64,000 nt of DNA from Eutreptiella sp. 'Long Island Sound 2002'. Taxonomy: Eukaryota > Protista > Euglenida. A program made the translations under genes and the position numbers. The DNA is taken from assembly GCA_964036045.1 (NCBI GenBank), contig OZ038378.1:70804001-70868000 (forward strand), read 5' to 3'. Below, piece by piece: positions 1 to 64,000 of the stretch. Positions within the stretch are counted from its first letter, which is position 1, and each line of letters begins with the position of its first letter. Under the pieces are notes generated by a model that was not told the DNA's origin, made no database searches, and saw nothing but the letters and a program-made list of their open reading frames with translations.

Positions 1-1565
1 TTTCGTGGTAAATTGAGGCGCAAATACATGGTTTTAAGAAAAATGGTTTTTTTTCATGTTGTTTTAAAACTTCGTTGTAACCGCCAAAAGAGCAGTTTTC
101 TTCCCCCCCTGATGGATGAATCCCCTAAGTTCATGGAGTTTGAGGTGGGTATACATGATGATGCATATGAGGGAAGGTTTCATTCCCACGTCCCTTTCAT
201 CGGCCCAAGACAATGATTGTCCGGCAAAAGACCTATAATGATATTCATGAGTATTGTATCGCATGTGTGTAACGTTTGTTTGCCCGCTCTTGGTCTTGAA
301 GGGTTGTGCCAAATGTTTAACATTTGGCTGGGGTCCGATGAGGTTTTTTGCTGCTTCTGCCATGTGCACGTGTGTTTCCCCAAAGTTGGGTGGATTGGAG
401 ATTGGTCACTGGAAGGTTGAATTACTATTTGGCGGTGTGCACAAACACCCCCATGTTGTGGGGTGTCTGAGGGTCAACGTGCTTTGGAAAGCATTGAGGT
501 TACACTTTGAATACATGTGGCCTTTCACAGGACATTGGGGGGACACGGCACACGCGCGGCATGAAGATTGAGGTATTAAGCCCGACCAAGCACCTGCAAT
601 CTAGCCGGTGGCCATGCGGGAAGAGTTGTAGTCTCCTCCACTAGTAGGACAAGGGTAGGACAAATCCAAAGGGTATGAAAACTCCACAATGGTAGAGAAA
701 ATCCATCGGGTATAAAAAATCCACAAGGTTAGGAAATCCCCACTATGGGCCTCAAACGGTAGCAATTGACTCGGCCATAGGGCGCCTTGCTCCAAGGTTT
801 AGGAGGCTCGGGGCTATGATAGGGCAGAGCCACCCACATAGAACGTTGTGCCCCGGTCCACTCCTACGGCGGAGCTGCTCCCTGAGGTGCTATTAATTTA
901 ATTTAATTTAGGCGGAATATTGAGTGTTGGCAAAGCATGGAGCCTCTCTGAGTGAACTCGCGCCTCACCATGTATGGGCTGATGTAGAGGAGGAGATTGA
1001 CGTTGACGATGATGGCGATGAGGGTGCCGTGTGTGCTTTATGCTATAGGAAGAAGGACTCTCGGTCTGACTGCAAAGTTTGCCACCTATAGTATTGTTCC
1101 AAATGGTTGAACACCCACACACGTGGGGATGAATTGGTGGCACAGACACCACAGTGGTTTGCCACCTATCACAATCCAGTGGGAGCGGTGGCAACAGGGA
1201 GTAGCCACCCCACACCTCAACCCACGCCACTAGTGGGTTAACAACTAAGGGTGACTGCCCGAGCTAGGGCCACATGCAGTTTCTTTGGCAGGAGGTAAAG
1301 ACTTGGTGAATGCGCAAGGCGGTTTCTCTCTGTGTTTCCTTTGCTTTCGTCTTCTAGGATTGGTGGCGTAAAAAGTGGTGCCTGCTTTTTTTTTCCACCA
1401 TTTTCAATACAATTCGGCATGCGTGATTTTATTTTTTGCGTGATTCTTTTAGGGGGGGGGGGTTAACACTGACCATCCCTGCACATGCACGATGTTAGCT
1501 ATTTGGACACTGCATCCACGAACGAAGACCAACAAAGCTCTGAGACATCAAACATGAGGCTTTGC

Positions 1566-1620
1566 GAGTATTGTAAGGCTGGCAACAGGAGTATTGTAAG
1601 GCTGGCAACAGGAGTACTGT
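1566..1620 (+). repeat. 23-bp tandem repeat (GAGTATTGTAAGGCTGGCAACAG x2 plus a partial copy)
   Basis: Read directly; period 23 (1566, 1589). Confidence 0.9.
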
Positions 1621-2102
1621 AAGCCAGTATAGCCAGCAACGGAATAACTGAATGGCCCAACAACACACCATATGGGGAGAAAACGTACTACACTGTACTG
1701 TCGGCCGAAGGGCATGAAAGGGACCAACAACGCACCTGCAATGCACACAACTACTTCTAACCGGGGATGTGCAGACACCAACGGGGATGAACCATGGATC
1801 CCCCAAAAAATGTACCGTATGCAATGAGTTGCAGCCTCACTGCTCACTGGACCCAACCCCCCCCTCCCACCCCGGCCCAGAATGATTGTACAAACTTTTC
1901 TTCTGCACCGTCAGCTCAAAATTTTGTTGTGTTGCCTGCGTATGCTGTTGTCTTTTCATTGGCTTTGCCCTTGTCTTTTCAATGGGCGATGCTGTTGTCC
2001 TTTGGGTGGGTGGGTCAGGGAGGGGGGTGAGGGCACCCCACCCGTGTGAAACTTTAAACAATCTGAACCAATTGGAAACTTCAGAGGCAAGTTGTTTTGT
2101 CA

Positions 2103-2150
2103 CATCTACAAATGCATCTACAAATGCATCTACAAATGCATCTACAAATG
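2103..2150 (+). repeat. 12-bp tandem repeat (CATCTACAAATG)x4
   Basis: Read directly. Confidence 0.95.
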
Positions 2151-2399
2151 CATACAGCCAGCGGCCAACAGCCGCCATACCATGTTGCACAATGGGAGTT
2201 CCAAGCCTTTTTCGAAATTCTGTAACGGCAAAAGATCGCACCTTTAGCTGCAATACATCCCTTTCCCTCAAGTGGAACTCTGATGCTGTGCCAAGGAGCC
2301 CCTGGAGTGGTAAGGGCCTTTCTGACCCCTTGTTCTGCTGCCTCATGCCATGCCACCTGTTTTTCTCGTTCAGGACGCCCTGAGGTCCCCCAAGCGCTC

Positions 2400-4170
2400 G
2401 TCTACCATGATCACGTTGCCGTCAACACCCACAGCTGTCCAGTCCCGGCAGCTCAACAAGGTGTTAGTCTTCCGCAAGCACCTCCAGCCCCGCCGGGATG
2501 CTCTGGTCCGGAGGTTCATGTTCCACCCGGTCAGCCCCATGGCCATCCATCCCGAGCAGGTTGCATGATGGTCCCTACATAGAGTCCAGACTGTTTGCAT
2601 CGTTGTTGCCCTGCACGCAGCAACGGAATTAGGAATGTGTGGCGAATGCTCCCTCCCCCCGCTGTCAATGGTCGTAGTGTGGGCTGGTGCCCCTGCAATG
2701 GAGCCCCATTCAGGCCCAAGGCTCCATCTTCTTTGGAACAGCCTCGGGGGTGTATGTCTTGTTGGACAGGAAGGGCTACATGCCACCAGGGCATTCAACG
2801 GCCACAACAATGTAGTCGCAGTTTCTTTTCATACATACATACATACATACCTACATTATCCATCTCAGGACACGTGGGACCTAGTGGGTGCGGCAGGTGA
2901 CCCTTGTCCTACCCTCCACCCTGTCCACCCAAGGGGGATGCGCCAACGCGGCTGGACGTGGCTACTCCTTGGATGGGTCTGTGTGAGAAGTAGACCGTTG
3001 CCGTCCGTCTGCCCCCCCCTCCCGTGTCCACCGAATCTGCGTCCAGTCCCCCTTCATTTGGCACCCAATTTGGTTTGGTCTCAAGTCGTAAGCCACAGCA
3101 ATTTCAAGGTGAAGTGTGGTGCACATTGTGTTGAAGAGGGCAGAAGTGGGGGTAGGAGCAGACCTGCCTCGTGTCCACTGATTTTCGCTGGGAGCCACTG
3201 CTGTGCCATTCCCACTGAGTACTGGCTCCTGGGACTCAGTAAGAAACAGCTTCATCCAGTTCAAAAACCCAGTGGGCCCTGGCTCTCGTGGTCATGTCTG
3301 AGCTGACGGATGCTTGTAGCAAGTACCCCATTGCGTTAGCTCTAAGCACAGGGACCCTGTCTGGCTGTTGTTTTTCTGATCGCAGTTTTTGTGGTGGAAA
3401 GCGCAATGAGAGTTTTATGAGCAGGTTGTAGTGGGAAAGAGGGGCTGAAGAGTTGCTTCTACCAATAGCAACATTCTGCTTGAGACTGCAACCCACTTCT
3501 GTGTGTCTTGATGCACTGTTAAGCCAACTTCGCTGTATTGGGGTCCAAACCCCCCAAGTACCGCTTACCTGTGGGAGGCAGGTGAGTCCAGCCTTGTGGA
3601 AATATCCGGGATCTGTCGGTTTCCGTGACATTGGCCGTGGACAAGGGGGAGGGAGGGTCGGAGACGATACTTCAAGTGAAGGCTTTGGTGCATGACAAGC
3701 TCCCCTCCCCCTCCCCCACCCTCACTCCCAGCCCTGCTTGCGCCATGTGGTGTATACCAAACACCCACGTCCAATGGACACTGGGCGTTTGGATGGCAAG
3801 TGATGGATTTTCGAAGTCCCCTTCTGTGTTGACACGTGAGGGGGGAGGTGCTGGGCTACTTAATTTACGCTTTGTTCAAAGGGGATTCAACGCCTGATAC
3901 CTGTTGCCACCAAATACATCTACAAGGACTGCAGGTGTTGAGCTCTGGATGTCTATGTATGGTATCCATCACCTGGTACGTCAGCCAGCAGCCATGCCAG
4001 TAATATGGAATCAGATGGGCACACCGCTGTGACAATGCCTCTGTGTTTACACCTGCCGCCTCCTCTTTCTTCTTTTGCTTGCACCTTTGCCCCACTGCCC
4101 CCTTCTGAATGTGGGGTGCATTGCTTGATTCCTATTCTTCTTGCCTTACCACTGGCACGCCAAATCTTGG
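2400..4170 (-). pseudogene. Decayed UPF1/DNA2-like SF1 helicase, copy A
   Basis: Colinear remnants across frameshifts: Walker A-like IWRASGKA (~4165-4142), Ia TAVCPSDSIL (~4030), Walker B FELDEAV (~3265-3245), III VDTRQV (~3180), SALFNTM..AYDLRP (~3140-3075), V TIDSGGRE (~2680), GLYVG (~2590). Confidence 0.55.
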
Positions 4171-7114
4171 TCATGTTGTTCTGCCTCTCACTGTTCCCTG
4201 GTGCCTGCTCCTGCTCCTCCCCCTGCTCCTCCTGCTCTTCCTCAGAAATGTGTTACATTGTGTAGCCAGCTGCTTCAGACCGGATCATTCAGATCCCCAT
4301 GATTGTGGGTATTTCCCCCCTTCCGCTCCTTGTGCCGGGACCTGTGGGCCCAGCACAAGCTCAACATGACACCCTGCCTCAGCAATGTCTGCATACATAC
4401 ACCCAGCCACAGGCTCGATATGCCTCAGGGTGCGGGTGTTGAAGCGTTGCCATGGCATACTGTGTTTGCTGTTTGCGTTACGCACACTCAAAGCAGAGTT
4501 GGACCTCGTGTCACACCAGTGGCTGGTTCTGTTTCAGAACTTGGTCAGTGGTGCCCGGGGCAGGGGGGTGACTTGATGTACATTGGACACACACGTAGAA
4601 AGTTTGGGATACGCACAAGACACACAAGGTTGTAGTTTGGTATTAATTGGGATTCATATAGAAAGACACCTGCCTCTGTTGATTCAAAAGCAGCGAACAA
4701 TGGGAGGGAGCAGATGAGGGCACTTTTTGGGATCAACAGCACAACATGTAACCTAGAGAGCACGTACATACAACACAGCAATTGACACACAAACTTGGAT
4801 TCCAAATGCGAGCAAACGAGATTTCAGCCATGCCCTCTGGGTTGCACCATTTGCATCATGCCTTGAATCGCGCCAGCTGGACTGCACCAGGTGCATCAGG
4901 GGCAGTGGGAGTGCAGAGTTGGGTGCTGGTGGGGGTTGTGGGTGTATTTTGTGCTTGATGTGCATTTTTGCCCCCCGCCCCTCTGCAAGGTTTTTCCCCT
5001 CAACAACGCTAGGTGGGTCAATCTTGCTCCTCCCTTGCCCCTATCTTGCCCCTATCCCCTGTGCTGCCCCTGTTGTTTAGGCCACTCTTAAAGGAACACT
5101 TCTTGCCTAGAGGCATTACATCATGCAGTCTCGCATTTGAAAGATGGTAACGGCGAAACAGCGTTAAGGGCGCTACACTTCATACAACGACAAACCGTTG
5201 TCCAATCGAGATAATAAATAATGGCCGCCTTGCTGTATTGCTCCATTGGGCTCCAAAGATATAGGGGTCGTGCACCATGAACTACGTGATATGTTTTGGG
5301 TGCCTTTATAGTATGCCATGCTAGGGAGGCCAAGGATGAAATCCCTGGACTATTTTACACAACATGATGGTGTTGTGCATAGAGTGGAGTAGAGAGAGGT
5401 GCAAAATGTGTTCATGCTCCACAAAAGATCCCAACTTCAGGTGTTGAGTGGAGCCTTGAAAACCTCGTGATATGGCCGCAGAAGAGAACAATGCTCATCG
5501 CCATTACATGCATCTGTGAGACCCTAATGTAGGGCCCATTTGTCCAGCCCCATAGGTCTCACACGTGTTGTATGGAAGTTTGCACTCAAAACCCTCTGTT
5601 CCATGCAATGTTAAACATCACCACTTGTCAACACTTGCTCCCGTCACTGAGCTTGCACTTGTTGTCACCATTTGGTGCATGACAAGATCGTACTGAGCTA
5701 TGCACACCACTACACTTGGAATGGTGCACGAAAATTTCGATACCTACATCGGACCACATGTGTCCAAATTGCCCTTGCTTGTGTTGGTTTTAGGTGTGTG
5801 TATGGTGTGGGTGACTAATTGTATGTGCTATCTCATAGGGATGGGCATTGGTGCATGTTGTTGTTAGGCATCATTGCATGGTGCGGTTTTTGATATAACA
5901 TGCATTTTGGCATCCAAAATCTGATGGTTGCAACATATCTAGGTGTGTTGCAAGTGTACGTTGGTTGATAACATGCATGCAAAGTAGCATATTAGAGTCC
6001 TCAGGCGGCATGATTCCCAATTGCTTGCCCATGTGCTAAGTTGCCGACAAAAGCTGCGTGAAAGTCCCCACCTAGTGTGCTTGCACAAGTGCCTGTGAAG
6101 TTTGGGTAAGCAAATCGGGCACAAAAATGCTTTCAAATCTTTGACCACGATGGCAAGCCAAGACACCTACCAAAGCTTGCAAAGACATATGTCAAAATGC
6201 TTGCTACAGTCTCCACAATTGTGCTTGCCAAGGCACCTCGACATCGATGCCATGACACATTCGTATCACACAGGGCCGAATCCTCGGTTAAGATTTGAAG
6301 CCCCCCCCAACGAGCTATTGACTATTAATTATTGAGTATTGACCGCAAGGCACATGGGGGGGGGTCGAAGAGGGGCAATAGGGGGGTTAGGGCCAAGGGG
6401 AATGGGGTCTAGGTGGGGCAATTCGCCAGGGGGGTTACACGGCTCAGGGCCATGCGTTGCTTCATCATAGGTCTTCCCATTCCCACCTAGGTCTCCCTCA
6501 AAGCATGACTTTTGCACCCGAACCAAGACTGAAGGGTGGGTCCAAGGTTGTGGGGAAGGGCAGGTCAAGCACACTAGTAAAAGAGGCCGTGGCCGACTAA
6601 GAACGGATGTCGAGGAATACCAAGACCGACTTGGGCCACTGCCGCCCTAACCCCCCCCAATTTTTTCCCGGGCTCTTTCCGCTTCCTCCAGAGACAAGCC
6701 CCCCCCCCACCCCCCCATCAACCCCTCGCAACCCCTTTCGTAGCCTTTTGACCCGCTTCCAAACGCTTCCTTGCCCGCTTCACTTCCCGGAGAGACATAT
6801 CCCCCCAACACTATGTACCCACTGCGAACGGAACTTTTGAATGAATACACTCACTTTGTTGATTTCTTGCCCGTTTTGCCCGTGGTGCCTTGTCTTTGTG
6901 TCCGTTTGCTATGCTTACTTCGCCAAAAATTCATAAAAATTCAAACGACGTGAGTTGTAGCTTGAATCGGTCATAATGTAGCTTAGATTCACAAAAAAAA
7001 CTGAATTGGAGTTCGAATTCGCAACCTCGTGCGCAATCGCATTCGCATCTGTATCCGCATTCACATTCGCACAAACTTCGCGCGAACTTCGCGCGAATAT
7101 CCTTTCATTTTTGC

Positions 7115-8937
7115 ATGAGCATGATGTTCTTGTCGTATGTCTTTCGTTCAAACCCCACCTTCGCTTTCTTTGTGAAAATGTCCACTCAACAGTCGCATCC
7201 CCTTTCCCATATTGGGTCACTCTCACTCCCCGACCCGTCAGATGGCACCCTGGGCCACTACCAGGGCATCCCCCTTCCCTCCGGCACATGGGAGGAGGCC
7301 ACGTACACGGGGGGCCTGGCAGTGGAGGAGGTGGTGGGGTGGGCGAAGGGGTTGGCCACTCCCCCCCAGTTGATTCATGTTGGCATGCGAACACCCGAAA
7401 GGGCGGGATGGTTTGGGAAAAAAGGTTGGGCCACTCACCTTTTTCGGGAGTTGTTGGTGGCCCTCCCAGGGTTGCGGGCCGTCCGGCTCATTCCCGCTGG
7501 TTCAACCGTGGACAGCCTTTTGGGAATCATGGCCACGCACACCGTGGCCAAACCTAAGTCCGGCCTCTGTGCCATGTACCCCACCACTGGCCTCGTCCAC
7601 TGCCCCATGCGGATGGACATGATAGCCATCAATAACTACTTTCCTGCCGGTGAGCCGCAAGCTGACCACTCTAACCTTCCTTTTGAATGGCAGGCAGTGC
7701 AGCCCCAGTGGTGGGACCATCTAAGCATCTTGCCCAGCCACCCGACGGTGCCCCCTCTCCTCCACATCCCCGATATCACTCTGCCCACTCTCCATAGGAT
7801 GAAGGGGCTCAGTTGGTATCGGGGAATTGCGGACCCCCCCCACCCCGTTCATTACGCCCAAGCCCCCCTTGCGCAGGGCACCCCTGCAGGACTCCCCCTC
7901 GTATGCCACCGCCAACCCCTTCGTTTTGGCCGACCGCCCAGCCCCCCCGCTGGCTCCAAAGTTCGTGGACGGCCTCGGCTGCACATGTCATCGCGATATT
8001 CTTGTCGCGGAGGACTGCAAGACCACCTGGGGGAGGGTGGAAAGATTTAGGGCGGCGGGGAACCAAGTTCCACAACATTTTGACCTGGTGTTCAATGTGA
8101 AAACCGATGGAGGAGCAGAGGAAGGACCCCACCCTTTGCCAGCGGTACCAGTCCAAGCCATCCAAAACCGGGGGAATGGCATGTGCCCTTATCAGAAATT
8201 TTATTAACAGCATCAACGACCGTGTCCCCGATCCGTTTCAAGACTTGTTTGACATGCCTTGCTCCATCATTGTGTCGGGTGCTCAATCGGGGGACCAGCT
8301 CCCCCACACGGATGTTTCGACTGCCCCAGACATGCTGCCCCCCCGTGACCGCAACCCCTCGAGCTGCGACATCTCGACCTTCGTGGCCCTCTCCCCCCAG
8401 TACCTCATCAAAGTCCAGGCGGGAACGGCGCTGGGGGAGGCCACGGAGGAGAGGTGGGACGAGGTCCTCCTCCAACGGGGGGTCCTCGTCCTCATCATCA
8501 CTGCCCGGCACCACGCCCCCCCCCCGGGCAAGAGATGCAGGGGGCACTGTTCACGCAGTGGACCCCCGATCGGCGTCATTCATGGGTTAAGACGGATACG
8601 ACGCATCTCGACCCCCCCCTCCCCTTGAGCTTAAGGACTGCCTCGGCCTGCTGGACGGGGAGGGCAGGGAGGACGTGCCCACTTTTGGGCAACTGTTGCT
8701 GTTGGGGGTTGGATTAAAGGCTCGGGTCGGGCTGGCCACCCGGGACATGGTGGACGACATCTTCAGCCCCCCTGAGGTGGAGCCAGGCCCCCCCGTGTGC
8801 ACACACCACCCCCTGTTCCTCTCCCACTCCGCCCACGACATCTCCCCGTCATCCTGCACGCGGGGGACATTTTGATGTGGAATGGGGCGTACGAGATGGA
8901 GGTTGTAAAGGGGGATTCAACGGACGTCTTCTACCCC
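7115..8937 (+). pseudogene. Frameshifted exon encoding a 2OG-Fe(II) dioxygenase-like (PhyH-type DSBH) domain
   Basis: Overlapping ORFs 7115-8050, 7827-8207 and 8107-8628 join by frameshifts; SIIVSGAQSGDQLPHTD (H 8305, D 8311), ISTFVAL, EVLLQRGVLVLIITARHH (distal H 8509/8512). Confidence 0.6.
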
Positions 8938-9081
8938 GTATTCGCGCAAAGTTCGCGACATTGTGCTGCGCATTCGCAAATGCTTCAAATTCGGTTAGGC
9001 ATGCAGATTCACGAATTTTGCGCGAAGTTCGCGCGAATTTGGCATGAATAGTTACACTATTCCCTTTCATTTCATTCTCAG
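8938..9081 (+). other. Phase-0 GT-AG intron containing TTCGCG palindromic motifs
   Basis: GTATTC donor after codon CCC; pyrimidine tract TTTCATTTCATTCTCAG acceptor; splice joins DVFYP to EQRHRRLP in frame. Confidence 0.55.
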
Positions 9082-10578
9082 GAGCAAAGGCACCGCCGGC
9101 TGCCCGATCCCCGTGCGACCATGCACGCTCACAAGCGATTTCGCCCGGCCGGGTACACTGATGCTCCTACATAGCCGGGCACAGTCCGCCACGTGACCCT
9201 CGACCTGCCCCGGAGTTCGGCCGGCGCCGTCCCCGCAGACGACCGGGCGGCCATTCCCGCAGCCCCCCCTGCACCCCCGGCCTCAGACCCCGTGGTCGTC
9301 GCTAACCCCGTGGCGGGGATGGGGGTACCCCGCCGATCTCCCCCCCATCAGCTCCCTCCCCATGGTGCGGTCCCAGCCCCCGTTCGCATGGAAGCTCGAC
9401 CTCCCGGGACGGAAGTGGGCAAGGGAGGAGGTGGCGACGACGACTTGGGAGGTCGAGGTGGAGACGCAGGATGGGGCGCGGGAGCCGCCCCTCAAAATGT
9501 CTTTCCCCTGTGCCATCACGGTCCCCAACCCCGGGGGAGGGTTGAAGGAGAGGGAGACGATTATTGCCCTCTACGCATACCGGCTGCGTGAAGGGCATTG
9601 GAGAATGGATTGTTTGGTGAAGGGTAGGGCGGAGGTGCCGGAGGGGTAGCTGAGGCGGTTGGCAGCCTTGGCGGTGACGGGGGTGCGGGGATGGGGGGAC
9701 CGGGCGGAGGAGCACATGAGCTATGCCTGGCTCCAAATGTTCATGCGGGCAAAACCGGAGCAGCGCAAGCATTTGGGGGAGGTGGGGGGAGTGGTGGACG
9801 TGGATGCGGAGGAGGGGGGGGGGGAGGATGCCTCCTCCATGCGGAGCTCCAAGAGCGGCGGGCTAAGGGGCAAGGTGGGCCGGCCCCGCAAGGCCCCCAA
9901 ACTGCCCGCCAAGTCGGGTGGCCAGCCCTCGGCTGCAAAGCCCCTGCTGGCAACGCACGCCGCCGCGCAGGTGGACGCTTGGGTGGCGGCGCAGGCGGGG
10001 GCCATGCCTGAGTGGCAGAAGCGGGCGGTGGCGGCGGAGGGGGAGGTTCTCCTCCTGCGAGGCAAGGTCCAGGAGGCAGAGCAGCGGGCGGAGGAGGCGG
10101 AGCGGCGGGCAACGGCGGCGGAGCGGGACCGGGACCATCTCCAGGCAGAGGCCCGCATACCCAAGCCGAAGGCGGGCGCGCACGCGCAGCAGCAAGCAGA
10201 GCAGACGGAAGGGGTGGGACCGGGTCGAGGGTGGGGGGTGGTACGAAGTACCTTATGGTGGGAAGCCAGGCGTGGAAGACCCAGGCAAAGAAGGTGAAGG
10301 GGGAGGTCTCATCAGTGGCCGCCACCGCGCGCCTACTGCCTCAGCAGAAGGACGGGCCGACCTTCGAGTCGGTGGTGCCGGGGTATCAAGGTGCCATGGA
10401 CAGCCATGACGTTGTTGAGAAGCGGTACCCGGGGGATGCCCTGGTGGAGCCGCCACTAACCCAGCCTTTGAGCCCCCCCCCCCCCCCCCCAGCCCCCCCA
10501 GCCCCCAGGAGCCCATTGGTATGGGACCTCCACAGGCACTGCGACCCAGTAGTGTCGCCCTGCGAACACCCTTTTTAA
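9082..10578 (+). pseudogene. Second exon: Pro-rich region, AT-hook (KVGRPRK) and coiled coil, with in-frame stops and frameshifts
   Basis: ORFs 9362-9649 and 9659-10297 are in one frame separated by a single TAG; GRPR at 9872-9892; EAEQRAEEAERRATAAERDRD heptads. Confidence 0.6.
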
Positions 10579-10860
10579 CCATTGTAAATTACAACGGGGC
10601 CGACCAATGGCCTGATCGTGCCGCGAATTTCGCGCCAACTTCGTGTGATTTTGTGCAAATGCGCGAACAACTCAGGCGACTACTATCCTCAGATTTAGGC
10701 GAACTTCGCGCGAATTTATGCAATATTTGTGTTCAATGTTGGGGTGCTTGTACGAATTTTTTATTGTGCGATGTTTGCCAATAGGGCTGACTTTCTCTCA
10801 CTTTCTCGACATTGCAAATGGACATGCATTGACTATTGCCTATTGTCATTTTTTTTTGTC

Positions 10861-11370
10861 ATGGGACGTGGGAGTGGCGACAAGGGGAAGAAGGCCTTTG
10901 CCCATATCAAATCCAGACAGCACCGGGCCTGCCGCTTGTGGACATTGCAAGACGTCGTCTTTGGGGAACTAGGAGCCGAGTATCTGGTGTAGCACCTCCC
11001 GGACACGGGCCAGATTGTCCTCACGCCGGTAGACCGGCGGGGGGGGTGCATTGCGCACCGCCTCTCCAAATTTTCATGCTTCGCCATGGAAGGCAGCCAC
11101 CGTAGGCTCAAGCGCATGTTGCGCAATAGCGGCGGCCTAAGCCTTCAGCGCGGGCGCCTAGGTGTGCAGGTTGTCGTTGACAACCGCACCATAGACGACA
11201 GGCTCCGTGCAGAGGGGTAGGGCGTCGCAAAGAAGTCCATGCGTGGGCAAGGCCCATTGACCGTACAACAATTGGCTAGGCGGGCCTGCAAGAGGGCCCT
11301 TAGTGACCTCAACTATGCACATACCCTTAGTCAACATTTTACACGCCGCCAGCAGCAGCGACCATAGCAC
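10861..11370 (+). pseudogene. C-terminal remnant of a Transib/RAG1/Chapaev-type DDE transposase
   Basis: HRLSKFSCFAMEGSHRRLKR (E at 11089) fits the L-x-x-F-S-x4-E-x-x-H/N-x3-K third-catalytic-residue motif; N-terminal DD part absent. Confidence 0.4.
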
Positions 11371-11889
11371 GTTTGGACAGTTGGACGGTTAATGGCAAAG
11401 AGCACTTGCTTTGTTATGGTGAAGATGTGCATGCCCGTACGCAAAAATGGGGCCAAATTCGCGCGAATTTCGCGCAAATGTGGCCCAAATTCGCATTCGC
11501 AAGGGTCGCAGCAGACACTGGCGAACGGCACAATACGAATAGGGCATTAAACGGCCACTATGGCCACCCAGTTTGTGGAAAAGGAGTAGTTTTTTCTCGC
11601 AGGGATGTGTATTTTATTTTTTTAGACTTTTTGAAACCATATCCTTCGTTCCAACCCATTGAAAAGGGCCTTTTTCGGACAAAATAGTTGTTTTGGACAC
11701 CCATATTTGCATTCTCATTCCAAAGTTCCCTTAACGGCCATTCGCAAAGGGTACATACCCCACACCCCTCCCCTGTATCTCCCCTTTCGAGGGTTTTTGG
11801 GCACTTGCATGGCGTAATATGGGTCAATGATGCTTAATTTAAAATAGCCTTAAACCACTAGTTTGAGAACCTCAAGTGGTCTAGCAACA

Positions 11890-12250
11890 ATTTGGAAAAA
11901 AGTCGCCGTTGACCTTTTTTGGACCCATAGGTGAACCCCGAAGCCCTACCCTAGCAGATGCGTTGTGCACGCTCCACCAATGTGTGGTGCTAATTGGCCA
12001 ATGACAGATGTTGATGGCGTGGTAAACCATGCAAGTGACCTCATTCATCATGGAATCCGCAAAAAGGCGCAAAAAAGGTGCTTCTCTAGGCTCAATTTCA
12101 CAAGTATTTAAGGTCCAAAAACAGGGACTGAAGCCTACTACGTGGGTGCAAGACAAACTTGGCACTAATCAAAGGTGTGGGACACAAGATCTTTGGGATC
12201 ACCCCACTCGATGGCATCTTGAACCCCCTGCTGCTGTGTGCTAGCTCCAA
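11890..12250 (+). pseudogene. Partial helicase relic (C-half), similar at DNA level to 16630-16990
   Basis: GACCCATAGGTGAACCCCGAAGCCCTACCCTAGCA vs GACCCATTGGTGACCCAAAGAAATCTACCCTAGCA; IGEP and IFGITPLDG remnants. Confidence 0.35.
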
Positions 12251-12259
12251 CCATGACAT

Positions 12260-12900
12260 GACGACAGACACCAAAGTCGCCGCCGCTGCTACACACGGTC
12301 GCTCCTCCACAGAATGAACAACATGCGGACTGGCTTCCTATTTAGTTAGCTCTCCCCTCATGTCTACCACGACGCAGCAAGGACAGTGTTGGGGATAACG
12401 GTTTGTCTGCCGCTGTGACAATCCTAGCCGCCGTCAACGAAACAGCACCTCGACCGCATCGCCACATTTGCCCATTGTTGTCCTCTGTACCCGCTAGGGG
12501 GTCTATTGCAACGCCGCGTAGTGTGATCACGCTGGTGCTCAACGTATGGATGCTGACGTCCTCCACTCCTACCAGGGCCCTCCGCTTTTGGGTGCACAAT
12601 GTGGGGGCGGTACATGATGCATTGGGGGCCCGGGTTTTGGTAGCAAAATGGCGACGAAGGTGGACATGTTGTCGGGCATATAAGATGCAATTTTGAAGAC
12701 CAAGGGTGTGGGAGTGTTGGGTGGCGGGATTGCGGCACGGGTGGCATCGTCAAGACATGGTGCCCTCTCCCTTGGGCAAAGAACTCCAATGAGCTTGGCA
12801 CAAAGTTTACCGTGACCACAAGACAAGCAACCCCAGCCACATTCTTGTCACGGCACCCATCAATGGGGTACATTTGCCAATGAAGTACCCGTGCATCCTA
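12260..12900 (-). pseudogene. Decayed UPF1-like helicase, copy O (N-half)
   Basis: Walker A-like MHGYFIGKC (12896-12870), LVVTVNFV (Ia-like), Walker B-like CFVDGG (~12445-12427). Confidence 0.4.
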
Positions 12901-14099
12901 TCAATTTGGGCGATGTCCCGCTCAGTAGCCCCAAAAACCGAGATTCTGCGACGCCTAGCAGGTGCGTGTCTCATATAGCGATGGAGATGTTGTCACTTGC
13001 ACCCCAAAATGCCAACGTAGTATCCCACCATGCTCTTGTGAGATGGAATAGGGAACATCTCGTCTATCTGGTCAAAGATCACCTCGCTAGTCAAAATCAC
13101 CCCTCGGACGGTCGTGGGTGGCTATATTATCCTTGTCCGCCACCATTGATGGTTGGAGGACCCGCCGATCCCCAGTATCCTTGGGGTGGTCTGGGAGCAC
13201 TGGGTGCAAAGGCATTACAAGCTCAGCATCGCGGATCTCGAAGAACGAGTGGTTTTGCCCCAGGGGCGCATACCCCGGCCCCTCCAACCCACGCGCCCTT
13301 GTCGTCGCGTACACAATGCCCATTTTTGGGGGGGCGGCACAAACCTCATTGTTAGTAGTGTTCAAAGCTCGCACCGGCGGTGGAGAACACGGAGCCTCAA
13401 GGTTTGCAAGTGTGTGTCACTTGGTGATGCAGGGTGCTGTATTGTAGCAGCGCTTGGGGCACTTGGAGAAGGAGTCGGAGACACGGCCGTGGGAGGATTG
13501 GACGCCCAGCTTCAACGACACACTCCCTTCCGCTCCCTACCGCTACCGCCCCAAACCCCATTCCAATGCCTCTTCAACACCCCCTTCAGTGTGTCGCGCA
13601 CCCCAAGGCCGTGGTCCCTTTGCTCTTCTTCTTGTTGGCGTTCATAATGGACATGTTGTCCTCCAAGCCCTTGAACACGCTGCCGGCGCCGAGGCACCTA
13701 GCATGACTATCATGGCGAATACGTGCGAGTTGTGCCGCGTGGTAAGAAGTAGACAAATGTTCACTTCCCCCGGGGGCTCCTCGCTGAGGATGGACTGGGC
13801 GACGGACAACATGGCTCTCGTGGTGCCGGCCCGCTAATCCTTGTGAAGTAGGTATGTGACCCCATTCTTAAGTTTTCGCATCCACGCTCCGGTACACCCC
13901 ATGACCATCAATCACTTTACAACGACGCCAAAAGAAAAACAACAAGGTTTGCGCCTGCCGTGAACACCTATTTCAATTACCGGGTATGGGGTTTTGGCAA
14001 GAAATTTCCGGTGGCACTTCCCGAGACACACCCCATAAGGGTCCTAGGCCAAGTTTTCGATTTTGAGGATCATTTGACCCTAAAATCAAACGAAAAGAC

Positions 14100-14860
14100 A
14101 TTTTTTCTAGTATTGTGCTAGTATTGGTCTAGCAAACGAACATTTCCGTCTAGAACAATACTAGAATTCGTTCTAGAACAATACTAGAAGATCTAGCGTA
14201 CCATAATACTCGAACAAAATGGTACAAACAAGTTTGGAAGCTAAAGCAAGCAAAAGACAAGACATGGGCACACCCTCACATATCCCGGAGGACACACACA
14301 TACAAACCCCATCTGCTATGGTGTGTTGTAGTGTGTGTTGTGGCACAAAAGAACAATTGCATGATTGCACAATGGGTTCGTGGCACAATGGCACAACGGC
14401 ACAACAACACACTGGTACAATGGCACAGTGTCACTTGTGCGAGTGTGCCATCATTTCACTCTGCTAGTGTGGCATTCTGGCACCATGCCATCATGCCGTT
14501 GTGGTAATATTCTATTGTTGCACTGTGCACAGTTGCACAATTGCAGAATGGCATAGTGCCAAAACGACACGGTGACACCATGGCACAATGGCACAATACC
14601 ACATTAGTACAAGGGCATGCTAGCACCATGGCACGGTGGTGCAATGTGAGATTTGTACAGTTGCAAAAGATTACACTGTCAAAGTTGAGGCAAAGTGGTG
14701 CATTTTGCAAATGAGATATTTTTCGTCTAGTTTTGTTCTCGCCAGCGAGCATTCTAGTATTTCTCCAGGTGCCCACAGGTCGATCCATGGCTCCAACAAT
14801 GCTAGAACGCTTTTTGGGTACAACAATACTATGACGTTAGGCTTGCAACAAAACTAGATC
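14100..14860. repeat. Segment bracketed by CTAG(AA) motif clusters with internal degenerate GGCACAAT repeats
   Basis: CTAGAACAATACTAGAA cluster 14100-14200; TTCTAGTATT/GCTAGAAC cluster 14725-14860; GGCACAATGGCACAAC repeats 14340-14640. Confidence 0.7.
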
Positions 14861-16559
14861 ACACTTGTGAAATGTGCTTGCACCCCAAACACCAACTAAA
14901 GCCACCACAAACTACAAACAAACACACACGTTTCAAGACACATCCTCACTCGCTTGCCCATTCACTGTGGAACAGGGCGCCGGGGCTTCCCCACGGCTCC
15001 CAACCAACACCTGGCATCTGCATAGTTTTGCTAGGGCTTGCCCAAAGCTCGAGCATGACAAAACCAGTGTCGCTTAGCTCTCAATCTCGCGTGATCCCCG
15101 ACCCCCGCATATTCACTGTCCCCAGCCCTGCCAATCCACTGTTCCGCCAAATAGTAGGCCTTGCCCAAGGCTTTAGGCCAATGAACGAACCACCATTATT
15201 TGGGGGGGTGTTGCCAAAGACTCCGGCCCAACGAGTCCATTGGTTTGCAAGGGATTGGGGCTTGCCCAAGGCCCCTGCCGAATCAACGCTCATCGGGGGC
15301 CCCTTGTCCCTCCTGCCGCACCAAACCAAACCACACCACACGTAATGCCATCACCAGAGACCATACCACATGACACCACACCCAACCACACAAGACCACA
15401 TAACCCCATCCAAACCAACCCCACACCACACCACACCCTATCACCCCACCCCATACTAGAGCACCCCGCACCACAGCACACCATGCGACCCCACAGCACA
15501 TCTGAAGTACAACAAGATGCTTGTATACAAGAATGCGACACGGAGACCACATGGCACATAACATACCTACAAACAAAATGGCACATGCAAAAGGGAATAC
15601 AGGGGCAAGAATGAGGCAAAGGAGGATGCGTAGGGGATTTCGGGGTGGTTGAATAATGCTCAAACGACACTAGAAAATTAACTTGTGCGTTTCACAACAT
15701 CTTATCAACGCGCCGGCACAAACAAAACAAATTCAATGCTTCCTTTGTAATGTTGTTCTAATCGAGCCTATAGCGTTTTGGGCTAGAAGTTGTATCCCAG
15801 AACGAAATTGGCCATTCTAGCATGCACCGCGGGCATGGCGGGGTGCCTTCACGTTGCAAGTTGTGAAGCACGGGGTTATGGTAGAGTGTTTGGGACACCA
15901 GTCAAACGATGGCTATCCATGTCAATATCCAATGGGTCGGTTCACGTGTGGGAATAACACATATCAAAACTAACTTTGGGACTGCGAAAAGTGCCACCAA
16001 ATTGCTCCTTCAGTTTTGATGGGGCAGATGATTGCGGGACATACGGGCAAGCCTAAGGCCACAACAAACGGGCAACAATCATGGTACAACCGTTTTAGAC
16101 TCCTCACCTACGGATTGGATCACCACAAGACATACTTGAAAAGATAGTGCTCCCTACACTAATAGTACCAACAAGACGCATGAGAGCAGTTGGGATGAAT
16201 TGCCATCTAGTGCCGGACGTAAAGTTATGCTCAAGTTGTGAAGGGGCCGCGGGGGGTGAATCGTAGCCCTAGTTGGAGTAGAGGCAAAGTGCTATCTTGC
16301 TGCCGAATAAGGGGGATAAGCTCCATGTACCCAGCTGATGCAACATTCGATCTCTCAACGTCCAAACTCAAGCAAATGTGAAGCATAGCTTATTACAAAC
16401 CGTATGGCCTATGTTAGCAAGGCTACATTCGTCTTTGAATGTTGGTTGCTTGACGACTCCTATAACTCTTTCCCAAAGACACCTGTTGTGTTTTTTTGTT
16501 GTTCACAAAGAGGCAAATGTAAAGTTTGAAGGTTTTTTTCGGCCACCCTGCATGAACTA

Positions 16560-17000
16560 ATATTGGTGAAACGATGACTGAAAACAACCTTTGCACCGTT
16601 TGTTTGAGCACCCCAATTTCTCTCAATGTCTCTCAAAACAATTTTACAAAAAGTCATGTTCCAGCTATTAAGACCCATTGGTGACCCAAAGAAATCTACC
16701 CTAGCAAGTGTTCCGCACCACTCGGTGGTGCCAAAAAGGAAATACAGGGCAAACACAATTAATGGAAGCATGCATGTGTCCCCCTTCATTTTTAGTTGTC
16801 ACCAAGACCCAATGTATGGCAGCCAAACATAGCACAAGAAGGTGGCCTTTGAAAATTTGTTCCACACACGTGCTTTTCAATGCTCAATTGCTGCGTAAAT
16901 TTGGCACAACTGTTGGTCTTTGCACACACTACTCGAGTAAAGAATACCAAGGCGATGGCTTTGTTTGCCCGCACAATGTGCCGGGTACCAAATTAAAGTG
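16560..17000 (+). pseudogene. Partial helicase relic, copy B (C-half)
   Basis: LRPIGDPKK (~16677), KYRANTI, GFVCPHN (~16955). Confidence 0.35.
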
Positions 17001-17099
17001 TTGTTTGGTGGGGTGGTGCAACGGTGGGTGGACCTCGACGGACATAGGCACGGTGTTCCTTTGTTGCAATGTAAGGGGAAGGCGTTTATACTAGTGCCA

Positions 17100-18450
17100 C
17101 TCAGCCAGGTGACAGTCATGGCTGGGAAAACCCTGACAAAAGTCCTTCTAATGCCTCACCCGGCAATGTGCATGTGTCAGAGGGCAGCGGCGGACATGAG
17201 CCGACTCTTGGCATCGGGCTCTCAAGGGCCCAACGTTTGCGCCCATTCTGGCAAAAACACATCACGCCGTTACAGAATTTTGACGAGCAGCATTTGCTAG
17301 ATTCCGGAGTGCTAGGTCCCACATCAGCGCCCGGCAACTTAGGAGGCTCCTACGTCATAAGAGGTCCAGCAGGCAAGATCATCCCCATTCGCCTCGTGCA
17401 GGGCAGTGATAAAAATGCATGTGCCGTTATTTTGTTGCATCAACTACCCCCACAACCTCTCGAGCATGAAATGGTCGCACGAGATAAATGTCGCAGTTCT
17501 AGCTAAACCACGGTAAATCTTCGCTGATATACAAAAATAAGAGAAAGTTGGTCTTGATATTAGCTAAACTTCCAATTTTCCGTTGATTGAGCCATCAGTC
17601 ACACGAAATTGCCGCATTTGAAAACAACTGCTTAATGTGCCTTTGACGGACGCCTCTCAGTAGTGACGTGGTTGCCGTAACAATTGCGCAGTCATATACC
17701 TGCCGGAATTTTGCGGCATGTCTCCGCCGTGTCTCCAGCTACAACATGGTTGTCCGAGGGCGCTGAGGACCTCCCAAAAATAGTTGCAACGGCCTAGATA
17801 CGCTTTCGCTTTCCTTGCCGTTAAAATGGACAGGTGCAAAATGTTATGGATTACCGACTTCTTCGAACAGATCTCAGAACAATATCACGCGATGCTTGTA
17901 GTGCTGTATCAATAGGTGTGCCACGAACACTGCCATGGTATGAGGATGAACTGCACGGATTCAGCGGTATTCCATGTCTTATCTCAACAAGCGTGTTACA
18001 ATGAAAAGAGTGATGGAACACCACGGCCCAATGAAGCGTTGCTTTGGTTGAAAGAACTAGAAACGGACACGCGGCGAAGTTTGAAAGGCAATCAACGTTT
18101 CGAGTTGCACCTTATTTACCCGCAATTTACCCATGGGTTATACCGACAGTCAAAAGCCAAGTACTACCGTTGCCTAAATGTGTAGCTCGGTTTCTCGCAA
18201 ACAACATAACAGTACGGAAACATCGATGCGGATCACAGTTAGTAGTTGTGAAAAAGATGCCATGGTCCCCTCTACTGTTCCCCCAATGATCCTTCTGGAC
18301 TCTAATGGTGAAGCTGTGCATCAGCTTGAAACCAAGTTCCCTATGGTCAATCATTATTGCCGAACGCCGGCGGCTGATGATAAAGGGACACGATGTATTA
18401 CAATAGATGGAGCTAAGATAAGATTGTGGTCTGAGAGGACCTAGAACTAT
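17100..18450 (+). pseudogene. Decayed UPF1-like helicase, copy C
   Basis: MAGKTLT (17118), VCAHSGKN (17235), EDEL (17945), TDTRRSL (~18064), frameshifted YR..PKCVARFLANN (~18160-18205). Confidence 0.5.
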
Positions 18451-18566
18451 GGTCAAGAATGCAGGAGCCAGAAGGAGTTCACGTTGCTCACCAACGCAGC
18501 AACTTACCGGCCTAGGTTGAGGTTCCGGCGAGGGTACCCGCTGAAGCCTCATACGACGCAGAGAAA

Positions 18567-19127
18567 GTGTCTTCGGCCTTGGAATTCATCCAGCGAGAAC
18601 CTCCTGTGACAAGAGTAAAGGCAGTACCGGAGAACCATGATTTAGAGACGAGGAGCATTGGTGGTAGGGTCATAGAATTCAATGCTGCAGCTCCTCAAAA
18701 TGTACAGTCTTCTACACTCACCACCTCCTCCAACACTGAGTTTGAACACACCCCGTCTCTCAGGGGGTTGCAGAATGAAAGTCAGTTGCGGAACGACCCG
18801 CAAACGTCCATTGATGAGCGTGCTGATACCCTTGTCTCCAACCATGAAGGCATCTTTGTCTTCCGCCAGCCTGCTGTTGATCCATGTAGCATATCGTCAA
18901 GCTTCGGTTTTGAATTGGCACGTGCCCCACAAGAATCTCCGATTCTACCCTGGACACCAGCATCAACACTGTCACCACCACTAACACCAACAATAGCATT
19001 AGTCTTGGCACCAACACGAACACCACCCAAAGAACCAGCACCAGCACTGGCTTCAGCACCAACACCGGCACAAGCAACAACACCACCCTTGGTACACACT
19101 AGAAGATCCGTTCTCGTTCTAGCCTAG
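18567..19127 (+). CDS. 186-aa ORF of unknown function with a P/A/T-rich tail
   Basis: Open frame directly downstream of helicase copy C; no recognisable domain. Confidence 0.25.
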   Translation: MSSALEFIQREPPVTRVKAVPENHDLETRSIGGRVIEFNAAAPQNVQSSTLTTSSNTEFEHTPSLRGLQNESQLRNDPQTSIDERADTLVSNHEGIFVFRQPAVDPCSISSSFGFELARAPQESPILPWTPASTLSPPLTPTIALVLAPTRTPPKEPAPALASAPTPAQATTPPLVHTRRSVLVLA

Positions 19128-19289
19128 ACGCCGCTAGAGTGGCTAGAAAAAAAAGAGGGGGTTACCTCCTCCCTATGGAGGTGGGGGGAGGTTTGGGGGT
19201 TTCAACATGGACCCCCCCATCTGTACTCGGGGGCCCATGCTTCGTTTTTCATAATTTCGGTGTTTTCACCTGATTTCGGAGTGTAGAAA

Positions 19290-21300
19290 TGTTTCGTTCT
19301 AGCGACGCTCGCTACAACGTCGCTAGAACGTCGCTAGAACGTTCTCGCCTAGAACACAACTAGAACAAAAACATTCATGTATGTGTCGCAAATAAGGCAC
19401 ACCAAAGTGGGGTGGGGTGGAGGGGTAATACACATACACTCATAAAAACCACCACACTTGACACATGTATAGTCATATGTGCCCCCCCCCCCAACACACA
19501 CTTTGGCATAGGCATGTGCACAGCACAACACACAGCACACGATGTCACGGGGGGGGGGCAAGAGGTCGAACACAAGCACCGCACAAACACCCCGTGAGTG
19601 TCGAGCTGTCAACCCCCCCCCCCCCCCACCCCCTTCTTTCCATGTTGTGGTCTTGGTTGTGGGGCCCGTGCTTGTTTTGCCTAAGGTTAGGGAGGGCATC
19701 CATTTCCTCTTTGCAGGTGTGCTAGTTTTTTTGATTGGGGTGAAGAAGTGGGTACACAGTGACACCAAGAGGTAGGTGTGTTACTCCCTCCCTCCTCCTT
19801 GCAATGTGTCTGTGGTATGTGGTTGCCCAGTGTACCGCTGTAGCGTCAGGAGCTGTGCTGTGTTGGTCTGTGGTATGCTTTATCCCCCGTCCTCCCAGGT
19901 TATACAGCCCCCCCCCCCCTGTATGCACTGGTACTTGGCTTGTTGGTCGGTTGGCTGTTGGTTGTCGGCTTAGTTGGTTGGTCGTTGGGTTCCTTGGTTG
20001 GTTTTTGGTGGATGACCCGGTTTCTTGGACAGCTAAGTTTGGATGGTTGGTTGGTTGGTTGGTTGGTTGCATGGTTCGTTGTTTGTTGGCTGGTTGCTGG
20101 GGTGTGTGCGCAGGTGCTATAGCATCGTAGATGGTGTTGGGTGGGGTGTATGTGTGTGTGCTGCCGGACCCGCGCTGTGTGGTGTTGTTGCATAGTGTGG
20201 CTGTGTGTAAGCATGCCTGTGCAGGCATTGCAAGGGTCTTTGGGGGGTCGTGCACATTTCATTTTGGCGTTCTAGCGGCATTCTAGCGAGGTGTTCTAGC
20301 GGCGTTCTACCGGCGTTCTAGCAGCGCCCCTTCACTCACTAGAACGCCACTAGAACACCTCGCTAGAACGCCGCTAGAGCGCCGAAATGAAATGTGCACA
20401 ACCCCTGCAAAGACCCTTGCAATAGCTGCACAGGCATGCTTATACACAGACACACTGTGCAACAACACCACACAGCATGTGTCCAGGCAATACACACACA
20501 TACACCCTAGCAACTAGCCAACAACCAACCAACCAACCAGCCACACTCAACTGTGCCAGAAGCAATCAACCAACAACCCACTAACGCAACAACCAACCAA
20601 GCAACCCGAAAACCAACAGCCAACCAACCAACAAGCCAGGTACCAGTGCACACGGGTGGAATTGCAAAACCTCGGAGGACGGGGACAAAGCATCCCACTG
20701 ACCCGCACAGCACAGTGCATAACCCAGCTAGGGGGGGGGTGGGAGCAAGGGAGGAGGGATGGTGGGAAGGGGGGACCTGTACACTAGGCAAGGAGGAGGG
20801 AAGGAGTACCACACCCACCTCTTGGTGTCACTGTGTACCCACTTCTTCAACCCAATCACAAAAACCAGCACACCTACAACGAGGAAATGGATACCCTCCC
20901 TCACCTTAGGCACGACAAGCAGGGGCCTCGCAACCCAGGCCACAACAATGAAAGGGGGCGGGGCTGATAGCTCGACACTGACGGGGTGTTTGTGCAGTGC
21001 TTGTCTTTGACCTCTTAACCCACCCTCTCCACCCTTTACATTGCATGTTGTGTGTTGTGTTGTGCATATGCTTTTGCAAAACTGTGTGTATGCTGGCGGG
21101 ACGGGGGGAATATGTGTATGCATGTGTCAAGTGTGTTGGTTGCTATGAGTTTGTGTGTCATGCACCCCCCAATCCAGCGTGATAATTTGTTTTTTTATGT
21201 TCTACCTAGTCTACCACTTCAGGCAGGCTAGAACAATTTGTGTTGTAGGCTACAACCATTCTAGGCTACAACATCTAGTCTAGGTGTTCTAGGCTAGAAT
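19290..21300. repeat. ~2 kb imperfect palindrome (foldback) centred near 20330, with CTAGAAC clusters at both outer ends and the centre
   Basis: e.g. TGAAGAAGTGGGTACACAGTGACACCAAGAGG (19741) vs CCTCTTGGTGTCACTGTGTACCCACTTCTTCA (~20818); GTGCACATTTCAT (20250) vs ATGAAATGTGCAC (20387). Confidence 0.9.
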
Positions 21301-21639
21301 AATATTGGGTGTTCAAGGGTGTACCTAGCGCAGCACCCGAATTGGCACCTCCAACAGGGCAGACTCTCGTTCTGGTACGGTGAGCACCGACACCGCCGCC
21401 AATGCAAATATTGGCAGTGATATTTCCGTATTGCAGCCCGTTCATCATTCATAGCCGGCAGCATCCACGGTAGGCTCCTCCTCTTCAACCGACAGCCCTA
21501 CGATGACACTCCACCGCGATCATAGGCTCATTCCAAGGAGGCCTGAACCAGAGCTAACCGGTGACCAGCATGCAGTACCGAACCCCGTCCCCACCTCCCC
21601 CACCACCCCCACTACCCCCCCCCCCCCTCCCAAGCTGTA

Positions 21640-22158
21640 ATGAAACACCTCGATAGTGAGAGCAGACCCGAAAATTGCGAAGCAAACATTGGACAATACT
21701 TGCACCTTGAGCAAGCGAAAAGAATACATATTTTAGCAGATGGGAACATTGAGATCAAAATGATTACACAGCGAGTAGAGAAATTTCGGCCTAGAAGAAC
21801 ACGCATAGCACATGAATTCCGACGGTTTCGGTTTTTGGCTATTGAAATGAACACAAGGAAATCACTGTCCCAGAGGTGGTTGTGCCAACAAATGTGTCGG
21901 TACCCAAAGTTTCGTGACACCCTACCGGTCATCCGCACATGATAGGAGCTAGCCCGAGCGGAAATGTGCCAGCGAGATGCAATCGTTTGTGAACAAAGAG
22001 AGGAACAGACCAAAATGTTCAGGAAGGAGTGTCTCGGTGGTTCTTTTGTCCAATCTGCTACATCTACCATCACTAGAGTCCACAGAGAAATGAGTACTAA
22101 ACTCCAATTGTTGTTGGGGGAAGCAAACATCCACCGAATGGGAGGAACTGGTAATTAA
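21640..22158 (+). pseudogene. Unknown coding relic (two ORFs in one frame separated by TGA TAG)
   Basis: ORFs 21640-21942 and 21964-22158 share a frame; no family recognised. Confidence 0.3.
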
Positions 22159-22258
22159 TGAATTCATCTAGCGCCAAACATTGTGTCTATCAGAACATGC
22201 AACAAGGTGGGGTGATTGGATGCAGTATAGACATAATTTTGAACGCCGAAAGGCGATT

Positions 22259-22890
22259 GGGTCCAAGTAACGAGGTCCCGGCCCAAGGGCAGTAGACCTT
22301 GGTCCCAGCCACTCGGTTGGTAGACCAAGGTCCTGGCCTCTTGGCTGGTAGACCAGTACTTGCGCACCATTCCTTCATGGGCAGTCTTCCCCATTGAGAG
22401 CATGGGTCTTTTTTCTTACTTCCCAGAGTGCAGTTTTGCTATCCAAAAGGGATCTTCCATGTGTGCGAATGAGCCAGCCTCCTATCTAGTAGGGTCCCCA
22501 CCCTCAAACCAACCTCCATCTCATGCCATGCAGTGTATGGTGTAGCGTCTTCCCTGAGTGAAGTATCTCATGTATCTCATGTTCTTCTTCTTTACTAATC
22601 CGTTGCTAGAGCCCCCAAAAGACATCTAGAAACCCAGAGTTGGTACCTCACACGCCCAATACGTTGGGGTCCAAGTAATTAGGTCCCAGCCACTAGGTTG
22701 GATAACCAAGGTCCCCGCCACATGGCAGGTAGACCTTGGTCCCGGCCAATGGTTGGTAGACCGCATACTTGTAGACGTAGTCGCTTTTGCGCAGCCCCCC
22801 ATGAGAGCCTGTTTTCTTTGTACTTCCTAGAGTGAAGTAGTTTGCGATGCTCTACTACAATGCCCTTCTCCATGTATGTGAGATACACCT
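22259..22890 (+). repeat. Two diverged direct copies (~22259 and ~22666) of a GGTAGACC/GGTCCCAGCC-rich unit
   Basis: GGGTCCAAGTAA...GGTAGACCTTGGTCCC...GGTAGACC repeated about 407 bp apart. Confidence 0.8.
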
Positions 22891-24659
22891 TTTCAACGAT
22901 TGGTGCCTTCTTCCGCTTGTCCCATTCAGACGGGGGGAAAGGTGAGAGGGTATGCGGTTTTGTGCCTTGTTGTCGATTTTAGATCAGAACAAGCTTCTCT
23001 AAGGTCTAATTGAGATGATACCTGTTATGTCCCTTGCCAAACCTAATCACACGTTAATTTCGGGGATGTTCTGTTCGTTGGTTCAATGTCGAGTTATCGT
23101 TTATTGGGTATCCATTATGCCCCCAGACCCACCTGTTGTTTATGGCCCCCACCATCATGTACATATGAATCCGATTTGTGGAGTGGGACATTGTAGCCCG
23201 AGCTTTGGGTAGATGGGGTGAGTGGCGATGGAGGGTAGCCAGTGTACATAGATCATTCTTGACCTTGGGATGGTTGCATTGTGTACATAGGGCTAACCCT
23301 GCCGGACTTCGGCTCTCCATGAACGTTGAGATACCCATGGTCAGGCCGATATGGTGTGATTGCCTTCTTCCTAAAAAAAACCTCTCCAACATGAAATTGT
23401 GCAATACCTATGTGCACGTAACTTCCCTACTTACCTACTAAAAGGACCGATGCCTCCAATTATGGTTAATATCGCCCAACCGCCGGAAATGGTCATGACT
23501 ACGTTGCTCATGTACCTAAAGGGACTCGATGTGTGCACAAAGCGTTCATCTACCGGTTGCAAGGGGCGCGGCGGGGATCGCGTGCCCTCGCATGCTCTTC
23601 TCCCCTCCCATTGTCACACTGTATCGCATGCAATGGCAAGGTGCCGTGCGAACTATTCCGGCTCACTGCAAGATTTCGTTGTAGGAAGGCTACTTCTAGA
23701 AGATCAATCGCTGCGTCAACTCAACTAGCTGGTGCATCCTCGCTATTGGTTCGCCAAGCGCAGTTCCTAAATGAAGATTCCAAGAGACGTGGTAGCAACC
23801 AGGCAAGGGAACCGTGCGATAGAGACATCCGCACCAAAAACCATAGGCCGCCTACCATGCATAAAGTGGGCGAGAAAAGGGAGGGAATCCGACGGCATGC
23901 AGAACAATAACACACCCCTTCGAATAGGGTGGACATGAACAGCAAACCCGTGAGGCTACACTACTATTGCCTCGAGCTACTCACAGGTGGGCTGCCGGTA
24001 ACCGAGTGCAAAAACATGACCCCGATGCCGTGCGACAGGGCACAATAGCTGGGCCACCCGCAGTGGGACCCGCTGCAAGTAGCCATTCCACGCATTTTTT
24101 CAGCCCAAAATCTTGCCGCCCACTAGGGTTTTTTCCTCCAAGTCGCCTGGTGATTTTCTTGAGCTGTGACAGTTGCCACCTCACTACGGGGTCAAATTTT
24201 GCCTCCCGCGAGATATTTTTTCCTCCCCCCCCCCCCTCGTGTGCTCTCCATCGCCTCGTCGTTCCCACTTCCTTGAACTCCCCATTGTTCCTACGTGGTC
24301 GAAATTGCCGAGAAGTGTCAGTGAGCTAGAATTGGGTTCCTCTTTGCTAACGTCGGTGTTACATCACTGGTTTGCTGTCAATACTTTTTTTCCTTTTTGG
24401 TTCAATCATTGGTGGCATTGGTTTGATGGAGTTGAGTTTTGCGCAGATCATTGCACACAAGTTGCTTGCTCGTGTTTCCGGCACCAAGAAAGAGTTCTTC
24501 TTCACTTGCGTTTGTCAGCTTTTGGTCACAGGACCATGGCTTGTGCATCCTCTACAGCCCCTATGGGCGACACCTCGCATCACCCCTGCTACACTATCGC
24601 TGCTAGCTGGCGGAAAAAGAACATCTTCGCGAAGAAGCCGCAGTGCCCTCGTGGCAACC

Positions 24660-25480
24660 TTCAACACATTTCATGGCCCTTGCTAGCACTGCCTTCTAAG
24701 AGGTGCATTGCAAGGGGGAGCAATACGAAGCAGGCCTTGTTCATCTGGGCAAGAGGGTGGCAGGCCCAAAAGGTTATAACTGCCCCCACTCATGCCCCAT
24801 TGTGGCTGCACCCACCAATGCATATGTGGAAAACTTGTTGCATTGTGGGCATGAAGAGTGTATCGCTAATGAGGTGTTCCGTGAGCAGGTGCTCCGGGAC
24901 CATCCGGCACCTTGGTTGTGCCTGCGGACCCAACAGGTTAATGCCACGCTAGCAATGAGGTCCTTCAAGGAGGATAAGCTGAAGTAGACCTTGTCGAGCA
25001 CACCTGACTGCCAGAGCACCCCAACATGTATTCTCAACAGCTGTCCCGTGCTGTTTCCCACTGCTGTGATGGTTGATAGCCGGCGGAGCCTACTTCTTGC
25101 CCACCCCCCTCTCCTCCCCCAAGGAAGCCACAACGCCAATTTCCCTTCTGCTTTTTTGATGAATCATCCAGGCATAACATCCCTATGTGCTTGGATTCGG
25201 CTCCCATGGAGACCTAATGCCAGTTGTGTGGTGGTTCGTTGTGACACATCCCATTTTAGGCTTTTGTAAAGGTCAACAAAGATCTGAAGCCGTTGCATGT
25301 TGCATGGCCATCACTCGAATACTTCCAAGATTGGGGCGTCCATATGTTCCAACCGCTGCAAGTGCATTTCGATGACTCCCACCGCTTTTGCACAACCGGC
25401 ACATTGCACTTGTTCCTCCAGGGCAGGCTGTGTTCTGCCTGTGTTTTGGCACAACAGTATTATGAACTGCGTACCCTAGA
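24660..25480 (+). pseudogene. Decayed UPF1-like helicase, copy D
   Basis: FHGP Walker A remnant (~24670), clear motif Ia IVAAPTNAYVENLL (24799-24840), LAQQYY (~25450). Confidence 0.55.
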
Positions 25481-26199
25481 GTCCTACGTGAAAATCAATA
25501 TCCCTAATTTTAATTTCTCACACATGAAAGGGGGTAAAAATTGAAGTGTCAAACATCAACGTTGACCATATTTTGGCTCGTTTGCACCGCTCTGCTTCTG
25601 CGCGTACTATGCCCATTCAGGGTTTTTCAGTTGGCCAAAGGGTGCACAACGGGCTGGTAGACGGGTTCCATATTCTTTGAGGTAGTTATGTAGGCGCACA
25701 TCCTTCTCCCCGGTCCCCCTACTCACACCACTCCCAACTACCCTCGTCTATTGCGTAGCTCTTGTTATGCTCTTCTCTCGGTACACCATTCTCGAAAGTA
25801 TGACATTCATGTGTTTGAGTGGGGCCAAGACTTTGCCTGACCCATTGCTCTTACAACTCTTTGGTGAGTAGGTGGCCCCATCCCCTTTGGCTAAGGCCCG
25901 ATGGTACCAGGCCACCGAGGTTGCCCAACTCCCCCTCATCTGCAACAAGCAAATAAGGCCGTGTGGCAATATGCCTCCGTCCTCTTCCCGGCACCCGAGT
26001 TGATCGGGCTACTTATGGACTAGAATGTACCCTAGTCCGGATTCCGGCATGTGTCGGAGTTCATGACCCGCTAGGGGGCCGCTTGCACCGCCGCGGTGGG
26101 CCTTGCGTTCCCCCAACGCATCCCTTCACGTGACTGCGATATATTAAATATGAACACTGAGAGATTAACACAAAGACGGAAGAGAAAGGACACGGCCGG

Positions 26200-27520
26200 A
26201 TACCTGTAGGTTTTTGGACCATATTGTCCCTAGCGGAGCTGTGTTTATCCTTATTCCCGCATACGGCCATGGCAATCACCCATAGGTAGGCGGGTGTGCT
26301 GGCCCGTGCGCCGTGGTTGAGGAGTACGATGGATAGTTGGGTCCAACTTCTTCCGGCGCACGGGAAACCACGGGCCCACAGAGGAAAGTGAGCGGCCTCG
26401 CCCAATCGCTGGTCTCCACAAGGGGTGGGCGCCGTTGGATGTAGCGGGCCCAGCATTGTAGCGGCATGAGCGGCTGCTTGTAGCGTGCTCCGCCACGGAC
26501 ACGGGTGGATCTAGCGCAAGGCGCTTCGCCAACTCCTTCCATATGTCCCTGTTGTTGAATGAAAAATGAATAAAATATTACTTCGAAACCTCGAAAAATT
26601 GATGCAAAATTCAAAATCTTTTTTTTGTAGGTGTAGCAGTCCGTATAGGATTGCAAGAGGTTCTATTGGGGGACGAAGTGGGTGGAGAGCGAGTTGGTCA
26701 TGCGGGGTGACCACCCCTTGGTGAGACGCCTTATTGGTTTCTGAATATTGCCCATAGTGGGCTATATTTTCAATATGGGCGTGTGGGACAACGTTGCGAC
26801 GGCATGGGTGAAGGTGGCGGTCCGCCGCACATTGGCGGGGGAGGTGGTGGCCCGTCTTCACTATCAGGAGGCAAGCCTCGGCTTGGAGAATGGGGTGTAT
26901 GTACGGGACCCGCACATTATGGTGGAGTGGTGCTTGGTTTTCCTATGCATCCTCCATTGTTGCGTGGCCATGGGCCGCCTCCAAGTGGCCTTCATTGAGG
27001 CCCGCCAAGCGGACCTTCCCAAGGGCGACGCCTAGGCCGTCCAACACGTGCTATACCGGGCACGCACGGGTGTCAGGCTGGGTTCCTCGGCCGCACGTGA
27101 CGGAGAGCAGGCACGGGCGTTGTTCCTCGCATGGGAGGAAATCGGGCCACTATTGGCCTATGCCCCAGAGGATGGAGAGTTGCAAGCCGTGGTTGCCATG
27201 CGGGACCTCCTCCGGGACTTGTACTCGGATACCCTACCTCGCGCCGACATACGGGCCGCCGAGCTCGCGCGGGCTTCCGCTTGCATTGTTGGAAGGCTGC
27301 CCGCTTCTTTTTGGAGGAAGACGTTACATTGGCGGTGGCTAATGCGGCGGAGCTTGGCGTTGGTTTGGTCGCGGTGTGCGCCCATGCCGTTGAGAGCCTC
27401 AACACCATTCTCAAGCGGGCCTACACCGACCACACGGTCTACGGGGGGCAATGCCAGGGGCAACGGCATTACCACGGGAGGGGCAGGTGGTCATGCAGCC
27501 TTGGGAGTGGTGGTTTTTAA
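26200..27520 (+). pseudogene. Decayed RAG1/Transib-like DDE transposase
   Basis: STMDSW (D 26332), probable AT-rich intron ~26545-26630 ending TTTTTTGTAG, MRGDHPLVRRLIG (D 26709), LCILHCCVAMGR (H 26955), RDGEQARALF (27099), GVGLVAVCAHAVESLNTILKR (E 27392); order and spacing resemble the RAG1 core. Confidence 0.6.
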
Positions 27521-27867
27521 AATTTGACCTTCCATTGCGACACCCTGGGGAACCTCATGCCGCCCCCTGTACCATGGCCAAACTCATGGCCATCCAAAGC
27601 CCCCCACCCTCCACCTTCACTTTACCACCCTCGGCTATTGTTTCACCACCATAGAGACCGAAAAACGTTGACGTCTCTTTTTTGGACCTACTAAAAGCCC
27701 AGGAAGACGTCCTCGCATGCTTGCTTTGCTTGTATTCATGTTTTTGTGTGTTTTGATGATTGGGTAGTCTGGTTTAGTTTTTGCAAGTTAATATTCACGC
27801 CGGCGACGTTTAATATTCAATATATTACTTAGTATATGGTGTATAAATATTAACCTTGTAATTGATA

Positions 27868-29340
<1,473 letters not shown>

Positions 29341-30149
29341 TGACAAACCCCAAGACGAACCCCCAGACCAACCCCAAGACTGACCCCACGACTGACCGCA
29401 AACCAGAAAACAACCCCAGCCCTAACTCGACCCGTGGGCCTACCTAGTAATTGTGGGACTCTAAAGATGGGCCCCAAGAAGTGTGAGAACACTCCACACT
29501 CGAATAGGTGATACCACCTGCGGAACAGTACAGAACTGCCCATGATGGCGAGAAAAGGTACCCGAATGGATGAAAAAGGTGTTTGTTGTCTTGTTGTGTC
29601 TTGGTAGGGTTTTTTAGGGACGGTCAATTTTTGCTAAATAAGTTTATTTCCGCGAGGTTAATATTGACGTCCGCGGCGCTTTATTTTTTAATGTTTCAAA
29701 GAGGAATGGAAAAATGTACAAAAAAATTAAGCCCAAGGACTTTTCGATATTTTTTCGCAAGGAAACAGGTGAGGGCCCTGCCCCCCAACCGCCGGGTGAA
29801 AATGGCACCCGATCCCGTAACACACTCCATGGGGATGCTGTTTATCTCGTCTAAACCCCTCCAGCCCCCCCTAAAAGGGTCAACTTTTGGTTAAAGTATT
29901 ATGTTTTGGCCAACAATTGAAAATATTGATTACAACATAGGTATCTAGGGATGGGCTATGGTTGGCCGTGCTTTGTGCACAAGGTGAGCACTAGGACAAT
30001 ACCACTCAACCACCCACCCCTCGCAGACCTAGTGTTGCGTAGTCAAATTGGCCAAACGGATACCATGCCGAATAACACCTGTGTCCCCGCCGTGGTGCTA
30101 CCGCTATGTGCTCCTGCCTTTGCTCGACTAGCGTCACCCACACTAAGGG

Positions 30150-30700
30150 TTGGTGGCCGGGTGCTCAATACGCATGTCCACAGCACGCCAAGTGACACTT
30201 GTGTGGCACCCGTGGCGTTTCCACATGTTGTTACCGTACACCACAAAGTGACGTTTATCCTTTGCCGCCCCAATGTTCATCACCAGAGCATACGAAGACC
30301 ATTGCCACCCCAAAGTATCCACAAAGTCATGATCAACAATCCTCTTGTACTCTTGTGGGCATGTAGGTGGGCTGTTGTATTGCACACAAAAGGTGTTTGC
30401 AATGGTGCTTGTGACGTTTCCCCCAGTAGCCACAAGGGCGGATGGGTCACGTGCCAAGGCCGAACGATAGACCCTTCACCCCCTTAGTAATGCGCTTTTG
30501 CACACTCTGCGCCGGAAATTTGACATGCAACACTTGTGTTGCCATACGTCCCCCCCCCCCCAACCCGTAGAACCTTGACATTACACTTTGCACACCATTG
30601 CTACTACTGCTCGTATGAAAGGCAAGATGCCAAATCCACCACCCCATCAATTGTTAGCTTTTCCAACATGTGTTTCCAACACTAGCCCTGGTCGCACTCT
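30150..30700 (-). pseudogene. Decayed UPF1-like helicase, copy N (C-half, internally deleted)
   Basis: GVVDLAS (30642-30625), GDVWQ (30553-30539), VQYN (30385), motif VI-like MNIGAAKDKRHFVVYGN (30280-30230). Confidence 0.55.
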
Positions 30701-31354
30701 TGATGCCATTGAAATCACCTCGCAGCGGTTCTTAGATCAAAGCCCGGCAGGCGTATCTCGGGGGAAGCGCCACATACCCCCCCGGATTTTGGGCCTTCTT
30801 GGGCCTATTCGCGTACCCTACCCCAGGCAGTGGAATTGTTAGTTTAACCCCTTGTAAAATCATTATTTTGTCCAATAAACGCATCCCCCAATGACTTTTT
30901 GGTCCTAACCCCCCATACACCCCCCCATTTGCAACCCACTTTTTGTTGAGGCAGGTGGCGGGGGGGTTGGGGGTGGTGTTGTTGGTGGGTGGGGTCAAAA
31001 AATGACCCCCTCTTTTTTTGGGTCGAAAATCATGAATCTTTTGGTTTCTCGATTTTGAGCCGAGAAAATTTTTCCGGGTCTTGACTCCGTGGCGTTTGTA
31101 TGGGGCGGAGTGGCATGAGCGCTTTTGCGGGTTCTGCACTTTTCAGCCATTTAGGCTATGTTGGCAGTTTTGGCGACCTCGGTGACACCCTGGTACCCAC
31201 TGTGATGGGTGTGAGTGGGGATGTTGTGACGGCATATGCCTACTAGGATACAAAAGAACATTTCTTGCAACCGACCCTTGTCGAGGCCCGGTGGAAACCC
31301 TGCCAAGCACGCAAAATGACTGTTTCCTCCAACAATGGGTTACATGAGTGAATG

Positions 31355-32785
31355 GGCCGGTGCACAACCTGCTGGTGTTGTTTTTCGGCTTGGACAGCTG
31401 AAAAATCGAAGTTGTCGAAATTTTTTTTTTTTGATTCTGTGATCGTGATACCGTGATTTATTGTCATCATCTGAAATGACTACCCAAGGTATGTAAAGCA
31501 TGTTTTAGGCTATATTTACGTGTTTTTCACCTTATTTGGGTATTGGGCACCGGGGAGGCGGGGGTCTCCCAAGGGATTGGTACCCAACCTGCTAATGCAG
31601 TTTTTCACCTCGCACAGCTCAAACATCGAATTTTTCGAAACTTATTTTTTTGATACCATGATCGCTTGGAATTACCTTCCAAGGTATATAAAGCATACTT
31701 TGGGCCGTGTTTATGTGGTTTTCACTTTATTTGGGTATTGGGCGCCGCGGGGAGGGGGGGGGGATCACAAGGGATTGGTACACAACCCGCGTATGCCGTT
31801 TTTCACCCTGGACAACCGAAAAATAGAAGTTTTTGACACTTGTTTTTAATCACCTAAAATGACCATGCAAGATACGTAAAGCATGTTTTAGGACGTATTT
31901 ATGTGTATTTGATCCTATTTGGGCATTGGGTGCGGGGGGGGGGGGCACGCCACGAGGGACAAGGGCGAGCTAAACAGACAAGGAGCAGGGGCACAACACG
32001 CAGGAGAGGCAACCCGAATAGCAAGAACAAGAAAGTAGAATGCAGCGGATGGGAGAGTGTCCGCCTGGGAGGGAGCGACAATAAAGCTGATGGCTTGGCC
32101 AGCCGGCTCGTCGCTACCGGATGCCAAGGAAACCCCTGCTCAAACGGCATCAGGTGGGGGGTGTCTCCCACAGCCCAGATGGGCTGTTTGCGTAACCCGA
32201 GCATGAGCCCATTAGGGGCAGACCAACCGTGAGGGGGAAAAGGACATATGGTGGGCGGCCTCGACGGCGCATGGAGGAACAGGACACCTGGGCCTCACGC
32301 ACACAGAAACACACCGAGGCAGGCTGGGGACGGCCTATGGACAGAGGCATGTGGACATCAATAGCAGTCAAACGACCCCGACAACAACCATCACATCCTC
32401 AATACGCCAATTATTGGGTGCCGCTAACACGCAAACGGCACACCATGGCACATTCAACACAAACCCAACACACCAACTACCGGGCTCCGCGAACCCGGAA
32501 ACGACACCAGCGGGAGCACCGACCGCATCGGCGGACAACAAGGAGCAATAGGACGGAGCATGCCTAGGGAAGAAAGGGTGACTGTCCTGGGCCCTATAAA
32601 GAAGCAAGAACCAGACGGAATGTCACACAGGGGGTCCAAACTGGATTGGTACACAACCTGCTCATGCACTGTTTGTAGACTGTAGCTCAAAAATCGAAGT
32701 TTCCGAAACTGATTTTCTTGATGTTGTGATCGCCTAAAATGACCATGCAAGATATGCAAAGCATGTTTCAGCTCGTATTTATGTA
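31355..32785 (+). repeat. ~200-bp degenerate tandem repeat: 3 copies at 31355-31950 plus a displaced copy at 32645-32785
   Basis: Recurring ATTGGTAC(A/C)CAACC...AAAAATCGAAGTT...AAATGAC...AAAGCATGTTT...TTATTTGGGTATTGGGC. Confidence 0.85.
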
Positions 32786-32789
32786 GTCT

Positions 32790-34570
32790 GTACCCTATCG
32801 TTGCTTGGGGTAGATTCTGTGCGAGGTGGACTTGCCGAAGGCAATATCAGTTCGGTGTTGATGGTTTTCACTTGCAACGCCCAACACACCGGCATATTGG
32901 CGCAGCCATGCGACCTTCTTCGCCCGATCGCTCTGCAATGGCTTGTGGATTGTTCGCACGGCTCCCTTATGGGCCATGAAGTCCACATCATCAAAGCATT
33001 GTTGATGTTGTGCTCCATGGCCACTAGCAAGCAAGCAATGCCGGAGCCAGGCCATTTGGGCATAGTTTGTGGCCACCACAACCCCACAACCGTTTGCGTA
33101 CGTTCCTTTTTGGGTTGCCAACTTCAGTACGTGGCACACAAGCGGTGCCTCCTCCTAATTCATGTTCGTGCTTGAGCTCAATATGTCGTCAAGTTGTAGG
33201 CTATTCCCTGCCTCTCTGGCAACTCCCGGAACTCAATAAGCCGTTGTCTCCCAAGACTCTCCTCAAGATCTTGCTGCTAGTTGGGCATGTCAAGCTAGGC
33301 TGCCCCCAAGCAACGGGACAGTGCTCCAAACGCACTACAAGGTTTTTTGGTTGCTCACCGGCGGTCTCCAGGGTCTCCGATTTGCAACAACTCGGGGTAT
33401 TGAGTGCCTTTGTTGTGCATGGGATGCTATGAACGTCAGTTGTTGGGTGGCACGTGCCGCACAGGGCAGTAGTGCTATATTGCAGGGCGCATACGCCACT
33501 AGCATGCGCATCAACACCTGTGGCCAAGCCATGTGGCGAAGGAAAGTATTGGGGAGTCACTTGGGTTTGCATCGTGGTACAACATCGGCATCGAATGTGT
33601 ATAGGCTAGAGCACCACCTGCGACTAGCCGATCAGAGTTCCTGGCCACATTGTGCCGAACACTACCCAATTGTGCCATATCTTAGGTGGTGGGAAGGAAC
33701 ATTGCGTTCATCAAGGGGAGGCCATGGACATTGGTGTGCCAGTGACTGATGCCAAGGCGGCCATTTTGTCAAGTTTCCAAGCGTTGCAAGTGTGCACCTT
33801 TATTGGTGCCCGAAATGAGCGCATTCTTCTGCATTGCTGCTTGAATTCCGCAACACGGCACCGTGCTACTTGGCGTTTGATATTGGCTAAGGCCATTGCT
33901 GCAATGCATGATGCCATGTAGGATGATGGCAGCCTGTAGCTGCCAGCCTTCATCGCATGGTTGCTTGATTGCGGGGACAAGCAACGGCATCGGATCCACG
34001 AATATGCCATCATTCTCCTTGTACCTACCACGGGCCCCGGAGGGATGTGTAATTTGTTCCTTTGTGTGGTTGATGTGGCGTCTACTGACGCATAGGAAGC
34101 GCCAGCACATCGAATCTGCACCATTGACCCCGATTCTAGACCATGATGGGTGGGCCAAGAGGGTTGTTACACTTTTAGTGGATTGGGCTTTCTGTCCAAG
34201 GATGCGTGGTGCTGCAGCATGACAAACAGTTGATGGTTCCACCATTCAGAACAATGTGTTTACCCTTTTTGGCACATGGTTGGTACCGAGGACACCCTGA
34301 AGTGAGCCGAGCCGTGTGTTACAGCGGAAGGTAGGCCATGCATTGTAGGCCAGTGGCCCTCACCACGTTGAGTATCAGGCTGCTTTGGATCGACAACATG
34401 CGTGGTACAATGGGGCATCGCATTGCAAGGTGTTGCAAAAATGTGTCCACGATCACATGCGGCCCGATAATTGCCATGAGTTGCAAATGATCCCTACTAG
34501 TCATCGCATCCAGTTATCGCATGCAAATTGTGCGTCGCAACACTGCTTTCCCGACCTTCCCTTGGGTGGT
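32790..34570 (-). pseudogene. Decayed UPF1-like helicase, copy E (all core motifs traceable)
   Basis: QGKVGKA (34564-34544), IIGPHVIVDTFL, LDE (33714-33703), LIG*SQ (33635-33618), LQYS (~33480), VVVATNYAQMAWLR (~33082-33040), TIHKPLQ, RTDIAFGKS (~32856-32830). Confidence 0.6.
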
Positions 34571-35644
34571 ACGACGTTCGGACTCAACGGTCCAACTTTC
34601 CACAAAAGAGGAGGATGTGTCGGAGGACTACCATGATGCCACTCTACTTCTATGGGCGGTGGTTTATGGGGACCCTGTGCATGGTATGCGGTGTTTTAAC
34701 AATTTGCACACGTGCATCTGCCCACCGCTGCACATTGGCCACTGCATCGGACATGTTACATGCACGGGTGTAGAGGCGCAGCGAAATAGCAGGACCCGAG
34801 CTGGTTATAGTCTAAATAGCAAACAGTGACAGGTGCTTGGTATCGTATGCGGTTGGTCCGGTAGGATGCCGATTGCTGGAAGTGTGCAACATGCTCGCTT
34901 TACGTGGCACTGAGACATGTGCAGCTGATGATGTGATTCTTGCTGGCATCAAGGACACACAAGCAACAATTAAGCTCAAAGGGTTGCTTGAGTGCGTAGT
35001 CTTGTTGGACCATGGCCATTTGCTTCCACTTTCAAGCAGAGAGCGTGGTGCATATGGTGTAGACCAGTTGCGGCGCTTCATGGGGTACCACCGAGATGAG
35101 TTGTATGTAGCACATGTGCATTGTGATTGCGCCTGGGCAGAGGGGGTACACCTCAAGCAGCACATTTTGAAGTGCTTTGCCAATATGCAAATGTCCAAGA
35201 TTTGGAAGCCCTTGCCACCCTAAAGAGCATGCACAGTGGCGTGTCCCTCAAATGTTGCGAACACATTGTCCTGTCGAAGGTGCTTTAGAGCGGACCAGGA
35301 CATTTTGTTGGAGGTTCACCAGTAGTATGCACGACCTTGTGGAGATGCTTGTCGTAAGTGTGTGCATGCCCTTGCATTCCAACCCTAAAAGACGCCACAC
35401 CACCCCAAGGGGGGGGCGGGGGCAGGGGGGGGGGGGGCGCAGAGGTCGAATAATCCATATTTTTGTATAGATGGCTAGTGTAAGCTACCGGCCCGTCCCA
35501 CCCCGGGGGTTGGGAACCCCACCCACCACCTTTGGCACCGGCCCCGGGCGCCCTCATGTACCCTATTTTACCATGGGTAAATGTTGTCAATATCCCGTTT
35601 TGCAAACGGGCGGGCTTTGACACCCGTCTCAACAATTGGCACTC

Positions 35645-35910
35645 CACGTCTACAGCACGACCTTAGTGTCTACATGGGGCAAGCCGTGTCTACTTGGCGC
35701 GGAGAGGGTCTACAGACCATCCACCGACTAGCCCCTTTACACGGGTAAGCGACCACGCTACGGCTTGCTACGCTTGACGTGGCGGCTAGCCCTTGTACGC
35801 CCCCTAAATAAAAAGCCCCTTGCAGCGGCTACAGAGAACGTCTACAATAGATGACCGTGTCCACCTCAGGTAGAGCGCGTCTACAGGGGGCGGATAGTGT
35901 CCACAGACTA
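35645..35910 (+). repeat. GTCTAC motif cluster
   Basis: About six GTCTAC(A/T) copies plus GCTAC variants within 270 bp. Confidence 0.7.
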
Positions 35911-36984
35911 CACACTACAATTCCTTTGATCCAAGGGTAATCGGGTGGGGTACCCGTGGAAACGGGGTAGCATACGACCTCTGTTGCATATTGGGGGCCT
36001 GCGGCCCCATGCGGGGCTGTATGGCACTTGCTCCAGGGGTCTTGCGGACACCCAAGGGGGGGGGGGGGCTCTTATGTGGGGGTGGGCGTAGCTTACACAT
36101 AAGGTATATCTACATAGGGCAGAAACCCCCCCCCGACCCGTGTGACTTGTGCAGGATTGCGGGGCAAGTAAGGAGCACACCACCTATTGGCAATGTGGGG
36201 ACCCCAAAAAAAAAACCTTTGAGATGGATTTCGGATGGTTGGGCCGAAGTATTTGGGCACACAAAGGTAGCGCTAGGGCTGAAAATGGGGTATGACATCA
36301 CGAAACAAAGTTTTTAACCAATGAGGTCAAAAACCCAAAATTTGCATGGTTCTCTTGAAAAATGGTAAGGTGGGGTATATGTACCCCTTTCCCTGCCCCT
36401 TGTGGGGCAAAAGGGTGATGAATGGATCCAATGGAAGGCAGTAATGGCAATTTTGTGGATGTTGATGGGGTTTTGGGAGGTAGAAAGCGCTTTTTTTAGA
36501 CTTTTCAGGCTATTTTGGAGAATTTTACTCGGTAAGAAACCCAATGGGCAAAGGCACGAGGATTGGCTATAGCACGGCTTGTGGCATCATGTGCACGGTT
36601 CGATGTACGTCCACGGCACGTTATTTCACTACAAATGGATACACGTGAACATGTGCAACCTACCATGCGTCAATGCCGGCAAGGCAATGCAGCAACAACT
36701 CATGATGGTGACATGGTGCCCTTCTTTGGGGGAGAAGAGAAATCGTTGCTCAATAAGGCACCACCTGGAAAGGTGGGGGGGGGGGGGGCGACACAAAGGA
36801 GATGTGGTCACAATTATTGCAGCAGACAGGACTCTTGACACACATGCTCGCAGCCATGAATTTTTCACTTTTCGCAGAGGCATGGAGTGTGCCACATACA
36901 AGCAGTGAATTGGCATCATGTGCACGATGTGTTTAGTCTGCTATGCATGCTTTTTTGCATATCCACACCTTTGCAGAGAGGTGG

Positions 36985-38400
36985 TTGTCCACCTAGCACA
37001 TGACGTTTGTGATGATCTCCAAAAAAACAACAGCGGTGAATTGGTTGCACCACGTAAGCCACGCCAAAATTGTGTTCCGGTTGTAGGATGCGAGCAAAGA
37101 TGGTAATGGCTGCTCATTCGAAAAAAGGCCACACTATCCCATTGCTTGGACATACTAGTCGTAATGTTACCAAGTGGTAGCAACCACAAAGAGGCAAGGG
37201 CCATTGCAATGCCATATGCCTCGCCTCCGTTGGGAAAGTGGGACGCCATGGTTCGTGATACAAATTGTGTCACCCGCTTTGTAGTTTCACACAGCAACCG
37301 CCAAGGTTCTTGCTCCCGCTTACGGTCCGGTTTAGGCATAGGTTTGACATGGATAGACTCATTGATGAATGAGATGCGGCAGTACTCATGTGTTTGTACT
37401 TGTTTGCCTATAATTCTTGGAATTCGGTAGTTTATAGTTCTCCTGTTTTCCAATGTGTGCCACTTTCTCCATTTTCCGCATGTTTGTGCCTCCCTTATCC
37501 TTTTTGCTTGTCCTTTCTATTTTTGGGTGGTTTTACAATTTTCTTGCGTTTTGTGCTCTCTCATTTCCCCCTTTTTCTACAATTCTCATTTTCCAACCCC
37601 CACCCCCATGGTTTTTTTTTCGCGTATTTTTGTTGATTCCGTTTGTGTAGCATTTTGTGCATTTTCCAAGTGGTCCCCATTTTCCCCATATCCCAATCTC
37701 CAACTTCCTTGCCTTGTTTTCTCTTGTTTTTTGGGCGATAGCATTTCCTTTTGGTGGGCTCTTCCATTCCTGCAAGTATTAGACATATTGAGACGCATGC
37801 GACATCTTCTCGTGTGTACCAAAAACTCCACATGCCACATTGGACATTAGTCATTAGACCTTATACACATACTTGGAACCCCCTTCTTGCACCCTTTGTG
37901 CGCGGGCTTTTATGCCGAGGCATTTGGCACGAAGGGCACCAGCTGCATCCACAAGTTTCAAATTTGGTTGTCAAATATACATGCAGTGCCTACTTTTTTG
38001 TGCGTTGTGCCCTTGCCACGTGCAAGCCTTTGCTAGGCCGCCCGGTGGTGGAGGATCGAGGGCCTCCATGTTCAAGAGAATGTGTGAGACCACGTGGTGA
38101 AGCACGTCGGCGGCGAAGACACCATCCACACATGCTATTTTTGGACAGCGAGTTCAAAAGCCTTATGCCTATTTTTGGAAGGTATACTACTAAACGCATA
38201 CAGGGTATTATATTTTCGGATCACTGCACGACGATGGGCCACCGTCTAGTGACCCTTGGGATTGTCTTCCAACCCAATTTGAGCCATGCCTCATAGATTG
38301 CGGCAGTGCAACTTTCGCCTCTTGCAGTTGCCCATCATTCAATGTTGTCTTTTTCCTCTACACAGCGTATAGGCTACGCATACTACGTAGCAATGTTTCA
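36985..38400 (+). pseudogene. Decayed UPF1-like helicase, copy F, with one intron
   Basis: GGCPPST* (~36990), VMAAHSKKG (~37105), FDMDRLIDE (37343-37369), intron 37427-37741, FLLVGS (37745), HQLHPQVSNLVVKY (~37940). Confidence 0.6.
37427..37741 (+). other. Phase-0 GT-AG intron inside helicase copy F
   Basis: GTAGTT donor, T-rich body, GATAG acceptor; removal restores ~21-aa spacing between Walker B and motif III. Confidence 0.6.
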
Positions 38401-38449
38401 ATAACTGTCCCAAAAAAAAAGAACTACCGAACATGGTGTTCTTAAAATG

Positions 38450-39290
38450 TCCCTTATGGCCATGAAGAATTAAAGTTTGGTATTTGGGATCTATCACGAA
38501 GAACATGGAGGTGTTGATATTGAACTACCTTGCTTTGGTGGTTGTTTCGAAAACCCTGGTGGCCGCCGCCACATGGTTTGCATCCGCTGGCAAGGTAGAC
38601 CAAACATCATGAAAATCACTGACGATTGGATGCACTCCAACAACATTGTCTATCAAGGTGGCCGTGGTGTCTATCAGGCGCTTCTTGAAACCATTAGCAA
38701 GGTTGCTAGTTGCCTGTGTAGAGTCACCAAGATGAATGCACACACTTTGAAGAAACGACCCTGACTATATTTTGGTGAAGGTGTGCTCTATGGGGACAAA
38801 CCCAACGGCATCACCACAGCCCCACCAACACTGCCCCCGCCCCCCCCTGTTCGTCACCATAATTAGTTTTTTCTCGGCCGTCAATTTACAGTGCACTTTC
38901 TTGCACTCATTGTTCACCGCGAATGTACGCCTTTTTTTGAAGATGCTCAACTTGGGCATTCACCCCCGCATCCTCATGTAAGGCTTGCGGCTATGAGGCA
39001 TCATTCGTGCTCTCCAGGCACCCCCACATACCCCATGTCTAAATGTCCCCTAAAGCAAAACACCGTTAAGGCCAACAAGTTACAAACCTGTCGATCTTAG
39101 TTACGGATGTGTGCCACAATGCCATTGCATGACACCATAACCCCAATCCTTTGACGGTGAACTTGAACTTCCCCTAAGGTGTCGGCTATCTTCAGCTAGG
39201 TGAAAACGAGGTTTTTCAATTTTGATGTCGTGGCGCACCGCCGCTGGACCAAGTTAGGTTTGTTGGTAATGTGGCCCGTGGTACAATATG
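38450..39290 (-). pseudogene. Decayed UPF1-like helicase, copy G
   Basis: YHGPHYQQT (~39285), GDEQ (38858-38847), IHLGDSTQ (38740-38717), GVHPIVSDF (~38640-38614). Confidence 0.5.
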
Positions 39291-40262
39291 GTGTTGGATT
39301 GTGTTTGCTTCCTCAAGATGGTGTCGTGTGCATTCTGGGGGACTGTTTTGCCCACAGGCCAATTGGGCTTACTACACGAGGGTCTTTATTGGCGTGTTGC
39401 CGCGGTAAATACATGTACAATCTCCCACCACCGTAAATGACAACGGCTTCCAAATCCATCAAAAGTTTCCACATCAAGGTCACTATGCGGTGCTGCCGCT
39501 CTGCTCACCTTTCCCCTTGATGGTTGCATTTTGCTTGAGGAGCGGGGTGCTGCTCAAAACTATGGCTTTTTCATGCGTGTCTCTAGCAAATGGCACAAAC
39601 AATTGTTTGAGACCGTTATTGGAACCCCTGCTCTATCCCCTATTGGAAACCCTTCCTGCGCTCAAACCCCTTGCTGGAACCCCCTTCCAGCGAACCCTTC
39701 AGCACCGGAATCCCTTCCAACACCCCTTCCGGCACCCTTTCCAACAACCAGTTAACCCTGACCCCCATTCCAAGTAGACCTCTTTGCACGGGCACACACA
39801 CAACTTTGTGGGTCAATTATCTCTTTCTATTGAATCGGAGCTCAATGGGTCACCAATGTTCATTGCTTGCACCCGGCACCCTTGGCCCCCTCCCTTTCCT
39901 AGGAATTCGTTGAAGAAGGAAATCATTAGGACTAGTAGTGGCACCATTCTTGCACGTGCAATGCGAGGACCCCATTCAGCGAATGCATGCATGCATTTAA
40001 TGTGTAAATTTGGGTGGTGCCCACAAGGGGTAGGCTACGTGAAGCCTCCCACTTGTGACTCCACCCTACGCACCACACACAGAGTGACACTAACGTCCTA
40101 CACGGTGTCACGCGCAGCGAAAGAAAAAACAACAACAAAAACTGTCTCATTTTTCACCGTGGTGCACTGCCGTTGGTGAGATTGCGCGGCACTACATACA
40201 TGCGCATGCGTACCAATCTAGGCACTGGCCTGGTAACAGCACACATGCACTGATTTAGTATG

Positions 40263-40879
40263 CTACAACTCGCTTTCCAAGTGCCGCCACGTCGTACCGC
40301 GTCGGTTCTCTAGTGCGTAAGCCTTCTTGTAATTGCCTACCATCACCGCTAGCAGCTGCCCCACTTGCTGCTTTGTCTCCACAACGATGGCGTTGCTCTT
40401 CACCAGCCTCCTGTTCATGTTCTCATACTCAACCACCAACTCCCTGAGCCGTTGCCGGGCATTGTTCAACTTGGCCCCTGCCGTTGCCCGTCCGGTGTGC
40501 TCTGTTAGGCGGCCCACCCACATCTCCGCTTTGGTCTTGGACGCGTGCGCTATCGCCGTTGCCACATCCGAGGGCTCGCAATCTCGGCGGGTTGCAATGA
40601 CGTGGTATGTCGGGACGTCCTTGTACCGCTGCACCACTTTCTGTGCTACAACCTTGTTGTGAGCTGTGTGCTAAGCATGCCCGGACTGTTGGGATTGTTG
40701 AGCTTTCTAGGACGAGTGGTGTGATAGCTTGGCCGTGGGCTTGGGTTGCGCTTTGGTTGTTTTGCCTTGGTGGGTTGCACCTTCTCCTTGGTCCTCTCTT
40801 TGTCCGGCTTGTCTGTTGGCTTGTTCTTCGGCTTGTGCATGTGTTCCTCATCTTCCTCGTCCTCCTGAACGTGAATCAC
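40263..40879 (-). pseudogene. Frameshifted charged/coiled-coil ORF of unknown family
   Basis: ORFs 40646-40879 and 40263-40637 adjacent on one strand; KLNNARQRLRELVVEYENMNRRL heptads. Confidence 0.4.
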
Positions 40880-41999
40880 ATCCTATCTTGTGTGCCCCCG
40901 GCGACCAACGTAATGCCCCTTGCACTTAGTCGCCCATGTCGCGTACGCCTTCATGACGAAATCTAGGAGCTCGGTGCCACCATCACCTTACAGCCCCTAC
41001 AACCCGTAGTACACACTCAAGGCATACTCCTAATTGTACATCTGGTACGAACAAGATGGGTCCGGCCCTTTTCCAAGATGAAATATAAACGTAGCCCCCC
41101 TCTTGCCTGGCGTGGCGAGAATCCACACTGCATATGTGCATAGCACCTTCTTGCCGCTTGCTCCGGCCACGTTGATTCACCATACTAGGAAATGACTCCT
41201 GCCACAGCCCAAGGCCTTAGGACTGCACTTGCTGGCCAAGTGACCACCTCGTGTGCCTGCCACCCAAGCAACACCGTGTCCACCACCGCCGTTGCGGCAC
41301 GTGCACTTGCCCCCGTGGCTTTGGGCTCCGCCACCACTTCGTCCCTCTGCACCTACTCGTACCAAAGGTATTGGGTGGCTACAAGAAGGAAGGCACGGGT
41401 GAAAAGCGGGAATAGGTACGACCCCTATTGCAACCCCTGCTAGAACCTCACCTCGAACCGCTTGTGCGGTCGCACCCAGTGCTAGAACCTTGCTGGACCC
41501 CCTTCTTGTGATGGAACCCCTTGCTAGAACATCCTTCCATTGGGCGCTTCCAGTTGTGGAACCCCTTTTTGCGCATGTACGGACCCCTTGAGGAGGACCC
41601 TTCTAGCTCTAGAACCACCTTTGGCGACCTGCCATCGCGCTTCCATCATTACAAGGCTCCAAGCACACGGCATGGCATGGGCGGCAATGCATGGCGCTGG
41701 CAACAAATACTTGTTCGCCAGGGCACCAATATTCCTTCGGGCAGTGTGCGTCGGCGACTAGCAGCCCCAACCTGACACGGATGGACGTGTCGGCAGCAGG
41801 GGGGTAGGTGCCCGCAAGTTCCCTGGCATCGGTAGGAAGGGTGTCCACGTCCTCCTCCACTACAACCCCTTCCCACACCTTGCTTTGTCCCACCACCACT
41901 AGGCTGCCCGGCGCCGTGGCAATGTAAGGGAGCTTGCTCCGGGGCCGGCGGTAGCAACTCTTCCTGTTGGTGCACAAACGGGCTGAGAGGACACTCTTC

Positions 42000-43700
42000 A
42001 GGTGCACATGGTTAGGCAGTGGCATCAATCACCGGGTCCGCTGAAATCCTTGCCGCCAGAGGCCCCACACGATTGGTGGCGAGCGGCACGGTATGGTCCA
42101 TAGGCATCATGAGCAATGCGGCCACCCCGCAAAGATTATCTTCGACAATCTTGTGCGTAATATCATCGGCCCGATCATCACCGTCCTTGGCTTCTTCGGC
42201 TTCCCGCACACCGCCACTCTCCTCATCACCCACGTCCCCACCAGCAGCCTCGTCAACATCCTTGCTGCACAAAACTCCACCCGCATGATTGCAATATAGG
42301 GGCTCGGCGTCACAAGCAAATCATTTGGGCCGCGGGGTGCCACACACCACGCGCTTCCATTGGGCAGTTCCACAATGGACACCTATGGGTGGCGGTGAAG
42401 GCTATGGAGGGGAGGATGGGCAATCTACTTTGGGTGGTGGGATACTTGGTACTGTGGACTGGTAATCCACACGCGCGTGACGCAACGGCCGCAAACGGCA
42501 TGATTTGTGTTGATCGAGGAGGTGCTTCCTTCGGGACTGCCCCACCATACTGAATACAACACCTACTCTAAATCCAGACGTCAACAGCCAGCATACCCAT
42601 GCTCACCTCTTGCCACGGGTACAGAACACCCGAAATGGATCCAAAACATAAACGTGCTCTCCCAGTCATCCATGGGACAATCCCAATCGACGGGCATGAA
42701 GTAGGGCAACACGTACTCCACCCCATCACTCTGCAGCTCCAACGGAAGATCGCCACGCCAAAGTTGTGGTCAATGCGAAGTTTCCTTGATGTAGCCAACC
42801 TTCAACAAGAAGAGACCTTGGTACTCCGCAGAGAGCCCTTGCGGCACCAGTTGCACCCAAATCACGACATGATGAAGGTGAAGGCCTTTCTCGTGACCAC
42901 CATTGCCACCATTGCCGGCTAGAAACACCACATACACCGGAGCCCCGTCACCCGGATCCATCCGGTGGCCATTTGGACTTGGCCATACAACGTTGAAGAT
43001 GCCGACCAAGCTTAGTTCAACGTTCTCCGCCTCCACCTTCATGTCGCCAACATCATGTGGCCCACCCGAACCAATTTCGCCATCTGCTTGTTCGCCTCGT
43101 GGAAGAACTCAACTTCCTGCCACGTTTCACTTGTCCCAATCAGTGGGAGGGCGTGGCACAGGGGGATGAGCAACACCGCAAACTCGCCCATCACCACCGG
43201 GGTGGTCAAGCCCCCACGAGCTCAGGCTTCCACCGATAAGGGGAGTGGTTGGTGAGGGAGTAGTTGGGCATGGGCATGGCCTCCTTGCTGACCACAATGT
43301 TGTGGAGGGTGTCGAGGTGGGGGGTGCTTGGAGGGGTTATTGTTCTTCCTGGCCCTTTTGCTAGTGGGCTTGTGGACGGTGAAGAGGAGCATGGTGCCTT
43401 CCAGGCCCACATGGCGCTACTGCGTGTTATTGACGTTGGGGCTAGCGTGGGTGGTGCATGCTTGGACGACGTCGTCGATGTTGTCCCCAAGCGGGCACAC
43501 TTGGAAGATGGGGACATTGGGGTTGTCCTGCATGACGGCCTACAGCTGGTTGGTGAGAGCGCAAGGCTCCCTGTCCCGTGCTGAATAGGGAGGCGGTCTA
43601 GTGGATGTGGGCAATCGGGGTGCCCGACGGTACCTCCATCTTGGTGTCCGGATGGGCGGTGAAGCGGGTGTAGCCCAAGCCATCGGGGCCGGCGTATTCC
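42000..43700 (-). pseudogene. Decayed UPF1-like helicase, copy H
   Basis: AGPDGLGYT (43694-43668), FQVCPLGDNIDDV (~43505), FFHEA (43108-43094), LVG(-1)DLQ (~43000), LSAEYQ (~42830), DLLVTPSPYIA (~42322-42290). Confidence 0.55.
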
Positions 43701-46399
43701 GGAGTGCCCACGGCCGCCCGGGCGGCCTTTGTCGAGTCAACTAGCCGGGCTAACAAGGGCATGTTGGCTAAATTGCAAGTGAACAATGGTGAACAAATGG
43801 TGCTGCAAACCGTGTTGGAACCCCCTACTGGAACTCCGTTTTGGGCTGGAACTCTTTGCTGGAACCCTACTCGAACCCCCCTTTTTGCGCTGGAACCATT
43901 GCTGCAACCCCTACCGAAAGGGTGCTCGATGGTGCGGGAACCGCCTTTTTTTCGCTTTTGGTCATTTTTTTGGAATCAACATAGCATGTGGCCCCTAACA
44001 ACCTTGGCCTGATGTGAAGGTAGGACACGTATGGAAACTCATGTAGTAACTCGTAGTCATCCTAGGCACGTGCACATCGTCATTATGGTGGATCCGAAAG
44101 GGGTGGGTTCTGAAAAGTTATGGGTAGGTCCGATTTCAACTCCCCCGCAAAAAACGGTGATTTCTTCGAGTACATTTTTTTTCGGTGTCTTCTTAACCGC
44201 CATGTGTGGCCCCATGTGGGGTGAGTGTTAACGAGCTCCGCATTCACGATGCGACGGGCAGGGAACTCTGGCCGAGCGAGTGCTGCTCTTCATGCCCAGG
44301 AGGTGAGCGCAGGCTATATTGCGCTAGTGCCGACCGATAGCAAGCAACCGGTGTCTCTTGTTGGTGTGCATCAACCTGGGTGAAGGCTGGGAGTAGTATT
44401 GTTGAGGCTGTGCCTTCTTAAAAACTCTTGGTATTTAAAAAGCTTGATGTCGCCACTCTTGCTACTCTTGCTCGGAAAAGAGCACACAATTGTTATCTGC
44501 GCATTTCTGTTTGCGCTGTCTGTTGTTAATCATGTGGCCATGATGGTTGAGTACGAGTCTAGCGGGTGTTGGCAAGCTTTTCATGGTGTCGCTGGGGGAT
44601 GCTCGTAGGCAGTTGCAAGTGTTCATGAATTGGGCATTGGTGATGGTGCAAAATGTGCATGTCAACCCATCGGCAGTGTGGTTGGCTAATTGGCCGGCGG
44701 AGTCGGTCACCATAGAACGGCAACATCAATTTTGCATTGTTCATACGCTCAGCCTAGCAATACCTTAGATTCACTTTTGTGGCCAAAAAGGAGCCAGGGA
44801 AATGGGTATGGCATAAGATGTACCTTGGATATAGTTGATGAGTTTCCCTGAATTTTTCAGCTCATGCAGGGTCCAATTGCTCCAACTGTTGGGCAACAGG
44901 GAACGAACCGTGCTTCTACAGAATCAATACAGAATAACTTCAACCTAGAACCATATTCACTATTCAAGCCAGAGCCAAGGTGCATATCAGTGTTGTGCTT
45001 CAGATGTGAATATTGTACAATGCACAATGTGTCCTTTTCCGTTTCAGAGCTATCTGCCAACTGCTGTGGGTTGTAACCAAAACTCGGAGGAAGCGACCAT
45101 CTAGTTGGCAAAGCCAATCCATTGATGTGACGCGCACATTGTTGCTCGGTCTGATTGCTCCAATCTGACATGCTACGCATGGCAATGTGTAAAAACAACC
45201 ACCTCTAGATTTTGACATTCTGAGGATAAAGGAGTGCCCTGTCATTTTCTGCTGTACCTTGGAACATGAGCAACCATCTTCAATTCTGAGGGCGGAGCAT
45301 CTCATTTCCTCGAGGCAATGCCTCGAATGCGGTTTATTCGCCGAAGTTCCAGATTATTTCTTCCGGACAACCAAGGCTCCACCTTGGTGCAGAATTTCAC
45401 CCCAGAATTTCACTCAGCCTTCGAAGACTTCATTGGTTCCATCAGGAAACCACTGCGGCTTGTTACTTGTTTGTTTTCTTATTCTTTGGATTCCATGCAT
45501 TTCATGGGGTACACTTGCCATGGTATGGGGGTTGGCACTGCTGTATGGTGGTAATCCTTGTTCATGGTGACGATTCCTCTGTTAGTTACATTCGCACTTG
45601 TTTCATATTCCCTCTCTCTGTGGATCAGTGCAGCCTTTGGCTCACCGGCGCTTTCTTTGGCAGATTGGCTCAACATGTCCGCAACTGGGGCCCAAAATGT
45701 GGAGTGCTGTAGTCATGTATGGCAAATGGTTTCGGTCAGCGTCAGGGTCACAGCTGTTCCTGTTTCCACAAAATATGTTGCAGACTCTGCAGTGCATGCA
45801 CTCAGAGGCATGTCTTTGCATTGCTGCAGTGAAATTCCCTCCAACACCCAATTGAAGTCCTCTGTGAGAAACTGCAATGCTGTGGGTGTGCAGAGTCGTG
45901 TTTACCCACAATTGAGGGTGTTTACCTGCCACTGAGATTGAAATTCCACACAATGCTTCTTTCCCTCCTGGTCAGCCCCCTCACCCAGCCGGTCAACCAA
46001 AGGGGTCCCTGGATTGTTGCTGTTAATTCCCCAGGACCGCTTTTCGGTGGGGAGGGTACCATTGCACACCACGGTTGATGGACGATCATCCTGACCACAA
46101 TGTTGCCTCCAGTCTGACCTGATCTGATCCCACTCAACCTGATCCAGTTGGATCTACTGCAATCCGATTCTTTCTCACACAAGAACAATAAAGAGTGTGT
46201 GATCTTGCAGGCATCTCAACTTTGCCTGCTGGATACTACTGATTTATTCTGGTTGCTGTTGCGATGTGGATTCTGACCCACAATGCATGGACAGCAATCC
46301 CTTGCTAGATGTTTTGGGGTGGGTGTCAGCCGCATTGTGCATGCAACCAAAGGTATGACCACTGTGGAGGCTGTGTTTTGCTGCAGGGTTCTGAGTTAC

Positions 46400-46610
46400 G
46401 GTCCCCCCCCCCCCTCCCCTCCCTTGTAATCCCCCACCCCGTGCAATCCCCCCCTCCCCCCCTTGGGGGGGACCGTCGCTTGGCCCAAAAAGCATAGGAA
46501 ACACTAGGCACCAAAGGCTGTGGGACCGTCATTTGGTGACCGTCCCACCCCCCTCATGGGGGGGGACCAGCCTGACATTTGGGGGGGGATTACAAGGGGG
46601 GTGGGGGGTA
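46400..46610. mobile_element. ~210-bp MITE-like hairpin element
   Basis: CCCTTGTAATCCCCC (46421) and GGGGGATTACAAGGG (~46585) inverted, with C-rich and G-rich arms. Confidence 0.55.
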
Positions 46611-47269
46611 CAATGCAGAGCATGGGAGCAGCATTGGATGATATTTGGTTGCCATTCTGTGGTTCAGCACAGTTGCGCTAGAGGTTATGCGGGTCTATCT
46701 CCCAAATGAATCTCAGTTGAATACATCCTGCCGTGCGGACCATACACTGGTTTTCCCTGGACATGTTTGCCTGCTTTACCTGAGTGCCCCCATGATTTTT
46801 TCTTTTCTTTCTTTTCTTTCAGTTGCTTTCGGTGTTTCTCCCCTCTTTTGGATGGTGCTTCTGTCGTAATTTTCAACCAGACAGCTGAAGTTGTGCACTC
46901 ACAACAGAGCCTTGTGATGCACGTGGACTAATGTCTTAATTGCTGTTCTGAAGTAGATTCTTTTTGATATTTTCCGAGGTGTAGCACTACCTACTGTACC
47001 CAGAGTTATCAGACCACTGCTAGGAAGGCTTCCCTGCTGCCCATGACCTGACCTGTACCAAAACTTTCTTTTTGATGTTGTCCAAGGTACCCAAATGTTT
47101 TGTAAGACAGAGATGTAGCTCAGCCAAAGGCAAAAACATTCACAGCACCCCAAGTCTTGTTCTGGCGCTGTGCGCAGATACTGGGTGCCAGATACTTGTC
47201 GATAGCTCTGGCCTTGCAGTAGTACACCCTGTTTCACTATCACTGGACAGTGAGAAACATAATATCTAA

Positions 47270-48215
47270 TACAACACTATGCACTACAATTCAACACGAT
47301 CTAAAGATCAAAGCAGTCCAATTCAATCCAACCCAATGCAACCCACTCCAATGCAATGCATTGCAATGCAACATGGTGCCATGCCGTACAACTCAACACA
47401 GCTCGATCCAATGCAATCTAATCAATGCAATGCAACCCACTCCAGCGCAATGTAACCCACTCCAATGCAATGCAATGCAATGCAATCCCATCCGCTACAA
47501 TGCAATGCAACGCAAGCAACAGCACACACCCTGATGCATCGTGTTCAGCACGCCCACCGTGGCACCCTGAATGACGCTAACACTGACCATCCAACATGTG
47601 CCATGCACGTCTTCAATGTGGCAGCAGTTGTCAAAGCCCTTGCCGCACCTACCAAGGGCTCTTCACTAATGAACGCTACTCCATCGATGAGAGCAGGCGC
47701 CTGAGAGGATCGCTGGGAAGGCACAACTGCAAAATGGTGTGACAGCAGGAAATGAGCACATGAACCAAAAAGCAGCCAGATAGCAGAGACGGACGGGCGC
47801 TGCTCCGCCTTGCTTTTTTTGGGGGGGGGATTCCAGGACGCACCAACTCTCTACGCTGAAGCGACCCACCCCCTGGCGTGGTGAAGTGGACTGGAGACAT
47901 CACCAGAGTCAAAACGTTCGCTTCTCTCACATGAGAAATGGCATGTCCCAGTCTCTCCCACTAGATCCGAGGCCCCAGTCCTGGAGTTTGCAGTCGACTC
48001 ATGGAATTGAGCACCCAATCCACCTGACCTCAACCCTCCCACCCATTCAGAGATCCACCCCACAAAGTGGAGTGAGGTGAAATGCCTCAAATTGGCTCGT
48101 CCTGGATGCAAAAGAAAGAACATGATTGCAGTGCATTGCGTTGAACTGAATGGTGTTGTGTTGTGTTGTGTTGTGTTGCACTGCATTGAGTTCCATTGCA
48201 TTGTTCTCAGCTGGA
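47270..48215. repeat. Degenerate (CAATG)n array at 47270-47520 and an inverted (CATTG/GTTGT)n array at 48120-48215
   Basis: CAATGCAATGCAA repeats left, TTGCAGTGCATTG...CATTGCATTG right; between them ALAAPTKG and LFLGGDSRTHQL helicase-like remnants. Confidence 0.75.
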
Positions 48216-50699
48216 TTGGGTTGTCCATCCATGACCTCTCTTGCAAGTGGACATTACAAGGCACTGTGTTTTGCGTTTCAAGCCATGGGACCATGTCCCG
48301 CAGCATGGTGTAGAGCCCAGGATGCTTGCATTCTGCGGGATCCCCGGTGTGCGCAATGCACAGGAATCGCCCTCATGGTCAAGATTATCCTCAACAGCAC
48401 GAAGTTTGATGGATAGCGGGTTTCAACTGTTCTTTCAGGCTGATTAGTGTGGTTCAAATTCGAATAATGGCCGTTTGCCGGCAGTGGGCCCTGAAAAATC
48501 AGATTAATGTTTGCCGGGTTGGTTGCCGGGTAATCCAACGGCGGATCACCGGCAAAGGGTTGGCACCGGGAAAGGTTTATCCAAAATGAAGATTTTCACT
48601 AACAATAAACAATACAAAAACATTTGCACAAGTTACAAACACTTGTATAAATTTGGTTTACAGCTTCTCCAAATTTGAATATGTATTTTCCAATCACGCT
48701 TTTTATGTCTGCCGAATGAGAAGCCAAAGGTGCATTTCATGCATACCAAGCATGCACTCCATCTGCTGATGTTCTCATCAAGGGGCCGGATCTTGTATTA
48801 ATACGGCAAACAAGAATTGCGAGTGAACACATCTTTTGGTGGTCTTTTTCAATCCTATTGCCCTGATGACCAATGGAAGTACAAGACCCGCCGTGCTGTT
48901 CCAAATGGGTTGCCATTCCCCAACATCGGCAAAAGTAGCCTATAATGCGGAGGGGGGGGCGGGGATTAACAAGATTTTTGACTTGGGGGCAATTTGACAA
49001 AAAACTGTAAAGGTTGGCTGTTCTCCTGTGCGGGAATGAGGCGTAGAGCACGTGATTTATTTCTCCCGTACGCCCGCATATCCGCTGGCCTTTGTCTCAC
49101 CTATCTTCGGATCATAACGTCTATGCTACAAAGTGGGACAGTATGTCCTGTTTTTCATATTGAAAAGGGAAGCTTTTGGGCTGTCAATTTTATACGTGCA
49201 CTTGCTAGCGGCCTTGCTAATAGTTTTTCTTTTTGGGGTCATTTGTCTTCTTGCACGGATGGAACAATAAAACTGTGTTTTGAAGGTTGGATGTTACATG
49301 TCACAAATGTCAAGACAATGACGGTCACAAAGACAAATGGTTTGGCGGAGATGGTCTTGGCCGTCATCAATCCTGATTAGAAAAGACGGTCGATCTTGTC
49401 ATGCATCAATGCAACTCAAACGCACGATAAGCATAGGTCAGTGTGTTGGCTGTGTTGAAAAGGCCGTAGAGCATTCGTGGACACCATTTCGAAACGCAAA
49501 AGTCATTTACCCGACTGTATTTTGGCTGTTTCTCCTTGGTGTCCACTCTTTGGCCCTAATTGGAAATCTTTGAAGCACATCGCACGCCAAAGCTCAACAA
49601 AAATGATCCATGTTCTCAACAACCATGCGATTATTGTGAAACAGAATAAAATCGGCATACTATGAACCTAGAAAGCATAAGTACATACAGTGTTGCACAG
49701 CAGGTTCGGAAAGAACACATTGTATGTAACACGGAATGAAGTCAACATTGCAAATGTGAGGATTGGAGAGAGGACAGCGTATGTACCACGCAATAAAATC
49801 CCAAATACCAATTCAGAAAATCATATATTATTTCCGATCCCTCAATGTGAAAGTCTCAAACCCTCGAAGAAGTGCCGACTTACAGGGCGCCCATGCGATC
49901 TCGGTCGTTAAGCACCCATTACACTCCTTTCCCAAAATGGACCCAGTGGTCTGTTTGAAAGAAAAATAATGACATAGAATAGAGACCCAGAAAGTGCCAC
50001 TTGGACATTTCTCTGTGTGGCTTGAAGGGAGGGTGTGTGGCCGGGTGAGATGGTCAAGAACGGGTGTCATAATTGAATCGGCGACCATCACATTTGGGGG
50101 GGGGGGGGGTGGAACAAAATTTGTTTCAAAAAAAATTTTCTTGTCACCCTTGACCACAATACGGACGGATACTTTCCGTCGCGAAACGTGTCATGTGGCT
50201 ACAAAATGGCTCCCAATGGATAATTTTGTCGCCTTGCGTTGCGTTGCGTTGTGTTGGTTGCTAAGATTGGGCAAAAAGTCCGAAAAGCACATTTTGGCGT
50301 CCCTAAATGTCAAAAATCTCAAAATCTGTCAAAATCTGTCAATTTGCAGGGGTGGTGACAGATTTTTTTGGCATTTAGGGCGCCATTGGTGAGAAACGGA
50401 CCTCACCATTGAGTCAGACACCCTCGACCTACAGAGGTTTGGGGTGCATGACGTCATTTCGGGCTAATTTTGCCAAAAACAGCAATCCTAGCGTGAAAAT
50501 TTGACTCAAGTTTACCAAATAGTACCCTAAAATACCCTGCTGCAAGCCACAGGAGGTCACTTGGTCCGAAACGAAGGCCGCCGGTGCATCAAAGACCCCC
50601 AAAAGAGGGTTGGTTGTCACGTCATGGACCCCACGAGGGCTACTATTAGACAAAAATGGAATGTTTTATCAAAAATATCGATTTTTGCCTTATGCCAAC

Positions 50700-52030
50700 C
50701 GGAAATCAGCACCTGCAGTGGGCAGGCGGGTTGGGGGGGGGGGGGGCTCGGGCTACTAGTGCCGTGACCCCAGACCCGCCACCGCCGCCGGTCCCCACGA
50801 CCCCGTCACACCCACCCACGCCCACTCCTCCGCCCAAGACCGCAGGCCCGCCCAGGAACAGTGGTGGCAGCGCTGGACCCACACGCAGCTCTGGGAGGTG
50901 CGGAAGTGGGCCCGGGGAGAGCCCTCCTTCGAGGGCCTGGTCCATCGGCCCCGCAAGGGGTCGGTGGAGAACTGCCGCCTCCGGCCGGCGGGGGGGTGGA
51001 TGCCGCAGGCCGCATGGGAAGCCATGCTGGCCGATGCGCTCCACCCCCTGGGAGTCCACCCCCGAAACCTCCCCGCGCCCCAGGACCACCCGTACGTCCT
51101 CAGGCGCCTGCGGGAGACCCTCCAGGAAGCGCGGCGAGACGGCATCCGCCTGTGGGACATCACCCAAAGCCCAGCCCCGCACGCACACACCCCCTCACCA
51201 CCCCACAAGCGTCGGCGCACCGACACCGGCGACACCCACAACACCCCAGGAGCCCTGCGCGCCACACAACACGACGCGCCTGACCCCCCGGCCAGCGGCG
51301 CAGCCATCTAACCCCGTTACCCAGCACACCACCACCACGGGGCGCCACGCCAGGCCCCGCCCGGAAGTCACCAAACGAACCGGACGCCGAAGGAAGCCAA
51401 CGCACACGACAACGAGCACCACTACGCCCAAAGGCGCCGAACCCGGGCCCGATACCGTGGGCTCCTCTCCACCCTCAGCACGACACACACGTCACTGACG
51501 TCACTCCTCTGCCGTGCCCCCTCCCACGCCACCGCCCCCCCCCCCCCCTCCCGCCGCACGTCCCCACGCCGCCCAGCACCCAGCCCCACACACTGCGCCA
51601 CAGCATCGCCCTAGTCCGGCTCCTCCACCATCACGCCACTTGGCACCTCACAGTAGACCGCCGTCCTGTGGTCCCGCTCCCTGCAGCACCGCTCCCGGGG
51701 CCGCAGCCGACCCGCGCCGTGTTCGCCCCCACGTCGCGGGCCGCGGACATCCTCCCGCTCCTCGCCACCACCCCTCCCGGGCATCGCATACTGCTTGCCG
51801 CCAACCCCTCGGTCCTCAGTGAGGTCCCCATCGGGCACACCGACGCCCTGCACATGCGCCCGCTGCTGCCCAACCTGCACGCTGCGTACGCCCCCGGCAC
51901 GCCCGTCGACCCCTCCGTGTGGGACTCCCAGTGAGGCCACCGGCCAACGGCCGGCCCGCACGCACCACCCCGCACTAGCCTCGGGCGCACGACCCCGTGG
52001 ACGCCGCTACCCACACGCCCGGCCCCGCGC
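50700..52030 (+). mobile_element. Very GC-rich insert with unassigned + strand coding-like segments (about 50840-51311 and 51600-51934)
   Basis: Abrupt GC/CpG rise; Trp-rich frame WWQRWTHTQLWEVRKWARGEPSFEG...; no family recognised. Confidence 0.35.
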
Positions 52031-52035
52031 AACCG

Positions 52036-52410
52036 CCTAACCGAGCCAGAACTCAAGCACAAATCAAACCCGAGCCACACCCCGAAACCGCTAACCCTTG
52101 ACTCCTAACCAAACCCGCCGAGGGAACAACGTAACCACAGCCCACACCCACAGCCCACACAGCTGCCTAACCAGCCAGCTCCAGAAGCAAAGAGACACCT
52201 CACCAAACCCACCCTGACCCAAGCCTAACCGAGCCGAAGCCCCAACACAAATCAAACCCGAGCCACATCCCGAAACCGTCAACCCTTGACTCCAAACCAG
52301 GCCCGCTGAGGGAAATGCGTAGACACAGCCCACAGCCACAGCCCACACAGCCGCCTAACCAGCCAGCACCAGAAGCAAAGAGACACCTAACCAAACCCAC
52401 CCTGACCCAT
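52036..52410 (+). repeat. Two-copy ~188-bp tandem duplication containing CCTAACC motifs
   Basis: CCTAACCGAGCC at 52036 and 52224; CAAATCAAACCCGAGCCAC and CCAGAAGCAAAGAGACACCT in both copies. Confidence 0.9.
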
Positions 52411-52723
52411 ACCCATGTACATCAGGACACGCGAGCCGCACCCCTGGGGCGCGACCGCCACCACAGCACCGACGACACACGCCGGAGAACACAACGCTAT
52501 AGCACCGCCGCACCAGCTGCCCATGCCTGTGCCTGCAGTGTACGCGCGCCTCTGTTTTCCTCTTTTTTGTTTTTTCTTTTTCTTTTTTCAAAAAAAAAAA
52601 AACAGGTAAAAAAAAAAAAACAAAACAAAAACGAAAACGAAAAACAAGAAAAAAAAACGAAAATCAGGGGGGGAGGAAGAGGGACACAACCACCCATGGC
52701 ACACGCGCACCGCACACAGCACA

Positions 52724-52889
52724 CACACCGGTGAACAGGAGCCCAGGGGCCCAGGACACCACACATGCAACACAACACACCGAGCGAGCACACCGGTGAA
52801 CAGGAGCCAGCTGGCCCAGGACACCGCAGACGCACCACAGCAAACCGCGCGGGCACACCAGTGAACAGGAGCCCAACGGCCCAGGACAC
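52724..52889 (+). repeat. ~65-bp minisatellite x3 with conserved CACACC(G/A)GTGAACAGGAGCC..GGCCCAGGACAC core
   Basis: Read directly; the variable parts are homologous to each other. Confidence 0.85.
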
Positions 52890-54119
52890 TGCACACACGT
52901 AGGGCGGCCGAGGGACAGGAAAGAACCAATACCCCATGGGTCGGACGCACTGGGGCGACCCAGCCGACCCACCGGGCCAGTGGCAGGAGCGGTACTCCAA
53001 AGCCACTGGTCCGAGCCCGGCCAGGCTGCATCGGGGACCATGGCAAACGTCCCACGGAGCCATGGAAGCAACCGGTGACAGGCGAGCCGGTACACAGTCC
53101 AGGAGGGGGTCACCTGCCAAGCAGAGTGGCCCCGCAACTCAAGCCACAAGGGTGAGGCGGTCGTACCGTAGAAAAGCGGGCGCAATACCCCTTGTGGTGA
53201 GAGATACTCCACACGGCTGGGCAGCCCCCCAGAGCTGCCGCCCAAAGGAGGGGGCATGTGGCCCTACCCATGGACACATGTGGGGACACCCTCCCACCTG
53301 GGACACATGGACGGGGTGGCCGCGACAATGCCTTCCCAAGCACATGCGGGAGCGGCTCAAGAGGCACCTGACATAGGGCAGTGGGAGGGACAGGACGTCC
53401 CCTTGGTAAGACCTTCTTCCTGCAATGTCAAAGGAGGCATCCCGAGCTCCCGAAGATACCTACCTACCTACTAGTGCCGTGTGGGTCTAAACGCAACTGA
53501 ATTTGGCATGTCCAAAGTAGGGGGTTCACACCCTTCACTTGTCCCAACGGAGCGTAACATGCAAAAACTCCATTTTTGCCATCAAAATTTTGTGTTTGCT
53601 GTGATCAAGTGAAAATCTGTCAATGTGCACAAAGACTGTACCTCACAGGGACATTTGGTTGTCAATTGGATGAAAGGAGCGTCAACGTTGCAAGCAACAC
53701 CTTTAAAGCAGGGGGGGCTGGCACCCTGTATAGCCTGCCCGGGTCCGAGATTCAAAAAAACCTTTTTCCGGAGGGTGGGGGGGCTGTCAGAGTTCTGCTC
53801 GCCCTGATTTTGACCAGGAATCACGCCCAAAATTTAAAATTGGTAGAAATTGGATTCCGTAGATTTTTAGTGACCCTTTGAGAGCCCCTCGAGGTAAATA
53901 AAAGAATTTCACCTATGATGCCACCGTTTGCATACCCTTATGACACTCACCAGATGACCCTGTCAGGCTGTCAAAATTCTGCGGCCTGAATTAGTCTTTT
54001 TCTAAGGGGCGGGGGTCGGATACAAAACCCTGTACGACGGTTGAGCCGACTTCCGCAATGAAATGACTGGTGCAAGGCCCAATGCATGGGCCTAGCCGTG
54101 TCTTCACCATGACAACGCA

Positions 54120-54800
54120 ATGCAGTCCAAAATTTGGATGGAGGGACTTATGGTGGCGCGCAAGACCCTAAAAAAGTGTCTAGCCACCACAATTCAGTAT
54201 CTGCCAAGGCCCTGTTCAAGGCAATGAGCACACTGTTGCCACATTCTGGGAAGAGATTGGCCGACAACATCATGCAATCATCAAGATACACACACAATGG
54301 CACATGCGCAGTCCAAAGTGATTGGGGGTCATCTTGTTGTGCTTGACCGCTGGCAAATCAAGGACCAAGCTCTCCGTTGGTTGCTCTTCCAAAACAGATT
54401 GACCAGGATGTTTGTGATGGCCATTCTCTTCGAGGATGCTATCATCCGCATCAATGTGACAACTCCGTATTTGTACGCACCTTTGCTAATGGGATGAATA
54501 GTTGCCTTCATGCCGGCTCTGGCATATGGTGCGGCAAAAACGGGCTATGGTTTGACATGCGGCACTTCAACGTGGCAGAGGTGGATGAGTCCGTTAGTAT
54601 TGGAAGATGATGGTCACAAAGGAGGACCTATCCTCGGAGGAAAGTATGACGTTGCACGCCAAAAATCTAGATTGTCTCGGGGGAATTCAGATGTATAATC
54701 TAACGAGAGGACAAGTCACTTTCATTCTCCCAAGTATCCGCCATCGCACGCCACTATATCTTTCGGATGCTTTTTGGCTAGTGTTTGAGTTGTTGGAGGT
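54120..54800 (+). pseudogene. Decayed UPF1-like helicase, copy I
   Basis: MEGLMVARKTL (~54137), LLPHSGKRLADNI (54233), Walker B FNVAEVDES (54566-54592). Confidence 0.55.
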
Positions 54801-55199
54801 CGCAAAGGACGCCCCTATGGAACACAGGGCTGTGTGGGCGAATTACTGCTTCAGGTACAGCAGTCTTGGTGTGAGCGGGTACATCCTTATCCCTGAAATG
54901 ACGAAGGAGTCCATCACAAACGACCTCCGGTGCCTTACTCATCTATGGCATGTACGCAACTAAGCAGTGCAGACAATCTACAACCTATACCCCGGTGCAA
55001 ACTACGTTCCAGCCATCATCCAGCTGCCAAATGCCGCCGACAAACAACAGAACCCAAGGAGTGGCGCAAGCGTTCCAACACATATAAGAAAGGTATCAGG
55101 TATCAAGTATCGGACACAGGCAATTTAGGCTTACCCAGACCATTCATAGGGTCTGGGGGGTCGCACCAAACGTGACCCTGCATAGGGCCGCGAAACGTT

Positions 55200-55915
55200 T
55201 TTTACCTAGCAAGACCGTTAATAGGGTCTTGGTACGTGCCCCTTTCTCCATTCATTCTACCCTAGCCCTTTCAAAGGATCTTGGGCTATACAAACCTACC
55301 TAGACCGCTCATAGATTCTTGGAAAGGGTACTACGCCACCTCTCTCTTGAAAGTCATTGCAGCCCAGACCCTTTAAGGGGTCTTGGGATATGGTAACCTA
55401 TCTAGACCGCCAATAGGGTCTTGGAAAGGTTGCTACGCGACCTCTCTTATCCAATTCACTGTACCGCAGACCCTTTAGAGGGTCTTGGGATATACAAATC
55501 TACCCAGACCCTCCATAGGGTCTTTGAAAGGTTAGGATGCCACCCCTTTTTTCACATTCATTCACCCTAGACCATTTGGAGGGTCTTAAGACGTACAAGC
55601 CTACCTAGACACTTTATAGGGTCTTGGAAAGGTTATCATGCTTCTCCAGCGTTCCATTTCAGATCTACTCCAGACCCTCTAGAGCGTCTTGGGACATACT
55701 GACCTTCCTAGACCATGAACAGGGTCCCTATACTGTCAGAACGCCACTGTTCCTTAAAAATCATACTACCCTAGACACGGTACTGGGTCCTGGGACATCC
55801 AAGCCTACCTAGACCCTTTCAGCGTCTCGCAGAGGTTATCACACCATCCCGCTCATCAGTAAAATATACCCTAGACCCTACATTGGGGCATAGGCCAAGG
55901 AGGTCTACCTAGGCG
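55200..55915. repeat. ~102-bp degenerate tandem array (~7 units), each unit with two AGACCC-n6-GGGTCT-type hairpins
   Basis: CCTACCTAGACC-like anchors at 55295, 55397, 55499, 55600, 55703, 55804, 55904. Confidence 0.85.
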
Positions 55916-56139
55916 CTCATATTGGGTAGGGCATTAACCCCGCTCCGCTCTTGCTCTCATTCTATTTCTTCTCATCATGGATGGGGAAGAGTAAGAACTA
56001 TTTACATGCACAGGCCAAATAGTCAGCCTTGCATTCAAAGGTAGTGTGTTAGTATATATGGTAGTATGGATAGGAATGCATTGTCCACACGTTCCAGATG
56101 CCTCGCCGGATATTACTTACAGCAATGGACTTGGGCCGC

Positions 56140-56300
56140 CTCGCTCCCCTGTCGCTATACTGTCGCCTCCCTGTCGCCTCCCTGTCGCTTTTTTGGCACT
56201 TTTGGCCCCCTGTCGCTCCCCTGTCGCTTGCCTGTCGCTTCCCTGTCGCTCTCCTGTCGCTCTCCTGTCGCTCCCCTGTCGCTCTCCTGTTGCTTTCCTG
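56140..56300 (+). repeat. (CTCCTGTCGC)-type 9-10-bp array, left cluster
   Basis: Read directly. Confidence 0.9.
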
Positions 56301-56400
56301 CCGCCCTCCTGAGTTTTTCAACTGCAATCATATTCGGCCAATCATAGCACACGCAGACACTCAAACACTGAAAGGACACAGCAGGCGCCCACACTCAACT

Positions 56401-56622
56401 GAGACTGACAGCACGCGCCGACACTCAAAGGACACTCACAGCACGCGCCGACACTCAAATGACCCTCAAGGACACTGACAGCACGCGCCCACACTCAAAT
56501 GACACTCACAGCACGCGCAAACACTCAAACGACACTCACAGCACGCGCTGACACGGAAATGACACTCACAGCACGCGCGAACACGCAAATGACACTCACA
56601 GCACGCGGGAACACTCAAATAA
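56401..56622 (+). repeat. 30-bp minisatellite (GACACTCACAGCACGCGCNNACACTCAAAT) x~7
   Basis: Read directly. Confidence 0.95.
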
Positions 56623-57324
56623 CAGTCAGAGCAAGCACCAGCACCAGCAGCAGCAAGCTGTAGCACCACCACCAGCAAGCAGCAGCAGCTCTAGTAGCAA
56701 GCAGCCGCAGATCCGACACACACGGCGGCAGCGGCAGCTTCAGCAGCAGCAGCGGCAAGCATCCCTTGGACCTCGGCCCCGTCTTCTGTTCTTTTTCTTT
56801 TCTTTCTTCTCCTCTCTGCTCCTTCCTCTTGTGCTCCTTCTTCGTCCTCTTCGTCACCTTCTTTCTGTCTTCATATTATTCCCTCCTGTTCTTCTACTCC
56901 TTCTTCTTCACTTGCTTCCTGTGTCGCCCTGCACACACAGAACGGACAGAAAAATTCAACCACTAATCTTAATCAAACGGAACAGACACAAAACGAAATT
57001 GAACAGTTGCAAATTGCATAACTGTACGCCATTTTCTGCATAGCGGTTAGGGATTACCGGACGGCTTGCTCGCTGCAAGTTTTTCACTTAAACCATCATT
57101 ATGTCACAAAGCAAAGATATTTTTTCTGTTGGAAAACAGTGGAATGTAGTGATTCCTAAAAAGATTTAAATTCACCAAACGCTAAAAATCCTTCTCTGAA
57201 ACAATGAAATGACATCTTAATAAGAATCCAAATAAATGTTAAACATTGGTTCTCATTGTCTTAGACATACATCCACCTATATAAAAATCCATGTACTATT
57301 TTGTCTCACTTGTTGTCTTCCACA

Positions 57325-57787
57325 TGCCTGTCGCGCTCCTGTCGCACCCCTGTCGCCTTCCTGTCGCCTTCCTGTCGCCTTACTGTTTCAAAAAAAACAC
57401 CCTGCCGCTCTCCTGTCGCTCTCCTGTGGCTCTCATGTCGCTCTCCTGTCGCTTTCTCCTGTCGCTTCCCTGTCGCTTCCCTGTCGCCGCTAGCCCTGTT
57501 GCCCTCCCGTCGTCTTCCTTTCGCTTTCCTGTCGCTTATCCTGTCGCTATGTCTTGTTTCCTGTCGCTTCCCTGTCGTCTCGCTGTCGCCACCCTGTCGC
57601 CGCTCTGTCGCCGTCCTGTCACCCTCCTGTCGCAGCCCTCCTGTCGCCTTCCTGTCGCCTGCCTGTCGCTTTCTGTTGCTTTCCCTGTTTTCCTGCCGCT
57701 TTCCTCTCGTCTTCCTGTCGCCTCCCTGTCGTCTTCCTCTCGCCACCCTGTCGCCTTCCTGTCCCTCCTTGCCGCATTTCACTGTCA
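57325..57787 (-). repeat. (CCTGTCGC) array forming the start of the putative 3' LTR of the chromovirus
   Basis: On the - strand a purine tract GAGGGAGG (57795-57788) is followed by TGACAG (from 57787), just after the chromodomain stop. Confidence 0.6.
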
Positions 57788-57815
57788 CCTCCCTCGCGTG
57801 GCCTGAATCTAGTAT

Positions 57816-60300
57816 CTAAGGCTTGTTTGCGGTTGTATGCCACCCATGCATCTGTGATCGGGTGCATGACTGCCTCACCGGCTGCCATTCTGGCTTATTA
57901 TACCTCTGACATCTAGCTAGCCAGCGCGATTCTGTTTTCCTCCCTTTTGGGGCATGCGGTAAGATTTCTCTGAGTACCCAATCAGGTGAGTTGCCCACAA
58001 ATGAGGCATCTGTGTCGTAGTGCAGATGGGGCGAATAGCAATCGGATGGCCCTGTGTATGATGTCATATGCACATTGTGAAGAACTTGCTGAACTCCCTT
58101 TTCCGTAATAACCCATAGTGACCCGCCCCTTTGTTGGACCTTATGCGGCCCTTTCCATAACCTCTCCAACTTGGTGGATTGACGGTCGCCCTGTTGTGGA
58201 TTGACACACACCCAGACTTCCTCCGCTTCTTTATATAAATGTTTAGGGTGACGTTTCAGGAAGTTGGCTGCTTCTTTGCGTTGAACTTCAGCTAGCCTGT
58301 CCTTAACCATCTTACCGTCCTTAACCAGCTGTATAAAAATGTGGCAGCATCGGCCCTACCGGTTTTTGGGTTGGTCAGTGGCAGGTCCCTGAAGACAGCA
58401 GGCTCCCTGCGACACACAATTCTGTGTGGGGACACTCTGACACGGGCCCCGGTATATCATTCAAGGCCGAGCAAGCAAAGTGCAGTAGCCGCAGCCAGTA
58501 CCTGGAGCATTTTTGTCGTCAAAAATTCCTGATACTATCAACAACCAACCGTACTGCGTTTTCACCTCGTCCGTTAGCCTCGGGTTTATATAGTGGCGCC
58601 ATGTGATTCTCTACTCCACACAGCTGGCAATAGTGTTGAAACCACTCGCTGTTGATCAATTTATCGTGATCACTATATATTTCTTTGGGGAGTCCCAAAA
58701 GTGAAAACATTCGTGTGACAAACAGGTTAGCAACGTCCTCCTTCATCATGTTGCTAATACAGGGCACAGCCGTGATGTAACGTGACAGTTTACATACCAC
58801 TACCAAGGCCTGGTCAGATGTCTGATTCCCAACTTGGAGAGGGTCGCCTTTAAACGAGACAGCGTCAACAACGACTGAATGAAAATGTCATCAGGAACGG
58901 GATAGCGCTCCATGGTGTCAGGCTGAACGCCTCGAGTGTGGTTGACTGCCTGCCAACCTGACCGGCTTTAACAATACTCTGTACTTCGTGTTTGATGTCA
59001 CAATCCGGAACGGGTTCCTGGACGATGATCACATACTGTTGTTTGAACGTTTGCATTGTCTTCTATATCCGGGGATGTGCATGTGTGTGCATTCCTGTCG
59101 ACACCTGTCGAAGGATGATCATTCGCACACCAATTTTTCCTTTATGGCCTAAAATGTCCTTATCTGGTGTGACGTGTGAATCATCATTATGCTGACCATG
59201 TTTATTCAGCTTCAACACACGCCATGTACCTTTAAAACATTTGCCTGTCTTATAGTACTCGTCCAATGCGTGATGCAGAAAGTGTATAACAGGTCGAGGG
59301 GTGCCTGTTCCATGCCATGAAAGGTGAAGAGCAGTCCTCCCAGACGGGAGTTTACTCAGCCCATGATCCTTCGAATCAAGGGAAAGGAGCCTATAGGGGG
59401 GGTTCAACTACTGCTGGACTGCGTTTATGGATCCCTCATATAGTTGAGCATCTCCCTCTGATGGGTGTGACAGGTGTGAATACTCCTATGGAGAAAGTGC
59501 ATGTCCGATGAATGTGTCTCAGTCAACCTCATCCTCATCTAAAGCTCCTGACGTTTGTTTGAGTCCTTTTGAAGCAGTACCACAATCCTTAAGGAGTCGT
59601 AATGCCTTCACTGGAAAATTGACAACTTCTCTGGTCATGCATCGTACCGCTGAAGGCGCCGAAGGCTTCCGGGTACCTGTGTCGCAACAACGTTTGCCTT
59701 TCTGCACACTCCTTTTGTGCCTCTGCTGACCCCCTTGCGAGGTCCCGGTGCGAAATACAAAAATTGGTGTCCTCGGCAGCCTCTGCTGGGTATGCCCATC
59801 TGGATAGCGTGTCTGCTTCCTCATTATTCACACCGGCGTTGTATTCTATCATAATATTGAACCAACTAAGAAATTTGGGCCACCGGCCCTTCTACCGTAA
59901 GTTCCGGATATTGTGCACCCATTCCCCTTATACCATTGTACTATACTACGGTGATCTTGACCACTACCGCGGAAATCCAAATCGAATTTTGAATTTTTCA
60001 AACTCAGCATACCAGTGTATGGGTCGCCTTCTCCCTTGGTATAAGCCCCGTTCGGCCCAAATGTTTTACTTTTTGCCGTACACCTTGAAGCTTGCGTGAA
60101 AAATATCCCAAAGGCGTCCATTCCCAGTAAGAAAAAGTGCTTTTCCAATGCTTTAGGGTATACGTTCGTTGTATTAGAGGTGCTCTAAGCACTCATGCAT
60201 TTTTTTCTTAGTATTGGCCCAACCAAAGTGGGTGATAATACATTTAGACCTGTCCACGTAGTGTGGAACCACTGCTTGAATGCACTTTCTGAGTGTCTAT
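57816..60300 (-). mobile_element. pol: Ty3/gypsy chromovirus pol remnant (RNase H - integrase - chromodomain); RT/PR/gag missing
   Basis: WTPLGYFSRKL, IEYNAGVNNEEADTLSRW (RNase H); PKEIYSDHD, EANGRGENAVR (integrase); KLERLWKGPHKV (GPF/Y-like); WVLREIL..RWLARCQRYNKPEWQP (chromodomain); many frameshifts. Confidence 0.9.
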
Positions 60301-60441
60301 TTTTTTTCGATTTCAGCGATTTTCTAATGCAGGGACCTGGGCAAGTCCAGAAAAACTGCAGCCGCTGATCCCAATTCGCCAGCTGCCTGAACGAAGCTTC
60401 CAGCCTCAGTACTTACCAGTACAGAATATCGCAAGCGGCAA

Positions 60442-61632
60442 ATGGTGCTGCTGCACGAAGCCGCAGCTGCGCAACTTTCTGTGGCCTGTCAAACGCTACT
60501 GCAAGCAATACAGCAACTGCAACTGTATCTCAAGCAAGAACAAACCACAGCAACGCTTTTGAAGAACTTATCGCGTTTTCCCAGAGTGCCTGTACAACGA
60601 CTCCAACGACTGTCAGTGTCTACTATAACTGCCTCGCACTGTCACACCGCTGCTGTCGCCTCTTCAGTCAAGAATGAGTCTCCAGACGATCGCTCCCAGG
60701 ACAACGACAAGAGCTTGGCGGCAACCGTTACAGAAACGCCGTCAACACAAAAGGAGCACCCTGACACTAAACAAGCAGTGCCGAGTACAAGGACGCGCAA
60801 ATCATTTTCCACTTCGTCGCCACGGTTTACTTCCTGTCCTTCACTCAGTATCAAAGCAAATCACGACAAGGAGTCCAACACTTTCGCGCCGGTGAGCACA
60901 AGGAGGCAACAAAATACTCGAATCACGGAATCCGCCTTCGCAACAGCAAACCCGTTTTCTGTGCTGAACACTCAAAACGCCAAACAGTTGACATCGTCGG
61001 CATGGGACACACGGACAGCAAACAAGACAATTCGGAGTGGTAAACATCGTACCGCAGCGAAAGAAGGAGAAGCTACGACCACACAAGTGAGTACACACTG
61101 CGTTCAAAGAATACAGCGAGTCCAACGCAGTAACAAGTACGCTCGGAAGTTCGGTGCTAAGAAAGGAGCTCCAAATTGCAGGACGCGCGCCGAAATTGGT
61201 CCGACAATTTATCAACACAGCCTAGCAGGCCCTCCCTTGAACGTCTGGGACGCTAGCGCAGCCATTTTGAGCGCGCCTCAACTCGCCACACCGACTAAAA
61301 ACAAGTCGCGGCCAGCACTCAATACTCTGAAACAGCCCGAGGCCTCTCACTCGACGCCAACCACAAAACCACACGAAGGAGACACCAAAGTATCCGATCT
61401 CGGTGACGAACGCACATCAGTGAGTTGGTTTAAGGACGACTTGGGAGACTACCATCTCTGCAGCGAAGCGGAGGTGGACACCTACACCTTATTTCATCGA
61501 AGGCTAACGGATGCAGAAGTCGACGAGAGTCCAATCAAGGAAGAGACCGACCTTCTGATTCAACTCAGATATATGAAACCATGTAACACCGGTAACTTTT
61601 ATTACTGGTCAGAAGACCTCTCCACATCATGA
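60442..61632 (+). CDS. 396-aa orphan ORF, Ser/Thr/Ala/Lys-rich with an acidic C-terminus
   Basis: Longest uninterrupted ORF in the window; no recognisable domain. Confidence 0.45.
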   Translation: MVLLHEAAAAQLSVACQTLLQAIQQLQLYLKQEQTTATLLKNLSRFPRVPVQRLQRLSVSTITASHCHTAAVASSVKNESPDDRSQDNDKSLAATVTETPSTQKEHPDTKQAVPSTRTRKSFSTSSPRFTSCPSLSIKANHDKESNTFAPVSTRRQQNTRITESAFATANPFSVLNTQNAKQLTSSAWDTRTANKTIRSGKHRTAAKEGEATTTQVSTHCVQRIQRVQRSNKYARKFGAKKGAPNCRTRAEIGPTIYQHSLAGPPLNVWDASAAILSAPQLATPTKNKSRPALNTLKQPEASHSTPTTKPHEGDTKVSDLGDERTSVSWFKDDLGDYHLCSEAEVDTYTLFHRRLTDAEVDESPIKEETDLLIQLRYMKPCNTGNFYYWSEDLSTS

Positions 61633-61876
61633 ATAATCTCTCATTTACTGATGTAAATTTTGACCCAGTCAGCAACGGCCTATTTTTGCAAAAGGGCCTC
61701 GCAGCATGCCTTCTCTAGGTGCAAATACAACTACCTTTGTGTCAGATTATGTATGCTGTGGCTTGAGTTGCCAATTTGCCGCAGTGAATTTTTCACCACA
61801 CACACCAGCTCACACAAGTATGTTGGTTATCCATCTAATACTCCATGTTGTGAAATGACTTTGTAATCTGCAACTC

Positions 61877-62026
61877 AATCACAGTGAGACTGATTATATA
61901 ATGAATTTTTCATCTTATGTCAGTTTGCTTTGCCCTCTGTATTTCATTTGAAATCACATTGAGACTGATTATATAATGAGTTTTTCATCTTATGTCAGTT
62001 TGCTTTGCCCTCTGTATTTCATTTCA
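61877..62026 (+). repeat. 75-bp near-perfect direct duplication
   Basis: AATCACA(G/T)TGAGACTGATTATATAATGA...TTTCATTT at 61877 and 61952. Confidence 0.95.
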
Positions 62027-62818
62027 AAACCATAGTGTGGCTTTTCCCCTAGGGGTGAAACTACAGGTGGTCTTCAAAAACAGAGTGGAGATGCAGTCCA
62101 CAAAGGTACTTCCATGATCACTTCACATTATGTCTTTTCACACTCAAAATCTATACCTCACAACTGACACACTCGCACCAGGTCTACGCCGGTGGTACAT
62201 CGGGTACGCAACGGCTGCACGCCAGGTGTACACCAGGTACATAAAGTACACACCACATACACTGGTACACACCAAGTCCACAACATACGCACCAGGTACA
62301 CACCAGATGCACACCAAGTACACATCTTGTTCAGAAATAAACTATCAACCCATCAATCAATTTTACCACGCCACCATCGTCTGTCATTAACTCAAATCTC
62401 TGCAGCTACGCTGCTTATCCTGGGTGCACCCTGGTGGCCCAGTGGCCTTAAGAAAGCCAAGCACTCCCCATTTTCTATTCCAACTACTATGCTATTCGCC
62501 ACATATCTCTCCACATCCACACTCGGGCCTCCAAAGCCCATCAGTTACTTCAGTACATTGTACATACTATTTCAGTGTGTATCTTATTCTCCGTACTGTT
62601 CCGCACTGATAAATTTTGTGACGTCTTAAAAATACATTTAGACCAATGGAACCAAACACTAAATCAGGATGTAGTGTGGACCCCTTTATCCCCAAGCTAT
62701 AGGGATTAAAACATCTTTTCCTGGGTTGCTGAGGCACTGATATACTGAAGGCAGAGCCCATGAATTTCTCTATGTTTTCTCATGAATTCTTAGCTATCCT
62801 ACTGGTATGCACCCTAGG

Positions 62819-62871
62819 GGGCTGGGGCACCTCTTTTTCAGAGGTCCTGGGTTCAATACCCAGTCAGCCTA
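62819..62871 (+). tRNA. tRNA-derived fragment/pseudogene (T-arm and acceptor stem, D/anticodon arms deleted)
   Basis: GAGGTC-CTGGG-TTCAATA-CCCAG perfect T-arm with B-box; GGGCTGG can pair with TCAGCCT; only ~15 nt lie between. Confidence 0.45.
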
Positions 62872-63310
62872 GCTAAGTAGGATAATCCCATGTGACATGG
62901 CAGTGACCTCATCGCCACAAGCAATGCCACCTCAGCACCTATGGGACCCGAAAACAAAGAGTACACATCTCAAGATGGCACTGTGGATGAGCGTGAGCCC
63001 TTGGGGCAGTTTTCCAATCAGTTTTTCTCAAACATGTGAAATACTTCATCCTGAGTTGCAATGTATGCTAATTGCTGTGGTCTATTGTTGATAGTTCTCT
63101 TTATCTAACTCTTTGTCACTGCAGCCCTTCATGCTTTGATCCTGTTTATCTTCTAGTTGCTTATCTCTGGCTTGCGTTATCCTGGATTGGTTGTATTTTA
63201 ACAATAAAACATTTTCCTTATCAAAAGCAAGCAGCAGGAACCCTACACCAGCAGCAAGCAGCAGGAGAGGCACAACAAAAACACATTGTTGAAACCACTA
63301 TAAAACGTTC

Positions 63311-63322
63311 TGGTAGCAAAGG
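63311..63322 (+). promoter_or_regulatory. Putative LTR-retrotransposon primer-binding site (tRNA-iMet type)
   Basis: TGGTAGCAAAGG, one mismatch from TGGTAGCAGAGG; AATAAA ~105 nt upstream; ORF begins 97 nt downstream. Confidence 0.55.
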
Positions 63323-63407
63323 CAGACTGTCTCTGCGTACCGGCAGCAACCCCGTGCCGTACATCTAGTGCGCCGAGATCTGTCATATATGAGCAAGAAG
63401 GGCGAAT

Positions 63408-64000
63408 ATGGACACAAAGAAGGAGGACACCGACGTGAGGACGGCGCCTGAGGCACCAGCAATGCCAGCACATGGTGAACCTGGACCTGGACCTAGCGCT
63501 GTACCTTCGGTGCCCTTACATGGGCCAGTGGACGTGGCGAATGATTCGCTGGAAGGATTTCAGTCAGCCTTCCGGGCCCTCTCAGTCGAGGAGGTGGACA
63601 CCAAACCTGTGAAGAGAAAGAGGGAGAGAGAGAAGGATGCAGGAGAAAGCATGACAGACGAAGGAGTAGACCATGGGCAAGACCCGACGAGTGACTCGAC
63701 CTTCGAAGGCACACCAAGCGCCTCTGGCCTCCACGCATCACCCTCTCCTACAACCACCACACTCCCAACTCCAGACCCAGCCGCTACAACATCCACACCC
63801 ATAACCACCCTGCCTATGGCGGAGGGCACAGGCCTTACTGGTATGCCTACCTACCCTGCCTATGGTGTGAACCCACCTACCACTGCGTTTCCAGAGGCAA
63901 CTACAACCAGTGAGCCGGTGGCCTCCAGTTCTGCGCCGCGATGGTTTGCGGCTGACTATTTCCATCCTCTACCCACTACGGGAGCCTATGTGGATGTTTC
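63408..64000 (+). CDS. 5' part of an open ORF running off the window (MDTKKEDTDVRTAPEAP...), probably gag-like
   Basis: 197 codons without a stop from ATG 63408 to the window end; position right after the PBS. Confidence 0.55.
   Translation, partial: MDTKKEDTDVRTAPEAPAMPAHGEPGPGPSAVPSVPLHGPVDVANDSLEGFQSAFRALSVEEVDTKPVKRKREREKDAGESMTDEGVDHGQDPTSDSTFEGTPSASGLHASPSPTTTTLPTPDPAATTSTPITTLPMAEGTGLTGMPTYPAYGVNPPTTAFPEATTTSEPVASSSAPRWFAADYFHPLPTTGAYVDV

Follow-up and report, generated by a model that had tools for sequence, protein, structure and literature searches.

Helicases of the UPF1-like SF1B type include UPF1/NAM7, SEN1/SETX, IGHMBP2, ZNFX1, DNA2 and aquarius, and some UPF1-like helicases, ZNFX1 and MOV10 among them, belong to the defence genes of the host. 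The helicases known to be encoded by transposons belong to a different type, Pif1, and are found in Helitrons, where the Pif1-type helicase is fused to an HUH Rep nuclease. The length of a classical hAT element is 2.5-5 kb, and such elements are not known to carry a helicase. A search of the literature returned no description of transposon-encoded helicases of the UPF1-like type.

The window (the whole stretch of 64,000 nucleotides analysed) is CpG-depleted, repeat-laden, apparently non-coding nuclear DNA. C, W, H, P and R are abundant in its six-frame translation, where short helicase-motif-like strings arise by chance. The earlier note had described a graveyard of ten or more helicase genes, with SF1 motifs in ten main regions and weaker traces at eight further places. 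Helicase-derived pieces were supported at 2 of these 18 places (2/10 main regions and 0/8 weak traces), in both cases at the coordinates and on the strand already flagged, and family-specific queries matched nowhere else in the window as helicase. Two fragments were found in place of the ten or more genes, and these are perhaps halves of a single copy. Judged by sequence comparison, the two relics (Table 1) are remains of a large repetitive element that occurs on about 80 contigs of assembly ERZ25074135. Overall, it is likely that the window holds two helicase relics and further debris of a helicase-bearing, probably hAT-like element, and that the other sixteen places are chance resemblances.

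Table 1. Features of the window, with coordinates counted from its first nucleotide.
Feature	Coordinates	Strand	Description
Helicase relic 1	24712..25541	+	decayed UPF1-like (AAA_11-type) fragment, profile positions 44-219
Very high-copy repeat	30600..33000	.	~200-bp units (period 188-220) with a ~870-bp insert
Helicase relic 2	32984..33217	-	profile positions 253-305, stretch preceding motif V ('VVVATNYAQMAWLRHC')
Second-ORF relic of the helicase repeat unit	33686..35398	+	candidate hAT-type transposase; blastn 69.9% over 1,737 bp to L026 10108-11837
Non-helicase sequence of the same repeat unit as the relics	36542..37405	+	blastn to L026 11853-12418 and L024
Motif VI-like string 'VRT...GLWFDMRHFNVAEV', unsupported	54347..54607	+	tblastn E 0.95, core HMM E 66, 19.0 bits

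Relic 1 is covered over its full length by 143 family-specific tblastn matches (best E 4.7e-45, 51% identity over 117 aa) and is matched by 7/7 helicase-bearing sister loci. Its piece 24700-24984(+) is 48% identical over 89 aa to the helicase ORF of sister locus L026 (BLASTP, E 2e-27). At the DNA level, relic 1 shares 67.5-67.8% identity over 342 bp with L024 and L026, and its K2P distance to L026 is 0.40. A family HMM matched four frame pieces with E values from 3e-6 to 0.09. The relic spans motifs Ia to IV in two reading frames, with one frameshift and 1+3 in-frame stops. Motif Ia 'IVAAPTNAYVENLL' (AAPTN), motif II 'FFDESSRH' and an IV-like 'AQQYY' are retained; 'AAPTN' is followed by the 'DES' of motif II in the correct order, and the position of motif III coincides with the frameshift at 25,083-25,131. 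The relic begins downstream of Walker A, and motifs V and VI are absent too. Generic profiles overlooked relic 1 (E 21). The longest ORF of any claimed region (24170-24949(+), 260 aa), taken as the query of a word search, retrieved nothing but itself.

Relic 2 was matched by family queries in tblastn (E 5e-13 and 1e-11), by BLASTP (54% over 41 aa, E 1e-12) and by the family HMM (E 1.3e-9 on piece 32798-33154(-)). It contains one in-frame stop and ends abruptly beside the high-copy repeat, for which the summed contig depth is 1e4-1e6, as compared with about 20-50 in the flanks, which by read depth are at single-copy level. This repeat, also found in L030 at 12.4-12.6k with 75-82% identity, parts the relics and cuts them short. 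Helicase sequence in the flagged region 32.8-34.6k(-) is limited to relic 2; the remainder is the antisense of another ORF of the repeat unit, and the string at 33.78-33.96k(-) that had looked helicase-like is the second-ORF relic read in antisense. No Walker A (GxGK[TS]) is present in any claimed region, both relics are without motifs V and VI, and no TIDxxQGxE or NVAxTR string occurs anywhere in the window.

The family was reached from one flagged ORF by a paralogue search against the genome, run for 33,714-34,166, that led to sister loci in ERZ25074135. An ORF of the window itself is also present in this assembly; a read search found no RNA runs containing the stretch. At least 89 broken ORF fragments, sharing 42-92% identity, are distributed over about 77 contigs. 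Many of the fragments, as well as genes of L027 and L028, carry precomputed PF13086 and PF13087 (AAA_11/AAA_12) matches, a generic core profile matched five sister loci collinearly (piece E down to 1.8e-13), and pieces of L028 matched a Sen1-like helicase (1.3e-4) and aquarius (1.7e-3) in the PDB by phmmer. On these matches, the relatives of the window relics are true AAA_11/AAA_12 helicases, and the UPF1-like type assigned in the earlier note holds for the relics through homology to these paralogues, although the window pieces themselves, being too decayed, are unmatched by the generic AAA_11/AAA_12 profiles of Pfam.

The family resembles UPF1-like SF1B helicases in the combination of AAA_11 and AAA_12 and in the order of its consensus motifs, I 'GaGTGKS', Ia 'APxN', II 'DEAS' and III 'GDxxQL', the Sen1-like helicase and aquarius being the nearest solved structures. 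However, it is very divergent (PDB E only 1e-3 to 1e-4), and its consensus motifs V 'LDrfqGLq' and VI 'RantLtsRa' depart from the canonical QGxE and NVAxTR. It differs further in being multi-copy, with every copy read broken: none of the 7 loci read contains an intact helicase ORF. The L024 copy, which starts with tandem repeats of ~32 aa, includes Walker A as 'GGAGTGKS'. All searches were made with single stop-free pieces.

Sequence outside the helicase is also common to the copies, which sit amid satellites and other repeats. Copies have non-helicase sequence in common upstream of the helicase, and PDB searches with the upstream ORFs of the element returned nothing; across L026, L027 and L028 at least 5 kb of non-helicase sequence is shared. 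Downstream, a segment of ~3.4 kb that follows the helicase is common to 2/7 copies (L024 and L026) and is present in the window too, where positions 33,686-37,405(+) correspond to the part of the unit lying downstream of the helicase in sister copies. The sister loci are 10-13 kb each and may stop short of the element ends. In L026 the helicase is followed by a non-helicase ORF of 436 aa (10335-11645), of which L024 has a decayed counterpart. Over its full length this ORF aligns to window positions 33,904-35,202, where the match is spread over two frames and contains 13 stops (tblastn E 6.6e-39, K2P 0.36), and the paralogues of the window relic are P0123-P0125. The non-helicase sequence farther downstream in the window, which overlaps the start of the flagged region 37.0-38.4k(+), is matched by four loci (best tblastn E 5.4e-44, 50% over 76 aa).

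The 436-aa ORF gave protein-language feature scores of 0.90-0.94 to hAT-derived clusters (Atlas; recognition 3047) that carry FAM200-ZBED5 RNase-like, DUF4371 and Dimer_Tnp_hAT domains, and hAT-type transposases were its sole look-alikes. It has no precomputed Pfam match and no PDB sequence match at E<=1, and its single-sequence structure prediction was unusable (pLDDT 38). The ORF is possibly a hAT-type transposase, an assignment to be taken as a lead and not as proof. The likeness to hAT transposons (Hermes and Ac, and the domesticated ZBED5/FAM200/GTF2IRD2) consists in the feature scores and in the multi-copy, dispersed distribution, whereas at the sequence level the ORF matches neither any hAT family nor a solved hAT transposase. 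Helitrons and Helentrons, the Rep-Hel rolling-circle DNA transposons of eukaryotes, likewise bring an SF1B helicase of their own, but the helicase here is of the AAA_11/AAA_12 type and not Pif1, and a weak check for a Rep domain, by precomputed Pfam matches among the called genes of the 8 loci read, found none.

The segment at ~24.7-37.4 kb contains what is left of a large repetitive element, in one or two very old copies: two fragments of its UPF1-like SF1 helicase gene and a decayed version of the ORF found behind the helicase in L024 and L026. All these parts carry many stops and frameshifts, lie at K2P distances of about 0.36-0.40 from other copies and are interrupted by insertions, including the very high-copy 200-bp repeat. 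As the two helicase fragments are complementary in profile positions, they may derive from one copy halved by a local inversion. The element itself was probably a hAT-like cut-and-paste DNA transposon, past or present, with its own helicase, which would have spread to roughly 80 or more sites in the genome and then decayed; we infer its mobility solely from the number of copies and the flanks that they share. The earlier note had proposed, as one of two options, a mobile-element family with a UPF1-like helicase as its main cargo. Copies on about 77 contigs with shared flanks fit the first part of that proposal as far as the two relics are concerned, and it is the favoured reading, but a role as main cargo is unsupported. 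A more specific version is offered tentatively, at somewhat less than an even chance: a large hAT-like cut-and-paste family would encode a divergent UPF1-like helicase beside its transposase, its ~80 or more copies would be of many ages, and the window would contain a single ancient copy, divided by an inversion as well as by satellite insertions.

The same copies could instead form a host helicase family, for instance one serving in defence, that grew by birth-and-death duplication, with the shared flanks arising from segmental duplication. Nothing was found in support of such a defence family as the earlier note had put it, and we regard this explanation as unlikely. The defence function of helicases such as ZNFX1 and MOV10 would suit it, as would the broad range of pairwise identities and the fact that no element termini were found. 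Against it stand the scatter of fragments over so many contigs, the broken state of every copy read, the satellites and other repeats among which the copies lie, and the ORF with transposase-like features that follows the helicase in L026, recurs in decayed form in L024 and is found in the window as well.

Generic searches gave a uniformly negative picture of the window. Pfam profiles run on 526 stop-to-stop six-frame pieces of at least 65 aa detected no helicase family, the number of family matches at E<=0.1 being 57 as compared with 53 expected by chance, and a decayed rve integrase was the sole finding. Among the 80 pieces from claimed regions, no helicase family was matched at E<=1, and the ten best motif-bearing pieces had none at E<=10; the best motif-bearing pieces also matched no helicase in the PDB (phmmer). 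Scores in tblastn with 122 verified UPF1/SEN1/DNA2-like helicases were no higher than in the controls (Markov simulations, reversed window and scrambled-profile decoys). Our own profiles, HMMs and a frameshift- and intron-tolerant profile alignment performed no better on the window than on simulated DNA or with scrambled profiles; a mild excess over simulated DNA vanished when compared with the decoys, and motif regex counts were at chance level against Markov simulations. The frameshift-aware, six-frame approach suggested in the earlier note stayed at control level with generic profiles and reached E 5e-45 and 5e-13 with family-specific queries. Loci for comparison were also sought by a DNA pattern of motif VI, which gave 23; L010 and L020, cellular-type helicases, served as seeds, and 21 were set aside, 15 with very long ORFs on viral contigs of 25-27 kb and 6 with only a 22-23-aa ORF.

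These results bear on whether both strands are scattered with decayed UPF1/DNA2-type helicase genes, ten or more in number and drawn from several families, which now seems highly improbable. Two of the places are real, and the generic searches are blind to decay of the kind seen in relic 1, planted helicases being lost at 40% nucleotide substitution; equally decayed relics of another helicase family lacking a close reference could still hide in the remaining regions. Weak motif-like strings occur at several of the flagged spots, such as 'RHFNVA' at 54.35-54.6k(+), 'QNQYRI' at 44.87-44.94k(+), 'LYHGP' at 39.27-39.33k(-) and 'HPNF..FY' at 16.61-16.66k(+). However, scrambled and reversed profiles produced as many such strings, with equal scores, on the same DNA. 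Of 78 weak matches, 9 fell within a claimed region in the orientation given for it (6.9 expected), with no collinear order of matches, and self-comparison of the window at the DNA and protein levels revealed no mutual similarity between the claimed regions. At the sixteen other places (8 main regions, 8 weak traces), generic and family tests alike equalled the controls: there was no family-specific match at E<=1e-3, the best generic tblastn E values were 0.13-7.7, and profile alignment scored 13-20 bits against a noise band of 18.6-29.3. The motif VI-like string in Table 1 lies within this band and has no family-specific match. A family profile built from 70 pieces of paralogues 42-92% identical to the query found nothing beyond the relics below E=2. 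The sixteen places would accordingly be chance resemblances. That the window is devoid of any helicase-derived sequence, as every generic test taken alone would indicate, has practically no probability left and is refuted by the family-specific alignments of relics 1 and 2, on which all sister loci agree.

For the window, the outcome is mainly a correction, the graveyard being reduced to two short relics and neighbouring debris of the repeat unit to which they belong. With regard to method, generic profiles and simulations put everything down to chance; it took a paralogue found in the same genome to reveal the relics. For the genome, the relics indicate a large family of repeated units bearing a divergent UPF1-like helicase. 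If the units prove to be transposons, a helicase of the UPF1 type, otherwise an enzyme of host RNA surveillance or defence, would be a transposon gene, and the family would offer a case in which to study what makes a DNA transposon retain an RNA/DNA helicase of the kind that hosts turn against transposons.

The DNA of the window contains two relics of a UPF1-like helicase, both recognised with family-specific queries. The earlier note had described decayed helicase genes at ten main places and weaker traces at eight more (the claimed regions); family-specific matches bear this out at two of the ten main places and not at the rest. The base composition of the window (G+C 52%, CpG 0.65 and TpA 0.66 of expectation, TpG/CpA 1.3) shows the signature expected for non-coding DNA, and neither tRNAs nor Rfam families were found in it. 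On six-frame translation, C, W, H, P and R are over-represented, whereas D, E and K are scarce. Stop-free stretches of at least 100 aa number 221, compared with 169±10 in local Markov simulations; the excess is spread across many bins, with peaks at 16–20k and 56–60k. The longest, of 413 aa, at 60,391–61,629(+), is S/T/A/Q-rich and is without a Pfam family or a convincing Atlas look-alike. The arms of a large palindrome (see table) are 75–92% complementary, with ~30 nt between the innermost arms, and it contains GGTT/AACC-rich tracts.

Features identified in the window
Feature	Coordinates	Strand	Remarks
Relic 1 (helicase fragment)	24,712-25,541	+	profile positions 44-219; two frames, four in-frame stops
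Relic 2 (helicase fragment)	32,984-33,217	-	profile positions 253-305; one stop
Downstream ORF copy	33,688-35,398	+	full-length, stop-riddled; counterpart of the 436-aa ORF of L026
Further sequence of the helicase-bearing repeat unit	36,542-37,405	+	
Satellite matches	30.8-32.8k		six-frame comparison with eight loci
Decayed integrase core (Pfam rve)	58,522-58,887	-	E 2.8e-6, 27.9 bits, below the curated cut-off of 32.6
Large imperfect palindrome	19,419-21,169		arms ~19,419-20,309 and 20,340-21,169

Generic searches gave no helicase signal above chance. Regular-expression counts of the motifs reported for the claimed regions, Walker A among them, equalled those in second-order Markov simulations: GxGK[TS] occurs three times in the window against 4.1 expected and never inside a claimed region, and neither TIDxxQGxE nor NVAxTR is present in the window. 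The claimed regions showed no similarity to each other at the DNA or protein level. The AAA_11 (PF13086) and AAA_12 (PF13087) families, proposed for a six-frame profile check, did not appear, as the Pfam matches at E≤1 of 80 stop-free pieces, taken from the ten main regions on the strands given in the earlier note, included neither helicase nor P-loop families. When Pfam was extended to every window piece of at least 65 aa (526 in total), 57 family matches at E≤0.1 were obtained versus 53 expected by chance, the sole standout being the rve integrase. This relic lies outside the helicase finding; by eye, its neighbours at 57,819–58,355(-) and 59,592–59,891(-) resemble an LTR retroelement's RNase H end and integrase C-terminus. 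At the same threshold and piece length, no dioxygenase, RAG1-like or Tudor-like family was matched in 7,000–11,400 and 26,200–29,400.

Reference helicases were obtained by scanning viral contigs with a motif VI DNA pattern. Two ORFs, confirmed by Pfam as AAA_11+AAA_12, were retained, and one of them retrieved 120 homologues from plants, fungi, nematodes, archaea and giant viruses. Its PDB matches were Sen1-like, UPF1/NAM7, SEN1, SMUBP2, ZNFX1, DNA2 and aquarius; therefore, the reference set represents the UPF1-type family named in the earlier note. A tblastn search of the window with the 122 reference proteins gave 421 matches at E≤10, of which 59 had E≤1 but not one E≤0.01; five simulations yielded 354–551 and 34–62 at the first two thresholds, and their best E was 0.001–0.057. 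Our own generic helicase profile HMMs yielded nothing significant in the window. A purpose-written profile alignment tolerant of frameshifts and introns reached maxima of 21.5 and 20.0 bits (18.6–29.3 in simulations) and 13–20 bits in the claimed regions. A mild excess of very weak profile matches (76 versus 47±6 in simulated DNA) disappeared with column-scrambled or reversed profiles on the real window. Back-translated helicases planted with 1% indels were always recovered at up to 20% substitution, about two-thirds were recovered at 30%, and none at 40%.

Attribution of all resemblances to chance, which held after the generic searches, was overturned by a paralogue search. An exhaustive protein search with the best weak candidate, window:33714-34166:-, revealed paralogues P0123–P0125 (E 6e-23 to 9e-7), junk-like ORFs that belong to a dispersed repeat. 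L024, the locus that surrounds P0123, is from the ENA assembly ERZ25074135, which also contains the window's own ORF; it carries on the opposite strand a real but broken UPF1-like helicase, in which the generic core profile found four collinear pieces (two best E 3.4e-10 and 1.7e-7). L024 DNA is 67.5% identical to window 24,746–25,084 (E 6e-26), within a claimed region. A word search with an L024 piece gave 89 paralogous ORF fragments, 42–92% identical, on ~77 different contigs, many with precomputed PF13086 or PF13087. Six further sister loci were obtained, none with an uninterrupted helicase ORF; L028 has the most complete copy of the loci examined. In L024, the first ~230 residues of the helicase ORF (8888–10330(-)) form about six tandem repeats of ~32 aa ('SRSNPPLSRPWRRWTRARDRVL...'), which precede the helicase N-terminal domain and Walker A.

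When the 89 fragments and the helicase pieces of L024 served as tblastn queries, the window was matched at exactly two places, relic 1 (best E 4.7e-45) and relic 2 (best E 5e-13 to 1e-11), and all conserved pieces of five loci matched only the same two. An HMM of the family, made from 70 pieces, led to the same result, with nothing else below E=2, and BLASTP gave E 2e-27 and 1e-12, respectively. Frameshift-aware alignment, at chance level with the generic profile, gave with the family profile 106.5 bits at 25,526(+) and, near 32.6–33k on the minus strand, ~71 bits, over noise of 48–57 bits. Relic 1 retains motifs Ia (AAPTN) and II (DES), and its K2P distance to L026 is 0.40; Walker A and motifs V and VI are missing from both relics.

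Six-frame comparison of eight loci with the window also revealed the downstream ORF, which in L026 occupies 10335–11645, 3' of the helicase. In L024 and L026, the helicase is followed by 1.5–1.9 kb and then the downstream segment. The window keeps this order and orientation for relic 1 and the downstream ORF relic. Relic 2 lies between them in the opposite orientation, and the parts of the helicase preserved in relics 1 and 2 complement each other. Therefore, the three are plausibly remains of one rearranged ancient copy. By contig depth, 30.6–33.0k is a very high-copy repeat, and the flanks claimed as helicase have single-copy depth. Long tandem-repeat (satellite) arrays lie directly 3' of the helicase in L027 (8.2–13.1k), L028 (8.9–13.1k) and L029 (8.3–10.4k); a satellite follows relic 2 as well, but its sequence is different. 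The helicase-like string at 33.78–33.96k(-), repeatedly matched by generic tblastn, is antisense to the downstream ORF and less helicase-like in the paralogues; so its resemblance is due to chance.

The other sixteen places gained no support from generic or family-specific tools. Relic 1 itself escaped the generic profiles (E 21); hence these negatives are compatible with equally decayed relics of another helicase family. However, given the decoy controls, the missing collinearity and the missing enrichment of weak matches in the claimed regions (9 versus 6.9 expected), there is no reason to believe in hidden relics there.

The downstream ORF had no Pfam match and no PDB sequence match, and resembles hAT-derived protein families by language-model features only (0.90–0.94). 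A called gene with an RVT_1 domain in L031 (12,526–13,062(+)), 5.5 kb downstream of the helicase copy, probably belongs to an unrelated retroelement. No description of such a helicase-bearing element was found in the literature searched. The evidence for a mobile element as the source of the relics is circumstantial: the copies are numerous and vary in identity, share sequence outside the helicase, and lie broken among satellites. The local helicase graveyard proposed earlier is not retained, and the accompanying suggestion that a UPF1-like helicase was the cargo of a mobile element is favoured.
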